DNA from: Chrysemys picta bellii
Taxonomy: Eukaryota
Assembly: GCF_011386835.1 (NCBI RefSeq)
Contig: NC_088792.1
Span: 289,540,001-289,604,000, forward strand
Reading direction: 5' to 3'
Length of the DNA stretch: 64,000 nt
This document shows positions 1 to 64,000 of the stretch, piece by piece. The first letter of the stretch is position 1. Each line of letters begins with the position of its first letter. Made by a program: the position numbers and the translations under genes. Below the pieces are notes generated by a model, which was not told the origin of the DNA, did no database searches, and worked only from the letters and a program-made list of their open reading frames with translations.

Positions 1-942
1 TTCCGAGTGCCCTCCTCTGCCCCCCAGCATCTAGCTCCGGTTCAGCTGCAGCCCCCGAGCCTTGGGCTAGCCAGGGGGCAGTGGCATCTCCGCTGCACAT
101 CACTGGCGCTGGTGTCTGAGTCAGCTGCCCAGGTCACCTGCCAGCCGTAACGCTTGGTCCTAGAAGGGTGATGAGCCCATACCCAGGCGCCTCCCGAGGG
201 GATGTGCATGAGTTACCCCTCGGCAGCAGGGCCTGGCCCATCATGGGGGTAACAGGCCCCACTGCTTCACTCAGCTCCTCGTAAACCCAGAGAATCCAAA
301 CTGCCACCCGCGGTGCTATGGGAAAGTGGATGGGGAATCCGTCAACACCTCTTCTGAGATGGCGCACTAGGGATCCTAGAGCCCCCCCACTCCTGGGGGC
401 TAGTGAGCTGCTGGGCTGGCTCGGTGAAAACAGCCACACCCCGCTCCCAACCCCCCTGCAACAGGCAGATTTCAAGACTCCACGAGGGTTGGAGCATCCA
501 GCCACAACAGTCACCAAGCAACCCCCTGGGGCCTGTCTAATAAATACTGTAACTCAGACCAACCACTAGGTCTAGGGAACGGCGGTTACCATACCGACAG
601 GCTCGGTAACACCGATCGTCCCGACCTGGCAGCCGGCGAACAGAAGTGGTGGACAGACGGAGCAGGGCGGCTGTACCACGTGCCAGCTGCTGGTGGGGGG
701 TGAGAACAGCTTTAGGATTTTGTTGCTAGATGCAGGCCCATCGGCCCCATCGTCCAGTCTAGTTGCCTTTGAGGAAGGCTCCAATCCCTTCATCAAAGGG
801 CTGGCAGCTGCCAGCCCGAAGCAGGCGGAACTGTAACAAACGGGGAACAAACGGTTAATCCACGGCCAAGGGAGGTTTTTTAAATAGTTACCAAAGAATA
901 ACCGTGGCTCTCAGCTGGGTGTCCCGTTCTTGTCTCAAACAG

Positions 943-1038
943 CACCGCATGCGCCCAGAGATTTCCCAGCTGCTGGTGCCCCTCTTTTACAAACAGCTCA
1001 AAGACCACGATGCCGTGGCTGAATACGAACAGATCAAG
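943..1038 (+). CDS. ZNFX1-like: ZNFX1-like helicase, penultimate coding exon (HRMRPEISQLLVPLFYKQLKDHDAVAEYEQIK)
   Basis: Acceptor tctcaaacAG at 941-942, donor GTaggt at 1039; 96 nt, phase 0/0. Matches the ZNFX1/UPF1-family (Q)HRMxPEI motif and joins in frame to GVESS at 2457, as in ZNFX1 (..EKIK|GVSS..). Upstream exons were not found in 1-940. Confidence 0.92.
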
Positions 1039-2456
1039 GTAGGTGGAAACACTTCCCGTAGCTGGGAATCTGTCTGCCTGTGCCACGTGACGGAGCCACC
1101 TGCCAGCCCGGGCAAGAGTGTTCGGGGAGGGCGTGGGGAGCGAGGGCATGGTTATTACCAAAGGGATTCTAATGTATTAGATGCATCCCACTGAAGCTGT
1201 TAACAAGCCCACGGTAGAGCAAGAAACCAACTACAGGGCTGGTTGCTCCCATCCTTCTGCCTTGGCTCACCGAAGGAGCCTGCCATGCGCGCCTCAGGGC
1301 AGAGTTCATTTATCAGACTAGGTTCCCTCTGGATCCAGATGAAGCCAACGGGACCGGCTGGTGGAGACTCTGTGACTGGGGCATTTGTGAAGGCAGCTCT
1401 TTCTCCCCCACTTAGCCCTGTTAGGCAGCACTACAGCCCCCCGGTGCGGTGAATGGGGAGTTGCCCACGGCTGGCTTGTTTCCTTCGGTTTGTTCTCATC
1501 CTCACCTGTAGGGCTGGCTGGAGAATGCAGGGGAAAAATATCCCAAACACCGTTCCAGGAGATTTTGAACATTCAGCAAGTTCTGGCTGCTTGGGAAGCT
1601 GGAGGGAAACGTCCTCAGTTAACCATTCAGGGAGGATTTCTGCAAAACTATAGAAATTTCAAAACTTTTCCAGCCAGCCATAGTCATTTTTCTGTGTGTG
1701 CTCCTGGGTGTCTGGTGTGGGGGGCTCTTCCTTCTGGCTGGGGAGGCCAAGGGGAGTTTTAATGGTTAACTAACACACACACACACGCTTTGAAGGAAAA
1801 ATAAACACATGGGGTGCCCTAAGCACTAGATTATCCTTCCTCCCAGAGGTAACAGGCTCTTTCGTGCTCATCCTCTGCACCTTGGTTTTAAACAAGCCTC
1901 GGACCTGTAATTCTATGCTACTGCTGAGGTGTGACCGGCAGCATCAGGAAGTGGGATCTGAAGCCGTCTCCATGGGAGATGAGCTGCACACCAGCAAAGC
2001 CCAGTGACCCATATTTAGACCAGTTTCTCCTGCCTACCCCAAGGGTTAGCGGTAGTTCAGTCTTTGCATGGAATTCCTCTTCACTGCTCCTGGAAACGTG
2101 CCCTGTTCTGTAGTCGCCAGTAGTGGGCAAGGTGCTTCACGGGGGACTCAGAAAAGAGGCCAAACGCTTCTGCTCTAGCACCACCTCAGACGCTGTAGGC
2201 AGGATGCCATTCGCAGCCTACAGTAACAGCAGCCCATTCCCTCCCCTCGGCTACGGCTGAAGGAGCTGGTACCACCTGTAAAGCCCTTTGGGACAAAAGG
2301 GGTTAAAGGAATAGCGAGGGTTACTGGATCCCAGCTCCTTTGCCTCGGGCGGGACAGCTCTGCCTCCTCCCAGTTACAGATTGGGTTAAACATGCACATA
2401 TTAGCAGTCACTTCATTTTAAAAAATGCTCAGGGTGCCAACTCTCCCTGTCTGCAG

Positions 2457-5400
2457 GGCGTGGAGAGCAGTGTCTTCTTCATCCAGCACACAGCGGCCGA
2501 GAGCCACAGCGCTGACTCCGAGAGCTACAGCAACAGGTTTGAGGCTGCCTTCCTGGTCTCGCTGAGCAGATACCTCCTAGATCAGGGATACCACGAGAGC
2601 CAAGTCACCGTTCTGACCCCTTACCACGGCCAGGTGCTGAAAATCCGCACACTGATGAGGAGCAGGGACATGGGAGACGTGGCTGTCCATGCCGTGGATG
2701 ACTTTCAAGGGGAGGAGAATGACATCGTTCTTCTCTCGCTGGTACGAAGCAACAGAGAAGGGAGGATTGGTTTCCTCCAGGATAAAAATCGGCTCTGTGT
2801 GGCTCTCTCACGGGCCAGGAAGGGCTTCTATTGCATTGGAAACCTCGCTGGCATTGCAGCTGGCTCCAACAGCAAACTGTGGAAAGATATTCTACGTCTC
2901 CTAAAGAGAAAGAAACTTACGGGGGAAGGCCTGACGCTGGTGTGTCAAAATCACCCCGATACCAAGACAGTGGTGAAGGAGAGTTCGGACTTCAGTAAAA
3001 TCCCTGACGGAGGCTGCACGCTCCAGTGCCAAATCCGTCTGGAATGCGGCCACCCCTGCACGCGCCGCTGCCACCCGTACGACAGGGATCACAGCCTGTA
3101 CGTTTGTCAGTTCCAGTGCTCCAAGCTGTGTGAGCTCAACCACAGGTGTCCGAGAAAGTGCAAGGAACCTTGCGAACCTTGTTCCGTGGAAGTGGAAAAA
3201 GTCATTCCAAAGTGTGGGCACCTCCAGACCGTCCCCTGTCACATGCCAGCGGATCACTGGCTCTGCCAGGAGCCGTGCAAGCAGCTTCTGGAATGCAAAC
3301 ACCCATGCACACGCCGCTGTGGGGAAGCCTGCAGCACCTGCAGGTGCAAGGAAATGATTGACATCACTCTGCCCTGTTCTCACGTAATGAGAACTGAATG
3401 CTACAAGCAGAAAATGCCTCCGATCTGCCTTGAGACATGCAACCAGAAACTCGAGTGTGGACACCACTGCAAAGGAAACTGCTATGAATGCGTGCAAGGC
3501 AGGCTGCATGTCCACTGCCGTAACAAGTGCACGAGGGTCCTTCTGTGTTCCCACCAGTGCCAGGAATCGTGTTTTGAGAACTGTCCTCCGTGCAAGAGAC
3601 AGTGCCCCAACCAGTGCAGACACAGCCGCTGTGATAAGCCATGCGGGGAGATCTGTTTTCCCTGCATACAGCCCTGTTCCTGGAAATGCAGGCACTACCG
3701 GTGCACACAGCTGTGCTCCGAGACGTGCAATCGCCCCCGCTGCAGTGAGCCCTGCCAAAAATCACTCAAATGCAGCCACCCCTGCGCAGGCCTCTGTGGA
3801 GAGCCGTGTCCGCCCAAGTGTCGCACGTGCCACAGAGACGAGCTGGCCGAGATTTTCTTTGGGGCCGAAGACGAGCCGGATGCCCGTTTCGTTGTCTTAG
3901 AAGACTGCGGACACATTTTGGAGGTGCAGGGCCTGGATCGCTGGATGGACGGCGAGCCAGACAATGCTCAGGCCCAACACGTCCAGCTGAAGGTGTGCCC
4001 CAAATGCGCGACACCCATCCAGCATAACACACGTTACAACAACGTGATCAAGGCCATCCAGCAAAAAATCAAGGAGATCAAATTGAAGATTCAGGGAAAC
4101 AGGGAAGAACTTGAAGCTGGAAAGCAGCAACTGCTCCTTCGGCTGAACAGCGACAGAGACCTCGTGGCCTGGGCGGGTATGGAAAGCAGCATTCTGAACA
4201 CGGTCTCCCGTCAGAGCCTTCTGGACTTGGAGAACTCCCTAAATTTCTTTGCAAGTCTCTCCAGACTGAAGCAACAAGCGAAGAAGTGCACGGCGGCGAG
4301 AGAACGCAATTTGAAACGGAAGATTGAGGCCGTGGAGCACTGGATCGGCAGAAACAGACACGCCTTCACAGCTCAGCAGCTCAGGGAATGCAGGAATGAG
4401 ATCAAGAGGATATCGTACCTGGGAAACATCTTTGAGCGGCTGAGTGGCTACGAAAACAAACAAGCATCCCCCGAGGCCCTGGCCCTTGCTAACGAAGCCA
4501 TAGGCGTCCTCCAGCGGCAGGACCCTTTCACCCAGAGTCGGGAGGAATCTCTCCAGAGGGTGCTGGAGAAGATTGATGAGTGGCTTCCTGCGGCAGGACT
4601 GCAGCTCTCCGAGGCAGAGCGGGTCATGATAACAGAGGCCATGCAATTCGGCAGGGGCCACTGGTACAGATGCCCTCAGGGCCATTTGTACACGATTGGG
4701 GAATGCGGCCGTCCAATGCAGCAGAGCACCTGCCCCGAGTGTGGAGCTACCATTGGGGGGCAAAACCACACTCTCACTCGGGATAACATCGCCGACGATC
4801 AAATACTGGAACCCGCTAGCGCACAGGAGCGAGAACCACGTCTACAGGATAGTATCTTAGCTCTGCCCAGCTCCAGCGATCAGCCATGGTCCCCCACCTG
4901 CTGCCCGCCCAGCCCCCACCCTCAGCAAGACTCACCGCCCCCTCGCCCGCCCAGCCCCCACCCTCAACCGGACTCACTGCCCCCTTATCTTCCCAGCCCC
5001 AACCCTCAGCCGGACTCACCGCCCCCTCGCCCGCCCAGCCCCAACCCTCAACCAGACTCACCACCCCCTGGTCTGCCCAGCCCCCACCCTCAGCCGGACT
5101 CACCGCCCCCTCGCCCGCCCAGCCCCCACCCTCAGCCGGACTCACCGTCCCCTCGCCCGCCCAGCCCCCACCCTCAGCCAGACTCATCGCCCCCTCGCCC
5201 GCCCAGCCCCCACCCTCAACCGGACTCACCGCCCCCTCGCCCGCCCAGCCCCCACCCTCAACCGGACTCACCGCCCCCTCGCCCGCCCAGCCCCCACCCT
5301 CAACCGGACTCACCGTCCCCTCGCCTACCCAGCCCCCACCCTCAGGTGGTCTCATCGCCCCCTCGCCCGCCCAGCCCCCACCCTCAACCAGACTCACCAA

Positions 5401-5795
5401 CCCCTGGTCTGCCCAGCTCCCACCCTCAGCCGGACTCACCGCCCCCTGGTCTGCCCAGCCCCCACCCTCAGCCGGACTCACCACCCCCTGGTCTGCCCAG
5501 CCCCCACCCTCAGCCGGACTCACCACCCCCTGGTCTGCCCAGCCCCCACCCTCAGCCAGATTCATCGCCCCCTCGCCCGACCAGCCCCAACCCTCAACCG
5601 GACTCACCAATCCAGCTCCCCATGCCTGCCAGCCTTGCTAACCCCACACTCCCCCAGCCCCCCCTGCCAGCTGGCCTTGCCAACCCCCTGGCTGCTGTCA
5701 GGCCCCGCCGGCCTCGAACCCAGGCCCGTGGGCGTGCCAAGCAGGAGCCGTACTCTTTGCGCCACCGCGCAGCAAGGCAGGGAAACCGCTGCTAA
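2457..5795 (+). CDS. ZNFX1-like: ZNFX1-like terminal coding exon: helicase motifs V/VI, NFX1-type Zn fingers, RING-like motif, helical region, RZ finger, Pro-rich repeat tail
   Basis: Acceptor ctctccctgtctgcAG at 2455-2456; open to TAA at 5793-5795. Motifs: VDDFQGEENDIVLLSLVRSN, RLCVALSRARKG, LVCQNHP, many CxxxLxCGHxC units, IFFGAEDEPDARFVVLEDCGH, VCPKCATPI, GHWYRCPQGH...CPECGATIGGQNH. Confidence 0.95.
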   Translation, partial: GVESSVFFIQHTAAESHSADSESYSNRFEAAFLVSLSRYLLDQGYHESQVTVLTPYHGQVLKIRTLMRSRDMGDVAVHAVDDFQGEENDIVLLSLVRSNREGRIGFLQDKNRLCVALSRARKGFYCIGNLAGIAAGSNSKLWKDILRLLKRKKLTGEGLTLVCQNHPDTKTVVKESSDFSKIPDGGCTLQCQIRLECGHPCTRRCHPYDRDHSLYVCQFQCSKLCELNHRCPRKCKEPCEPCSVEVEKVIPKCGHLQTVPCHMPADHWLCQEPCKQLLECKHPCTRRCGEACSTCRCKEMIDITLPCSHVMRTECYKQKMPPICLETCNQKLECGHHCKGNCYECVQGRLHVHCRNKCTRVLLCSHQCQESCFENCPPCKRQCPNQCRHSRCDKPCGEICFPCIQPCSWKCRHYRCTQLCSETCNRPRCSEPCQKSLKCSHPCAGLCGEPCPPKCRTCHRDELAEIFFGAEDEPDARFVVLEDCGHILEVQGLDRWMDGEPDNAQAQHVQLKVCPKCATPIQHNTRYNNVIKAIQQKIKEIKLKIQGNREELEAGKQQLLLRLNSDRDLVAWAGMESSILNTVSRQSLLDLENSLNFFASLSRLKQQAKKCTAARERNLKRKIEAVEHWIGRNRHAFTAQQLRECRNEIKRISYLGNIFERLSGYENKQASPEALALANEAIGVLQRQDPFTQSREESLQRVLEKIDEWLPAAGLQLSEAERVMITEAMQFGRGHWYRCPQGHLYTIGECGRPMQQSTCPECGATIGGQNHTLTRDNIADDQILEPASAQEREPRLQDSILALPSSSDQPWSPTCCPPSPHPQQDSPPPRPPSPHPQPDSLPPYLPSPNPQPDSPPPRPPSPNPQPDSPPPGLPSPHPQPDSPPPRPPSPHPQPDSPSPRPPSPHPQPDSSPPRPPSPHPQPDSPPPRPPSPHPQPDSPPPRPPSPHPQPDSPSPRLPSPHPQVVSSPPRPPSPHPQPDSPTPGLPSSHPQPDSPPPGLPSPHPQPDSPPPGLPSPHPQPDSPPPGLPSPHPQPDSSPPRPTSPNPQPDSPIQLPMPASLANPTLPQPPLPAGLANPLAAVRPRRPRTQARGRAKQEPYSLRHRAARQGNRC
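3016..3830 (+). other. NFX1-type zinc-finger array (domain within ZNFX1-like CDS)
   Basis: Repeated C-x3-L-x-C-G/K/S-H-x-C-x3-C units in translation; boundaries approximate. Confidence 0.85.
4656..4775 (+). other. RZ finger (RNF213/ZNFX1-type transthiolating E3 module)
   Basis: GHWYRCPQGHLYTIGECGRPMQQSTCPECGATIGGQNHTL. The Cys (4704-4706) and His (4767-4769) at positions equivalent to the catalytic residues are retained. Confidence 0.9.
4893..5606 (+). repeat. Coding minisatellite, 17 x 42 bp (consensus peptide PPPRPPSPHPQPDS)
   Basis: Units counted directly in DNA and protein; 714 bp, frame preserved throughout. Confidence 0.95.
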
Positions 5796-6110
5796 TGCTC
5801 CACCTGCTGACTCAGCGGGGTCAGGTGACTAGCAGCAGACGGCTGATTGGACACCACTGGGCATAAACCTTCTTGCTCCTGTCCCACCCCTTGCTTGAGC
5901 AACCTGCACCAGGCCTGGCGCTGACCGGTCCCCGACAACCGAGTTCCTGGCTCCTTGTTCCTCCCCCTGACCCCAGTTACTGACTCCGGCTTTCACACCC
6001 GACATGGCTTCTGACTGACTCATCCCGGGACCCTTGGCGTGATTCCTGTCCATGGCCCTGACTCTGCTCTGAGCTTTGACTGCCCGTGTATGGTCCCTCG
6101 GTCTCTTCCG
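5696..6110 (+). mobile_element. Probable Ty3/Gypsy 5' LTR
   Basis: Begins TGTCA; has a ctgattggac..gcataaa promoter-like stretch and ctgactcc-rich U5-like sequence, and sits immediately upstream of a gag remnant. Boundaries inferred. Confidence 0.5.
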
Positions 6111-6139
6111 AGACTTGTTGCTGTTCCCCTGGACGGAGT

Positions 6140-6960
6140 ATGGACACTGCTGGGTCTTCCGCCACACCGACGCCCCAGAGAACTGTGCGTCTGCAGGAAC
6201 ACATCCCTGTCCTCCAGGCTGAGACCCAGAGCCTGAGAGATCACGTATGGCAACTGCAGACAGGAAACTTCTCCCTGCAGGTGCACATTGCAGCTCTCAG
6301 AGCAGCTGCAGGGACCACGTCTCCCCTTGTGACACCAGCTGGGTAACCAGCCCTAGAGTTCCGCTCGCAGAGATACCACGGCACCATCGGCAAGTTCTGC
6401 AGGTTTATTACCCAATGCAGACTCCTGTTTGTGCTCCAACCCCAGGAATATGCCGTGAACCAGGTCAAGGTGGGGCAGCTACTTAACTTGCTTACCGCGG
6501 AGGCCCTTGCATAGGCTTCTCTGTTTCTAGAGCAAGACCACCCTGTGTTGACAGGCTGGGCTTCTTTCCTGCACTCATTTGCTACCATTTGCGACGAATC
6601 GGCTAAAGCCCACATGGCAGAGATTGCCTTACGTAAGGGGATGGCCCCTTCCTATGTCGCCCAGACAGCATCTGCAATGATGTCACACTCCTCCATCAGT
6701 TTCAGTTCAATCGGTGTGATGAATTAAGGATGGGCTGACCTGGGTAGATGCTCCTGCCAAGTTGGAGGCTTTTATGGACCTGTGTATCAGGACAGACACC
6801 AGGCTCCATGAATGACAAATGGAACGCAGGCAGACTCTGTCTACATTCTGCACCTGCCCAAGGTTCAGGCCTCAGACTCAAGGAAGCCTGGTCCTGGTCA
6901 AGCCCAGGCAGATAGATGTGGTGCATGTCTCCAGGCGTGTGAGTGCGCCGGAGATGGGAA
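6140..6960 (+). mobile_element. Degenerate Ty3/Gypsy (sushi/PEG10-RTL-like) gag
   Basis: Hand translation of 6368-6600: QRYHGTIGKFCRFITQCRLLFVLQPQEYAVNQVKVGQLLNLLTAEALA*ASLFLEQDHPVLTGWASFLHSFATICDES, a typical retrotransposon gag segment with a stop at the conserved W. Confidence 0.8.
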
Positions 6961-7338
6961 AACCGGTTTCTACTGTGAGCAAAAAACCAGTCTGTGGTAA
7001 TTTGCAGAGAAATGCTAAATCTTTTTTTTTTTTAAATGAAGGTTTTAATACTTAAACTTTAGCGAGGAATAGAAAAAGATTTGATGTCTATTATAACAGG
7101 AGTTAAAAGTTTAATTGTTTTTTTACATGGTTTAAGCATGACTTGCTTTATTCTTTTAGTGGTAAAAATTATGTCTGAATTCTGTTTGCATATAAATAGT
7201 ATTAACCGCCTCCGAAGTCAAAGGGGGATACAAGAGATTTTTCAGCTGCTCTGTGTAAGGAATTCAGCACTAAGAGCGCTGCACAGCCACCACGAGCCGA
7301 AGCAGGGAGGAGAGACAGAAATTAAACTTGTTTAAAAT

Positions 7339-7344
7339 AATAAA
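7339..7344 (+). terminator. Candidate poly(A) signal for ZNFX1-like
   Basis: First AATAAA seen after the stop codon (ATTAAA also at 7321). Confidence 0.35.
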
Positions 7345-7502
7345 AAATGGAGCAGTGGCAGTAAATGGTAGGGTTAGGGCCTGCTTAGATATGGATAGCT
7401 TATAACTGTAGAGGTTTAATAGTTAAGACAGTTGTAGGTGGTTTCGGCTAGTGATAACAAGGTGGCCATCACAAGCAGTCACAGAGAAATCCAAAATGGA
7501 GG

Positions 7503-8648
7503 TGTGACGGGTTGGATCACAGAAACCCCCTTGGGAGCTGCCACCTGATGTGCAAAGACTACCCCTGCTTCTGTTTTCCCTGCCAGCTCAGGACTCCAGC
7601 ACCCTGTCTTGCTGAGCCAGACACTCCCGTCTGCTCCGACACAGACCCAGGGTCTGAATCACTTGCCCCAAAGCTGCAAGTTTACCTGAAAACAGCTCAC
7701 AGAAGTGTGCTTGTCTTTAGCACTCAGATGCCCAACTCCCAATGGGGTCTAAACCCAGATAAATCCGTTTTACCCTGTATAAAGCTTATGCAGGGCAAAC
7801 TCATAAATTGTTCGCCCTCTATAACACTGATAGAGAGATATGCACAGTTGTTTGCTCCCCCAGGTATTAATACATACTCTGAGTAAATTACTAAATAAAA
7901 AGTGATTTTATTAAATACAGACAGTAGGATTTAAGTGGTTCCAAGTAGTAACAGACAGAACAAAGTAAGTCACCAAGCAAAATAAAATAAAACACACACA
8001 TCTATGTCTAATCAAACTGAATACAGATAATCTCACCCTCAGAGATGCTTCAGTAAGTTTTTTTCCTCAGACTGGACACCTTCCAGGCCTGGGCACAATT
8101 CTTTCCCCTGGTACAGCTCTTGTTGCAGCTCAGGTGATAGCTAGGGGATTCTTCATGATGGCTCCTCTCTCCCCTCTCTTCTCTTCCACCCCTTTATATA
8201 TCTTTTGCATAAGGCGGGAACCCTTTGTCCCTCTGGGTTTCCACCCCCCTCACTGGAAAAGCACCAGGTTAAAGATGGATTCCAGTTCAGGTGACATGAT
8301 CACATGTCACTGCAAGACTTCATTGCCCACTTGCCAGCACACACATATACAGGAAGACTCACAGGTAAACACAGCCATCTGCAGACAATGGGAGTCATCA
8401 AGATTCCAAACCATCCTTAATGTCCCACACTTTACATAATTACAATAGGCCCTCAGAGTTCTATTTTATATTTCTAGTTTCAGATACAAGAGTGGTACAT
8501 TTATACAAATCGGATGATCACACTCAGTAGATTATGAGCTTTGTAATGATACCTTACAAGAGACCTTTTGCATGAAGCATATCCCAGTTACGTTATATTC
8601 ACTTTTTACCATATTTTTCTAAAACCATACAGACTGCACAACGTCACA
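7503..8648. mobile_element. Solo LTR with 5-bp TSD
   Basis: Termini TGTGACG...CGTCACA (inverted); flanked by direct repeat GGAGG at 7498-7502 and 8649-8653. Confidence 0.85.
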
Positions 8649-10795
8649 GGAGGTCTGGGAGTGATTCAGCCAACAGCAAGTAGGGAGGCTGAGGTGAAAT
8701 AAAGGTCACTCCAAAACCTGAAGGGAGAGGTCAATCAGGCAAGATGCAAGTCGTCAATCAGGTCAGCCAAATAAGGCACAAGTTTTCAATCAGGTCTAGC
8801 TCTGATTGACAGATAGAGGGCTTAAACATGATTGGTGGGAATGCTTAGGATTGTAAAAATAACCAATCCCAATAGGCCAAAATCTGTATAGAAGGCAGAG
8901 AGCGAACACTCGTGAGTCAGAGTGAGTGGAAGGTACTGGTGTGTATAAGCAGTAGGAGAATCAAGAATAAAAAGAAAAGAACTAAAATCACTTAAGCAGT
9001 AACAATGGAGCAGTAGCAACACCGACAGAGCAGAAGCAGCTCTCAGAGGGAAAAGAAGATAGCAGAGAAAGCAAATTAACTCTCCAGGGTAAGAATAATT
9101 AAGCTGTGTGAATGTAAGGGTCCGGGATAATAAAGCTGGATGTTTTTGTTCGTTATGATTTAGATGTTTAAGGATTTGCTGTCAGCATTGTGTGTGTGAC
9201 TAGTCATCACATATGGAATGTAACCACTTGAAGCAATTTAAAAACTGTATGATACTGCAATTGTGAATACTTAAAGTCAATTAGCACAGATCACATTATG
9301 CTTTGTTAAGAACATTTATGGATTCTTTATCTTCTTAATAAACATGTTGGATTAGGGAATATGTTAGTAAAGAATATTCTTGTTTTCAAAGAATACTGCC
9401 TGAATGTCAATCCTTTGAGCAGAAGACTGTATCCGTGTCCTTCCAAGGATCAACAGAGCTAGTCTGTCTTCCTGAGGGGAGGGGATTATAGATGCTAGCG
9501 TGATCATCTGGAACTTCAGCTTTTGAATAATGATGTTGAGTTGCTGAAGGTCCAGGGTGGGTCTCCACTCTTGGTCTTTTGTGGGGATTAGGAAATATGG
9601 GAAGTAGAACCCTCCCCTCTTCTGCGGTAAAGAGATGGGACGTGTTCTACTGCCCCTCAGTGTAAAAGGGATTCTGCCTACTATTGAAGAATCACCTCAT
9701 GAGAGGGGTCCCCAAAGGGGAAGAGGGGGAGGAAGGGGGTTTGTGAGCTGGCAAGGAAAGAAACTACGAAATATTCCTGGTGGATAATCTCCGGAACCTA
9801 AACTGTTCATTGTGATCTTGTTCCAGCTGTGGGTTAAAAGTGTAAGATGGCCCCCAAAATGACAGGGGACAGATGACTGGCAACAGCAGTGGTGTATGGA
9901 TCTCGACCAATGTGTCAAAAGTGGCTCTTGACTGGGGGTGGATAGTGAGGAGAGACTGGCAGTAGAGGGGGCCAAGAGTGAGGCCTCTGAATCCTCTGGC
10001 ATTTGTGCAGAGGCTGGGTTGTGCACTGGTGATAAGATGCACGAGGAGGGGGTGGCCTTGGTCTATTGGACTGCGTCTGGGGTTTCCTCCTAGGGGCTGG
10101 CGTATAAGTCCCCAGAGAATGCAGCATCAATCTTGAGTTTTTTAGTGAGTGCAGGGACTCAGCGGTTTTCTTGTTGAATGGATTCGACTCGTCAAATGGA
10201 AGGTCCTGGATGGCAGTTTGGACCTTGCTAGGGAACCCTGCCGGTTGTAGCCAGGAATCCCCCTCAGGACTAGACCAGAGGCTAAACTTCTGGAAGCCAG
10301 GTCCACCACATGCAGTGCAGCCCGGAGGGTTACGTTTGCCACTAGCCTCCCCTCCTCTAAGAGAGGCTGAAATGGACCCCCATCTTCTGTGGGAAGCTTG
10401 TCTGTGAAGTCCACAAGCCTGGAATAAGTATTAAAATCCTATTTCACTAGCACCACTTGTTAGTTAGCAACATTAAATTGCAGGCCTCTGGAGGAGACCA
10501 CCTTCCTCCCCACACAGTCCAGTCTTTTAGAGCCTTTATCTTCCAGGCTGGCCCCACGCTTTCATCGACCATCGGTACCACCGGCAACTTGGGGACAGGG
10601 TAGAATGAGAATTCAGCCCCTTTGGCAGGAACAAAACACTGTCTCTCAGCCCTTTTCGGTGTGGGGGAACAGGATGCTGGAGTGTGCCATCCCACTCTAG
10701 CCGGTTCTAGTATGGACTCAGTGATGGGTAGGGCTGCCTTACTCGGCTCCTGAGACTGCACAATGTCCAGGAGCTGGCATTGAGGGTCCTAGACC

Positions 10796-11790
10796 TCATC
10801 AGAACGGCCAGACTGGGTCAGACCAAAGGCCCATCAAGCCCAGTGTCCTGTCTTCCGCCAGTGGCCAATGCCAGGTGCCCCAGAGGGAATGAACAGAACA
10901 GGGAATCATCACGTGATCCATCCCGTCGCCCATTCCCAGCTCCTGGCAAACAGAGGCTAGGGACACCATCCCTGCCCAGCCTGGCTACTAGCTATTGATG
11001 GACCTATGCTCCATGCATTTATCTAGTTCTTTTTTGAACCCTGTTATATTCTTGGCCTTCACAACATCCTCTGGCAAAGAGTTCCACAAGCTGACTGTGC
11101 GTTGTGTGAAGAAATACTTCCTTTTGTTTTAAACCTGCTGCCTATTAATTTCATTTGGTGGCCCCTAGTTCTTGTGTTGGGAGGAGGAGTAAATAACACT
11201 TCCTTATTTACTTTCTCCACACCAGTCATGATTTTATAGACCTCTAGCATATCCCCCCTTAGTCATTTCTTTTCCAAGCTGAAAAGTCCCAATCTTATTA
11301 ATGTCTCCTCATAGGCAGCTGATCCATACCTCATCATTTTTGTTGCCCTTTTCTGACCCTTTTCCAATTCCAGTATATTCTGCAGTATTCGAGATGTGGG
11401 CATACCATGGATTTATAGAGACACAATATAATGTTTTCTCTTTTATCTATCCCTTTCTTAATGATACCCAACATTCTGTTCGCTTTTTTGACTGCCGCTG
11501 CACATTGAGTGGATGTTTTCAGAGAACTATCCACGATGACTCCAAGATCTCTCTCTTGAGTGGTAACAGCCAATTTAGACCCCATCGTTTTATATGTATA
11601 GTTGGGATCATGTTTTCCAATGTGCATTACTTTGCATTTATCAACACTGAATTTCATCTGCTATTTTGTTGCCCAGTCACCCAGTTTTGTGAGATCCCCT
11701 TGTAGCTCTTCGCAGTCTGCCTGGGACTTAACTATCTTGAGCAATTTTCGTATCATTTGCAAATTTCGCCATCTTACTGTTTACCCCCTT
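10796..11790 (-). mobile_element. CR1 LINE 3' fragment
   Basis: ORF2 C-terminal peptides ([26 protein letters not shown]) plus CR1 3' UTR; contains frameshifts. Confidence 0.92.
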
Positions 11791-13157
11791 TAATGGTATC
11801 TATGAATCACTGGCAACTTGTTGCAATAGCTCCTGGTACTGGCAGTGGCCATCTGGTAGAGAAGGCTGGTGCGTGCCTGTGTTCTCTTTGTGTGCTGAAC
11901 CTGGCCAGAGCTGGTACAGCACACAGACTTTTGCTCATAGCATAACTTTTGCTGAGTTTGGTTCAGGCCTCAGGCCTTGCCCCAGGCCTCGTGCTCTCTC
12001 CCCCTATTACAAAAACAGAGGAGCGACCACCTCATCCGGGGATGATGCAGAGGCACCCATCAGGGCCCGTGAATCCAGTTCCACCCCTCCTCCTCGAATA
12101 CCGACAGAACCGGCAGGCGAGGTGCAGTAGGACTCTTGAGCGGGGTTCAGATATCTGCCATAAGGAACTCACAGATCCCAATAATGCGAGAAAGAGGGAT
12201 GGATTGGTTGCAGGGGGACCCCAAAGAAATCTGGGCCAGCAGTCCCTGCGGGGAGGGGGTTCATATCCAGCAAGATGGTGAGGGTAACCCCTTGACTATC
12301 AGGGTTCAATTGCCTCCACAGAGCTACCAGTGCGGCCATCTCCTGCGAGTCATCTGAGTCCGAGACCTGCTCCATTGGTAGCAGTGGTGCTGTAGGTACC
12401 GGGACACTCCTGCCAGATTCCTGGAGGGGAGATGGCTCCTGGGACAATGGTGTAGACTCCTCCTCTGGAGTAAGAGCATCCCTCAGGAGGGCCGGGCTAG
12501 AAAAGTGGAGACTACGGATAAGGGAGGAATATATCCTCTGGTGTTATAAATGTCTCGGGACACCCTGGTGTTTGAGGTTCCCGTAGTTAAATCTGATGGA
12601 TCTGTTTATCTGCAGTGACCGGCTGGTCTTTAGATAGACGAAGCGATACAGACAACTGGTCTGGACCTGCACTTGTAGACGGAACATCTATCCTTGTGCT
12701 TCAGTACCGAGGTGACCAACAGACCCAGCGGATCCTTCTTTCTGTGTCTTGCACTCTGATCCAGGGGTCTTCAATGGAGTCAGTTCCTTAGGTTCCATAT
12801 GTGACGTCCCCCCCAAGCTGGACAGATTCAGGGAGGAAGTGCGTTTTTCATGGACAGTCCTCAATGATGATCTGTCCTTACACCAGGAGAGTGCTCTCTA
12901 CCATCAAGGGCAGCCCTGAAAGAAGAGATCTTAGGCTTAGATGTTGAGGGCTCTGCTCCAAGGCACTTACTTGGAGGGGCACTGTTGATCAGTTGAGGCT
13001 GATTACAGGGGGTCTCCCTGGCTGAAATCGGAGAGGGCTCTCATAGCCTTTTCCATCACATGCCTCCACAGGCGAAGCTCCCGGGCTTCTTGAGTTCTGG
13101 GTGGGAAGGAGCAACAGATAGTGCACTTCACAGAGACTAACACGGCTGCTACTCTGA

Positions 13158-13453
13158 GGGCTGGTCCCCACTTAGTCCGGACTTCGGACTAAGGTACGCA
13201 AATTCAGCTACGTTAATAACGTAGCTGAATTCGAAGTACCTTAGTCCGGACTTACCGCGGTCCAGACGCGGCCGGAAGTCTCCCCCCGTCGACGCCGCGT
13301 ACTCCTCTCGGCGAGCTGGAGTACCGGCGCCGACTGTGAGCACTTCCGGGATCGATCCGGGATCGATTTATCGCGTCTTAACCAGACGCGATAAACCGAT
13401 CCCAGAACATCGATGGCGTGCCGCCGGACCAGCCGGTAAGTGAAGACTAGGCC
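13158..13453. mobile_element. PIF/Harbinger-type MITE
   Basis: Imperfect TIRs gggctggtccccactta / ggcctagtcttcactta; TGA and TAA flanks; internal palindrome gctacgttaataacgtagc. Confidence 0.85.
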
Positions 13454-13891
13454 TAAAACTTCACAGAGATATGCGCCTCACCCAGACAATACAGGCAACA
13501 CTGATGTTCATCACTGACGGAGAAGGATTGAGGGACTCTGGGCATAGTCCTGGTGCTGCAGAGGCGTTTCCCAACCAGGGAGAAAGAAATACTCGGAACT
13601 ATACTATAAACTTTAACTGCTAACTACTAATCTCAGAATACAACAATTTACAAATGCTTTCTTTATAGGTTATGCACCAAAGTGGAGGGCACAGTTCTGA
13701 CTTGGGCCAAGCAGTGGTAAAAAGGAACTGGAGAGATATCAACCCACACTGTCTCTTATACCCTTGGTCAGGAGCATGAGGAGAACTACCGCACATGTGC
13801 GGGCCAACGGACACTGCTCTGAAGAATTTCTGGATAGGGTGCATGGTGCGCATTCACACTCACATTTAGAATACACGTAGAGACCATCACT

Positions 13892-14951
13892 CATAAGAAC
13901 ATAAGAAAGGCCGTACCGGGTCAGACCAAAGGTCCATCTAGCCCAGTATCCTGTCTACCGACAGTGGTCAATGCCAGGTGCCCCAGAGGGAGTGAACCTA
14001 ACAGGCAATGATCAAGTGATCTCTCTCCTGCCATCCATCTCCACCCTCTGACAAACAGAGGCTAGGGACACCATTCCTTACCCATCCTGGCTAATAGCCA
14101 TTAATGGACTTAACCACCATGAATTTATCCAGTTCTCTTTTAAACTCTGTTATAGTCCTAGCCTTCACAACCTCCTCAGGTAAGGAGTTCCACAAGTTGA
14201 CTGTGCGCTGTGTGAAGAACAACTTCCTTTTATTTGTTTTAAACCTGCTGCCTATTAATTTCATTTGATGACCCCTAGTTCTTGTATTATGGGAATAAGT
14301 AAATAACTTTTCCTTATCCACTTTCTCCACATCACTCATGATTTTATATACCTCTATCATATCCCCCCTTAGTCTCCTCTTTTCCAAGCTGATGAGTCCT
14401 AGCCTCTTTAATCTCTCCTCATATGGGACCCGTTCCAAACCCTTAATCATTTTAGTTGCCCTTTTCTGAACCTTTTCTAGTGCCAGTATATCTTTTTTGA
14501 GATGAGGAGACCACATCTGTACGCAGTATTTGAGAGGAGGGCGTACCATCGATTTATATAAGGGCAATAATATATTCTCCGTCTTATTCTCTATCCCCTT
14601 TTTAATGATTCCTAACATCCTGTTTGCTTTTTTGACCGCCTCTGCACACTGCGTGGACGTTTTCAGAGAACTATCCACGATGACTCCAAGATCTTTTTCC
14701 TGACTTGTTGTAGCTAAATTAGCCCCCATCATATTGTATGTATAGTTGGGGTTATTTTTTCCAATGTGCATTACTTTACATTTATCAACATTAAATTTCA
14801 TTTGCCATTTTGTTGCCCAATCACTTAGTTTTGTGAGATCTTTTTGAAGTTCTTCACAGTCTGCTTTGGACTTAACTATCTTTAGCAGTTTAGTACCATC
14901 TGCAAACTTTGCCACCTCACTGTTTACCCCTTTCTCCAGATCATTTATGAA
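13892..14951 (-). mobile_element. CR1 LINE 3' fragment
   Basis: ORF 14091-14915 contains KFADGTKL...[14 protein letters not shown]...[13 protein letters not shown]; cataagaacataagaa 3' terminal repeat. Confidence 0.95.
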
Positions 14952-14969
14952 GAATGTACACCTGATGGG

Positions 14970-15710
14970 TCTTCAATATGGAAGTTGAAGTCACTATGCA
15001 TGAGTGTGAAAGACTGGGAAGAGAAGAGAGAGCCAAGAGTTGAAATCAAAGAGGAAGGCTGAGGGGGAGGAATTGGATGGACAGTAGATGACAGCAACAT
15101 GGAGGGTGAGCAGAGAGTCAGGTGCAGTGCTGTTCAAAAAGAGGAGAACGCAGGAACGGAGAGGGCGGAGGTTGGAGGGACTTGAAGCAGCAGGAACAGG
15201 ATAGAAAAAGCCCATCACCCCCACCCCGGTCTGTTCCAGGCAGGAATGAGAGAAAAGAAGAGACCTCCTCAGAGGGCAGCAGCAGAGGTCATGACAGACA
15301 AAGGGATCTAGGTCAGAAAGCGAAGAGCTGTAGGGAGCAAGATACAAAGAGGTCATGGATGACAAATCTTTTCAGAGAAGGAGTAGGTGTTTCAGAGACA
15401 GTGGGGAAGGAGGGGGGGGAAAGAGAATTTGTGTAAGGTTGGAAATGGTGGCACAAGAGCAGCGGAAGTGGTCATGGGGAGATGGATATGGGAAGTGGAA
15501 AGGGGGTGAATGTAGGACTTGGATCTGTGCTGGTGGAAGGAAAGGGGAGATTAGTATGGAGAGGGGAAGAGGAGCAGGTAGGGACAGTGGGAACTGTAGA
15601 AGGGTCAGGGTACCAAGGATGGGAAAATGGAGCCAGTGGGGGGGGAAGGAGGATGGATGAAGAAGAAATGCGGTGATAGCCACTCTCAGTATGTAACATG
15701 TCCCCGCCTC
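14970..15710 (-). mobile_element. Old L2-type LINE endonuclease fragment
   Basis: Peptide LHVAVIYCPSNSSPSAFLFDFNSWLS resembles the L2 APE VAVIYRPP region. Confidence 0.55.
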
Positions 15711-15716
15711 CTCTAT

Positions 15717-15766
<50 letters not shown>
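15717..15766. repeat. (CA)n microsatellite
   Basis: Uninterrupted CA run read directly. Confidence 0.97.
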
Positions 15767-15770
<4 letters not shown>

Positions 15771-16315
15771 GTACAATCACCAATACTTGTATAAGTTTTT
15801 TTTGGAAGAATAGCAAGTATTTTTATTTTATAAACACAAAAAGGCACAAATACAATGCATGATTCAAGCAATGCTAGAAAACACCATATTGGTATAAGGC
15901 AAAAACAGTTTGCCAGCTGAAGTGATGCACCAAGAGACACTTTCAGTCAGGCTGGGTTCCTAACATCCCAGCAGTTTATCTGCTTTACCTCAAAGAGTCC
16001 TGCATTCAGTTAAAACAAAACAAAAGAACAACCCTGCTCAACAGCATAAAAATTCTTACAGCACTTGCAAATTTAGCAGCAGGCAGCATCGCAGGGAAAG
16101 GATGGAAACACATTAAAAAGGAGAAACAAGACAGGGAAGGGTGGGGGCAATACTATTAAACAGATCGTTGTGCTCCATAGCTCTGTTCAGCAAAATGAAT
16201 GAAACTAATCAGAACTGGGAATATTTAGAGAAAGCAAAACTAAACAGTTAATCCATGAAGATTTAACTGTACTGCACAGATTCCTCTTCACCAAGGATTC
16301 TCGTCTTCATTTAGG

Positions 16316-16386
16316 ACCTGCTCCAAAGACCACCGAAGTCAGTGCAAGTCTCTACGTGATTTCAGTGGGCTTTGGATCAAGCCCCA
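16316..16386. repeat. Short palindromic interspersed repeat (second copy at about 56910-56982)
   Basis: ggacctgctccaaag...ctttggatcaagccc hairpin; same pattern as gggcctgatccag...tttggatcaggttc. Confidence 0.55.
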
Positions 16387-16800
16387 CTTGCATCCACTGC
16401 CACTCTAACACTGCAGGGCTTTATGATACAGAAAAGTATAATCCAACTCCAGGCTCTCTCAGAAACCATGTCCTTATGGGACACAAAACTCAGCCATTTC
16501 TCACACTTGACACACAGTGTAACCCCAAGAACTCACTCTCACCTGATGGAAGTTTGGGTCACACCTCACCAGAAGGCCAGGGAGAGGTTTTAATGTAGAT
16601 TTGTTTACTTAGGGGGTTACACTAAACATATTATCTTTTCAGATTAGAACTTTCCTACTTCCTTTCCACTTCTGCTGAACTTCGAGCACAACCTGTCTGT
16701 ATTTGAAAATCCCCACCACAGGCAGGATAAGCTCATTCTCCAGCACCATCCTGGGACATCATCCATCCCTCAATTTACACAGAACAACAAGAAGTTGTTC

Positions 16801-16806
16801 TTTATT
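16801..16806 (-). terminator. Candidate poly(A) signal of NUGGC-like gene
   Basis: TTTATT on + (AATAAA on -), about 580 nt beyond the proposed stop. Confidence 0.45.
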
Positions 16807-17378
16807 ATTGCAGAAGTTTTCTGTTGATCAAATCACAATCTGTTTTCCTCTCCAAAAATCAGTGGGTCGATGATCTGTTGCTTTGGATTAATATGTAGGC
16901 TACAGTGTCTTAGCATTTGACTCTATGCATTTTGGATGAGTTACTGTTACTCTAAGTTTTTCTTTACCAACATGGCTTTCACTGGCAAAGAGTTGTTGGC
17001 TACACTCTAGAGTCAAGTGTCTTAGCAAAGGGGGAGTCCCATTTATATCATCTCTGCATGCTGCTGACTCACTTAATTTCTCTTTCAAGAAACAGTCAAC
17101 TATTGTCCAAATGGAGACTTCAGCTTTGCTGCTGTATGCAAACTCTTCCATTCTGAAAAGAGGCACTGATGCAGCAGGGTACTTCAGAGACAGTGCCCAG
17201 AATTCACTCAGTAAGTCGTATTAAATTATCCGTGTAAGATTACTTGACGATCAGTTTCAGAATAATTTTTCAACGGGAAGGAGTCTATTTCTACAGCCTT
17301 TTGGTACCGATGATATATGTTCATATATTGTGTGTTGTGTGTATAGAAGTCAGGTAACAATCTTTGTATTATAACAAA

Positions 17379-17521
17379 CTAGTGTGGGCTCCATGAATCT
17401 TTTGCAGTGTGCGTGTTTCCATTGGTCTCCATTTTATCCCCATCAGAACTGTCGTCTTCCTGAGCATTTAGAGTTCGCCACTTTCCCCAAACACCCTCTT
17501 TGGCTCGGACATGAAGGGTAC
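17379..17521 (-). CDS. NUGGC-like: NUGGC-like exon 22 of window, probable last coding exon ((G)TLHVRAKEGVWGKW...DSWSPH*)
   Basis: Pyrimidine-rich acceptor tattttgttctcctcttgcatacaataaAG; phase 1 matches the preceding exon; ends in TAG. No homology support, so less certain. Confidence 0.6.
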
Positions 17522-19671
17522 CTTTATTGTATGCAAGAGGAGAACAAAATATTAGATTCAGAGGCATCAGTCCTGCTTTGACACCAGTGAATTTTGCAGC
17601 TCTTGTTTGGTGGTTCCCAACATTTTGCTGGAATCCCACTGGGGAAACACTAATGGCTGGGTGTGTTCCTCTGTTCTGGCCCCCTTGCAACACACTTTAA
17701 AACAACACTGTCTTTCCGCTCTGTCCATTCAATCTTTCATCTGGTCTTTGTCCATCCCCCCATCTCCTCCGTCTCTTTTGTCTTGCTTCTTCCTTTGTGT
17801 ACTTTTCTCTCTCTTTTTTTTTTTTTTTTAATTCTTATCTGGAAACAGTCTCTCCTCTCCCTAGTCCACAAAAAGGTGTCTGTACCTAAACCTCTGTAGA
17901 CATGAGCTGCTTCCAGCATTGGCTACAGCAGGGACCAGTGCATGAGCAGGAACAGAATGCAGTTAACTTTCTAGGGCCAAGCAACTTTCCCTGCCTCCAG
18001 TTATTTCTCTCTGCAGCCTGCCCCTCAACAAGTCTTAAGGTTCCCCAAAGGATCCCACGTCCCAGTACTCTAGTCATTTAACACTATCAATGCTACCTCT
18101 GAAACACATGCAGGAGCTACTGGTAGCTGAGGGGGAACAGGGTGTTAACACGGATATGGGGCTGCTGTAGAAAGCTCCTAGACTTGAACAATCCTCCTGA
18201 TAGCCATGTCATAATTAAGGCTGGCAATAGACTGCAAAGAGCCATACAAAACTCTTGCTTGCAGCTAGTAGAAGATTGACTTCCCCTCAAGGTAAGCATC
18301 CCGCTGTTTGAAGCCCTGCTTACAATGGCATACAGACCCTTAATGTAGGCACACCCTAGTCCTGTCATTACACGGGCATCTACTTAAAGTCCTCTTAACA
18401 ACGACCTGTTTAAAAAGAAAGATCACTTACCTCTACAATAACTGAAGTTCCTCGAGATGTATGGTCCTTATTTGTATTCTATTGTGGTGCACATGTGCTC
18501 CGTGCAACTGAGACTGGAAAATTCTTACTAGTAGCGTCCGCACCTGTGCCCTGTACCTCTTCATGCTCCAATCTAAAGGCATTAGGGGAGGTGTGGACTG
18601 AATGCTTCTCCAATACCTTTTGAGAGTGGTTTGTGGTAGAGAAAGGATCTGATGCAGGAGAGGAGCAGGGTGGGTAGTGGAATACACAGAGGAACCACAT
18701 CTCAAAGAACTCAGGTCATTTACCTTACTGTTCTTTCTTCAAGTGATGGTCCCTATGCGTATTCCACTGTGGGTGACTCCCAAGCAGTATTCACCAAGGA
18801 GGAGGGTGAGAGAACCTGTATTGCACCATTAACACTAGGACCACTGTACCGAAGAACGCATCTGCAGAAGAGGCTTGCTCCAGTGCATGTCTAGTAAAGG
18901 TCTGCACAGAGCCCAGTGTTGTCACTCTTCAGTTTTCCAGGAGGGAAAAACCCTGAAGAGATGGCCCTGAAGCAGTCTGGGCTCTGGTCAAGTGAGCCCT
19001 CACTCTGCTATGATCTTGCAGGGATGACGACTTGTCAAAGGCAAACAACCAGAAATCAATTTGAAAAGACTCAGAGAGGAGACCGCTTCTCCTTTCAGCT
19101 GCTCAGCAAAGGAAACAAAGAGTCTCAGAGATTTCTGGGAGGGTTCAGTCCTTTGTAGGTAGGAAGCTATGCCTTGAGGGACGTCCATAGAGTGGAACTT
19201 CCTGTCCTTCCTGATGGCGTGAGGTTTTGGGGAGAAGACCAAAAGGTGTATGACCTGGTTAATGTGGAATTCAGAGGGAACCTCTGGAATGAACTTGGGG
19301 TGTAACCTCCTTACTCTAGGGAGCACTGCATAAGGAGTCTGCCACAAGGGCCCTGAGCTCACCCACTCTTCTGGCAGAGGTGATTGCAGTCAGGAAGGCT
19401 ACCTTCATAGACAGGTGAAGAAGGGGGCAAGGGGCCAATGGTACAAACAGAGGATTCATGAGTGTTGACAAAGCCAAGCTGAGGTCCCAAGACGGTGCTG
19501 GTTTCAGTACTGGAGGAAAAGTTCTGGCAAGGCCTTTCAGTAATCTTAGTTATAGGTTGGGTGAAGACCGAGTAGCTGTCAATCAGGGACTGGAATGTGT
19601 TAATTGCTGCCAAATGCAGACACTGGGAACAGAGAGAGCCCCAGCTTCTTCAGGGAAAGAAGGTAGTCTAA

Positions 19672-19923
19672 GGCCTGGTCCACACTAACCCTCCATTTTG
19701 AACTAAGGTACGCAAATTCAGCTACGTTAATAACGTAGCTGAATTCCAAGTACCTTGGTTCGAACTTACCGCGGGTCCAGACGCGGCAGGCATGCTCCCC
19801 CATCGATGCCGCGTACTCCTCTCGCCAAGCTGGAGTACCGGCGTCGACGGCGAGCACTTCTGGGATTGATCCCAGAAGATCGATTGCTTACCGCCGGATC
19901 CAGAGGTAAGTGTAGACCTACCC
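19672..19923. mobile_element. PIF/Harbinger-type MITE
   Basis: TAA TSD on both sides; same core as 13158-13453. Confidence 0.88.
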
Positions 19924-20900
19924 TAAGAGAGTAGAGATGTCCAAATCCTCTGGGGTTATGTGACGAAGTTGGTACCAGACAGAAAATCTCTTCCATTTAG
20001 GCCCACAACACTGTCTCGTGGGGAGTTTTCTGCTATTATGGAGTACAGATTGTACTTCCTTGGAGCACAATTCCTCTAAGCTCATCATCCTTCCCAACAC
20101 CAGGCTGTTAAGACAGAAGAATGCTAGGTTGGGATAGTTGATTCTGCCTCTGTTCTGTGTTAGAAGGTTTGGAAACGGATGGATATGCATGCACGGGAAC
20201 ACTGACATCTGACGGACGCTGCTGAACCAGAACTGCCTCAGCCAGTAGGATGCCATGAGACTCCCCAACACGCTGTCCTTGATTTTCTTTAGGACTCAGG
20301 GCAAAACGGTGGCGGGGTAGGAAGGCATTCATCAGCGGCTCCAACCACTGAACCAGGAAAGAATCCTCTGGAATCGTGACCACAACCTGCTTGGGAACAC
20401 TAGGTCGGGCATTTCTTGTTGTCCTTGTACACGAAGAGATCCCACAGTGGGAACCCCCACTGGAAGATGTTTTGTACCACCAAGTTACGTAGTTCCCACT
20501 TGTGGTCCTGCAGAAGCTTGTGAGTGGAATCCTGGGCTTCCTCCAGAAGAATCTGAAGACACTCTGGAATTCACACCTTGAAATTGCTTGTAGTCGTTGG
20601 GTAGTGATGGTGCGGCTGGTATCACCACCTCATCAGGGGATGAGGAAGAGAGTGCTGCAGGGGGGTCGAACCGTTCTGTGTGCTTGGGTTGATCTTCCTC
20701 ACAGTACTCATGAGGGGGCTGAGGAGACGTACTCCCTTTGCAGTGATCCTTGTGTAGACACCTGCAGAGATCCCTTTAAGTCAGGCGGTCTGCAGTAGGG
20801 ATCCCAGGAACCCCAACGTCCAGGGGATGGGATCATAATGATAAGGAGGTGGTGACAAAGGGGAGGGTACCAGGAGAATCTGGAGCTCCTATCTTGGCAA

Positions 20901-21883
20901 ACTCCTGGGGGAATTCTGTGCCACTGCAGGGGTGCATAATTAATGAGCCACGCATATTTTAAATTTTTTTGCGCAGAAAAAAGCTTCTGCTTAAAAGTCA
21001 CTGCAGTTCCGTCTTTTGGCCACCAGAGGGTGCGGTGGCGACAGAACACAGCAGCAGCTCCCAGACAGGGGGAGGACAGACTGGGGCAGGGGCTGAATAG
21101 GAGTGGAGGCACAGGGCCCCATCATGATCGGGGAGGGGGTGCAGAGCTACATAGGGATAGGGAGGTGGCTGGGTGGGGGCACAGACTTACTGGGACAGGG
21201 GGAAGAGGTATAGAGCCATATAGGGACAGGGCGTGGCTGGGTGACGGCACAGAGACACATGGGGATGGGGGAGGGGGAAGAGTGGGTGTCTGAGTGGAGG
21301 TGGAGGGACACGTGGACAGGCAGTGCAAGGACACGTGGATGGGGGTGTGTGTGTCTGAGTGGGGGTGGAGGGACACATGTGCCTGACTGAATGGGAGAGG
21401 CTAGGGGTCAGCCAGGGTCTACATGGGGGAAAACTCTCTAGCAGTCCCTCCCCGTCCCCCCCAAAAAACCTGTTCCATACTTTTCCCACCCATACCCAAC
21501 AACCCTCCAAGTTCATACCCAGGCTTCTTCCCAACAAGTATTTCCCTTTCCCTCAGCTTCTCTATTACTCCTCACTGCCCCCAGACTTTGCACTGCTTCT
21601 GGGGGATGCAGGAAATATGGTTCTGTATTGTAATTTAAATGAATTATTACGCAGAGTTCTGTATTAATATGCATAGAAAGGAATCTATTTGTCAAAAAAC
21701 ATTTTCTGAATCTTTTTTTGTTGTCTGTATTGTTACAGACACACTTGTTGACAGGTATTTTGAAATAAATGACCAAAATAATTGAAACTGGTATGATTAT
21801 ATAGTGTTATTTTGACAAATAAAATATGCAGAATTTGAAAATATTGTGCGCAGAATTTTTAGGCACAGAATTCCCCCAGGAAT
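20901..21883. mobile_element. Non-autonomous DNA transposon
   Basis: TIRs cctgggggaattctgtgcc / ggcacagaattcccccagg; G-rich interior. Confidence 0.8.
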
Positions 21884-23472
21884 AAACACTGCTTCTTGGA
21901 GCAGGCTGAGGGACACTGACTCGGTCTCTATCTCACCAGAAGAACAGGATTCTTCAGACTCCACGGATGAAGCCATTGACAGTACTGGCAAATGGTGCCT
22001 CAAAGGTGTGGGTGTCTCCTTATAATCACTGGTTCCACAAGTATCAGCAACTCTGTGTTGGAATAAAAGCCAGATCCTCCAGGACAGCGAACCCAGGTTT
22101 AGCAGCAGGCGAGCAGGAGGGATTGCTACCTCCCAGTGGAGCTGACAGTAGTGATTTAAGTTGGGTGATAGATGATGGAACCACCGAGTCCCTTTTGCTG
22201 CTGTGGTGCAGTGCTGACAGTGCAGCTGGTGCTCATTCTCTCCTGTTTCTCATATTCGGGCTGGTCCTGCCCCTTCCATAGCTGGCTGTTTAGGGCTGCT
22301 CTTGGCCCTCTGTATTGACAGATCAGCCCCCCGGTCCCAGTGAGCTCCTAACTTACCAATACTGGGATGTGATTTGGAAGGTGGAGGGGAAGTGATTCTC
22401 TTTTTAGAGGCCTTAGGAGGGGACCTTTCCTGTTTCTTATGGGGTGTTTGATCTTACCCTCCCCTCCTGTCTCTTGTTAGAGTTCCCAGGCTTGGTATCT
22501 GATGATCCAGAGCTGGAGAGCGTCAGCCTGAAAGGGCATTACTAGGGAACTGCTGATGATACACGAGGGTGTGTGTGCTTGAGTGTGACACAGAGAGAGA
22601 GGGACGACATGGGATTGGACTGGACCTTCACTGACTGCTCCATTAGGTATCTTTGAAGCCAAAATTCATGGGATTGCCATGTTCAAGGTGGAAGTGAACG
22701 GCAAACATTGCACTTGGAGACAACGTGGGATTCTCCAAGGCAATATAAAGCTGGAGGTAGGTCATGCAGGATTTAAAGCCTGGGATCTTAGGCATCCTAA
22801 GAACCCTAAACGTGAGGGGGGAGAGACATGGGGGGGAACCCAGACCCCAAAACACTAAATTAACTACTAAAATACTAGAACTAGCTATTTAAGACAAACT
22901 ATTTACACACACCCCAAAAATTTTTTTTAGCAGGAATGCTAGCAAAGCTGCAGACACTGAGGAGTTCTGTCCCAGACCGTAAGCCGTAGAAAGGAATTTG
23001 AGAGGTGGTCAATCCACGCCTCTCCTTATGACCTCGATTCGGAGCCCAAGGACGCACAGGGTGCAGGCACAAACCAATGGACGCTGCTAGTAAGAATTTT
23101 CCAGTCTCAGGTACATGGAGCGCATGTGCACATAGGGACCATCACTCGAAGAACCACACACTTTTCCGTACACCTACACCGTACACATTCAGAAACAGAG
23201 TGGGGTCCTCTGAAATGGATCACTGAGAAGGCAGTAAGCCAGTTAAGATTCAGACCACAGCCACCCTAATCAATATGGAAGCAAAGCTCACGGAGCTGAC
23301 AAGTCCAGCATAGTTTGCCTTGATCAGAGCAGACATGCTGAGATAGCTATGCTCCACAGGCTGCATTTCTTGACTGTAGGCTGCAAAGGTGGTGAAGTTC
23401 CTGGTTGGGCACATTTTGGGAGTCCCTTGCCTAGCAAGGACACAGTAACCATTAACAGTTGCCTTTGCTTAC

Positions 23473-23521
23473 CTGCTGCACTTGGAATGGTAAACAGCTC
23501 TCTTTCATCCTTCACAGTTAC
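23473..23521 (-). CDS. NUGGC-like: NUGGC-like exon 21 (VTVKDERELFTIPSAA)
   Basis: ttaatttcctcAG acceptor, GTaagc donor; 49 nt, phase 0 to 1. Confidence 0.7.
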
Positions 23522-23975
23522 CTGAGGAAATTAACCAAGAGTTAAAGTTCAGTTTATACCCAACTATACGAGCTCCTGTGTCTCTCACCCTTCTCTTTAC
23601 CAGCAACCACAGAAGTGGTTCATTTTTAATTAGCTGCTCAACTATGGCCTGTCAGACTCCAGTAAATCAGAGAGAGCTGGGACCTAAGTTAGCAAGGAAA
23701 GAGAAAGCCCTCAAGGTGGTGGTATAAAGTAGAAGGGATGCCCAGGGCTGTGACAAGGAAACGAAGCTCTCACATGGGAAGGCGTAACGAGCATCACCAG
23801 TAAAGATGCATGGAACTACGTTCCTAGTGAAGGATGAAATCCTCCAGACAAAAGCCAGTGTTCATAGTACTGCACAAGGTTCCAGTTGCATAACTCCCAC
23901 GAAAGCCACAGCCCAGCTGATGGGACTCTCATTGCCTCCCCACGACAGCTGTCACACTCCTAGCAAGCTGCTTAC

Positions 23976-24129
23976 GTGAGAGCTGGGTGGTGCCTCAGAC
24001 ACAGATGTTCCTGGAACAGAGGTTGTATTCCAGTTGTAAAACGCAGGTGCACACTCTCTGCTTGTGTTCTGTGGGTGACTTGCCATGGACTTTCGGGCTG
24101 AGACCACCAGTCTGCCAGGAACGTGTTGG
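23976..24129 (-). CDS. NUGGC-like: NUGGC-like exon 20 (QHVPGRLVVSARKS...EAPPSSH)
   Basis: tttattttctcgaattcAG acceptor, GTaagc donor; 154 nt, phase 2 to 0, bridges exons 19 and 21. Confidence 0.72.
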
Positions 24130-24240
24130 CTGAATTCGAGAAAATAAAAATATCAAGGAGGGGTATTTAAACAGCAGAAGGCTGAAAGAGACTAAAATAG
24201 AGGTCACGTCACCGCTAATTCAATACCCACTGGAAACATA

Positions 24241-25035
24241 GGCCTTGTCTACACTACACAGTTTTGTTGGCAAAACAGTGGAGGTGTACATACTACAATG
24301 ATACTTTTGGCGGCAAAAACTCTCTCGTTTTGCCGACAAAATAAAACCACCTTGACGAGAGGCGTAGAGATTTTTGTGGCGAAGTTAGAGTGATGAAGTG
24401 TCAGTGTAGACACCGCATTCACCTGGCCTCCAGGAAGTATCCCACAATGCCCACCGTGACCAGTCTGCTCACTATTTTGAACTCCGCAGCCCTGCATCCA
24501 GCTACACAGGCACGTCCGTTCCCCCCGCCCCCCCAAAGCTCCAGGAACTGTGGAAATTCCTCAGCGTGCAGCACTCACATAGATACTGCCCACTTGAGCA
24601 CTACAGCAGCAAACACACTCCTGCCTAGACTACAGGGGAGGGGTAGATCATCTTGGTCTGTGGGAGAACTCCGAGAGAATCTCAAAATCATTAATGTGGA
24701 ATCCTGCTCTCCTCCGCACTAGGAACACAGCGGCAGGCAGGGCTGGCGGCTGCTGGAGGATGCCCATGGAAGGATGGGATTGAGAAACCTGCATCACGCG
24801 ACGCTGTACCTGCCCAGGAAGCATTGCAAACCCTTCCCAAAGCGCCCTGCGGCCAGTTGCACAGGGGGTAGCTACCACAGTGCACTGCTCTCTGTCTGAA
24901 CGCAAGAGCTGCTAGTGTGGATGTGCTCTGCCAACACAAGGAACAGAGTGTTGACATGCAACAGCAGTTTAATGAAAGCAGTGGTGTGTGTCATCATAAC
25001 TCGCATCGACAAAACTCTGTAGTATAGACAAGGCC
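24241..25035. mobile_element. Harbinger-type non-autonomous element (about 0.8 kb)
   Basis: TIRs ggccttgtctacactac / gtagtatagacaaggcc. Confidence 0.82.
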
Positions 25036-25574
25036 TCAGAAGAAGGACAAAGGTGCAGAGATACCATGGTGACGGGCCAGAAAAAACCCTCAGAGAGAAA
25101 GCGATGAGTCTGAATAGCCCATTATATTTATTCTGGACAAGAAATTTAATTTAGATTGTTTCACCTCCAGAAAGAGACCTTAACTGGAAGAGGCTCTTCA
25201 TTTACAAAGAGGCTGGAGAGACATGGTGCTGTAACATTCAGGGCCAAAGCAGTGTAATTAATACCAATTCACAGGATCTTGTATAAGAGAGGACTTGTCA
25301 AAGAAACTTTTTTTTTTTTGTCTTTTTACTTTTTAATGTCTTCTGCATATTCCCATCTGCAGGGATTTAACCAGCAGTACTAAGAACGTGGATTCTAGTT
25401 GAATAGAGGTTGGACAATTGCCCTCCCAAAGCAAGCGTCCTCCGCAGATGCCGAGTCGATGGTATTCCTGAGTAAGTCTGTGTACTCAATTCCCAGTCGC
25501 AGTCCCGTGAAGGCAGGGCACTAATACAGCCTTTGTCCTATTGGAATAAGCCCCAATCTTCTCAGGAAAAAATG

Positions 25575-25950
25575 GTTACTCACCTTCTCGTAACTGTTGT
25601 TCTTCTAGATCGGTTGTTCATGTCCACTCCAATCAGGTGTGTGCGCGCTGTGCGCACAACACCCAGAAGATTTTTCCCTTAGCAGTATCCAGAGGGTCGG
25701 CCTGGACGCCCCTGGGAGTCGCGCCTTCATAGCGCCCAATATAGGGCCCTGCCAACCCGATCCCCCTTCAGTTCCTTCCTGCCAGCTACTTCGACAGCGG
25801 GGTAGGTGGGTGGGTATTGGAATGGACATGAACACCACATCTCGAAGAACAGTTCTACCTCCATGAGCCAAGGTGTATTGAGAGTGCCTATTGGGAGGTA
25901 GGTGGTAAAGCTGAGGTTTCCACATGGAATGACTATAGGAAACTACACTT
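25575..25950. mobile_element. Isolated DIRS terminal-repeat-like fragment
   Basis: ttactcaccttctcgtaactgttgttcttc... resembles the DIRS ends at 18424 and 45775. Confidence 0.55.
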
Positions 25951-26316
25951 CAATGGGCAGAGGAAAAGTGGGGGGCTGGATTGGATGAGCAACCGGTAAT
26001 GAGTGTTTTCCAGCTCTGAAGCCTATAAATCTGAAAATATCTAATTTTAATTGTATTTACATTTTGTCACCAAGTCTCTCTTCGAAACTTGGACTTTGCA
26101 GGACACATTTCAATCTTGAGCTGAAATTTTTGTGGACTTTTGAGCTCGTAAAAAAGTGATTTTCTGACAGGGCCTGCTAAGTATTTAAACTGTATTTAAG
26201 CGGAGACAGGGGGTCATGTACGATAGTGTGCTGCAATACCTGCTGTCGCTGTTGAGACCTTTCACTGAAAGTACGGCTACCTGAGCAGGGAAGCCCCGAG
26301 GTCACCATGCAGTTAC

Positions 26317-26552
26317 CTCGGTAGATGGAACCCAGCAGGTTCCACTTCTGGGCTTTGTTCTATGGTTTTGCCTTTGTGCTTCTTCTCCAACTGTGACTGG
26401 ATCTCTCCTCCTCCTCTCTTTCTGCCATATGGATAACACTTCACGCCAGGGAGCAGGGGCTGCTGTGCGATGGTGAAGACGGTTGGTTGATCTGATGGCA
26501 AACTGGAAGGTGGGACCTCAAGAGTCTTTTCTTCGTCATCATATTTTAAGTC
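26317..26552 (-). CDS. NUGGC-like: NUGGC-like exon 19 (DLKYDDEEKTLEVPP...YGRKRGGGEIQSQLEKKHKGK...GFHLP)
   Basis: ttttttccctcttccctAG acceptor, GTaact donor; 236 nt, phase 0 to 2, open. Confidence 0.8.
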
Positions 26553-27683
26553 CTAGGGAAGAGGGAAAAAAATTAAATACCTGCTAAACTGAACATGCTA
26601 AAATGCAGCCTGCAGCAACCTTAACTTCTGCATTCTTAACCATGTATCTCAAATGCTTTCTTAACCCATTTTGTAGGGAATTTCCTTGGGTTCTTTCTTT
26701 GGTTTAAAAAAGAATATGGATTCCCCCTCCCCCCCCAGAATTCAGTGAAAACACAGCAAGAGTTCCAGGAGCACTGAACAAGATGAACAATAGCTGAGCC
26801 CGTAACAGCTTACAATTCAAAAGTATGCAGCTTATGCCACCTGCATACGCATGCGCAACACGGCCGCCTTTTGCCGTACACTTTATAAAAACCAATGAGA
26901 TGATGAATGCAGAAGTCTACTCAAAAACAGCACATATATTTCAAAGGCTCATAAGTCAGTTAAATTACAAAAGCTTTTGCTTAAAGACTCTCCAAAAATA
27001 ATTCACCTTCAGATAGAGATTAACAACCCTAGATAATTTCAGCTCAAGAGGTCAGAATTCCTGAAAGATGAGTGACTAAACACCATGAAATAATATTTTA
27101 TCTCCATCATCACAAGAGACAAATCAAATGAGAATTGCTGCAGGTGGGCTATCATCCAACATCTGGCAGGGGCAGAGATCCATGATCAAACCATGGATGT
27201 TAGAGTGGTTACATTCAAGAGTCTCCCAGAAGCGAAGCCTCGCAGCAGCACAGGGCAGAAAGCTTGTTGTGGTGACTTGCTAAACTAAAGGTACAAATAC
27301 AGTATGGGAGTTTGTAGTTAAGTCATGCGTGTCTGTCTGATTAGGAAGTAGGTCTGATAGATAAATACAAAAAACAACCACCCAAAAAAACAAAAATCAT
27401 TGCAAGACAGTGAGAATTCACTATGTCACTAGAACTAGATTCTACTTGAGGTTGAAGAATCTGTTCAAGAGCAGATGATCTATTAACATGTAGGGCAAGG
27501 CCCCAGTCTTTCAGGACAACTCTTCAGGACTGGCTGGCACTCATCTGTGGAGCTCAAGTATCTGATAATACCAGCTTTCCCAGCAAACAGCCTCCAATTC
27601 ATTCTCTCTTTGGAAACAAGCTTGTTTTCTGATAGTCACCCTGAAATTCCCACCTCTAGACTGCAGAACTCATGATGGCTCAC

Positions 27684-27853
27684 TTTGACAGTGTAATACA
27701 CCCCCAGCGATTCCAGTTTCTCTCTTCCCTGCTGCAGATTTAGTTCCCGGAACCAAGGTATGCCCCCATGTCTTGCCGAAATGAATTCTATCAAGCTATG
27801 GAAAGATGATGGGTCCTGGAGCTTGTCCAGGATAATGAGAGCCTCCTGGTTAC
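27684..27853 (-). CDS. NUGGC-like: NUGGC-like exon 18 (NQEALIILDKLQDPSSFHSLIEFISARHGGIPWFRELNLQQGREKLESLGVYYTVK)
   Basis: ctgtctttatacctAG acceptor, GTgagc donor; 170 nt, phase 1 to 0. Confidence 0.85.
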
Positions 27854-28273
27854 CTAGGTATAAAGACAGTACAATTAAACTACATTACATAGCGCAACAT
27901 AAACTAATCTCAGAAGCGTGAAGGAGCTTTTTATATCACTCCCCCCACTTCCTACTGGCTGTTGTTTCTAGGAATCCAATATGTTCGGCGGAAGTCTCAG
28001 AATGTTTATATGGTTTATGTAGCACAGCAACACCAGGTCTATGGAATAACTCAAATTAGCATAGATACTGCTCCATACAGAAGACACAGCAGGAGAACTT
28101 CAAAGAAACTCCTGCTGGCTCCACACATGATTATGATAATGACAGATGGAAAAAGCTCATGTGGGTGTATGTGTGGTTTCCCCCTCCACCAGTTAGGACA
28201 GGGAAGACAAGGCACACCTACTATTGCAAAACACATTAGCCCATTGTAGTGGTTCAGACTTTAAATTACAGTA

Positions 28274-29395
28274 CAGTAACTCCTCATTTAACGTTGTCCC
28301 GGTTAACGTTGTTACGTTGCTGATCAATTAGGGAACAAGCTCATTTAAAGTTGCACAATGCTCCCTTATAGTCGTTTGGCAGCAGCCTGCTTTGTCCACT
28401 GCTTGCAGGATTCTCTGGAAGAGGAGCCCCTCCTTGTAGGGATTAGAACCAGCACCCTCCACCCGCGTGCCCACCCCCCCCCCATCACCTCCCCTAAATT
28501 CCCCGTAAGATATGTGGCTCGGCAGCTGCCCAGCAGCCGTTCAGCTGTCCCACCCCCATTGCCGTGCTGCTCCTGCCCTGCCCTCTGCCTTGGAGCTGCT
28601 CCCAGGAGCTTCGACCTTGCTGGAGGAGGCGGGGGAGAGGGGTGCTGGTATCAGGATGTCCCCCTGCTCCTGCCCCGTCCCCCACGCCGTACCACAAAGT
28701 GGAGGAGGAGGGACAGGGCTAGGGGACAGAATGGAGGGAGCTTGCTGGAAGCTGTTGCTTCCTGTCTGATCTGCTTAAAAGGGGTCTGCTTAAGTACTTG
28801 AGGTGGGGTCAGCGTACTCAGAGGGGCAATGCACATCTCTCTCTCTCATGCACGTACGCCCCCAGCACTTTGGAAAGTCAGCACCTGTGCATGTGCTGTC
28901 TGGAGGAGGGAGTGGTGCGCTCCAGCTGGATAGCATGGGCTCATCATCATGTTCAGTATTTGCAGGAAAGAGTTTGCAGCTACTGCCCTGCATCTATTGT
29001 GTTTCCTCCCTTCTGCCTCAGTCCATGCTTCCCTGTAGAGTGTGAGGCTACATTAACAACAGCATATTAACTCTTGAGAGCTCAGCAGAGTCCTAGTTAA
29101 TCATTTGGCAGTAAGGCATTCCCTGGAAATAACCCACCCTCTGACTCCACCACCGCAACCCAGCTTCACATTCATTGTGGTGTACAGTATTAAACCGTTT
29201 ATTTAAAATTGTTTAAAACATATACTGTATATGTATATAATGTCTTGTCTGGTGAAAAAAAGTTTCCCTGGAACCTAACCCCCCCCCCCCCATTTACATT
29301 AATTCTTACGGGGAAATTGGGATTCGCTTAGCATCGTTTCGCATAAAGTCGCATTTTTCAGGAACAGATCTACAACGTTAAGTGAGGAGTTACTG
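28274..29395. mobile_element. Tc1/mariner-pogo (Tigger-like) non-autonomous element
   Basis: TIRs cagtaactcctcatttaacgttg / caacgttaagtgaggagttactg; TA TSD. Confidence 0.88.
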
Positions 29396-29535
29396 TATAT
29401 GGTACATGTGTCTGGTGGAGATATGGAAAACAAAAGCCTTGTACAAACAAAAAGCCCTTCAATAGTTCACAGGTTTATCTAGGTTGTTTTTCAAGACATC
29501 ACCACCACCCGGGAGACATTCCCATTTCCACTCAC

Positions 29536-29676
29536 TTGGGTTGGATGCCTGGACTCCCAATCTGGAATAAATGTTCTTGGCAAACTCAGGAGAGAGATGA
29601 AGGATCAAATAATATAGGTGGAAGCAACATTCACAAAGATACACGCTGCTGAACGGAAGAGTCATGGTGGTATTAT
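29536..29676 (-). CDS. NUGGC-like: NUGGC-like exon 17 (NTTMTLPFSSVYLCECCFHLYYLILHLSPEFAKNIYSRLGVQASNP)
   Basis: catctttcttcctccaaAG acceptor, GTgagt donor; 141 nt, phase 1 to 1. Confidence 0.85.
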
Positions 29677-30515
29677 CTTTGGAGGAAGAAAGATGAGCAT
29701 TTAAAAGTATGCTCACATTTATGCTCCTATGACAGCAAAACCATATTCAGTGTTTCAAAATCTCTGAACATAATATGGTGCCACAGCCAAAGGATGGTGC
29801 TGTCGCTGTTCTATTAGTTTAAATTTATATTATGTGCTTTGTCCAGGTGGAAAGAAAATATCCTCATATCAAAAACCTACTTAAGCCTCCCACATAAGAG
29901 ATTAATTATCTGTTCACTGAATATTCTAAAATGAAAACTAATTTTACAGTGTACAAAGAAAAAACCCTCAATGGAGAATGGCAGTGGATATTAAACACTG
30001 TAATGACTAACTCCTCGAAGCCAGTGACCAGGAGCTTTCTAGGAGCATCAATGCAATCTGCCGGGCTGGGAACTCCTGGTTACTAAGATTTACCTACGGG
30101 GTATCCCCGGGGTGCTCCAAGCCCTAAGATGGTGTGTAGGAAAAAGAGTGGCATGAAGTTCTAGTCTCTCTCTCTCTTCTGAGAGTTCAAATGGAGAAGT
30201 AACAGGAATGTATCCAGCTGTGCCAGAAAGGTGTGAATGGATTCGGTGAGACCAACAATTCTAAAAGTCAATCATTCTGATCAATTCATACTGCCCAGGG
30301 AATGTCCCCATACCAGAGGGACCTTGATTCTGTGTGCTGAGTCCCAATGCTTCATAGCCAAGGCAGAAGCACTGGTCAAAAGTTTCTTTCTTGGGAGTTT
30401 TAAATACCAACTTCAAGGGATTGAAGAAAATCCTTCTATTCTGCAGTTTATAAATGGGGGGTGGGGTGGAAAAAGTAGGGCGTGCACAAAGATAAAAATT
30501 ATGTAGGTTACTCAC

Positions 30516-30549
30516 CTGTCATAGTGATGGTGACTTCTTGCACAGATAT
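30516..30549 (-). CDS. NUGGC-like: NUGGC-like exon 16, 34-nt micro-exon (ISVQEVTITMT)
   Basis: ctgtctcttgtatttttaAG acceptor, GTgagt donor; phase 0 to 1, required for frame continuity. Confidence 0.82.
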
Positions 30550-31289
30550 CTTAAAAATACAAGAGACAGATTTGTTAGGTGATAACTCACTGATTTCCAA
30601 ATAGAACAGTGAGAAAAGACATTTAAAAACAAGGTTGTGGCTGTTTTTCATTTTCCAGTATTGACTCCTGAATGGAACTCTACGATATGTTCACAGAGAA
30701 GCCCTGAAATGGATGACAGGCTTTGCTTTCTCCTGAAGATCACTTTTTGAATTTATTTTGCTAAAAGCTTCTATGAGTTAATAAAATACACTGCAATTGA
30801 GAAATGGATAATACAATTTGCAGTTAAAATATTTCATTTAGAAACCGTTAAGGATGTAAATATATGATACAATTTTATTAGATTTAAAAAAACCCTCATG
30901 TTTCAATTTCCAGATTTTCATAGTTAAGATCCCCCAAACAACTTTATCACTAACTCCATAATTCCACCAACCATTTATATACCCATGGTTTACTCAGCAA
31001 TATAGATACAGGAGATGCAAATGGTAACCATTCATTGTACGGTTTCTGTGTACTTTCAGGCCAGAATTTCATGATGAAGACCTTGAACTCTATCTGGAAG
31101 TGCATAAGGAAGGTAATTCAGAGTAGAACGTTTACTACATACTTTGGAGGGTAGGTGGAGTAGACCGCCCTGTCTAGTTGGCAGTAGCTGTTGATCCGGG
31201 AGTGTATTAAGGCTCATTGGTAGAAATAAAGAGAATTATAAAACACCTACATGAATGAGGACAGGCCAAGCCAGCACACCTTCTGTAAA

Positions 31290-31420
31290 AGAAGCTTACA
31301 CCTCTCTATTAAAATTCTTTATGCATGTCAACAAAATAGTGGATAAAGGGGAATCTGGCAACATGTCGTCTCTGGACACTGCAAATACTTTTGGAAAGTC
31401 TCTCATCAGAGGCTATTCTG
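31290..31420 (+). mobile_element. Ancient CR1 RT remnant
   Basis: HVNKIVDKGESGNMSSLDTANTFGK resembles CR1 VDKGxxVDxxYLDFxKAFD. Confidence 0.55.
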
Positions 31421-31475
31421 CAATTGTGTATGACATTGCACCTTCCTCTGAAGCACTTGGTAGTGGTCAGTGTCA

Positions 31476-31760
31476 GGGCTGGTCTACACTAAAGCTGTAA
31501 GCCAATCTAGGTTATGTTACTTCAGTTACGTAACTGAAGTTGATGTAACTTAGGTCGACTTACAGAGGTGTCTACACCGCGCTGTGTCGATGGGAGACAC
31601 TCTCCCGCCGACTTACCTTCTGCCTCTCGGGGAGATGGAGTACAGACTCGATGGGAGAGTGCTCTGCCATCGACTTAGCAGGTCTTCACCAGACCTGCTA
31701 AATTGACACCACTGTATCGATAGTAGCAGTGCAGATTTAGCCATAAGTATAGACAAGACC
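31476..31760. mobile_element. Harbinger-type MITE
   Basis: gggctggtctacacta...tatagacaagacc; TCA flanks. Confidence 0.82.
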
Positions 31761-31871
31761 TCAGAGGCAGAAGACTGTACTAAAGGGACCTCTAGTTTGG
31801 TCTGGAATGGCAATTAATAGGTCTCTAAAATGTTCAAGCCAAGTGTTGCAACTGGCAAACTTTATATAGTT

Positions 31872-31960
31872 GCATCCAAAGAAGTGGGCTGTAGCCCACG
31901 AAAGCTTATGCTCAAATAAATTTGTTAGTCTCTAAGGTGCCACAAGTACTCCTGTTCTTT
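31872..31960. mobile_element. Penelope-type terminal fragment (common reptile repeat)
   Basis: gcatccaaagaagtgggctgtagcccacgaaagcttatgctcaaataaatttgttagtctctaaggtgccacaagtactcc recognised from memory; class assignment is inference. Confidence 0.6.
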
Positions 31961-32747
31961 TTATAAAAAGCGTTGAAGGAAGCCACAGCGATTCCAAGTC
32001 TGCGGTAGATAAAACCCAATCTAAAAGCCAGCCAGCAGCATTTCAGAAGTACTCAAAGGCAATAACTTTCACTGAGGACCAATGAATGAATAAAATGGGG
32101 GGGGGGGGGGTAGGGGCGGGCGGGCTGGGTTCCTAGGGTCTTAAAAAAAAAAAGTTAGACTTCAAGAAGATAAGTTATTTTCCAACTTCTCACATCTCCA
32201 ATTAATCTCAAATATAAGGGAAAGAAACCCTGTGTCAGGATGCTCCACACAAGAAGTTTCTGCTAGAAAGGATTTATTTTGAACAAGTTAGGGCTCGGCT
32301 AAGGACCAAAATCAAACTTCCCTGGGAAATCTAGTTAAAACCTGAACTACTGAAAGGAGAAACAGCTTTACAATGTGTTCAAACCTGCCCAATGGTAGAG
32401 AGTGGTCACAGAAAGAATGAACATATCCAGTGAGGATAAATTCCAAGAAGAGAAAAAGGGAGAATCTCTCTCATCTAATATTGGAGCAGAAAAAGGAAAT
32501 CCTTCCTGTTAGCATGGAATCCACGGGTATACTATATAATGCCAGTGAATCTTTTGAGACAGAGAAATAGGATGTACCATATATTCTGAGTGTATAGCAC
32601 TTAGAACAACAAGTCTCAAAGTTTCACATCACTTTGGCAGAAGTATTTCTGTCGGTTTCTCTTGTGCCTTCTCTCTTGGACACCCAAATCTGCTCCTACT
32701 TAACATCCCTCCCAACCCAAGGGAAGAGGTGCTTTTAAATTCAGTAC

Positions 32748-32977
32748 CTGAATGGGATTAATGTGAGAAAGTGACATGGTCCCAATGCGGATGATATTGC
32801 ACTTTCCCAAGAAGTTTGGGGGATCCAAGCCTTCCTGCAGCTCCCTCTTTAACGGCAGCTCCTTCCCAGGAGAAGCAGGTACAGAACAACTTTCTGTCTT
32901 GCTGAGGTTGGGAAGAACATAATCTATACGAGATATTTTACAAATCTTGCTGACTTTGGCACAGATGTTCACTAAAT
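32748..32977 (-). CDS. NUGGC-like: NUGGC-like exon 15 (LVNICAKVSKICKISRIDYVLP...GKCNIIRIGTMSLSHINPIQ)
   Basis: Acceptor ...tttaatgttttgtccAG, donor GTactg; 230 nt, phase 1 to 0. Confidence 0.87.
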
Positions 32978-33706
32978 CTGGACAAAACATTAAAGGAACA
33001 AATGTTATTCCCTCCGCTGACCAGCAGTCCTAACGATTCAAAGCTGCACCTGTTATAAACACAAGACACATTGAAGCCAGGCTTTCCACAGCAAGAAATG
33101 GGTAGCATGAACATGAACTGTACCGCTCCCAATAAGCTATGTAACTGGAACACTGCCAGGTAACAGATTTCATGCAATGCTTTCCAGTAGATACACTGCA
33201 CCTTGTATCTGTGTGAAGGCACACCTGGTGCGGCTGGCAGCCCATTCCCAGGAGAGTAGAGGTGCCATTGGTAATGGCTGCATAATTAAAAGGGCCAACC
33301 TTGTGCATCTTCCCCTTTCAGTTGGTGTATACACAATTATGCTTGTGTGTGCAAAGTCTGCCTCTGAGGACACACCACTAGAAGGAGCAGGCACACAGCC
33401 AAATCTGACAAAGGCAAAACTATTTTTTTAAGGACGGCAAAGTACAGTTCAGCTCTCATTTTAGTTCGAGAGCATTACAGTTCAAAACAAAGACAGCACA
33501 AATTCTATCAGCACACTCTGAAGTAGGAGATTACTGAATTAGCTTCAGCAATGCCTACTTGTTACAGCTCACATATGTAACCAGCCTCTAACTGCTCCAC
33601 AAGAAGGTGCGAGTGCTGGGACGTTGTGTCTCTGTTTGCAGCATTTACTCTAGACATTGTTTACAGCAACGAGAGGAAGCCAACGTGCAAGCAAGAACCT
33701 CTTTAC

Positions 33707-33818
33707 CTGGAATAATTCCATCATTTTTCTGGACAGGCTTCAGCATTGGTTCAAACTGCAGAGTCAAGGCTTTAGTCAGCTCCTGAACCAAGCACTCAAA
33801 ACTACCACCGATGTAGAT
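33707..33818 (-). CDS. NUGGC-like: NUGGC-like exon 14 (IYIGGSFECLVQELTKALTLQFEPMLKPVQKNDGIIP)
   Basis: gtcttgttttAG acceptor, GTaaag donor; 112 nt, phase 0 to 1. Confidence 0.87.
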
Positions 33819-34657
33819 CTAAAACAAGACAAGGCTTCAAGGTTTCATGCTGGACACTAATTTTCTTCAACATGGATATTAATTCTCTTTTAGTCAGCAG
33901 GGCCCCTGTTGTTTAGTAGGCTGCTTCACCACTAGATCACTCTAATCAGGCTAAATCTCTTTGATAATCCCCGTATAAGTGAAACTTAGAGAGGAGAAGG
34001 CTCAGGTTGCAGTTTGATACGGAAACCCTGTGCGTTAAGGATCCAGGACACATGCCTCCCTCTCCCGTTTATCTACCCAGTCACTTGGTGAGCTCATGTT
34101 TTTATAGTCTTGTGGACCCGCTTCCTCTCCCATTTGCAACCCGATGGACCCGCTCCCTTCCAGTTCTCAGTTACACAACATGAATAGCCTAGGCTGGCTC
34201 CTCTTCCTTGTTTCCAACTACTTGTACGGGGCACCAGGGCTCTTTGACACCAGCAGCCTAGAAACAGCTGGAAGCAAAGAGGAAGAATCGGCATAATGTG
34301 ACCCCTGCAGCTCATGGACGGCAGTTTGAGGACTATTTTAGTGAACAAACAACCAGTTAGTGAAACTACAAATACATTTTAAAATCTGACACGTTTAAAA
34401 TCAGGTCCAAATTATACGTTTGCTAATGCAGAGGTACTCAACTTTGCTGAAGCACAACAACAGCAATTTTATCATCTTTAATATAGACGTATGACCCCTG
34501 GGACGATGAAAACCAGCATGCAATGCTCTGTCTGAACTGTAGTAGATTTCCTGTATCTCTCTGCCTCTTCACTTCTTTTCAAACCTCATTCGAAGATATA
34601 TTTCATTTATTGTTTAATTCCAAGTACTGTTTTAACGCTAAAGCATACTGAAATATA

Positions 34658-34956
34658 CCGTAGGACCTCAGAGTTATGAACACCTCGGGAATAGAGGTTG
34701 TTTGTAACACTGAACAAAACGTTATGGTTGTTCTTTTAAAACTTTACAACTGAACAATGACTTAATACAGCTATGAAACTTTACTATGCAGAAGGAAAAT
34801 GCTGCTTTCCCTTCTTTTTTTAGTAGTTTACATTTAACACAGTACTGTACTATATTTGTTCTTTTTTTTTGGTCTCTGCTGCTCTTGATTGTGTACTTCC
34901 GGTTCCAAATGAGGGGTGTGGTTGACTGGTCAGTTTGTAACTCTGAGGCTCTACTG
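34658..34956. mobile_element. Tigger-like MITE
   Basis: ccgtaggacctcagagtta / taactctgaggctctactg termini; TA TSD. Confidence 0.85.
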
Positions 34957-35116
34957 TAACAGGCATGTATGACACCATGAAAAGTGGTTTGTAATAACAA
35001 ATCTGATTACTAGTAGTCCATCAATAAGTCAGTTTACTGATTCAAACAACCTAAAAGCACTAGGAGTCAAGTGTGAAAGGAACTGGAGACAGCAATCATG
35101 GTATGTAGCCCTACGG

Positions 35117-35391
35117 CAGTGGTCCCCAACCTTTCAGCGCGGCGCCGGACAACCAGGCGCCGAAATGCCGCCGAGGAGCACAGTCACCGAACAAGCAGTT
35201 GCCGAGAAGTGGCAACGTCAAGAAGTGTCACTGCCGAAATGCCGCGGCTTCTTGACGTTGCCGCTTCTCGGCGGCATTTCAGCGGCTGGTTGTCCAGCAG
35301 CGGCGCTCCTCGGCGGCGGGGCGCTCCCTTGTCAGTAGGCTGGCGCACATAAATGCCATAGTGCCCTCAGGCACCGCATTGGGGACCACTG
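35117..35391. mobile_element. hAT-type MITE
   Basis: TIR cagtggtccccaa / ttggggaccactg; degenerate 8-bp TSD ccctacgg / ccctatga. Confidence 0.85.
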
Positions 35392-35807
35392 CCCTATGAT
35401 ATTGTCCTCATACAGACTCACTTTAAGGAGGCATCCTGCACTCAGCTTGTCTACAGGTGTTTCACACAAAATTTTTCACAGACAGTAGAAAACTTTCCAT
35501 CCAGTCACAGTTTCTTGCAAGTTATTCTCCCTTCTCCTCACTAAGCATGATTAATAGCAGCACTGGAATTGCACCAGGGCTAAAACCCCAGTAAATACTG
35601 CAACGAGAGTCAAACTAAACAGAACGGGAGGGGTCCACTTCTAATACAGGCTGCCATTCTTGCTACTTAACTGCAAATGGAAAAGCTACAATGCTTCTTC
35701 CAAGTCATACAAAACAGCATGGTCCTGTGACCTGAGAGGCAGCAGTTAGATCACATTGTACAAGGCCAGCTACTTTCCAGAAAAGTGCTAATTCGGTTTC
35801 ATCTCAC

Positions 35808-35941
35808 CTGGAGCAGGTCAAGCTGGTGCCATAACTTATCAGTGACACGGTTAAACATGGTCTCTTTCTGACTGTGGACGTGCCTCTGCATAAGATCTTT
35901 CATTCTCTGGAAACAGCCAGGACCATTCAGTTGGCTACAAA
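35808..35941 (-). CDS. NUGGC-like: NUGGC-like exon 13 (CSQLNGPGCFQRMKDLMQRHVHSQKETMFNRVTDKLWHQLDLLQ)
   Basis: catccctctcccgtAG acceptor, GTgaga donor; 134 nt, phase 1 to 0. The GxGxFxRMK motif corresponds to NUGGC GKKACERMK. Confidence 0.92.
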
Positions 35942-37310
35942 CTACGGGAGAGGGATGGTATTTAAATGTCAGCACATAATCTCACAAGTGTTGGTGCAGC
36001 CTTGTCCATGTGCTACTCAACCAATGGCCAGAATGGTAATCTGTCAGGAGGCCTGGTGCCACACAATGCCTACTAAAATGGAAACTGCAATCTAATAGAG
36101 GTGTGGCCTACAGAGACAGCAGGTCCCAACCAGAGACGACCCAGGCCTGTTGATAGTGGAGGGGGTCAGAATCCTGGAACAGCTCAAGTCATGTCCCCCA
36201 CCCCAGCAGTGCCTCCCTCCCAGGAAGCAGTGCCCCTCCCTGCAGATCCCAGCTGTTCCTCCTGCCTCTCCCTGCCTGCTCAGCTGTCCTGCAGGGAGAA
36301 GGCCCGACCATACCATGCGATCAAGCAATCTGGAGGGGGCACATGACCCTACATGTCCCCCCCCCCACACACGTATTGCCTCTGGTCCCAACATATGCTG
36401 CTTCATTTTGATCCAAGTGGCCATACTAAATTGCATGTTGGGATGGCACTGAAGGCACTAGACTGCCTTATTATTCATGAAGCCCCAAGCTGTCATGAGG
36501 AGAGAAGTTCTCCCTCTCGGGAACAAGGGAAGCAAAGCTTGCATGAGAAACAGGGCTGTACACTGAAGAGAAGGTGGGACTCAATCTTCATTGTAGAACT
36601 CGGATGTATTTAGCTTGTAGACCACACAGACTGAACTACACAGCCAGGGGGAGCTTTGTGGTCATGAGCCTGAGCACATCCCTAGTGCTTTTACAGCAAA
36701 CCATAGCTGCATGTATACAGACGACATAACTGTCACTGTGGATTAAACTCCACATGTTCAGCACCAAACATACAAACCTCTGCTACCTGCATTACTGACC
36801 CTCTTTAGCTGTGATGACGCAGCACATTGCATACTCTGCAGCGAGTCAGTAGGGGGAGTCATGAGCACAGAAAAAAAAGCCAGGGTTTTACATGTTGATC
36901 CCTCAAGTTCTTTTCACCAGGGAATGTGAGCAGCTCCAGACCTGACAGCAACATCAGCAGAATATGGTAGTGGAACGGTTGCTAGGCTGTCTGCTGGCAC
37001 CCGTAACACATTCCAAACCCCATACGGTCTCCACAATCCCTAGACTTCCAATTTCAAAACCGTGGGCATTTGACCTACCACTCTTCTGCCTTCATCATCA
37101 CATGCTTCCAATTTTAAATTAGCCCAGACCTATGCAATCATAAACACAACAGCAAAGTATTACTTCATTCATGCACCATAGGAAGGAATCACTGCAGAGT
37201 CTCTGAAGTCCCTTATAAAGTTCCCAGAGACTCATTTTGGTGTGGCCCCTAACATCCAGAGCATACAATTTGCTGCTTCATCACAGCTAAAGAGGGTTAG
37301 TAATGCAGGT

Positions 37311-37919
37311 GGCAAACAGAGGCAAGGGATACCATCCCTGCCCATCCTAGGTAATAGCCATTGATGGACCTATCCTCCATGAATGTATCTAGTTCTTTTT
37401 TGAACCCTCTTATAGTCTTGGCCTTCACAACATCCTCTGGCAAGGAGTTCCACGGGTTGACTGTATGTTGTGCGAAGAAATATTTCCTTTTGTTTGTTTT
37501 AAACCTGCTGCCTATTAATTTCATTTGGTGACCTTTAGTTCTTGTGTTATGAGTAAACAAGACTTCCTTATTTACTTTCTCCACACCAGTCATGATTTTA
37601 TAGACCTCTATCTTATATGCCCTTAGTTGTCTCTGTTCCAAGCTGAAAAATCCCAGTCTTATTAATCTCTCCTCAGACGGAAGCTGTTCCAGACCCCTAA
37701 TCATTTTTGTTGCCCTTTTCTGAACCTTTTCTAATTCCAATATATCTTTTTTGAGATAGGACGACCACGTGTGCACACAGTATTCAAGATGTGGGCGTAC
37801 CATAAATTTATAGAGAGGCAATATGATATTTTCTGTCTTATTATCAATTCCTTTCTTAATGATTCCCAACACTGTTTGCTTTTTTTGACTGCCGCTGCAC
37901 ACTGAGTGGATGTTTTCAG
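37311..37919 (-). mobile_element. CR1 LINE 3' fragment
   Basis: ORF 37297-37944 carries CR1 ORF2 C-terminal peptides. Confidence 0.92.
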
Positions 37920-38352
37920 TGTCAGATGGAGGCATGCACCACACCTGGGTGCTACTACATTGCTGTGACAGAGTCCAGCTCTAGCTCTGTGCAGTTCTGC
38001 AGCACTGCTGTGGAATTTCATTCTCCGCTCCTTCTCTCCCTTTTGAAGATGCTAAGTGATCTACAAATACACAACATTATTATTTGGCTGCTCAAGAATA
38101 AGAATTTAAAGTGATCTCTTTGCACTAGGGCCTTTGAAATTTAAGAAATAAAAGTGGGAAAAGTGGATTCAACAGGAGGAGGAGTGTAGTGACTCTACCA
38201 CCATACAGATTTTCATACTACCAGCTTGGGAACCATTCTTTCCAGTACTAACTGGCAGAATTCACCATTGCACAGATGGTTAGTATCACTGCTACAATTT
38301 GGCTCTCAATGTACAGGAAGCCAGACTTAGCCCAGCTGTAGGATTTTCCTAC

Positions 38353-38461
38353 CTGCATATATTGGTTTCATGCTAGCCTGTATTTCTGGTGTCAGGACAC
38401 GGGATATACCACGCTGCCTTTTATTGATGTACTCGGTCTGATCCAGGAGAAAGTTACACAA
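38353..38461 (-). CDS. NUGGC-like: NUGGC-like exon 12 (LCNFLLDQTEYINKRQRGISRVLTPEIQASMKPIYA)
   Basis: cctccacttcccAG acceptor, GTagga donor; 109 nt, phase 0 to 1. Confidence 0.92.
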
Positions 38462-38702
38462 CTGGGAAGTGGAGGAAGGAAAAATCAGTATGGTATGCTA
38501 CAAAAAGTTCTCATTTCAAATAAAGTGGCTCCTTACCAAAACTTGCCCATTACTCAAGACAGTTACATTACTTGAGCATTTGCAGATTCCCTATAGTACA
38601 GGCCAAACTGCAAATCGTGAGGCATCCTCACCATATTTACCCAACACAAAACAGACAAGTTCTGAAGGGTATCCACCGCACGGACCCCCTTGCCAATCTT
38701 AC

Positions 38703-38862
38703 CAAAGCCTGGACAGCTTCCATTTGATGCCTCTGAATGACGTTTACTGGCTCTGTGTTTCTGCCTTTTTCCTGGAGCTTGTTCTTGAGATCTCTGAAGA
38801 AGTACTTCAATTTATCTAAGATGGCTTTGCTGAACTGTTCGATGGACTCGCCCAATCTACAA
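38703..38862 (-). CDS. NUGGC-like: NUGGC-like exon 11 (CRLGESIEQFSKAILDKLKYFF...QMEAVQAL)
   Basis: catttctccccttccAG acceptor, GTaaga donor; 160 nt, phase 2 to 0. Confidence 0.92.
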
Positions 38863-40028
38863 CTGGAAGGGGAGAAATGCATTCAAGGATTAATCCAGGT
38901 ACCTAAGGGCATGAGTAACATGCTGCAATGCCAAAAGGGGCATTGGGGGCTTGCTCACCATGCACTTATACTGCTATTGAAGGAGATACAATGGTGGGTC
39001 AGACTGATGACCAAATGACGAAGTTATGTCCAGAGAAATGAGTTCTATGAAACATCTGCATTTTTTTCCACAGGGTCTAAAGTCCCACTACAAATGTGAG
39101 GTGTCCTTTTTGGGGAACCCCTGCTGCATCGCATCAGTCTGCTTCTGTCCTGGGCTTTCCTAGTTCTCTAACAGCTTCCATCAGAGGATCTCAAAGCACT
39201 TTACACTTGTTAATAAAGCTGTGTATTAGTACCGATAAAAGATGGACCACTGATCTGATCCAGTATGGCCATTTATATTATGGATCTACTGTTAAAAAGT
39301 TTGGATCACATAGGCTACAAGTCATTGATTTCTTAATTTATAGGAAGAGATTTTAAATAAGTACTATTACTCCATATTAATATTATTCTCCAAACGATTA
39401 GTACATTTTATGTTCACTTAATAAGAGTTTCAGAATTTAACACCTTCATCCTTGTTAAGACTTGCATTACAATACAAGTTATAACTAGTATGTAGATACA
39501 GTGTACAAAGTCTGTATTTTTAAAATAGTAATTGAATAGGTTTCTGCAAGAAGTGATGGGAGAATATGGCCCCAATTCTGCAACTGCACTTAAGAAAACT
39601 GGGCTCTGCACCAGCACTCTGGCATTTGGTTGCAAGACTGGGGACTGTGGGATATAATTTAATACAAAACTACAAAAAAGTACGTAACTAATCCTTTCCC
39701 ATTCAGGAAGCAATGTAAATTAGACACTAAATCAGCCATGGGGTGATCTCCACCTTTTGGGAGACAGGCAGTGAATTGGAAGGCTCAGCCCCTCAGGGGA
39801 CGAAATCATGAAGTTTTGCCATTCCCTGTATCAAATGCTGAGATATCATTTCACCCATGGAATAAAGTGGCCTGAGGACATTAGAGAACAGAGGCCATGC
39901 ATTTTGCACCAGCTCATCTCACAGTTTTTGGCAGACAGCACAAAATTGTGTTTGTTTTTATACCAGGGAGGTTTGCAAGCGTCTTGTGTTAGTAAGAATG
40001 CCCTAATGTGCAGTGAAGAGGAGGGTAC

Positions 40029-40177
40029 CTGAAGACTTCATTCCAGGTCACGGAGACTGCACTGGATATTGGCTCTGTGAGTTGCTCATTGAAATCAACA
40101 AACCCACATGCTACCGAGCTGTAGACACCTTGACGAGCACACAGAGCTCGGTACGTAGCATAGGGGTATCCAATAAC
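40029..40177 (-). CDS. NUGGC-like: NUGGC-like exon 10 (VIGYPYATYRALCARQGVYSSVACGFVDFNEQLTEPISSAVSVTWNEVF)
   Basis: tccttgctttccacttcacAG acceptor, GTaccc donor; 149 nt, phase 0 to 2. Family motif T(Y/L)(K/R)AxCx(R/K)xG(V/I)(Y/F)...D(F/L)NExL. Confidence 0.95.
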
Positions 40178-40970
40178 CTGTGAAGTGGAAAGCAAGGAGA
40201 GAGAGGGTCTGTCCCAGTATTTCAATGTACACAGGAGACAGCAGTTCAACTCTACGACACAAATATGTTCTTTGGTTGCTCATAGGTGAGAAATGCACCT
40301 TTGGGATAACCATATCATAACTGTGCAAGGCACTGACCATGTAGGATTTAGCTTCTGAGTGCTGTAAAGTAATACAAATAAAAAGAGCAACTCAAAAGGT
40401 ATATACTATGACAATTCCTTGCCCACTTACGGACTACTAGATGCTGTTCCCCAAAGAAATAAGCAGGCTAAGTGCCAATACAGAATAGTTTACAGGGAGA
40501 TGGTGTGAGATACACTAGAACAGTGAGCAGACTAACAGGTAGGAGTGCAGCACCCATACCATTTTATATTATTTGTATTCAGGTAGTGGTTAAGGGCTCC
40601 AATCACAGCTTCATTGTGGCAGGCACGGTACAAAAGCACTTAATACAAAATTCAGCAATCTAGATTACAAGTGAAACTAACAAATGTCTGTGTAGATTTA
40701 CTAGTGTTCGTGCAACGTTTTTAAAATGCAAGATGCTATTTAACTGGGAGAGATGAAGAAAACAGTGGCAGTAAATGAAACACATCTTAGCACAATTAGT
40801 CATTAACTGAGCTACAGCAGCTAACAATCTTTATTACCCACAAAACCTTACATGACTAAAGTCTACACCATCTACATAGAGAAATATACATTTTTGCTAA
40901 CAGCCCTTGGAATTTTTTTCATTTCAGTGGAATGAGAGTGCCAGCGCGGCCCTTTCCTTCCACAGGTATT

Positions 40971-41410
40971 TACTAAGAATGGCCACACTGGGTCAGAACA
41001 AAGGTCCATCTAGCCCAGTATCCACAGTGGTCAATGCCAGGTGCCCCAGAGGGAATGAACAGAACAGGGAATCATCAAGTGATCCATCCCCTATCGCCAA
41101 TTCCCAACTTCTGGCCAACAGACTAGGGACACCATTCCTGCCCATCCTGGCTAAAGCCAATGATGAACCGATCCTTCATGAATTTATCTAGTCCTTTTTT
41201 GAACCCTGTTATAGTCTTGGCCTTCACAACATCCTCTGGCAAAGAGTTCCACAGGTTGACTGCATTGTGTGAAGAAATACTTCCTATGTTTGTTTTAAAC
41301 CTGCTGCTTATTAAAAACTGCTCTATGACCTTTTTTATTTTAAGTGCCGGCAACCTGGTTCCATTTTGGTTTAGGTGGAGCCCATCCACTCCGATGCGTA
41401 GATTTTTTCC
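40971..41410 (-). mobile_element. Internally deleted CR1 (ORF1 end fused to ORF2 end/3' UTR)
   Basis: ORF 41123-41389: DGLHLNQNGTRLPALKIKKVIEQFL (ORF1 esterase-like end) runs directly into SSRFKTN...[13 protein letters not shown] (ORF2 end). Confidence 0.8.
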
Positions 41411-41685
41411 TTAAACTACCACCACCAACACCCCACCCCAGTTACATAGCATTTTTAGAGTGATGCCAAAAAACACTAGATAGTCCTCATCACAGCCCTC
41501 CAACATAGATCCACATTAGCGTAATTTTATATGCGGCTTTGTACAGAACACAGTACATGGAGAGCACAGGGGTACTATAATGTAAGTGCAGTGAAAGGCA
41601 GCACCACGCTTGGCAGGCAGGTTGGCAAGGGGGTTGGCAGTGACAGCATAGGAGAGGGTTTGGCAAACAGAACCACGTATCTTAC

Positions 41686-41886
41686 AGGTAAACCCCAACT
41701 TCTGACTTTGTCTTCGCACAGCTCCTCTGCCCTTCTGGCTCCTTTCTTTAGATTGGCGAGAATGAGGACAGAAAAATAGTACTGGATATCATGGAGGCTG
41801 TCTTCCACTGCCTCCTGAAGGAGCATGGGTAGTCTCGACAGGCACTCCTGCACGATTTCTTGGACCTGGGCCCAGTGAGAATTGTC
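41686..41886 (-). CDS. NUGGC-like: NUGGC-like exon 9 (DNSHWAQVQEIVQECLSRLP...EDKVRSWGLP)
   Basis: cttctctgtttgcctttcAG acceptor, GTaaga donor; 201 nt, phase 0/0. Confidence 0.92.
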
Positions 41887-42177
41887 CTGAAAGGCAAACA
41901 GAGAAGATCCTAACAGGGCAACGTAAAAAGCTCTCAGTGCAGCAGGTACATGAGGCCATCTACATCCCTGCTGAACTCTGCCAGGTGCTTCAAAAGCATC
42001 CAGAGACCTGCACACAATGCAAGCAATCAACGTGGGCCTCCTGCTACATTGCTTCAGGTCACTGGATGTTGGCTAAGTCGCACCTAGAAGAATTAAAGAA
42101 CATGACTTAGAGCTAACTTTGTACAGAACCCACAGCTCTGCTGGCCTACTAGATCTACATCCAGAGACACAAGTTGG

Positions 42178-42375
42178 ATGCAGTAAACTCTTTCACTGGA
42201 CCAACTTTTGTTGGTGAGCAAGACAAACTTCTTAACTACACAGAGCTCTTCTTCAGGTATCCATGTAAGCTCAAAACCTTGTCTCTCTCACTAACAGAAG
42301 CTGGTCCAATAAAAGATATTACCGCGCCCACCTTGTCTCTAATATCCTGGGACCGACGCAGCTAAAACACTGCAT
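42178..42375. mobile_element. Short interspersed repeat, Penelope-end-like
   Basis: ggaccaacttttgttggtgag...gctggtccaataaaagatattacc...cctgggaccgac recognised as a recurring reptile repeat. Confidence 0.55.
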
Positions 42376-42875
42376 ACAAACCTACATCCAGTAAGTCTCC
42401 ACATCTCTCCAGTGGAAGATCCAGGGACCATAAAAACATGCACACATCAGATATGTGGGCACCCTGCATTACATTCAAAGGCAGCACAACACAGGGCAGC
42501 AGCAGCAAGATGCCATAAGCCAAAGAGGTACAGCTACTTAGCCACCCACATCTTAACAAAGAGGTGCAGCCTACAGAAACCATAGGTCTCAGCCAGAAGT
42601 GATTCATACTGAGCCAAGCATTCAGGCCACACCTCATATGCTAGGACCTGCAGTCTTCTGGCCATAACTCCATAGTAAGAACAATAAAGTGGCCACAGGC
42701 TGCACTTGAGAATTTTTGGAGCTGGATATGGCTCAGAGAATGCACTCTGGCATCCCCTGGTTTAGTGACACGATTAAATACCTTTGCTTTCTTCACACGG
42801 CTACAAAGTGGCCCTATGGGACCCATCTAACAAGTACGCTTCACAGGCCAGTACTGGACCGAGAACAATGGCGTA

Positions 42876-43170
42876 CAGCAGTACCTCAGAGTTACCAAGT
42901 GACCAGTCAACACCTCATTCGGAATCGGAAGTACACAACCGGGCAACAGCAGAGGACCCCCCACCCTCCCTCCAAAAAAACAAGTACAGTACTGTGTTAA
43001 ATTACTAAAAAAAAATAAAGGGAAAGCAGCATTTTTCTTCTGCATGGTAAAGTTTCGAAGCGGTATTAAGTCAATGTTCGGTTGTATACTGTTTTGTTCA
43101 GAGTTACCAACATTTCAGCGTTACAAACAACCTCAATTCCCAAGGTGTTCATAATTCTGAGGTTCTACTG
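42876..43170. mobile_element. Tigger-like MITE
   Basis: cagcagtacctcagagtta / taattctgaggttctactg termini; TA TSD. Confidence 0.85.
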
Positions 43171-43583
43171 TAGTTACAATTTTTTCCTCACGTATGAGTT
43201 TGTCTTTGGTTCAAACTAATGACTGCCCATTGTCTGCCATCATTGTTGTCACAGAGGAGTTCCATTCGGATTAGGTACTAGAAGTCAGTCAACGTGAAAT
43301 GCATTAAACAAGTTAAAATTAATCTTTGTATTTTAAAGAGAGAAACCCAGGACTTGTGCTGCAAAGAGAGAGAAGTAGAAGTAAGAAGACAGTCTCTTCG
43401 GTTCCCTAAATATGTATATTATTAAGCAGGAGTCTAGTAGGCCATACTGTTCATTTTGCTGGCTGCCGTTCCAGCATTTCTTCTCCATCTTGAGTAGGAC
43501 ACAGGACAATAGCACTAACAGCCAGCAACGTGTATCATGCAATAAACCTAGAGTCCATACAAGTCACTGCAATAGGTCTATTC

Positions 43584-44046
43584 CAGCCGTTCTCAAACTG
43601 TGGGTTGGGACGCCAAACTGGGTCGCGACCCCATTTTAATGAAGTCACCAGGGATGGCGTTAGACTTCTTGGGCCCAGAGCTGAAGCTGGAGCCCCAGGG
43701 CTTCAGCCCTGGTTGGCAAGGCTCAGGTAACGCCCCCCCCCCGCCTGGGGCTGAAGCCCTTAGGTTTCGGCTTTGGTCCCCCGGCCCAGGGTGATGGGGC
43801 TCAGGCTTTGGTTTTGGCCCCAGGCAGTGAGGCTCAGGCTCCAGCTAGTCTAACGCCATCCCTGGTGACTCCATTAAAACGGGGTCCCGACCCAGTTTGG
43901 GGTCCCGACCCACAGTTTGAGAACCGCTGGAATAGACATATTGCCTGGGATTGTGGGGCTCAGGCTTCGGTGCCCCCTCCTGGGGTTGTGTAGTAATTTT
44001 TGTTGTCAGAAGGGGGTCACGGTGTACTGAAGTTTGAGAACCCCTG
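43584..44046. mobile_element. Composite hAT-type MITE insertion
   Basis: Complete element 43584-43929 plus a partial second element 43938-44046; the whole is flanked by direct GTCTATTC. Confidence 0.82.
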
Positions 44047-44152
44047 GTCTATTCCATATTATGCATTTGCAAATATCTATCAGTTTTGAGGGAACTTTTA
44101 ATAGTTGCTCAACCTAAATAAAAGTAAGTTAAAAATGTTAGTGTATGCTTAC

Positions 44153-44286
44153 CTCTGCTCTCTGATTGGTCAGATAATTGACCACTTGACTTATGACACG
44201 AGCCACATTTCTGATCACCTTCTCTGTTGCCACTATGCTATGCTGCAAGGCAGTGTGAATGGCAAACTTCTTCAGAGCTGGTATTT
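44153..44286 (-). CDS. NUGGC-like: NUGGC-like exon 8 ((E)IPALKKFAIHTALQHSIVATEKVIRNVARVISQVVNYLTNQRAE)
   Basis: cttgtctctttgtccAG acceptor, GTaagc donor; 134 nt, phase 1 to 0. Completes the family TEIPxL motif. Confidence 0.94.
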
Positions 44287-44714
44287 CTGGACAAAGAGAC
44301 AAGAGAACATGACCATTCCCCTGCATGGACCCTCTTCCTCAGAAATTATTTATGTTACATTAGCACTCAGAGGCCTCAATCATAATCAGGACCCCACTGT
44401 GCCAGGCTCTGTACAAACACCTAGTTATCAGACAAAATATGAAAAGGAAGACTTGGGGAAGAGGACTAGGAAAACAGTGATGGGAAACATTTTGTTGCAA
44501 AAACTATCATAACTGGATGTAGAGATATTTTTAAAGAAGAAGATATAAAACAAAAGCGATAGCTGCAATGTCTATTGGCCATGTACCAGGGAGAACAAAC
44601 TGAACCTGACCTCAAAGTTACAGGGGGCGGATCATTGTATTAGTGAGCAATCAAGACAACAGACCACTAACTCAGCAGCATGATACTTGAGCTCAAGTTA
44701 GCAGGTGTTAATAC

Positions 44715-44937
44715 CTGTATCCTCCTCATTGTGGAAGACTTGTGGCTGCCCATCTCGGAGCAGTTTTCCATGCAATTTTAGATATTCTGTAGAGCTGACT
44801 GTGAAAACCTGAAGTTTCCCATGCTGGGATTCAACTTCACCAGGGTCACTTGTGTCTGAAGTAGTTAACTCTTCATCCTCAGTCTCCTCTTCTTCCTCAT
44901 CTTCATCTTCAGCAAATGCTGCTTTCCTTCTCATTTC
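44715..44937 (-). CDS. NUGGC-like: NUGGC-like exon 7 (EMRRKAAFAEDEDEEEEE...LQVFTVSSTEYLKL...EEDT)
   Basis: ttctttgttgcAG acceptor, GTatta donor; 223 nt, phase 0 to 1. VFTVSSxEY corresponds to NUGGC VYTVSAQEY (G5 region). Confidence 0.95.
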
Positions 44938-45464
44938 CTGCAACAAAGAACAGCCTCCATTGCACCCCTACTCAAAGTAGACCGGTTGATCAGCTGCAGA
45001 GGCTTTAGCTAACATCTAGTTTAGACACTAGAATGAGCATTTCTTGTCTGTCTAAGAGATATGTGCTAGTTCAACCACAAGCTGCATTTGGTGCCGTTCT
45101 CTGGCCTGTGTTATTCATAAAGTCATAATGGCAATTTATGGATGAACGTACGACTCGTCTCCTGAAATTAGCCAAACAAAAACACCGAGTTGCCCTCTAC
45201 TAGATAATGTGCTTCTCATTAAAAAGGTGCCTTAACCATTCATTAGTAGTACATATAGAAACATCAGCAATTCAGATTAAAGGAGTGGTAGCACCAAAAA
45301 CGTATGGATTCCCTTTAACTTTTCTGTGAAGGTTGACATTTCAGATTTCAGTTCTGGTTCACTGCATCCACTCACAACCTAATAGCAGTGAAATCCAGAT
45401 GGTGGCTCGGAAGTGCTGTCCCTCCTTCTGCAGAGACAGAGGTGGTGTTCCCAAGGATTCCTAC

Positions 45465-45584
45465 CTGAAGGCCGTTGTTGAAATCCACCCAAATCCGCTG
45501 TTTGGAAAACCTATTTCGGGACTGAACGCAGATCAGACTAATATCACGAAGCTTCATATCTTTCTCTCTTTGCAAATTACTCAT
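45465..45584 (-). CDS. NUGGC-like: NUGGC-like exon 6 (MSNLQREKDMKLRDISLICVQSRNRFSKQRIWVDFNNGLQ)
   Basis: ctAG acceptor, GTagga donor; 120 nt, phase 0/0. Confidence 0.92.
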
Positions 45585-46744
45585 CTAGGTAAAGGAGAAA
45601 GGGGAGAAATGAGATTATACCCAGAACAGGCGATATCATTTAAAAAAAACCAAAGTTCCAACTGCACCCAAAAGCTGACGCTGCATGTGACCTTCACATT
45701 GTTGTTTTAGTGGAATGTCAATGCTGTTCGGGGTCAGGAATGACAAGGTTGCCAAAGGAAGTAACTTAAAGGAATAGGAGGTTACTTACTGATAACTGAA
45801 GGTTCTTCAAGATGTGTGGTCCCTATCTATATTCTACTGTGGGTTACACATGTGCACTATGTGCCTGGAACTGGAGAATTTGAAAGTAGCGTCCACTGGT
45901 CCATGCATGCCCCCTGGATCACCTTGTCTCTCCACTCAAGAGGATAAAGGACAATGTGGCCCGCCTGCCTCTCCAGTTCCTTCTCCACCGTGAATCGGAG
46001 GAGATCCAAAGCAGAGAGGAAGGTGAGCAGATAGTTGAATAGGGACTACACATCTCAAAGAACCTCTAGTTACAGGTAAGTAACCTCCTCTTAGCGTGAT
46101 GGTCCCTATTGTATTCCACTGTGAGTAATTAACAAGCAGTACTTAAGTAGGAGGAGGGTGCGAAGATGTTGATGATAGGGCTGAGCAAAGGACTGCTGTT
46201 CCAAAGGAGTCCTGGACTAGGGCAGTGTGTCTCGTAAAAGTGTGAACAGAGTCCCACGTGGCTGGATTATAGAGACCAAGGAGGATTACATCCTAAAGAG
46301 ATGCCATAGTTGCGGCTTGTGCTCTCGTGGAATGAGCTCTTCCCCCATGTGGGAGAGAGGCTCAATATTTGGTAACAGTAGAACGCAGCCCGAGATCGAT
46401 TTGGAGATCCTGTGAGTTGAGATCACTTGTCCACTGAGTCTTTCTGTTATAGCGACAAATAGTCTTGGGGACTTCCTGATTGGTCTTGTTCTGTGTAGGT
46501 AAAAGGCTAAGGCCTGCCAGACACTGAAGGTGTGGAGTTTCTGTCCCTCTGAGGAAGTCTGCTGTTAGGGAAGAGCACAGGTAAGTGGATTGAATGGTCC
46601 AAGTGAAATTCCAAGACAACCTTGGGAGTGAATTTGGGGTGTAAACATAACACCTTATCTTTATGGAATGCAGTGTAAGGAGGATCCGCCATCATCACTC
46701 CAAAATTCGCCAACCCTTCTGGCTGAGGTGACAATGGTCTCACG

Positions 46745-46980
46745 TTGCAGTGGGGGAGGTCTAGGTTGGATATTAGGAAAAACTATTTCACTAGGAGGGT
46801 GGTGAAGCACTGGAATGGGTTACCTAAGGAGGTGGTGGAATCTCCATCCTTAGAGGTTTTTAAGGTCAGGCTTGACAAAGCCCTGGCTGGGATGATTTAG
46901 TTGGGGATTGGTCCTGCTTTGAGCAGGGGTTGGGACTAGATACCTCCTGAGGTCTCTTCCAAACCTGATAGTCTATGAAT
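46745..46980 (+). mobile_element. CR1 3' end fragment
   Basis: Highly similar by eye to 50640-50870. Confidence 0.9.
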
Positions 46981-47636
46981 GCGACTTTCATGGAGAGAAG
47001 AGACATGGAGCAGGAAGCTAGAGGGTCAAAGCGTGACCTTGTAAATGCTGAGAGAACAAGGTTCAAGTCCCACTCAAGGGTAGGCTTGTGAATAGTCAGA
47101 AAGGTTCCAAATAGGCCTTTCCAAAATCTGGTGGTCAATGGGTGAGCAAAGACCAAGTAACCCTGAAAAGGAGGACACTATGCACTAATCACTGCCAGGT
47201 GGACTCCCAAGAAGCTGATGGATAGGCCTGACATCTTTAGAGAAAAGGTATAGTCTAAAATGAGAGATATCGGAGGTGCCCAAGAAGAAAAATCTCTCCA
47301 TTTAGCCAGGAGAAATCATCTAGTGGAATCCTTCCTACCATTAGAAAGTACGTCTCGTATGGCTGCAGAACATGCATGTTTCAAGAACGACATCCACCCA
47401 AAAACCAAGCCCCAAGATGAAGAAAATACAGGTTGGGGTGCTTGATCTTGCCATCCTGCTGAGTCAGGAGTCTGGGGAATGTTGGGAGGATGATTGGCAT
47501 TCAGAATGACATGTGCAGAAAATTCGGAAACCAAAACCGACTGGACCAGCAGAGAGTGATCAGGATAACCTGTGCCCTGTCCTACTGGATTTTGGAGGGT
47601 GAGAATGGTTTCCAGCGTTTACACTGACCCCCAGGG

Positions 47637-48778
47637 AAGAATCATTGAATCACAGGACGGGAAGGGACCTCGAGAGGTTGTCTAGTCCAGTCCCCTGCAC
47701 TCATGACAGGGGTTTGTCCAACCTGCTCTTAAACATCTCCAAGGATGGAGATTCGACAACCTCCCTAGGCAATTTATTCCAGTGCTTCACCACCCTGACA
47801 GTTAGGAATTTTTTCCTAACGTTCAACCTAAACCTCCTTTGCTTCAATTTAAGCCCATTGCTTCTTGTCCTAACCTCAGAAGTTAACAAGAACAATTTGT
47901 CCCCTCTAAGTCTTCTCTTTTCCAGCCTAAACGAACCCAATTTTTTCAATCTTTCCTCATAGGTCATGTCTTCTAGACCTTTAATCATTTTTGTTGCTCT
48001 TCTCTGGACTCTCTCCAATTTGTCCACATCTTTCCTGAGATGTGGCACCCAGAACTGGACACAATACTCTAGTTGAGGCCTAATCAGCACAGAGTAGAGG
48101 GGAATGGAAGAATTACTTCTCGTGTCTTGCTTACAACACTCCTGCTGATACATCCCAGGATGATGATTGCTTTTTTCGCTACAGTGTTACACTGTTGACT
48201 CATATTTAGCTTGTGATTCACTGTGACCCCCCAGATCACTTTCTTCAGTACTCCTTCCTAGGCAGTCATTTCCCATTTTGTATGCATGCTACTGATTGTT
48301 CCTTCCTAAGTGGAGTACTTTGCATTTGTCCTTATTGAATTTCATCCTATTTACTTCAGACCATTTCTCCAGTTTGTCCAGATCATTTTGAATGTTAATC
48401 CTACCCTCGAAAGCACTTGCAACACTTCCCAGCTTGGTATCGTCCGCAAACTTTATAAGTGTACTCTCTGTGCCATTAGCTAAATCATCAAGGAACATTT
48501 TTTAACAGAACTGGACCCAGAACTCATCCTTATGGGACCCTACCTGATATGCCCTTCCAGCTTGATTGTGAACCACTGATAACTACTCTCTGGGAACAGT
48601 TTTCCAACCAGTTATGCACTCATCTTATAGTAGCTCCATCTAGATTGTATTTCCCTAGTTTGTTTATGAGAAGGTCGTACAAGACAGTATCAAAAGCCTC
48701 ACTAAAGTCAAGATACACCACATCTACCGCTTTCCTCCATCCACAAGGCTTGTTACCCTGTCAAAGAAAGCTATTAGT
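47637..48778 (-). mobile_element. CR1 LINE 3' fragment (second subfamily)
   Basis: [10 protein letters not shown] (48289-48498) and [30 protein letters not shown] (47701-48153). Confidence 0.92.
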
Positions 48779-50877
48779 TGAAGAGGAAGTGTAGCATCAT
48801 TAGAGTTGATGCATTTTAAAGAATCCTTATTGAGGTTGCAGGAACAAACCATCCCGATGTGTAGAAAGAATAGTAAATATGGCAGGCGACCAGCTTGGCT
48901 AAACAGTGAAATCCTTGCTGATCTTAAACGCAAAAAAGAAGCTTACAAGAAATGGAAGATTGGACAAATGACCAGGGAGGAGTATAAAAATATTGCTCAG
49001 GCGTGCAGGAGTGAAATCAGGAAGGCCAAATCACACTTGGAGTTGCAGTTAGCAAGAGATGTTAAGAGTAACAAGAAGGGTTTCTTCAGGTATGTTAGCA
49101 ACAAGAAGAAAATCAAGGAAAGTGTGGGCCCCTTACTGAATGAGGGAGGCAACCTAGTGACTGAGGATGTGGAAAAAGCTAATGTACTCAATGATTTTTT
49201 TGCCTCTGTCTTCACGAACAAGGTCAGCTCCCAGACTGCTGCACTGGGCAGTACAGCATGGGGAGAAGGTGACCAACGCCTCTGTGGAGAAAGAAGTGGT
49301 TCGGGACTATTTAGAAAAACTGGACGTGCACAAGTCCATGGGGCCGGATGCGCTGCATCCGAGGGTGCTAAAGGAGTTGGCGGGTGAGATTGCAGAGCCA
49401 TTAGCCATTATTTTTGAAAACTCATGGCGATCGGGGGAGGTCCCAGATGACTGGAAAAAGGCTAATGTAGTGCCCATCTTTAAAAAAGGGAAGAAGGAGG
49501 ATCCGGGGAACTACAGGCCAGTCAGCCTCACCTCAGTCCCTGGAAAAATCATGGAGCAGGTCCTCAAGGAATCAATTATGAAACATTTAGAGGAGAGGAA
49601 AGTGATCAGGAACAGTCAGCATAGATTCACGAAGGGGAAGTCGTGCCTGACTAACCTAATTGCCTTCTATGATGAGATAACTGGCTCTGTGGATGAGGGG
49701 AAAGCAGTGGATGTGTTATTCCTTGACTTTAGCAAAGCTTTTGATACGGTCTCCCACAGTATTCTTGCTGCCAAGTTAAAGAAGTATGGGCTGGATGAAT
49801 GGACTGTAAGGTGGATAGAAAGCTGGCTAGATCGTCGGGCTCAACGGGTAGTGATCAATGGCTCCATGTCTAGTTGGCAGCCGGTTTCAAGCGGAGTGCC
49901 CCAAGGGTCGGTCCTGGGGCCGGTTTTGTTTAATATCTTTATTAATGATCTGGAGGATGGTGTGGACTGCACTCTCAGCAAGTTTGCAGATGACACTAAA
50001 CTAGGAGGCGTGGTAGATACACTAGAGGGTAGGGATCGGATACAGAGGGACCTAGACAAATTAGAAGATTGGGACGAAAAAAACCTGATGAGGTTCAACA
50101 AGGACAAGTGCAGAGTCCTGCACTTAGGACGGAAGAATCCCATGCACTGCTACAGACTAGGGACCGAATGGCTAGGTAGCAGTTCTGCAGAAAAGGACCT
50201 AGGGGTCACAGTGGACGAGAAGCTGGATATGAGTCAACAGTGTGCTCTTGTTGCCAAGAAGGCTAACGGCATTTTGGGCTGTATCAGTAGGGGCATTGCC
50301 AGCAGATCGAGGGACGTGATCGTTCCCCTTTATTCGACATTGGTGAGGCCTCATCTGGAATACTGTGTCCAGTTTTGGGCCCCACACTACAAGAAGGATG
50401 TGGAAAAATTGGAAAGAGTCCAGCGGAGGGCAACAAAAATGATTAGGGGTCTGGAGCACATGACTTATGAGGAGAGGCTGAGGGAACTGGGATTGTTTAG
50501 TCTCCAGAAGAGAAGAATGAGGGGGGGATTTGATAGCAGCCTTCAACTACCTGAAGGGGGGTTCCAAAGAGGATGGAGTTCGGCTGTTCTCAGTGGTGGC
50601 AGACGACAGAACAAGGAGCAATGGTCTCAAGTTGCAGTGGGGGAGGTCCAGGTTGGATATCAGGAAAAACTATTTCACTAGGAGGGTGGTGAAACACTGG
50701 AATGCGTTACCTAGGGAGGTGGTGGAGTCTCCTTCCTTGGAGGTTTTTAAGGCCCGGCTTGACAAAGCCCTGGCTGGGATGATTTAGCTGGGAATTGGTC
50801 CTGCTTTGAGCAGGGGGTTGGACTAGATGACCTCTTGAGGTCCCTTCCAACTCTGATATTCTATGATTCTATGATTC
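48779..50877 (+). mobile_element. Young 5'-truncated CR1 LINE, RT largely intact
   Basis: ORFs 48806-49387 and 49167-50681 ([41 protein letters not shown]) with two frameshifts; (ATTCTATG)n 3' tail. Confidence 0.96.
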
Positions 50878-53088
50878 ATGGGCCTTCTGGCATGACTTAC
50901 CAATAAGGAGCCAGTTGTCGAGGTAAAGGCTTTGGGGGTGGTCACTATGCCAAAAGGGAGCACTCTGTAATGAAAATGGTCAGGGCCCATCATGAATCTG
51001 AGGAAGCACCTTCTTTTGGGGTATAAAAAAAGTCAGTCAAGTAAGAGCTGCTTCCTTGGTATCTAGAGGGGACATGTTCTGTCACTCCTTCCTCTAATAG
51101 GTAGTCCACCTCTTGCTTGAAAATAGTCTTGTGAGAGTAGTCCCTAAAGAGGGAGGAGATAGGAATGCAAATTCAATCACATAGCCAGCACAGATGACGT
51201 TCATCACCCATTGGTCTGTTACTACATTCTAGGGGTTGAGAGAGTGCCAGACAACCTACAAAAGGCATGTGAAGGTCGGACAATGTTTGGCCTAGTGGTT
51301 CACAGCTCTCATGGTCCCTTCAAAAATTGTGCCTCACTGGGGGTTGAGATTGGGAGGCCAAGCCTGTTGCAAAAGGTGCAGGGAAGTGAGTCCTTTGAAC
51401 ATTCTGCTTCATAGGGCATCTGATGAAAAAAACTGTTGAGCCACACATCTAGGTCTAGACGATTGTCGATGGAACTTTCTCTTGGGAGCAGGTGTATATG
51501 TCCCCAGAGAGTGGAGGATAGCCCTAACTAGTCCTTCAAACTATTGAGGAATTCATTCATCGTCTGACTGAGTAATTGTGATTCATCAAAGGGGAGTTCC
51601 TCCACAGTATTCTGGACCTCTCAAGGGAACCTTGACACATGGAGCCATGACTCTGCACATGACAATGGTAGTAGCCATGGCTCTAGAGGATATGTCAGTG
51701 GCATCGACTCTGTATTGGAGGGCAGTCTTGGCTATTAGTTTGACTTTGTCTATCAATGCCTGGAAACAAACTCTGTCCTGTAGTGGAAGACTGTCGGTGA
51801 ACTCCGCAAACTTATAGTAGTTCAGGAAGTCGCACTGGACCATTAATGGCTGGTAGTTGGCTATCCTGAACTGGAGATTAGATGACAAGAAGACCTTTCT
51901 CCCCAATAAGTCTAGGCACGTACTCTCTTTGTCTGCAGGAGCAGACTGTGGGTGTTGCTCTCTAGCCCTTTCAGAAGCTGCCTAAACCAGAATTGGGAGG
52001 AGGGTGAGAAAACAAAATTTCAGCCCCTTTGGCTGGCGCACATTTTTCCACCCAGTTGGGGATGGAAGCACAGGTGGCAGGAATGTGCCAAACAGCCTTC
52101 ATTGGCTCCATTATAGCTTAGTTTATCGAGAGCACTACTTTGTTGGATCCAGATGGGTGGAGGATGTCAAGGAGTTTGTGCTGGGATTCCTGAAACTCTT
52201 CATGAGGAATCTGTAGTTCTCCAGCAACCCTACAATGAAGATCCTGGAACTGCCTGAATTCATTGGGGGGAGGGAGGGAGACATAGGGGTTACCACTTCG
52301 TCCAGAGACAAAGATAGCAGTCTTGCTGGTTCTGGCAGAACTGCTGGATCCAGTGCGTATTGCTCTTCCTCCTCTGAAGGATCTGGAGGGAACAGAGTGT
52401 CTCCATCACGAGGAGGCAAGGAGTGACTCTCTAGCAGACTTGAGAGACTCTGCAGAGCGGTACTGGTCCCAGGGCCCCCAATATGGCCAGTAGGAAGGGT
52501 TAAAAGGGGGACATGGAAGCCCCAATGGCATGAAGTGCCAGTGGCTCCAAGCTAAATGCGGAAGTTGGTCCCAAGCAGGTGTAAGTCTTTTGAGTGGTGA
52601 AGGATATGTAGGGTAAGGAAACGAAGGCTCCTCGGGTGGTTTGGAGTCTCCCGATGAGGAAAAAGCTGATTCCTGTTCCAGAGATGTACCACCTTCCCAC
52701 TGAAGGGAAGTTGTATCTTGAAGAAGGAACAGGCAATAAACTTCTCTGAGCTGTTGATTTCCAGGTGGTGTTATAACAACATCTCTGGAAAGGAACAGAC
52801 CCAATGGAGGAGATGCCAGATCCAGGAGTATGAAGATGTCCTGTGGAGTGGCCTGGGACTCAGTTCTCCCCAGTGTAAGAGCGGTTGTCTTTGTCTGGAC
52901 CATCAGAGCTGGAGAGGGTGCTGTCGAAGACTGTGCCTCAAGTAGGAGGTGAACTGTCTTTGGCAGTGCCATCAGATCCGGAGGTCTGGGAGGTGCTGAG
53001 AACAATACAGACTGATCGCTTTCCAGTACGTATGGAGCTTGATGTTTATGGACTTTCTTGTTAAGCCTCTGGGACTTAGGATGTACTA

Positions 53089-53446
53089 CAGTAGAACCTC
53101 AGAGTTATAAACTGACCCTTCAACCACACATTCCATTTGGAACCATAAGTACACAATCAGGCAGCAGCAGAGACAAAAGAAAAAAAAAAGTGCAAATACA
53201 GCACGGTACTATGTTAAATGTAAACTACCAAAAAAAAGATTTGACAAGGTAAGGAAACTGTTTCTGTGCTTGCTTCGTTTAAATAAAGATCGTTAAAAGC
53301 TGGATTTTTTTTCTGCATAGTAAAGTTTCAAAGCTGTATTAAGTCAATGTTCAGTTGCAAACTTTTGAAAGCACCACCACGACGTTTTGTTCAGCGTCAT
53401 GAACAACCTCCAGTCCCAAGGTGCTCGTAACTCTGAGGTTCTACTG
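53089..53446. mobile_element. Tigger-like MITE
   Basis: cagtagaacctcagagtta / taactctgaggttctactg termini; TA TSD. Confidence 0.88.
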
Positions 53447-54325
53447 TAAGTCCTCTTGGACTGAGGTGCTGAGCTTTTCAGAGCCAAATCCGATGCCTTT
53501 GAAGTGGATTTTGAGGAAGACAGTCTCAGGCATATGAGAATGCTTCCTGGGTTCCCGAGAAGATCCTGCCAGGGGGTCAATGGGGGTAGCATCTCTGGCA
53601 TCAGTGTCAGACATAGCAGCAGGAGGCCCATGCCTTGCTTAGTCAGGCTGATGTACAGGGGGTTTTCCCAGTCTGGGTCCAATTGAGGGCTCACAGTCTT
53701 TTCCATGGAGGTGTTTTCAAAAGTGGAGTTCCTGCCCTTCCCAGGTACGGCTGGGGAACGAGTGGCAGATACTGCACCTCATTGCAATGTGAGCTTCCCC
53801 AAAGCAATATAGGCATTGTGGTTGTCACTGACAAAGAAGGATTGCAGGCAGGAAAAACAGTTTGAAGCCCTGAGTCCTGGGCTCAGTCCAGTACCCACAT
53901 GGGGCATTAGGGGGAAGGGAAGTGTTCCCCCAAAGATTAATCTAGCACTACAAAACTATGAAAACACTAAAATTATTAACTGTACAAGGCGCTAAAAACT
54001 AATTAACAAAGCTAAATAATATCTTAAGGGATGAAGCCAAAGCTACGGATACAGAGAGGTTCCGACCTGGCTCATGCAGCGGTGAGAAGGAACTGGAGAG
54101 GCAGTTGATCTGCCCCACCTTTTATCCACACTGTCAGAAACATCAGGTGAGCTAGGACGCACGTGCAGACCAGTGGACAATACTTGCAAATTCTCCAGCT
54201 CCAGGCACATGGTACGCATGCATAATCCACAGTGGAACATGTTAGGGACCATCACTTGAAGAAGAATCCACATTTCCTCATTTGAACAAAAAGTTGGTCA
54301 GATCATGGCTCCCAAGGACACTCAC

Positions 54326-54412
54326 TCTGAATTCCTTCTCTAGGATTTTCTTCCTAAGGTCATTTTCTTTCTGGAATGAAGCTGGATTTTCTGCACCAGG
54401 TCCTTGCCGTTG
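54326..54412 (-). CDS. NUGGC-like: NUGGC-like exon 5 (QRQGPGAENPASFQKENDLRKKILEKEFR)
   Basis: ctgttctctcatAG acceptor, GTgagt donor; 87 nt, phase 0/0. Confidence 0.82.
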
Positions 54413-55757
54413 CTATGAGAGAACAGAATACTGGAAGCATTAAAAACATTAGAAATTTAAAGCTCTATACTATTCCAATCATCAGGCTGTCCCCCATGGG
54501 GCAGGGTGGGGGTGGGGGGGGGTTAAGTCAGAAAAATTCCATGAACTAGAAACATTTGGCTAGACAAAATTGAACTCAACAAAGCTTTCTACTGCACAAA
54601 TCACTGAAGTTCCCAGAAGAGAACACTGAGGGAGTCCTCAAGACTCATCACACCCAAGCACAGCAGTGACTGGCACTCCACACCAATGTTATAGTGATAA
54701 AATTGAGATTAAGTAAAAGACAAGTAACTTCAACTTTATTTTGTGTAAGCCTCTCCACCCATCTTGCCTGAGGACCATGACACAAGAAGAGAAGACACGT
54801 ATCTAAGCCGGCTCCAAGCTCTTGAGGCATAATTTGTTTATTTTCTCTATAAAAGGTCCCTATACAATTGTACCACTGTTAACAAGTGAATAAAATTAAT
54901 CTAGCTATCACTGTATGTTAATAATTCTCAGTATTATTTTGTAGCAAATCAGGATTGGTGCCCTGTTATACTGAGTGCTATATTAATACACAGTAAGAGA
55001 CGACCCCTGATCTGAAGAGTTTACAGATTAAGACTAGAGAAAAGAAATGAGTAACCAAACAGGAAAACATGGGGAAGGAAGGAAGAGGGTTACAGGGATA
55101 GGACGTATAGACTTGCGCACAGTCTGATGGCTTCAAATAGTTAGTTGCACAGTATACATCAGCAATAATCAATCCTAGTATCGGAGGCAGAATTTTCATC
55201 CATCCATCCACTGCAATAGCTATTTGACTTTCTCTTGACCTATCACAAATGACGTACAATGCCTAACTTCTGTTCTTTAGACTATGGAATAGCCTTCCAA
55301 GAGAAGAGGAAGCTCTATTGCTTAGGTTGTTTCAAACCATACAGGGCAAAACACTGGAGGAACATATTGTAGGGTACAGTTCAGCACTGTCTCCTGGGTG
55401 ATGGACTAGAGCTAAGAGCATTTTCCTCTCTAACCTGGCAGTCTGAGAGCTGAGGATCCCCTACATCTCCTCTTAGTGTGCTGCTCCCAAGGTTTGAGTC
55501 AGATTTTCTTCATATGTGATCTCTGGATTATCCATCCTCCTTTTTTCCCCACTGGAACAACTAACCATGAAAAGCCTTTCTCCAGGTTTGAAATACAGCC
55601 CATCAGAGTCTAAGTGGCAGGGGTGAAGTTAGCTGGAGGATAACAGCTGTTTTAACCACCAACAAACATAATTTTCTACTGCCTGGAGGCTGTTTCCAGA
55701 CCCAAACATATCTGCCACCCAGTGTCTTGTGCTAGGAGGCGGAAAAGAATTACCAAC

Positions 55758-55875
55758 CTCTTGTTGGAGTTGAGCATAAAGTGTGTCCTTCTCCATCTCC
55801 ATTTGCACCCGCTGATTTTCCAGTTCTTCCAGTGATTTTTCTATGGGCTGGATTTCATCTCTTAAATCCAGGTCA
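55758..55875 (-). CDS. NUGGC-like: NUGGC-like exon 4 (DLDLRDEIQPIEKSLEELENQRVQMEMEKDTLYAQLQQE)
   Basis: cttgcAG acceptor; the donor GAG|GTtggt gives the phase 0 needed for exon 5 (alternative donor 4 nt downstream); 118 nt. Confidence 0.87.
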
Positions 55876-56165
55876 CTGCAAGATCCAGGTCATTTAAAAG
55901 TTAGGCTATAAAAAAAAGTGAGCCACTACAAAAAAAAAGACATTGCATACACCGATATTCTGCTGGAATTAAGTGGGTATTTTTGCTGTAAAAGAATTAC
56001 ACAGATATTCTGCTTTAATTGCTTGATTACTAACAGCAATTCATTGTGAACAAATTGACAATCCTGTGCCACTCGTTTTGTTTGCAAAGCTTTTCCAGAT
56101 GGGTGAGTTCTATGGCTCATTGGTTTGCACACCACACTATAATCTAGGGCCCTCATACTATAGGG

Positions 56166-56906
56166 CAGACGTGGGCAAAGTACAGCCCACGGGCCACATC
56201 CAGCCCATGGGACCATCCTGCCCAGCCCCTGAGCTCCCGGCTGGGGAGCCTAGTCCCCGGCCCCTCCCCCACTGTCCCCCCTTCCCTGCAGCCACGCCGC
56301 GGCGTGGGCCGCATTCTGGCCCGCCACTCCTGCTGGGAAACGTGGGGAGCGCAGCTGGCTCTGGCCGCGTGTCGCAGCTGCAAACTCCTGCTGCTGGTAA
56401 GGGGGTGGGGGGCGGAGGGGGGATTGGGTAAGGGAGCAGGGACCCTGGGGGGCAGTCAGGGAGGAGGGGGCGGTTGTATGGGGCGGAGGTTCTGGGGGGG
56501 CGGTCAGGGGATGGGGAACAGGGAGGGTTGGGAGTGGGAGTCCCGGGGGGCCTGTCAGGGGGCGGGGATGTGGATAGGGTCAGGAGGGCAGTCAGGGGAC
56601 AAGGAGCAGGGGGGCCTGGATAAGGAGGTGGGATCCCAGGGGGCAGTCAGGGGCAGGGGGTCCTGGGAGGGGATGAGGAGCAGAGGGCAGTTGGATAGGG
56701 GGCGGGAGTCCCGGGAGGGGGCAGTCAGGGGACAAGGAGCAGGGGGGGTTGGATGGGTTGGGGATTCTGAGGGGGGCAGTCAGGGGGCAGGAAGTGGGAG
56801 GAGTCAGATAGGGGGCAGGGGCCAGGCACAGCCTTCCCTACCCAGCCCTCCATACAGTTGCGCAACCCCGATGTGGCCCTCGGGCCAAAAAATTTGCCCA
56901 CCCGCA
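56166..56906. mobile_element. hAT-type non-autonomous element, G-rich interior
   Basis: gtgggcaaa TIR cores at both ends; near-identical flanks tatagggc / aatagggc. Confidence 0.8.
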
Positions 56907-57199
56907 ATAGGGCCTGATCCAGAGAGCACTGAAGTCACGGGGAAGACTCTTATTAACTTCAATAGCCTTTGGATCAGGTTCACAGCCACCAAAGCTGCGG
57001 ACATTACATGTAAAAACATAGGTTTCCTTGTTGGAAATAAAAAGCCCAGGCAAATATTTTCCAAGATTACCATGTAGCATACAACAACAAGCCAGTCACA
57101 CAGATAGGAAGATTAATGACAAAGCAAAAGGACACTATCCACCAGTGTTCGCTCTAATTTTTTATGTCCATGTGTGGCATGAATTTTGTTGTGTTCACC

Positions 57200-57685
57200 A
57201 ATATGGAGGTAATGTGGGACACATTGAGTGCAGGAGACTGGACTAGATGACCCCTCGAGGTCCCTTCCAGTTCTATGATTCTACATTGGTGCACATAACA
57301 AAATTCATGGGGTGGGGGTGGGGCCAAGGGGTTCGGAGTGTGGGAGGGGGCTCAGAGCTGGGGCAGAGGGTTGAAGTGTGGGCGGATGAAGACTCTGGCT
57401 ACGGGTGCGGGGTCTTGGGTGGGGCTAGGAATGAGGGGTTCAGGGAGTGGGAGGAGGCTCAGGGCTGGGGCAGAGGATTGGGTGCAGGGGGTGAGGGCTC
57501 CAGCTAGGGGTGAAGGCTCTGGGGTGGGGCCAGGAATGAGGGGTTCGGGGTGTGGGAGGGGTGCCTCTCCCCGCCGCGCCAGGTCCGTGCTGGGGGAGAG
57601 GCATCTCTCCCCGACGCAGCCCTAAGCCCCTGCGTGGGACTTAATAAGCAGCTGCGCGGCCACGCAGCTTAGAGGGAACTTAGTA
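57200..57685. mobile_element. Short CR1 3' end followed by G-rich DNA-transposon fragment
   Basis: ggactagatgacccctcgaggtcccttccagttctatgattc tail, then ggggtgggg-rich repeat. Confidence 0.6.
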
Positions 57686-58310
57686 ACACATCAATTCTGC
57701 TTCCCAGACAGTACCCAAGTGCATGCTCCCTGAATCCACTCTAGCCTTTTAAAGGTTAGAGTCTGAACAGCAAGACAACAATGATTTACATCAGCCACCA
57801 TGAACAAAGACAAAATGACTGCATCTTGGAAGGGGTGAGGGGGTTTACAATCCAGATCTGTGACTTGCGCTGAAATCAGAGGAAGCTGAGAGTGCTAACA
57901 CCTCACAGAACTAAGCTCTTGAATTTTAAGACAAGAGATAGAGAACCTGTGTGTTATGGGCCTGTAAAACGATCTACGGAAAGCACAAGTCAAGATACTA
58001 GAAAGCCCAGCACACAGACATTCTGAGGACAGATAAACATTTAGCACTTTTATAGCAATTTATATCCTAAGAGCACTGTACTAGTGTGAGCTACAGGTGG
58101 TACAGTCCATTGTAATTCAACTGAAAGGTTAGGGACATTTCATCACGATTGGAAATGTTGATGAACTTAGTTCACTGCTGTGGCCAGTAATCCATATAGC
58201 CAACCGCCAGCGTAGCCCCGGCCAAACCAGAACACTTAATTGATCCTTTCTTGAACTCTGCACACTTGAGGACTGGTTTACATGGCGAGCCCTATAAGTA
58301 GTAGTATGAA

Positions 58311-58900
58311 TAGGGCCCAACCAAATTCATGGTCCATTTTGGTCAATTTCAGTCATAACATTTTAAAAATAATAAATTTCATGATTTCAGCTATTTAAAT
58401 CGGAAATTTCAGTGTGCTATAATAATTGTTGGGGTCCTGACCCAAAAAGGAGTGTGTGGGGGGATCGCAATGTTATTATAGGGGGGTTGCAGTACTGCTA
58501 CCCTTACTTCTGCGCTGCTGCTGACGGCTGTGGTGCCTTCAGAGCTGGGCAGCCAGACAGCAGTGTCTGTTGGCCGGGAGCCCAGCTCTGAAGCACAGAA
58601 GTAAGGATGGCATGGTATGGTGCTGCCACCCTTACTTCTGCACTGCTGTCTGCAGAGGTGGGCACCTGGCCAACAGCCGCCGCTTTCCAGCCTCCCAGCT
58701 CTGAAGTCAGTACAGAATCAAGGGTGGCAATATCGCAACTCCCCTAAAATAAACTTGTGATGCCCCCTGCAACTCCCTTTTGGGTCAGGACCCTCAATTT
58801 GAGAAGTGCTGGTCTCCCCTGTGAAATCTGCATAGTATAGAGTAAAAGCACACACGGTCCGTGACGTGTTTTTCATGGTTGTGAATTTGGTAGGGCCCTA
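58311..58900. mobile_element. hAT-type MITE
   Basis: TIRs tagggcccaaccaaattca / tgaatttggtagggcccta. Confidence 0.85.
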
Positions 58901-58901
58901 A

Positions 58902-59198
58902 GGGCAGGTCTACACTACCGCTGCCGGTCGATCTAAGCTACGCAATTTGAGTTACGTTAGTAGCATAACTTAAGTAAACATAGCTTAGATCTACTTACCG
59001 TGGGGTCCACATTACGCTATGTTGATGGGAGACACTCTCCTGCCGACATTGTTTCCGCCTCTCCTTGAGATGGAGTACAGAAATCGATGGGAGAGCGCTT
59101 TCCCATCGATTGAGCACGTCTTCACTAGACCCGCTGAATCAATGCCGCTGCATCGATTGCAGCAGCGCCGATTTAGCTCCATAGTGAAGACAAGCCCC
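58902..59198. mobile_element. Harbinger-type MITE
   Basis: gggcaggtctacacta...tagtgaagacaagccc termini. Confidence 0.82.
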
Positions 59199-59503
59199 AG
59201 GTATGAGGAGCCACACTGACGTTCACTGTACTGTAGCAGTGTCCACACAGGATGTTAGCGCACAGCAAGCTGGTGAGCTGCAGAGTCAGACCCTGGCTTG
59301 CTGCACAGTAACTTGCGAGCCCTTAGGCTCAGTGGGATCACCTCTACATTCTACCTCTACTTGTAATCGGTCCCATTTTATGAAAGTTAAGAGCATCTCT
59401 TGTACCCCTGGCAAGTTGCTGAAGAGGTTCTCAGTTTAACAGAGCTTGAGTGATCAACCACTACCTCATGCAAGACATACTACTGGAGCAGCGTTGAAGT
59501 TAC

Positions 59504-59685
59504 CTCATTATTTCTGTAACTTTGAAGCTGTCAGTCTTAGTACAAACAAATGCTAAACTCCCATATTGGCCATCCATGAGCAGCTGCCTCCGCAGGTTTG
59601 CACTCAGCATCTCTTTGGCAGTCTTGTCATCCACTGCTCTGGTGATGTTGGCTACTACCCATACTGCATTGCAGTTCTTTAAATA
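59504..59685 (-). CDS. NUGGC-like: NUGGC-like exon 3 (YLKNCNAVWVVANITRAVDDKTAK...LAFVCTKTDSFKVTEIM), contains G4 TKxD
   Basis: ctttccatcttttAG acceptor, GTaact donor; 182 nt, phase 0 to 2. Confidence 0.96.
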
Positions 59686-59842
59686 CTAAAAGATGGAAAG
59701 AAAAGTCAGTTTACAGGAAAACTGTAGTGATTAGTTCTAAAACTTGAGAGTTTCAACCAATTCTTATGAAATAATACATTCAGAAACACTGTTCCAGAAT
59801 CTCCAAACCTGCACGGGTGTCTAAGTGGAAGAGTGACACTTA

Positions 59843-60096
59843 GGGCAGGTCTACACTATAGGGCTAAGTTGACCTAAGTTACGCAACTCCAGCTGCGTGA
59901 ACAACCTTAGGTCCGATGTACCTTAGGTCAACTTATTGCCGTGTCTACACCACACTAGGTCGACGGGAGAGTTTCTCCCGTCGACTTACCTTATGCTTCT
60001 TGTTCCAGTGGAGTACTGGAGTCAATGGGAGAGCAATCGGTGGTCGATTTAGCGGGTCTTCGCTAAATCGATCCCCTGGTAAGTTGAGACAAGCCC
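59843..60096. mobile_element. Harbinger-type MITE
   Basis: TTA TSD on both sides; gggcaggtctacacta / gagacaagccc termini. Confidence 0.85.
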
Positions 60097-60629
60097 TTAG
60101 AAATATTAAGTGGAAGCTCCAGATGGATAATGCAAAAGAAAAGAATTCCAAATCTATTTACGTGCTGAGGCTTTCAGAGTTGCTATATAACAGTTACATG
60201 TGTCTAACAGTGGTGAACCATTTTCCAAATTTAACGTTAATCAGGTTTTTTTTGCACTCTGTAACCTACTGAGACACTATAGGACAGTTGCCCAGACTTT
60301 CGCAGAATGTACTAATTCAAACACAATTTAGCAGTGTTGCTGATTGAGATGTACAAAAAGGGATTGCAATGGCAGAAAAAGTCTGCCTAGACACAAACAC
60401 AGCTGTGTTACTTCTGACTGGTTAACAGTTCTTCCAGCTGCTTACAAAAACTCGCTTGTACTGTGAAGAGGGCCTGAGTGTAAAATATCAATTCCAAAAA
60501 AGAACTCTGCCATTATATTGCTACAGAAGAACTGATCAATGGTCTATCTAGTACTATGATCAGTCCCTAATAGCAATCCATCCTTCTAAGGGAGGGGTAA
60601 ATGTCCTCAGGGCACCTAAGTGTGTGTAG

Positions 60630-60983
60630 CGGGGTGGTCACTCTGCTCCGGCCCTGAAAGGGTTAAAAGCCAGCCCTTGGAGGTCCGGGGGCGCAGTTAG
60701 GGAACAGAGAGCAGTTGGATGGGGCGGAGTGCGCGCAATCAGGGACAGGGAACAGGGTGGTTGGATAGGGCGTGGGATCTGGGGGGGGGGGGGGGGGGGG
60801 GTCAGAGGACAAGGGTGGGGTGGATGGATCAGGGGTTCTGAGGGGGCCAGTCGGGGAAGTGAGAGGGGGCGGATGGGGGCGGGGGCCAGACTGTTTGGAG
60901 AGGCACAGCTTTCCCTACCCAGCCCTTCATACGGTTTCGCATCCCGATGTGGCCCTTGGGCCAAAAAAAAGTTTGCCCACCCC
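60630..60983. mobile_element. Partial hAT-type element related to 56166-56906
   Basis: Shared end ccctacccagccc...gatgtggccct...gggccaaaaaa..tttgcccaccc. Confidence 0.75.
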
Positions 60984-61437
60984 CGTGCTACAGTGTGCAA
61001 TATGATAACATCTATGGTGATTATTTACAGACCTCAAATAACAATCAGTATATGCCCTGAAGCACAAAGATGGATAGCACTTGTAATTTTATCCTAATTA
61101 GTGCAGCTGTGGATGCCACTTATCCATAGAAGCTACTAATCCTAGAGTTTTAGTAATCAGCTTGTCACTATGGCATCATGCAGCAGCAAGTGCCACACAT
61201 TAATTACATGGTGTTGCAAATAGTTATGTTTGAAAACCAGGGGAAAAGGGAAGAGGTTGCTCATGCTCTCCGTGCATATCGAATGACATGTGTGCAAGAG
61301 CATTATACAGCAGTTAAGGAGGAAGATGCTGTTTCCATTGCAGATCAGGGTCTGAGAGCCAGAAGGGACACAAGGGTTTAAAAAACAAAACAAACCACAG
61401 CCTTAAAAGGGCTGCAATTTCAGAGATGCCATTTTAC

Positions 61438-61644
61438 CTCTTTGGCAGCATTATCCCTGGCAGCATTGGAATCTCGAATTCCAGGCAAATCCACCAGCAC
61501 TGCCCCAGTCTTCAAGACATCAGCACCGGGAACACGGATTTTGACACATTTAACAATGGGCCAAAATTCTCCACCTTTCATGTCGCGTAAGTTATCAGTC
61601 CGAGAGTCAATGAATTTCTCTATTTTGGTGCGGAAATCTGCTGC
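61438..61644 (-). CDS. NUGGC-like: NUGGC-like exon 2 (AADFRTKIEKFIDS...FWPIVKCVKI...VLVDLPGIRDSNAARDNAAKE), contains G3 DxPG
   Basis: ccctccgttgcttAG acceptor, GTaaaa donor; 207 nt, phase 0/0. Dynamin-family DLPG and family WPxxK motifs. Confidence 0.96.
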
Positions 61645-61785
61645 CTAAGCAACGGAGGGAAAAGAAGACTAAGGTTCACTACAGGCAATAGGCTGAGCTA
61701 CTCTATTTATCATCTCGATCCGTGTGAACTAGCCTGAACGGGTGAAGATGCAGGAAGGTCACACGTCAAATCATGCTGTGTTTAC

Positions 61786-61998
61786 CTTCTCTGCAGAGAT
61801 GTGCTTTACTGTCCCAAGATGCTGAGTCACCTCCTTCATCTCCATTAGCTTTGGAAGTTCTGCTATCGTCCCATATACAGCTTTCACACAACTATAGGCA
61901 GCGCCAGCTTCAGTCTTGCGATCTGGGCATCGTTTCTTTAAGTTACCAGATTTGTCTTTCATATCTTCTAGGAGAGCTTTCAGCTCATTATCCCACTC
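61786..61998 (-). CDS. NUGGC-like: NUGGC-like exon 1 of window (EWDNELKALLEDMKDK...KHISAEK)
   Basis: ctgtatttcccacttcAG acceptor, GTaaac donor; 213 nt, phase 0/0. EWxxEL corresponds to NUGGC EWREEL. G1/G2 exons are not in the window. Confidence 0.93.
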
Positions 61999-62609
61999 CT
62001 GAAGTGGGAAATACAGAAACAATTGAGACAATATTCCAAAAGAGTAAGTTTGTAATTTGTTATATGTAGAATAACTATTGAAGTTAAAATGAATCCAAGA
62101 CTAGATGCTCTGTTTGCCCTAAGGTATTTTTACCACACACAGAGAGAAGTGCGTTCTATTACTGTTGTTCTGCTGAGACCCAGAAACATTTAACTGATTA
62201 CACCAGCTAGTCAGTAAAACAGGAAATATTTTCAAACATTTTTAAAAGCTTTTTTTGTTTTTTTCCTCTTGAAGACTGAAAAGTTTTCCACTCAGCTCTG
62301 ATTCTCTCCCTCTGATATTTATACAGCTCCCTTTTACCATAGTACCTAAGCACTAAAATTAAACATACAATATCAACAGCATTGCCAACAACTGGTACAA
62401 AGAATGGCTACTGAAAAGATAGTTCCAACATATAGCATGAGCAACATTCTTATTTTTAAACTACAAGGTGACAGGGGATTGATTTAAATCATGATTTAAA
62501 ATCAGCAAGTAGAAATCCTCCATTTAAGTCATTGATTTTAATCTACTTTTCCACTTATACTTCAATTATTTTCTGAAAAAAGGTGCATTCTCACTGGTCG
62601 ATATAATCA

Positions 62610-63375
62610 TGAGGAAGATGTAGTAGGAAGAGAGCCGGAGATATAAGCCCTTGTGTCAGAGGCCTGGTATGAGGCCTGAGCTAAAGTAGTGGGCAAGCTT
62701 TGCTGATATAAAGCGAAGTTAGCAAAAGTCAGGCTGTAAGCAAACATCAGGCTCTGCCTGCTTGCAAGATCACAGAATCTGGCAAGAACAGGGCTGATAT
62801 TGCAGAAACACACATTCCTAAGAAGTGCTAGGCACAGAGTACTCAGGCAAACACATCCCGATATCAAGCGGTACCAGAACATCTTCGATATCAAGGATGG
62901 TACAAAAACATTCCCCAAGGAGAACAGGAACACACTGACCCCTCCTAAAAGAGACGGTCAGGATGACAGTGTGATGAATAGAGATGTTTTAATCGAACCA
63001 ACATGTACAAGGAGATGGGTGATAACTAGCCACATCAGGGAGCAGTAACTATGTCGGGGGGCAGCATGTAACTTGTTTGTATCAGGGTCTAAAGAGGAAT
63101 CTCTCAGAGAGCGTGTCTTGGTTCAGCTGAGGGGGGAATGGAAAGTCCCGCCATCCACTGAGCTGCGTCCATTGTCACTGGCATACACGTTTTAGTTTCC
63201 TCGTAGAGTCTACCAAGTGCTATTACTGTGCTTTGTCGACAACAATCCTGGCCTGGTGCCTTCGGACCTTAACGGATCTTGTGGTCATTGCGTGGTTCGC
63301 TCAAGGTCTGCTGTGCCGGCTGTCTTCACAGAGCTGGGGCAGCACACAGGGAGAACACACATACGCAGCCGAACA
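62610..63375 (+). mobile_element. Probable ERV-type LTR
   Basis: TG start, ...gaaCA end, U3-like gcaag/gatat repeats. No TSD confirmed. Confidence 0.5.
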
Positions 63376-64000
63376 TCTAACCATAGAAGATACCCTTGTC
63401 AGTACCAGCAGAACCATACTCTTCCTCTTCTGTAGGCTCAGAAAAAAGCTCTGGTTGTTCTCTTAGAGGAGATGGGTGATCTGACTCCTTATTAGATTAC
63501 ACAGATCTTGGGTGTTGTGTGTATGGGGCCCATGGACCCAACAAGGCCAGACAAAAGGGTTGAAGAGGTCCCCAAGACACAGGGGGACCTCTTGATCTCC
63601 TGTTTGGATTATTTGTCCCGAGGGGGGAACCTCTTGATCTCCTGTTTGGATTATTCTCCATCAATGAGGCAATGACAAATCTACTGGAGGAACTGACTCC
63701 CCCCCATAACAAGGTCAGGTCTGACAATCAATGGGGCAGTTGATCCTATCAAAGGAAAGCTGTAGCTGGTAGACCAAATTGGGGAGGAAGGGGGGAGGAG
63801 AGACAGACTTCTCTTCCCATAGCCCATGTCTCCGGGTGGGGTCAAGAGCTCGCTAGTCCTGGCAACAGAGAAGATTGCAGATCCAGGAAAACAAAGACGT
63901 CCCCTGGAGTGGAGTCCTTCTGCTCTACCTGCGGTGTGCGCGATTCGGTCTACCCACACTAAGGGAGCTGACATAGGAAGGCTCTGAGTTGGTGGATCCT

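Follow-up and report, generated by a model that had tools for sequence, protein, structure and literature searches.

The window analysed here, a 64,000-nucleotide stretch of the Chrysemys picta bellii genome, carries on its minus strand a chain of exons that together encode a dynamin-type GTPase. The locus raises the question of which protein these exons belong to, and how that protein relates to mammalian NUGGC/SLIP-GC, a germinal-centre-associated nuclear GTPase of about 800 aa. They are the last 22 coding exons of LOC101942721, about 27% of its coding sequence, ending at the stop codon. The best overall explanation, which we consider probable, is that they form the tail of a five-part giant, an FHA-tethered nuclear GTPase with an ancestral architecture.

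Gene model and transcription

The gene was rebuilt from tblastn matches to orthologues combined with a search for splice sites. It runs from 61998 to 17379 on the minus strand, with every exon flanked by AG and GT and every intron of the GT..AG type. The coding sequence spans 3,336 nt (1,111 codons plus stop) with no internal stop, which bears out the 22 open exons proposed by an earlier sequence-only reading. That reading counted 3,306 nt; the difference equals the 30-nt spacing of two in-frame donors in exon 18 (27684, GTGAGC; 27654, GTGGGA), and each count plausibly represents an isoform. Both donor forms occur across species (alignment A2).

Exon 1: 61786-61998, minus; model aa 1-71; G-domain insert between switch I and G3
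Exon 2: 61438-61644, minus; aa 72-140; G3 motif DLPG; motif 1, DLPGIRDSNAAR (61456-61491, minus)
Exon 3: 59504-59685, minus; aa 141-201; motif 2, WVVANITRAVDDKTAK (59614-59661, minus); motif 3, RQLLMDGQYGSLAFVCTKTD (59530-59589, minus); G4 motif TKTD
Exon 4: 55758-55875, minus; start of long helical hairpin, C-terminal to G domain
Exon 5: 54326-54412, minus; tblastn and splice-site model
Exon 6: 45465-45584, minus; motif 4, CVQSRNRFSKQRIWVDFNNG (45471-45530, minus); exon 6/7 junction in contigs from four runs
Exon 7: 44715-44937, minus; acidic, poorly modelled loop, likely flexible; motif 5, VFTVSSTEYLKLHGKLLRD (44752-44808, minus)
Exon 8: 44153-44286, minus; both flanking junctions in contigs
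Exon 9: 41686-41886, minus; splice model and contig support
Exon 10: 40029-40177, minus; start of DUF7605; sixth motif, TYRALCARQGVYSSVACGFVDFNEQLTEPI; junction backed by contigs
Exon 11: 38703-38862, minus; DUF7605
Exon 12: 38353-38461, minus; DUF7605
Exon 13: 35808-35941, minus; end of DUF7605, helical bundle
Exon 14: 33707-33818, minus; final helices of the bundle
Exon 15: 32748-32977, minus; linker, then first strands of vertebrate-only PH-like domain
Exon 16: 30516-30549, minus; 34-nt micro-exon, ISVQEVTITMT, one PH-like domain strand
Exon 17: 29536-29676, minus; PH-like domain
Exon 18: 27654-27853, minus; end of PH-like domain; alternative in-frame donor 27684 drops 10 codons
Exon 19: 26317-26552, minus; low-complexity tail; bipartite NLS-like motif RKRGGGEIQSQLEKKHK
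Exon 20: 23976-24129, minus; tail
Exon 21: 23473-23521, minus; 49 nt, VTVKDERELFTIPSAAG
Exon 22, coding part: 17379-17521, minus; stop codon 17379-17381
LINE reverse-transcriptase ORF: 49167-50681, plus; within intron 5, outside the gene product; Pfam RVT_1, E 3.4e-35

Exon 1 (acceptor cag/GAGTGG, donor AAG/gtaaac) was matched in tblastn by P0152, P0165 and P0005, and exon 16, flanked by ttttaag/ and /GTGAGT, was located via the Carettochelys sequence P0171. Exon 2 alone gives a weak Pfam Dynamin_N match, and phmmer with this exon retrieved giant orthologues; exon 10 alone matches DUF7605 (E 8.6e-5). Five of the six motifs reported earlier occur as quoted, and the sixth is present with nine rather than five residues between GV and DFN. 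The LINE in intron 5 agrees with the earlier description of introns filled with transposable elements. The AATAAA closest to the gene's stop lies at 16806.

RNA-derived contigs from four public runs (X1, X5, X6, X9) skip introns 6-9 at the exact junctions of the model; exons 6-10 are spliced and expressed, with spliced transcripts present under two organism codes. In the 5.3-kb contigs, exon 6 lies about 3.1-3.3 kb from the 5' end, so that no less than 2.3-2.5 kb of transcript precedes exon 1. The gene is under purifying selection, with dN/dS of 0.24-0.27 against Pelodiscus, ostrich and Rhineura.

Identity and architecture of the full protein

The window translation corresponds to residues 3025-4129 of the RefSeq product of LOC101942721 (Chrysemys picta bellii, 4,129 aa, P0401), exon 1 supplying residues 3025-3095. 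There are 0 mismatches, which excludes a chance match, and a single 6-aa gap at the exon 19/20 junction, where RefSeq isoform X2 is 6 aa shorter. The stand-alone scope of about 1,100 aa assumed earlier is therefore too small, as the window holds the C-terminal 27% of an FHA-domain protein of about 4,130 aa. Positions 62000-64000 hold no G1/P-loop exon, since orthologue residues preceding the exon-1 equivalent align nowhere in the window by tblastn; as the earlier reading had anticipated, this exon was located beyond base 64000, together with a Ser/Glu-rich linker of about 2,800 aa and the N-terminal FHA domain.

From the N to the C terminus, the protein comprises an FHA domain, the linker, a dynamin-superfamily module, a PH-like domain found only in vertebrates, and a tail with the bipartite NLS-like motif, which is kept in turtles, ostrich, alligator, squamates and a salamander. 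FHA domains bind phosphothreonine. The dynamin-superfamily module is complete: its G domain carries G1-G4, and it also has a long helical hairpin and a helical bundle, the latter including DUF7605 (P0401 residues 3509-3683, model aa 485-659). Alignment A1, of 41 sequences, shows no variation, or almost none, in G1, the switch-I Thr, G3 and G4; the RAxDD residues and the D of TKTD hardly vary either. RefSeq/Gnomon models from many species and contigs reaching about 2.5 kb upstream suggest that FHA and GTPase lie on one mRNA.

The linker is acidic and fast-evolving, has a composition typical of disorder (60-69% polar residues) and matches no Pfam family; in Emydura, one 7-kb exon encodes most of it. 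Ostrich (37% identity) and, over part of its length, Rhineura (26%) can be aligned with it; the frog, shark and invertebrate orthologues cannot.

The gene had been described as uncharacterised, which is correct in that the giant FHA dynamin-like protein has never been studied; yet it is already annotated in RefSeq. NCBI and Xenbase name it 'nuclear GTPase SLIP-GC' or nuggc in Xenopus, salamanders, many squamates, some turtles and amphioxus.

Taxonomic spread and family placement

The module is a live and conserved dynamin-type GTPase of the NUGGC/SLIP-GC family, with Dynamin_N and DUF7605. It sits at the C-terminal end of over 50 vertebrate models, which are 2,700-5,400 aa long. The combination of FHA, linker, Dynamin_N and DUF7605 occurs in turtles, palaeognath birds, alligator, squamates, amphibians, sharks, amphioxus and molluscs. 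FHA and Dynamin_N are common to turtle, Xenopus, shark, amphioxus, a bivalve and Capitella, most of them with DUF7605. The module also occurs in lobe-finned fishes and an annelid, and coelacanth and hemichordate entries contain the GTPase module only. Deep conservation, as proposed earlier, therefore holds from molluscs to reptiles, but retention is not confined to reptiles. Among 85 giant-length homologues there was no mammal, in line with the predicted mammalian absence, and no neognath bird or ray-finned fish. The giants' tree follows the species tree, and apart from a duplicate in lungfish they behave as single-copy orthologues; bivalves have several paralogues.

By sequence, the module appears nearer to fungal and invertebrate homologues than to the NUGGC type, as represented solely by a teleost sequence, in keeping with the earlier impression. 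G-domain identity to fungal and invertebrate members is 42-46% (370-500 bits), and the top similarity lists contain no mammalian protein.

Predicted fold and comparison with known systems

An AF2 model of the GTPase module (pLDDT 81.8, pTM 0.75) predicts a fold closest to bacterial dynamin-like proteins. The best full-length Foldseek matches (E 5e-12 to 1e-8) are SynDLP (7zw6), Nostoc BDLP (2j69), Campylobacter DLP1/2 (5oxf) and mycobacterial IniA (6j73), followed by MxB, Drp1, OPA1 and mitofusin. The module shares with the bacterial proteins and mitofusins a G domain and helical neck/trunk bundles (TM 0.53 normalised to BDLP), with helices predicted at residues 293-404 of the AF2 model in the hairpin region from exon 4 onward, although sequence identity to the bacterial proteins is just 10-15%. 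Bacterial dynamin-like proteins and mitofusins bind and remodel membranes via a paddle or transmembrane tip, whereas the equivalent tip here is the acidic exon 7 loop, with pLDDT below 50 across residues 406-435 of the AF2 model. The giant further differs in adding the FHA domain, NLS-like motif and PH-like domain. The last gives weak matches (E about 1e-3) to FACT SPT16/SSRP1, CARMIL and Vps36.

Mammalian NUGGC has, by database naming, the same Pfam pairing, DUF7605 being the family's C-terminal domain. The giant is about five times longer, with an FHA domain, an acidic linker of about 2,800 aa and the PH-like domain. Fungal proteins rank among its relatives and mammalian ones do not, a ranking drawn from similarity lists.

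Fungal and choanoflagellate proteins named 'nuclear GTPase SLIP-GC' or 'tat pathway signal sequence' combine Dynamin_N with DUF7605, are collinear through DUF7605 and share the invariant motifs. At about 1,000-1,400 aa, they cannot accommodate the giant's linker; Pfam finds FHA in neither of two checked (one fungus, one choanoflagellate), and BLAST did not find the PH-like domain. We know of no such protein that has been characterised.

Ki-67 and MDC1 are large FHA-headed nuclear scaffolds, neither of which ends in a GTPase. The giant resembles them in its N-terminal FHA followed by thousands of Ser/Thr/acidic low-complexity residues, largely in one giant exon; a PDB sequence search with its FHA region gave no match, and similarity to FHA-headed scaffolds was not detected.

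Proposed mechanism and alternative explanations

If the module behaves like the dynamin-like proteins of solved structure, its G domains would dimerise on binding GTP, and the helical bundle would change conformation once the GTP is hydrolysed. From the far end of the linker, the FHA domain may anchor this putative GTPase motor to a partner that is phosphorylated. A nuclear site of action, as has been reported for mammalian NUGGC/SLIP-GC, is suggested by the NLS-like motif together with the chromatin-type PH-like fold. The giant would be the slowly evolving member of the family, the one retaining the ancestral architecture.

Whether it is also the orthologue of NUGGC, with mammalian and teleost NUGGC as truncated, fast-evolving and relocated descendants, bears on the earlier claim of a second, distinct lineage. 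We regard orthology as a serious though somewhat doubtful possibility. In the free tree, where a teleost sequence alone represents the NUGGC type, the gnathostome giants all group to its exclusion (SH-aLRT 87), and its branch is very long (4.2). This sequence lacks the helical hairpin and a DUF7605 match at E <= 0.001. Placing it as the giants' ray-finned-fish orthologue is nevertheless not rejected by an AU test (delta lnL 0.37, p 0.49), so the claim of distinctness is not demonstrated. Database naming and the absence of mammals, neognaths and ray-finned fishes from the giants listed also favour orthology. Giants and NUGGC-type proteins never occur together in one species in the lists examined, a weak point, and no chicken gene study turned up among the seven papers searched that name NUGGC along with chicken, a weak hint that birds lack canonical NUGGC. 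The locus argues against orthology: downstream of the giant, ostrich and Xenopus laevis have an HGH1-like gene as neighbour, a ZNFX1-like gene adjoins it here and in Rhineura, where a WD40 gene is also a neighbour, and SCARA5/ELP3 synteny was not seen among the neighbours examined (turtle, Rhineura, ostrich, Xenopus laevis). Mammalian NUGGC, in contrast, lies in a SCARA3-to-NUGGC block near GULO/CLU (PMC11169010).

The neighbourhood also prompts an unlikely reading in which the main role, in concert with the ZNFX1-like neighbour, would be innate antiviral defence rather than genome maintenance. The ZNFX1-like helicase/E3 (AAA_12 and RZ finger) is convergent and ends 11.8 kb from the stop of the window gene, and the pairing recurs in Rhineura (tblastx 60-73% identity); HGH1-like, not ZNFX1-like, is the next gene in ostrich and Xenopus. 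Mx proteins among the structural matches and the bivalve paralogues would fit such a role. A teleost 'nuclear GTPase SLIP-GC' is listed as horizontally transferred and immune-related, a label that rests on the B-cell role of NUGGC in mice and humans, with no functional evidence in fish (PMC12107551). Single-copy descent along the species tree and dN/dS of about 0.25 are unlike an arms-race gene.

It is highly improbable that the gene makes an independent NUGGC-like GTPase of about 1,100 aa, driven by a promoter of its own and with a P-loop exon just upstream of the window. Fungal and some mollusc homologues of about 1,000-1,100 aa lack FHA, and annotations of Rhea isoform X2 (1,121 aa) and Carettochelys (1,088 aa) begin at or inside the exon-1 equivalent, which would allow short products without a P-loop. 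These models look truncated, however, as G1 and switch I are missing and Carettochelys starts at an internal Met. Against this reading stand the match to the end of a 4,129-aa protein, the C-terminal position of the module in the long vertebrate models, and RNA contigs extending at least 2.3 kb past exon 1 when only about 60 codons separate exon 1 from the P-loop.

Long repeat-filled introns and the gene's disappearance from several vertebrate lineages could point to a decaying, non-functional copy, which we reject given the 22-exon open frame with canonical splice sites, the spliced transcripts from two organism codes, the low dN/dS and the invariant catalytic motifs.

A giant protein that continues beyond the window

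The minus strand of the window carries the last 22 coding exons of Chrysemys LOC101942721, which the sequence-only reading had taken for a complete, stand-alone GTPase; the gene instead runs past the window edge. A single exon (61423-61644, minus strand, 74 aa) served as the seed of a phmmer search against 1.8 billion representative proteins, and the best matches were proteins of 2,700-5,400 aa in which the query exon lies 900-1,100 residues from the C-terminus. Orthologues from this search were aligned to the window by tblastn, with junctions set by a splice-site search scored against the same orthologues. The resulting model runs from 61998 to 17379 in 22 exons, with a CDS of 3,336 nt, GT..AG introns throughout and no internal stop codons. 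The proposed 22-exon open frame is thereby fully borne out: its 3,306 nt are our 3,336 nt minus the 30 nt separating the two in-frame donors of exon 18 (27684 and 27654, minus strand), either form of which is found across species. Five of the six motifs quoted for it occur exactly on the minus strand, and the sixth lies in exon 10 with a longer spacer. Two short exons were revealed only through the Carettochelys and alligator sequences:

30549-30516, minus strand, micro-exon of 34 nt
23521-23473, minus strand, exon of 49 nt

The joined translation matches residues 3025-4129 of P0401 (Chrysemys LOC101942721 isoform X2, 4,129 aa) without a mismatch; the one gap, of 6 aa, falls at the exon 19/20 junction. 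An 18-nt splice choice at this junction (near 26317/24129, minus strand) leaves isoform X2 without six residues present in our model. The gene is thus already a RefSeq model, publicly available together with its Pfam domains. Single exons or the identical protein P0401 served as queries in external searches; local alignment, dN/dS and tree building relied on the joined model. Rfam gave no match in the window, and NCBIfam gave nothing relevant in six exon-bearing reading frames.

A search restricted to giant-length proteins returned 85, P0401 among them. Full-length giants checked with Pfam combine an FHA domain, a long Ser/Glu-rich linker and a C-terminal module with Dynamin_N and, in most, DUF7605, whereas the coelacanth and hemichordate entries show the GTPase module alone. 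Lengths span a considerable range.

Representative giants and their lengths
Pelodiscus LOC102447370: up to 3,786 aa
Ostrich: 4,010 aa
Rhineura, named 'nuclear GTPase SLIP-GC': 3,564 aa
Xenopus laevis, named 'nuggc.L': 3,367-3,680 aa
Sharks and rays: 4,600-5,400 aa

Orthologue residues upstream of the exon-1 equivalent gave no tblastn alignment anywhere in the window, and the 5' three-quarters of the gene is known here through database orthologues alone. At the Emydura macquarii locus (L006), one 7-kb exon (12724-19728) encodes residues 154-2488, nearly the whole linker; it is followed by a 1.4-kb exon (residues 2486-2963) and then by the P-loop exon, about 7 kb upstream of the exon-1 equivalent. 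The painted-turtle equivalents of these exons must lie just past the right edge of the window.

Two database proteins, Rhea pennata isoform X2 (P0173, 1,121 aa) and a Carettochelys protein (P0171, 1,088 aa), start at or just inside the exon-1 equivalent and so lack the P-loop and switch I. Either these are truncated annotations, or their start positions hint at an internal promoter whose product would be unable to bind GTP.

Expression and constraint

The gene is intact, expressed and constrained. Sequencing runs containing window 38300-45600 fall into two groups, one holding about 90% of sampled words (genomic DNA) and the other 12-16%, close to the exonic share of this segment (15%). In all four runs compared with 40000-45600, which come from three studies and two organism codes, contigs skip 45464-44936, 44715-44286, 44152-41885 and 41684-40175. 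These segments are introns 6-9 at the coordinates of our model, with the CT..AC ends expected for minus-strand GT..AG introns, and they supply the transcript junctions by which the sequence-only reading proposed to check its gene. Contigs reach 5.3 kb and place exon 6 at 3.1-3.3 kb from their 5' end, against 807 nt before exon 6 in the model, so transcripts extend at least 2.3-2.5 kb upstream of exon 1. Across about 1,000 codons, dN/dS (Nei-Gojobori) comes to 0.27 for the comparison with Pelodiscus, 0.25 for ostrich and 0.24 for Rhineura.

Domain architecture

Pfam detects FHA (about residues 40-110), Dynamin_N and DUF7605 in full-length isoforms from turtle, Xenopus, amphioxus, a bivalve and the annelid Capitella, whose protein is compact at 1,443 aa; in horn shark it detects FHA and Dynamin_N only. 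The FHA domain, at residues 41-110 in turtle orthologues, lies outside the window and scores 42.8 bits in the Pelodiscus orthologue P0152 (PF00498, E 7e-11), against a cut-off of 20.7 that is also passed in Xenopus, shark, amphioxus, a bivalve and Capitella. The FHA region has no PDB match by sequence. P0401 carries Dynamin_N at residues 2966-3191 (E 8e-18) and DUF7605 at residues 3509-3683, the single-chain order characteristic of the NUGGC/SLIP-GC family, and window exon 10 scores for DUF7605 by itself.

The G-domain motifs of the dynamin superfamily (G1, switch-I threonine, G3 and G4) are all present. G3 (DLPG) and G4 (TKTD) lie in window exons 2 and 3, while G1 (GNTGAGKS) and the LPTS threonine, read from the RefSeq protein that the model matches, lie a short way upstream of the window. 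Across an alignment of 41 C-terminal modules, ranging from turtle to fungi and a diatom, G1 (GxxGxGKS), the LPT threonine, DxPG and the TKTD aspartate are invariant or nearly so.

The 2,800-residue linker between the FHA and G domains is 60-69% polar (Ser 12-18%, Glu 8-14%) and has no Pfam match. It can be aligned to ostrich (37% identity) and partly to Rhineura (26%); outside amniotes the FHA region alone aligns (45-57%), apart from one short coelacanth match. Near the other end of the protein, exon 19 (26317-26552, minus strand) encodes RKRGGGEIQSQLEKKHK, which fits the bipartite NLS pattern. Turtles, ostrich, alligator, squamates and a salamander all retain this NLS-like motif, which is missing from the tails of Xenopus laevis, lungfish, coelacanth, shark and invertebrate proteins.

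Predicted fold

AlphaFold2 was applied to P0401:2938-3856 with the 41-module alignment and gave a model with pLDDT 81.8 and pTM 0.75, organized as follows (model residues):

1-290, G domain
293-404, long helical hairpin
406-435, acidic loop (window exon 7), poorly modelled and likely flexible
472-818, long-helix bundle with DUF7605 inside
after the bundle, start of a beta-rich domain

By sequence, no relative is found in the PDB. Foldseek aligned 820-920 columns of this model to PDB entries and ranked SynDLP, Nostoc BDLP (TM 0.53 by target), Campylobacter DLP1/2 and IniA highest, followed by MxB, Drp1, OPA1, Mgm1, dynamin and the mitofusins; the probability was 1.0 for SynDLP, BDLP, DLP1/2, IniA, Mx, Drp1, OPA1 and mitofusin. 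The predicted model therefore has both the stalk or neck-trunk and the overall fold of the dynamin superfamily. Complete GTPase motifs are thus set in a full dynamin-like fold, as modelled, and in the predicted protein an FHA domain and a very long, disorder-prone linker precede them.

The beta-rich domain (P0401:3770-3960; exons 15-18, 32977-27654, minus strand) is detected by BLAST in vertebrates only. Folded alone, its core reaches pLDDT 75-95 and is weakly PH-like (E ~1e-3), with matches to the FACT subunits SPT16/SSRP1/Pob3, CARMIL, Vps36 GLUE and kindlin; SENP6/7 gave no match to it. One strand of this domain is encoded by the 34-nt micro-exon.

The acidic loop shows a further variation. 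Contigs of run X9 (organism B), one of the four spliced runs, carry a 3-nt insertion at window 44902 in exon 7 (TCC on the plus strand), so the Glu/Asp-rich loop differs by one codon in length between close relatives.

Distribution and phylogeny

The 85 giants come from turtles (at least 14 species), emu, ostrich, alligator, many squamates, Xenopus, salamanders, coelacanth, many sharks and rays, amphioxus, hemichordates and many molluscs. Lungfish copies are shorter, and for Rhea, kiwi and tinamou the entries are incomplete models. Neither the 85 giants nor the close hits of the protein searches include a mammal, a neognath bird or a ray-finned fish.

Among the best 120 matches to the C-terminal module, vertebrates come first, then Capitella and bivalves (400-530 bits), then ascomycetes (370-405 bits, most with 42-46% identity over the G domain). 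Mammalian NUGGC falls outside these 120 because the long ascomycete list fills the ranks. No canonical NUGGC from mammals, birds or turtles was found in the best 150 of an exhaustive phmmer search, and none appeared in the best 120 of two word searches over different length ranges, where fungal sequences filled the lists, or among 27 named clusters.

In a maximum-likelihood tree of 52 modules, obtained by a 'quick' search and containing long branches, the vertebrate part follows the species tree (chondrichthyans, lobe-finned fishes, amphibians, squamates, then archosaurs plus turtles). The window sequence falls on the Chrysemys tip.

Relation to NUGGC proper

NUGGC proper is a protein of about 800 aa without an FHA domain or a long linker, whereas the turtle protein has 4,129 aa and an FHA domain, and so departs from it in size and architecture. 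The genomic neighbourhood, judged in the turtle from the downstream (3') side of the gene, also differs. The neighbouring gene in the window is:

2340-5792, plus strand, one long open exon encoding the C-terminal part of a ZNFX1-like protein (AAA_12 E 1e-33, RZ-type zinc finger E 3e-24)

This gene is convergent with the GTPase gene, their stop codons lying 11.8 kb apart. The Rhineura floridana giant has a 1,701-aa WD40 gene upstream and, downstream, a convergent gene orthologous to the ZNFX1-like gene of the window (tblastx 60-73% identity). In ostrich and X. laevis the downstream neighbour lies on the same strand, about 5.6 kb off, and encodes a DUF383/DUF384 (HGH1-family) protein; the Pelodiscus, Emydura and teleost loci gave no informative neighbours. 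Mammalian NUGGC sits in a SCARA3-to-NUGGC block near GULO and CLU (PMC11169010). None of the informative loci thus shows the SCARA3/SCARA5-NUGGC-ELP3 position; SCARA5/ELP3 synteny was part of what the sequence-only reading had named as evidence against its own proposal. Given these different neighbours, the names 'nuggc' and 'nuclear GTPase SLIP-GC' borne by giants of frogs, squamates and some turtles appear to reflect similarity, not synteny, and hint that the species so annotated may have no better NUGGC candidate.

The proposal itself, a lineage separate from NUGGC, is favoured by synteny and agrees with the free tree, whereas topology testing is equally compatible with orthology. NUGGC-type proteins are represented in the tree by a single sequence, a teleost tandem protein (Scortum P0036). 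Its motifs DLPGNGDYNKSRD and WIVTEINRA resemble those given for human NUGGC in the sequence-only reading; it has no DUF7605 at E <= 0.001 and is without the helical hairpin. In the free tree P0036 branches outside the gnathostome giants, as sister to them all (SH-aLRT 87), and its branch length is 4.2. Constraining it to where the species tree would place a ray-finned-fish orthologue lowers the log-likelihood by only 0.37 (p-AU 0.49), so orthology is not rejected and the phylogeny is compatible with either an old paralogue or a degenerate orthologue. We lean slightly towards the giants being an old paralogue of NUGGC, as synteny argues against simple orthology with the mammalian NUGGC locus. 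That the giants are the ancestral form of NUGGC, of which P0036 would be a degenerate orthologue, is possible but somewhat improbable.

To our knowledge, NUGGC/SLIP-GC has been studied in mouse and human B cells only and is among the least understood proteins of the dynamin superfamily; we know of no mechanism for the family. A duck paper mentioning Nuggc was considered as avian evidence and set aside: its symbols are mouse-style (e.g. Gm37915), which we read as mapped from mouse, and it is silent on the avian gene.

Proposed mechanism and significance

The protein belongs to the NUGGC/dynamin-like family; its architecture is undescribed, and its pattern of loss is striking. A linker thousands of residues long joins a phosphopeptide reader to a motor like those of bacterial dynamin-like proteins. 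In the literature searched, no paper describes an FHA-linker-dynamin-like architecture, and FHA-containing giants, DUF7605 and 'SLIP-GC-like' proteins appear in gene lists only. The locus shows that most animal lineages carry a much larger relative of NUGGC, with a far better conserved GTPase module.

By analogy with solved relatives, the module may undergo nucleotide-dependent G-G dimerization and a hydrolysis-driven change in its helical bundle. FHA domains bind phosphothreonine peptides, so the FHA head would dock the motor on a phosphorylated partner; heavy phosphorylation of the Ser/Glu-rich linker itself is also conceivable. A nuclear or chromatin setting is suggested by the NLS-like motif and the FACT-like PH fold, together with what is reported of mammalian SLIP-GC.

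In a broader scenario, which we consider unlikely as a whole, the giant represents the NUGGC family in its ancestral bilaterian form: a mechanochemical GTPase that would be targeted by phosphorylation and work in the nucleus, either in genome maintenance or in nucleic-acid-sensing defence, possibly coupled to the ZNFX1-like helicase/E3. It would have disappeared from mammals, neognaths and ray-finned fishes, leaving these with at most a truncated, fast-evolving NUGGC. Under this ancestral-form reading, Xenopus nuggc would be a tractable model for the original function of the family. An antiviral role tied to the ZNFX1-like neighbour is possible, but it is hard to square with orthologues that evolve slowly, track the species tree and occur as single copies in nearly all sampled species. 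If the overall picture holds, it provides a testable hypothesis on NUGGC ancestry, a clear example of a giant gene lost more than once (from mammals, neognath birds and ray-finned fishes), and three model organisms with the full protein: Xenopus, amphioxus and oyster.

Repeats within the introns

Intron 5 contains an intact-looking LINE reverse-transcriptase ORF of 504 aa (49167-50681, plus strand; RVT_1 E 3e-35), and fragments of related RT tails occur at 47701-48153 and 37297-37944, both on the minus strand. The depth of RNA-type runs rises to tens of thousands over the repeats at 40935-41310, 42244-42430 and 42992-43178.

Follow-up and report, generated by a model that had tools for sequence, protein, structure and literature searches.

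A predicted PH-like domain behind the GTPase and stalk of a giant SLIP-GC-family protein in Chrysemys picta bellii

Exons 15–18 of a minus-strand gene in Chrysemys picta bellii encode a real, conserved PH-like domain, which is named by no domain database and belongs to a giant GTPase of the SLIP-GC family. The exons lie within a 64,000-nucleotide stretch of contig NC_088792.1, referred to here as the window. On the reading that we regard as likely, the exons would form a domain of ~140 residues with seven to eight strands, placed behind the GTPase domain and DUF7605 stalk in a giant SLIP-GC/NUGGC-family member of the dynamin superfamily, and this domain would bind protein or peptide rather than lipid. 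Full-length relatives open with an FHA domain followed by >2,000 disordered residues, and their C-terminal tail, likewise disordered, contains a KR-rich motif.

Little is understood of SLIP-GC/NUGGC, a dynamin-like GTPase of the nucleus tied to B-cell genome stability. A much larger relative, which combines an FHA domain, the GTPase with its stalk and the PH-like domain, occurs in reptiles, ratite birds and lungfish. The phospho-peptide reader (FHA) at one end and the probable protein-binding module at the other offer handles on function, and a new domain family becomes available for annotation. The main benefit lies in annotation and in hypotheses; current views are not overturned.

Gene structure and splicing of exons 15–18

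As read from the sequence, the four exons carry AG acceptors and GT donors at each intron side, with compatible phases. Exon 15 (32748..32977, minus strand) was located from the sequence, from tblastn with alligator and sea-turtle orthologs, and from a contig piece (32748–32982) in four runs. Its first half encodes a conserved stretch of helix-like character (DLVNICAKVSKICKISRIDYVLP) plus a linker, the strands that open the PH-like module follow from ~32810 (LGKCNIIRIGTMSLSHINPIQ), and the exon ends on a complete codon (..HINPIQ). An acceptor at 32901 was ruled out for this exon, as orthologs place the acceptor at 32977. Exon 16 (30516..30549, minus strand), identified from the sequence, from joints in runs X1, X5 and X8 and from ortholog alignment, comprises 34 nt (33+1; ISVQEVTITMT, then the split codon g/at for D) and encodes one beta strand of the module. 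Exon 17 (29536..29676, minus strand; NTTMTLPFSSVYLCECCFHLYYLILHLSPEFAKNIYSRLGVQASNP), identified from the sequence and contig pieces over 29534–29676, has the phase structure 2+138+1 nt (NTTMTLPFSSVYLCECCFH...SNP, then a/gt for S) and contributes beta5, beta6, the invariant C-E-x-C...L-x-L-H pattern and an inserted helix. Exon 18 (27684..27853, minus strand; NQEALIILDKLQDPSSFHSLIEFISARHGGIPWFRELNLQQGREKLESLGVYYTVK) comprises 2+168 nt (NQEALIILDKL...GREKLESLGVYYTVK) and is documented by the sequence, a joint in four runs, contig pieces from 27683 and phmmer; it completes the PH-like fold with a final strand and the capping helix, and adds a short strand-helix extension.

Transcript evidence confirms that exons 15–18 are spliced together, as the preliminary description had proposed. 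Junctions 30549->32748 and 29676->30516 are present exactly in spliced contigs from three public runs (X1, X5, X8), and junction 27851(+2)->29534(+2) in spliced contigs from four (X1, X5, X8, X9). All three have CT..AC ends, corresponding to GT..AG on the minus strand, and contigs of 3.6 and 5.5 kb that bear such junctions extend kilobases past exons 15–18. The spliced translation is identical to the peptide quoted in the preliminary description; in the span of 27684–32810 given there for the module, 32810 marks only the start of that peptide, and exon 15 itself begins at 32977. A word search with exon 18 yielded as its sole match a 68-residue fragment of genomic sequence from a related turtle, which reads through the donor and is therefore uninformative on splicing. 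Identity to the related turtle contig is 94% in exons and 92% in introns, values too close for constraint to be demonstrable from it. An Rfam search of 27000–33500 returned no match.

The gene contributes 21 exons to the window, located by tblastn with orthologous proteins in an order that fits the numbering 15–18, and runs on the minus strand from beyond 64000 down to the stop at 17379. GTPase-domain exons occupy 59503..62013 (minus strand; ~62013–61783, 61644–61423 and 59685–59503) as stop-free segments colinear with Dynamin_N of proteins P0004 and P0021. They carry G3 (LVDLPGIRD) and G4 (TKTD), one of them gives a weak Dynamin_N match, and the P-loop exon falls past the end of the window. 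Eleven stalk exons (33708..55877, minus strand) were found by tblastn to be colinear with P0021 residues 2527–3055, with 71–100% identity to P0021 and 69–100% over four turtle orthologs; the part matching DUF7605 (P0021 residues 2810–2984) spans ~40177–35805. Downstream of the module, three tail exons (17379..26552, minus strand; 26552–26319, 24131–23970 and 17552–17382) were placed by tblastn and the ORF end, with the stop codon at 17379–17381. All three are low-complexity and the tail they encode is probably disordered; exon 26552–26319 carries a conserved YPYGRKRGGG motif shared with alligator and lungfish proteins.

Overall, the window gene corresponds colinearly to the last third of sea-turtle proteins of 3,430 residues in which Dynamin_N and DUF7605 are present, with identities of about 90–98% in most exons and 73–85% in a few. 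Pfam assigns Dynamin_N (E 1e-17) and DUF7605 (E 5e-15) to the orthologs, so that a dynamin-type G domain is followed by a DUF7605 stalk in one polypeptide, the arrangement that defines SLIP-GC/NUGGC. Ortholog colinearity, together with a 15.7-kb transcript contig of a relative in which a single uninterrupted ORF starts with the FHA domain and includes the module, places exons 15–18 in the same gene and ORF as the SLIP-GC/NUGGC-type GTPase to which they had been assigned. In turtle and alligator the gene is paired with a ZNFX1-like helicase gene.

Predicted fold, conservation and taxonomic range

Structure prediction bore out the PH-type fold that had been proposed for the module: the prediction, of seven to eight strands, agrees with the PH-like pattern of a seven-stranded antiparallel beta sandwich closed by a C-terminal amphipathic helix. 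A helix would be inserted after beta6, followed by the last strand, the capping helix and the short strand-helix extension. Five columns are invariant in 14 orthologs (C57, E58, L66, L68 and H69). A zinc site formed by C14, C57, C60 and H69 was considered and rejected; in squamates C14 is replaced by H or S. Pfam searches with exons 15, 17 and 18 individually gave no match, and a module profile run against PDB sequences and Pfam returned only noise, such as ribosomal protein S15 at E 0.1.

Five genera of turtles and four squamates carry the module on the C-terminal side of the GTPase core, as do alligator, ostrich, rhea and lungfish, and the giant form is probably present in amphibians too. 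A phmmer search with exon 18 retrieved matches near the C-termini of giant GTPases and otherwise a few bacterial repeat proteins. Matches P0002, P0006–P0008 and P0011–P0013 were judged non-homologous: each of these repeat proteins is matched over several short stretches, nothing beyond a short HGG..W.R.EL.L.QG-like motif is shared, and none gives a blastp match to the whole module. No mammalian protein in the library of 1.84 billion proteins matched exon 18, consistent with the earlier statement that mammalian NUGGC lacks such an extension.

The architecture had been called possibly undescribed. This holds for the literature searched, which contains no description of DUF7605, of the giant GTPase or of the fusion, but not for sequence databases: RefSeq/GenBank gene models of several species already include it, labelled "uncharacterized protein", "nuclear GTPase SLIP-GC" or, wrongly, "transcription factor 19".

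Candidate roles and alternative readings

If the module binds protein or peptide, it may bring the GTPase to a partner, most likely one in the nucleus or associated with chromatin; alternatively, it may dock back onto the stalk and control assembly, like the PH domain of classical dynamin. A chromatin- or SUMO-pathway function for the module is, at most, something we infer. Both its dynamin-superfamily context and its PH-like fold would also suit a membrane-targeting, phosphoinositide-binding PH domain of the classical-dynamin type. This is nevertheless very improbable, given that the beta1-beta2 region has no conserved basic motif across orthologs: the K-Xn-(K/R)-X-R signature and positively charged face of phosphoinositide-binding PH domains of the dynamin, PLC-delta and TAPP1 type are absent, and the beta1-beta2 residues vary (GKCNIIRIGT, TCDIVIEDD, AASMDVRVG). 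Most species have a neutral to acidic module core (net charge −4 to +4), the closest structural neighbours are non-lipid PH-like modules, and the relative SLIP-GC is nuclear. A more basic objection, that the linkage is an annotation artefact in which exons 15–18 stem from another gene downstream or represent chance non-coding ORFs, deserves almost no credence. The junctions placed in this species do fall short of an end-to-end chain from GTPase to module, but the artefact reading is already contradicted by the exact junctions, by the relative's uninterrupted ORF, by independent gene models that concur on the fusion in >12 species and by conservation of the protein from lungfish to turtle.

A protein-binding PH-like domain is also compatible with a more specific proposal, that true homology links the module to the conserved region ahead of the SENP6/SENP7 protease domain, which would imply a mobile, unnamed PH-like family common to SUMO-chain proteases and the giant GTPase. 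We treat this homology as tentative and rather unlikely. In its favour, the PH-like fold forecast by the preliminary description is indeed predicted, and one turtle ortholog, that of Carettochelys, reads CEWC at the position where the preliminary description places CEWC in SENP6/7. The SENP7 region presumably has a strand/helix pattern similar to that of the module, and the elements putatively shared with SENP6/7 would be C...RIGT, CE(W/C)C, a hydrophobic strand plus helix, an IIL strand and a final helix. Against it, the Pfam and PDB profile searches gave no match; the exon 18 phmmer matches included no SENP, but a single-exon search is too insensitive to remote homology for this to weigh against the proposal. 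The structural neighbours contained no SENP or Ulp chain, the region ahead of the SENP6/7 protease being probably absent from the PDB, and the literature searched describes no PH-like domain in SENP6/7/Ulp2. SENP6 and SENP7 have a C48 protease domain after this region, whereas none follows the module in the turtle gene; Pfam likewise finds no Peptidase_C48 in P0003, P0004, P0009, P0010 or P0021, in line with the earlier observation, and the arrangement of Ulp2-type SUMO proteases is thus not present. If true, the link would suggest that SENP6/7 and the giant GTPase bind a common partner. Distinctly doubtful is the further conjecture that the module founds an unnamed PH-like family limited to SENP6/7 and the giant FHA-dynamin-like GTPase of non-mammalian sarcopterygians, bringing the GTPase to the same chromatin- or poly-SUMO-linked partner and, with the ZNFX1-like helicase, possibly forming a nuclear genome-defence or immune module lost in mammals.

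Comparison with known systems

Classical dynamin resembles the giant GTPase in combining a dynamin-superfamily GTPase and stalk with a PH-type domain, and in having a C-terminal tail that is disordered. Its order is GTPase–middle–PH–GED–PRD, with the PH domain inside the stalk, whereas the PH-like domain of the giant GTPase follows a complete DUF7605 stalk rather than lying between a middle domain and GED. Pfam detects neither GED nor Dynamin_M in the giant GTPase orthologs, their module lacks the basic lipid-binding loop, and the dynamin PH domain is absent from the module's top 50 structural neighbours.

Also comparable are PH-like modules found in histone chaperones and in nuclear adaptors, namely those of FACT (SSRP1 N-terminal and middle domains, Pob3, Spt16M), the Spt16M-like domain of SYCP2, Rtt106, TFIIH p62 and pICln. 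Identity to the module is only 3–14%, without a sequence-level match, and the module differs in having an inserted helix and, at the C-terminus, a strand-helix extension of its own; the shared fold does not show shared function.

NUGGC/SLIP-GC has the same GTPase and stalk core, with Dynamin_N and DUF7605 recognized by Pfam in all full-length orthologs. Identity of the core to SLIP-GC-like proteins is 30–50% in coelacanth, frogs, molluscs and fungi, with no mammalian sequence among the 120 matches listed, and the Rhineura ortholog is itself named "nuclear GTPase SLIP-GC". The giant GTPase is three to six times longer than SLIP-GC/NUGGC-type proteins, its relatives having in addition the N-terminal FHA domain, the huge disordered region and the C-terminal PH-like module and tail. 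In contrast, coelacanth and lungfish have short SLIP-GC-like proteins that stop before the module, about 20–40 residues after the stalk, and lack the tail. Lungfish carries the short and giant forms on one chromosome-scale contig, which suggests that the two are paralogous.

Gene extent and splicing of the module exons

Exons were searched singly, with orthologous proteins used in place of the spliced product. Pfam searches of single exons returned no match. A phmmer search with exon 18 against 1.84 billion representative proteins yielded 12 matches, five of which are very long proteins matched close to their C-terminal ends: an ostrich protein (3,979 aa), an alligator protein (2,005 aa), a Rhineura protein named 'nuclear GTPase SLIP-GC' (3,564 aa), a lungfish protein (1,936 aa) and a Logan protein (4,963 aa). 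In every long protein tested, Pfam placed Dynamin_N and DUF7605 upstream of the exon 18 match. The Logan protein originates from a 15,670-nt contig, in which a single uninterrupted open reading frame contains FHA, Dynamin_N and DUF7605; this contig is a transcript, so a single mRNA from a relative carries the entire architecture. A word search with the alligator module region as query further identified Chelonia, Caretta and Dermochelys proteins, each of about 3,430 aa. By tblastn, window positions 62013 to 17382 are colinear with Chelonia residues 2322-3435 over 21 exons, mostly at 90-100% identity, and the four module exons are the 15th to 18th of these, as originally numbered. The window therefore comes from a turtle, and the gene extends from beyond 64000 to a stop codon at 17379-17381; the P-loop exon lies beyond the window, and G3 (LVDLPGIRD) and G4 (TKTD) lie within it.

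The alligator ortholog (KYO40922.1) was deposited as 'transcription factor 19', a misleading name for a 2,005-residue dynamin-like GTPase, evidently assigned because of its N-terminal FHA domain. Separately, exon 18 matched apparently bacterial repeat proteins (P0002, P0007, P0008 and P0011-P0013), whose units, containing ..HGG(F/I)(G/A)W(I/L)R.EL(G/D)L(E/D)QG.., resemble exon 18 SARHGGIPWFRELNLQQG over about 20 residues. We rejected homology here. The likeness is probably a convergent helix-turn-helix hairpin whose E-values were raised by summing over repeats.

On the minus strand, exon 15 (32977-32748, within which the peptide of the preliminary description begins at 32810), exon 16 (30549-30516), exon 17 (29676-29536) and exon 18 (27853-27684) are each bounded by an AG acceptor and a GT donor. 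Read from the window sequence, the exon 15/16 junction falls at a full codon with compatible phases, while the 16/17 and 17/18 junctions split the codons g|at (D) and a|gt (S), respectively. The peptide originally claimed is the conceptual translation of these exons, with which splice sites and phases agree. Contigs from four of 24 public runs (X1, X5, X8 and X9, under three organism labels; 3,561, 5,484, 527 and 1,426 nt, respectively) were compared with window positions 27600-33000. Junctions 30549->32748 and 29676->30516 are present in the contigs of X1, X5 and X8, and junction 27851(+2)->29534(+2) in those of all four runs. All the skipped segments have CT..AC ends, corresponding to GT..AG on the minus strand. 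Intron-free junctions and almost no intron depth argue for these being RNA runs, their 'RNA?' label being a guess. Exons 15-18 are therefore spliced as claimed, contigs from public runs bearing all three junctions. The X5 contig continues for a further 4.6 kb past exon 15, toward the mRNA 5' end, and is long enough to span the whole GTPase region if colinear. The donor at 27684 is the only one used by contigs of the four runs; some sea-turtle RefSeq isoforms (P0021, P0023 and P0024) read through it for 10 codons (VSHHEFCMLE; window 27654-27684).

Surrounding sequence and taxonomic range

The intron between exons 16 and 15 carries a roughly 90-nt copy of a highly abundant interspersed repeat (..GGGCTGTAGCCCACGAAAGCTTATGCTCAAATAAATTTGTTAGTCTCTAAGGTGCCACAAGTACTCCTGTTCTTTTT) at 31871-31962. 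Its summed contig depth of 50,000-170,000 in all four runs and its many loose ends fit a SINE-like element that occurs in numerous transcripts; no Rfam match was found for it. Between exons 18 and 17, the repeat-rich, partly GC-rich segment 28143-29409 reaches contig depths of hundreds to thousands with many odd joints, and probably represents dispersed repeats rather than exons. CR1-type LINE reverse transcriptase ORF fragments occur in gene introns at 37297-37944 (minus), 47704-48186 (minus) and 49167-50681 (plus), and downstream of the stop codon at 14094-14972 (minus). A (CA)n/(TG)n microsatellite at 15716-15776, also downstream of the stop in presumed 3' UTR or intergenic sequence, translates as CVCVCV. 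Coding exons of the GTPase gene are absent from 5796-17378, between the stop and a ZNFX1-like helicase gene (2340-5795, plus strand) that converges on its 3' end. In the alligator contig, an AAA_12 helicase-domain gene (locus L003, 87547-90862, minus strand) is likewise convergent, 3 kb downstream; this pairing of genes has thus been conserved in both turtle and crocodilian.

A module profile run over all proteins fetched during the analysis detected the module in five turtle genera (Chelonia, Caretta, Dermochelys, Carettochelys and Pelodiscus), alligator, ostrich, rhea, Rhineura, gecko, cobra, sea krait, lungfish and the Logan transcript. It follows the GTPase core in every gene model that includes the core, several models being C-terminal fragments. 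The Logan core shares 52-53% identity with sauropsid proteins and 48% with lungfish, and we would guess that it may be of amphibian origin. The short SLIP-GC-like proteins, of 876 aa in coelacanth and 734 aa in lungfish, lack the module, ending 18-40 residues past the stalk, and in mollusc and fungal homologs the C-terminal ends are unrelated. The exon 18 phmmer search, which remote similarity would escape, found no mammalian or neognath match among the 1.84 billion representatives, in keeping with the earlier statement that mammalian NUGGC lacks such an extension.

Predicted fold and the proposed SENP6/7 resemblance

Structural models were obtained for the Caretta ortholog, whose module is about 93% identical to that of the window (8-sequence alignment, pLDDT 76.9, pTM 0.74), and for the lungfish ortholog (32% identical; 14-sequence alignment, pLDDT 74.1, pTM 0.72). 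Both share one order of elements: about seven strands, a helix following beta6, the further strand VLIILD, a long helix, and finally a short strand and helix. Foldseek searches against the PDB returned PH-like proteins only, namely CARMIL, SPT16, Pob3, SIN1, kindlin, GLUE, SSRP1 and PTB domains, with weak E-values (3e-3 and above) yet a probability of about 1. Thus, the PH-type fold anticipated in the preliminary description is predicted by both ortholog models.

Its further suggestion, that the module is homologous to the region preceding the SENP6/7 protease, appears possible but rather unlikely. In its favor, the Carettochelys module reads CEWC at the position described as CEWC-like; SENP7 may carry a similar pattern, which offers a lead and not evidence. 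No SENP or Ulp chain occurred among the PDB sequence or fold matches of the module, so the SENP region in question is apparently absent from the PDB. No Pfam family matching the module was found, and the literature searched mentions no PH-like domain for SENP6, SENP7 or Ulp2.

Possible role and comparison with classical dynamin

The module has no conserved basic signature in beta1-beta2, and most species have a neutral or acidic core; dynamin-type lipid binding is therefore unlikely. Across 14 aligned orthologs, C57, E58, L66, L68, H69, L110, W123, G132, L136, L139 and V141 are invariant and C60 nearly so, and these positions resemble residues that form the core and surface patch of a protein-binding module. 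A targeting or autoregulatory role may be envisaged from the context, which comprises the N-terminal FHA domain found in relatives, a tail motif and the nuclear localization and genome-stability role reported for SLIP-GC (Richter 2009 and 2012, as cited in PMC12107551). The motif, (Y/F)P(Y/F)GRKRG, lies in the first tail exon (26319-26552) and is kept from lungfish to alligator and turtle, the rest of the disordered tail being poorly conserved; it is a candidate nuclear localization signal or short linear binding motif.

The fusion already exists in public gene models, where its only labels are 'uncharacterized protein' or names borrowed from elsewhere, and no paper describing the fusion, the giant FHA-GTPase or DUF7605 was found in the literature searched. 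Because classical dynamin has a PH-type domain, the pairing of a dynamin-superfamily GTPase with such a domain is not new in kind. Compared with classical dynamin, however, the position of the module, its PH-like type and the overall architecture are all different.
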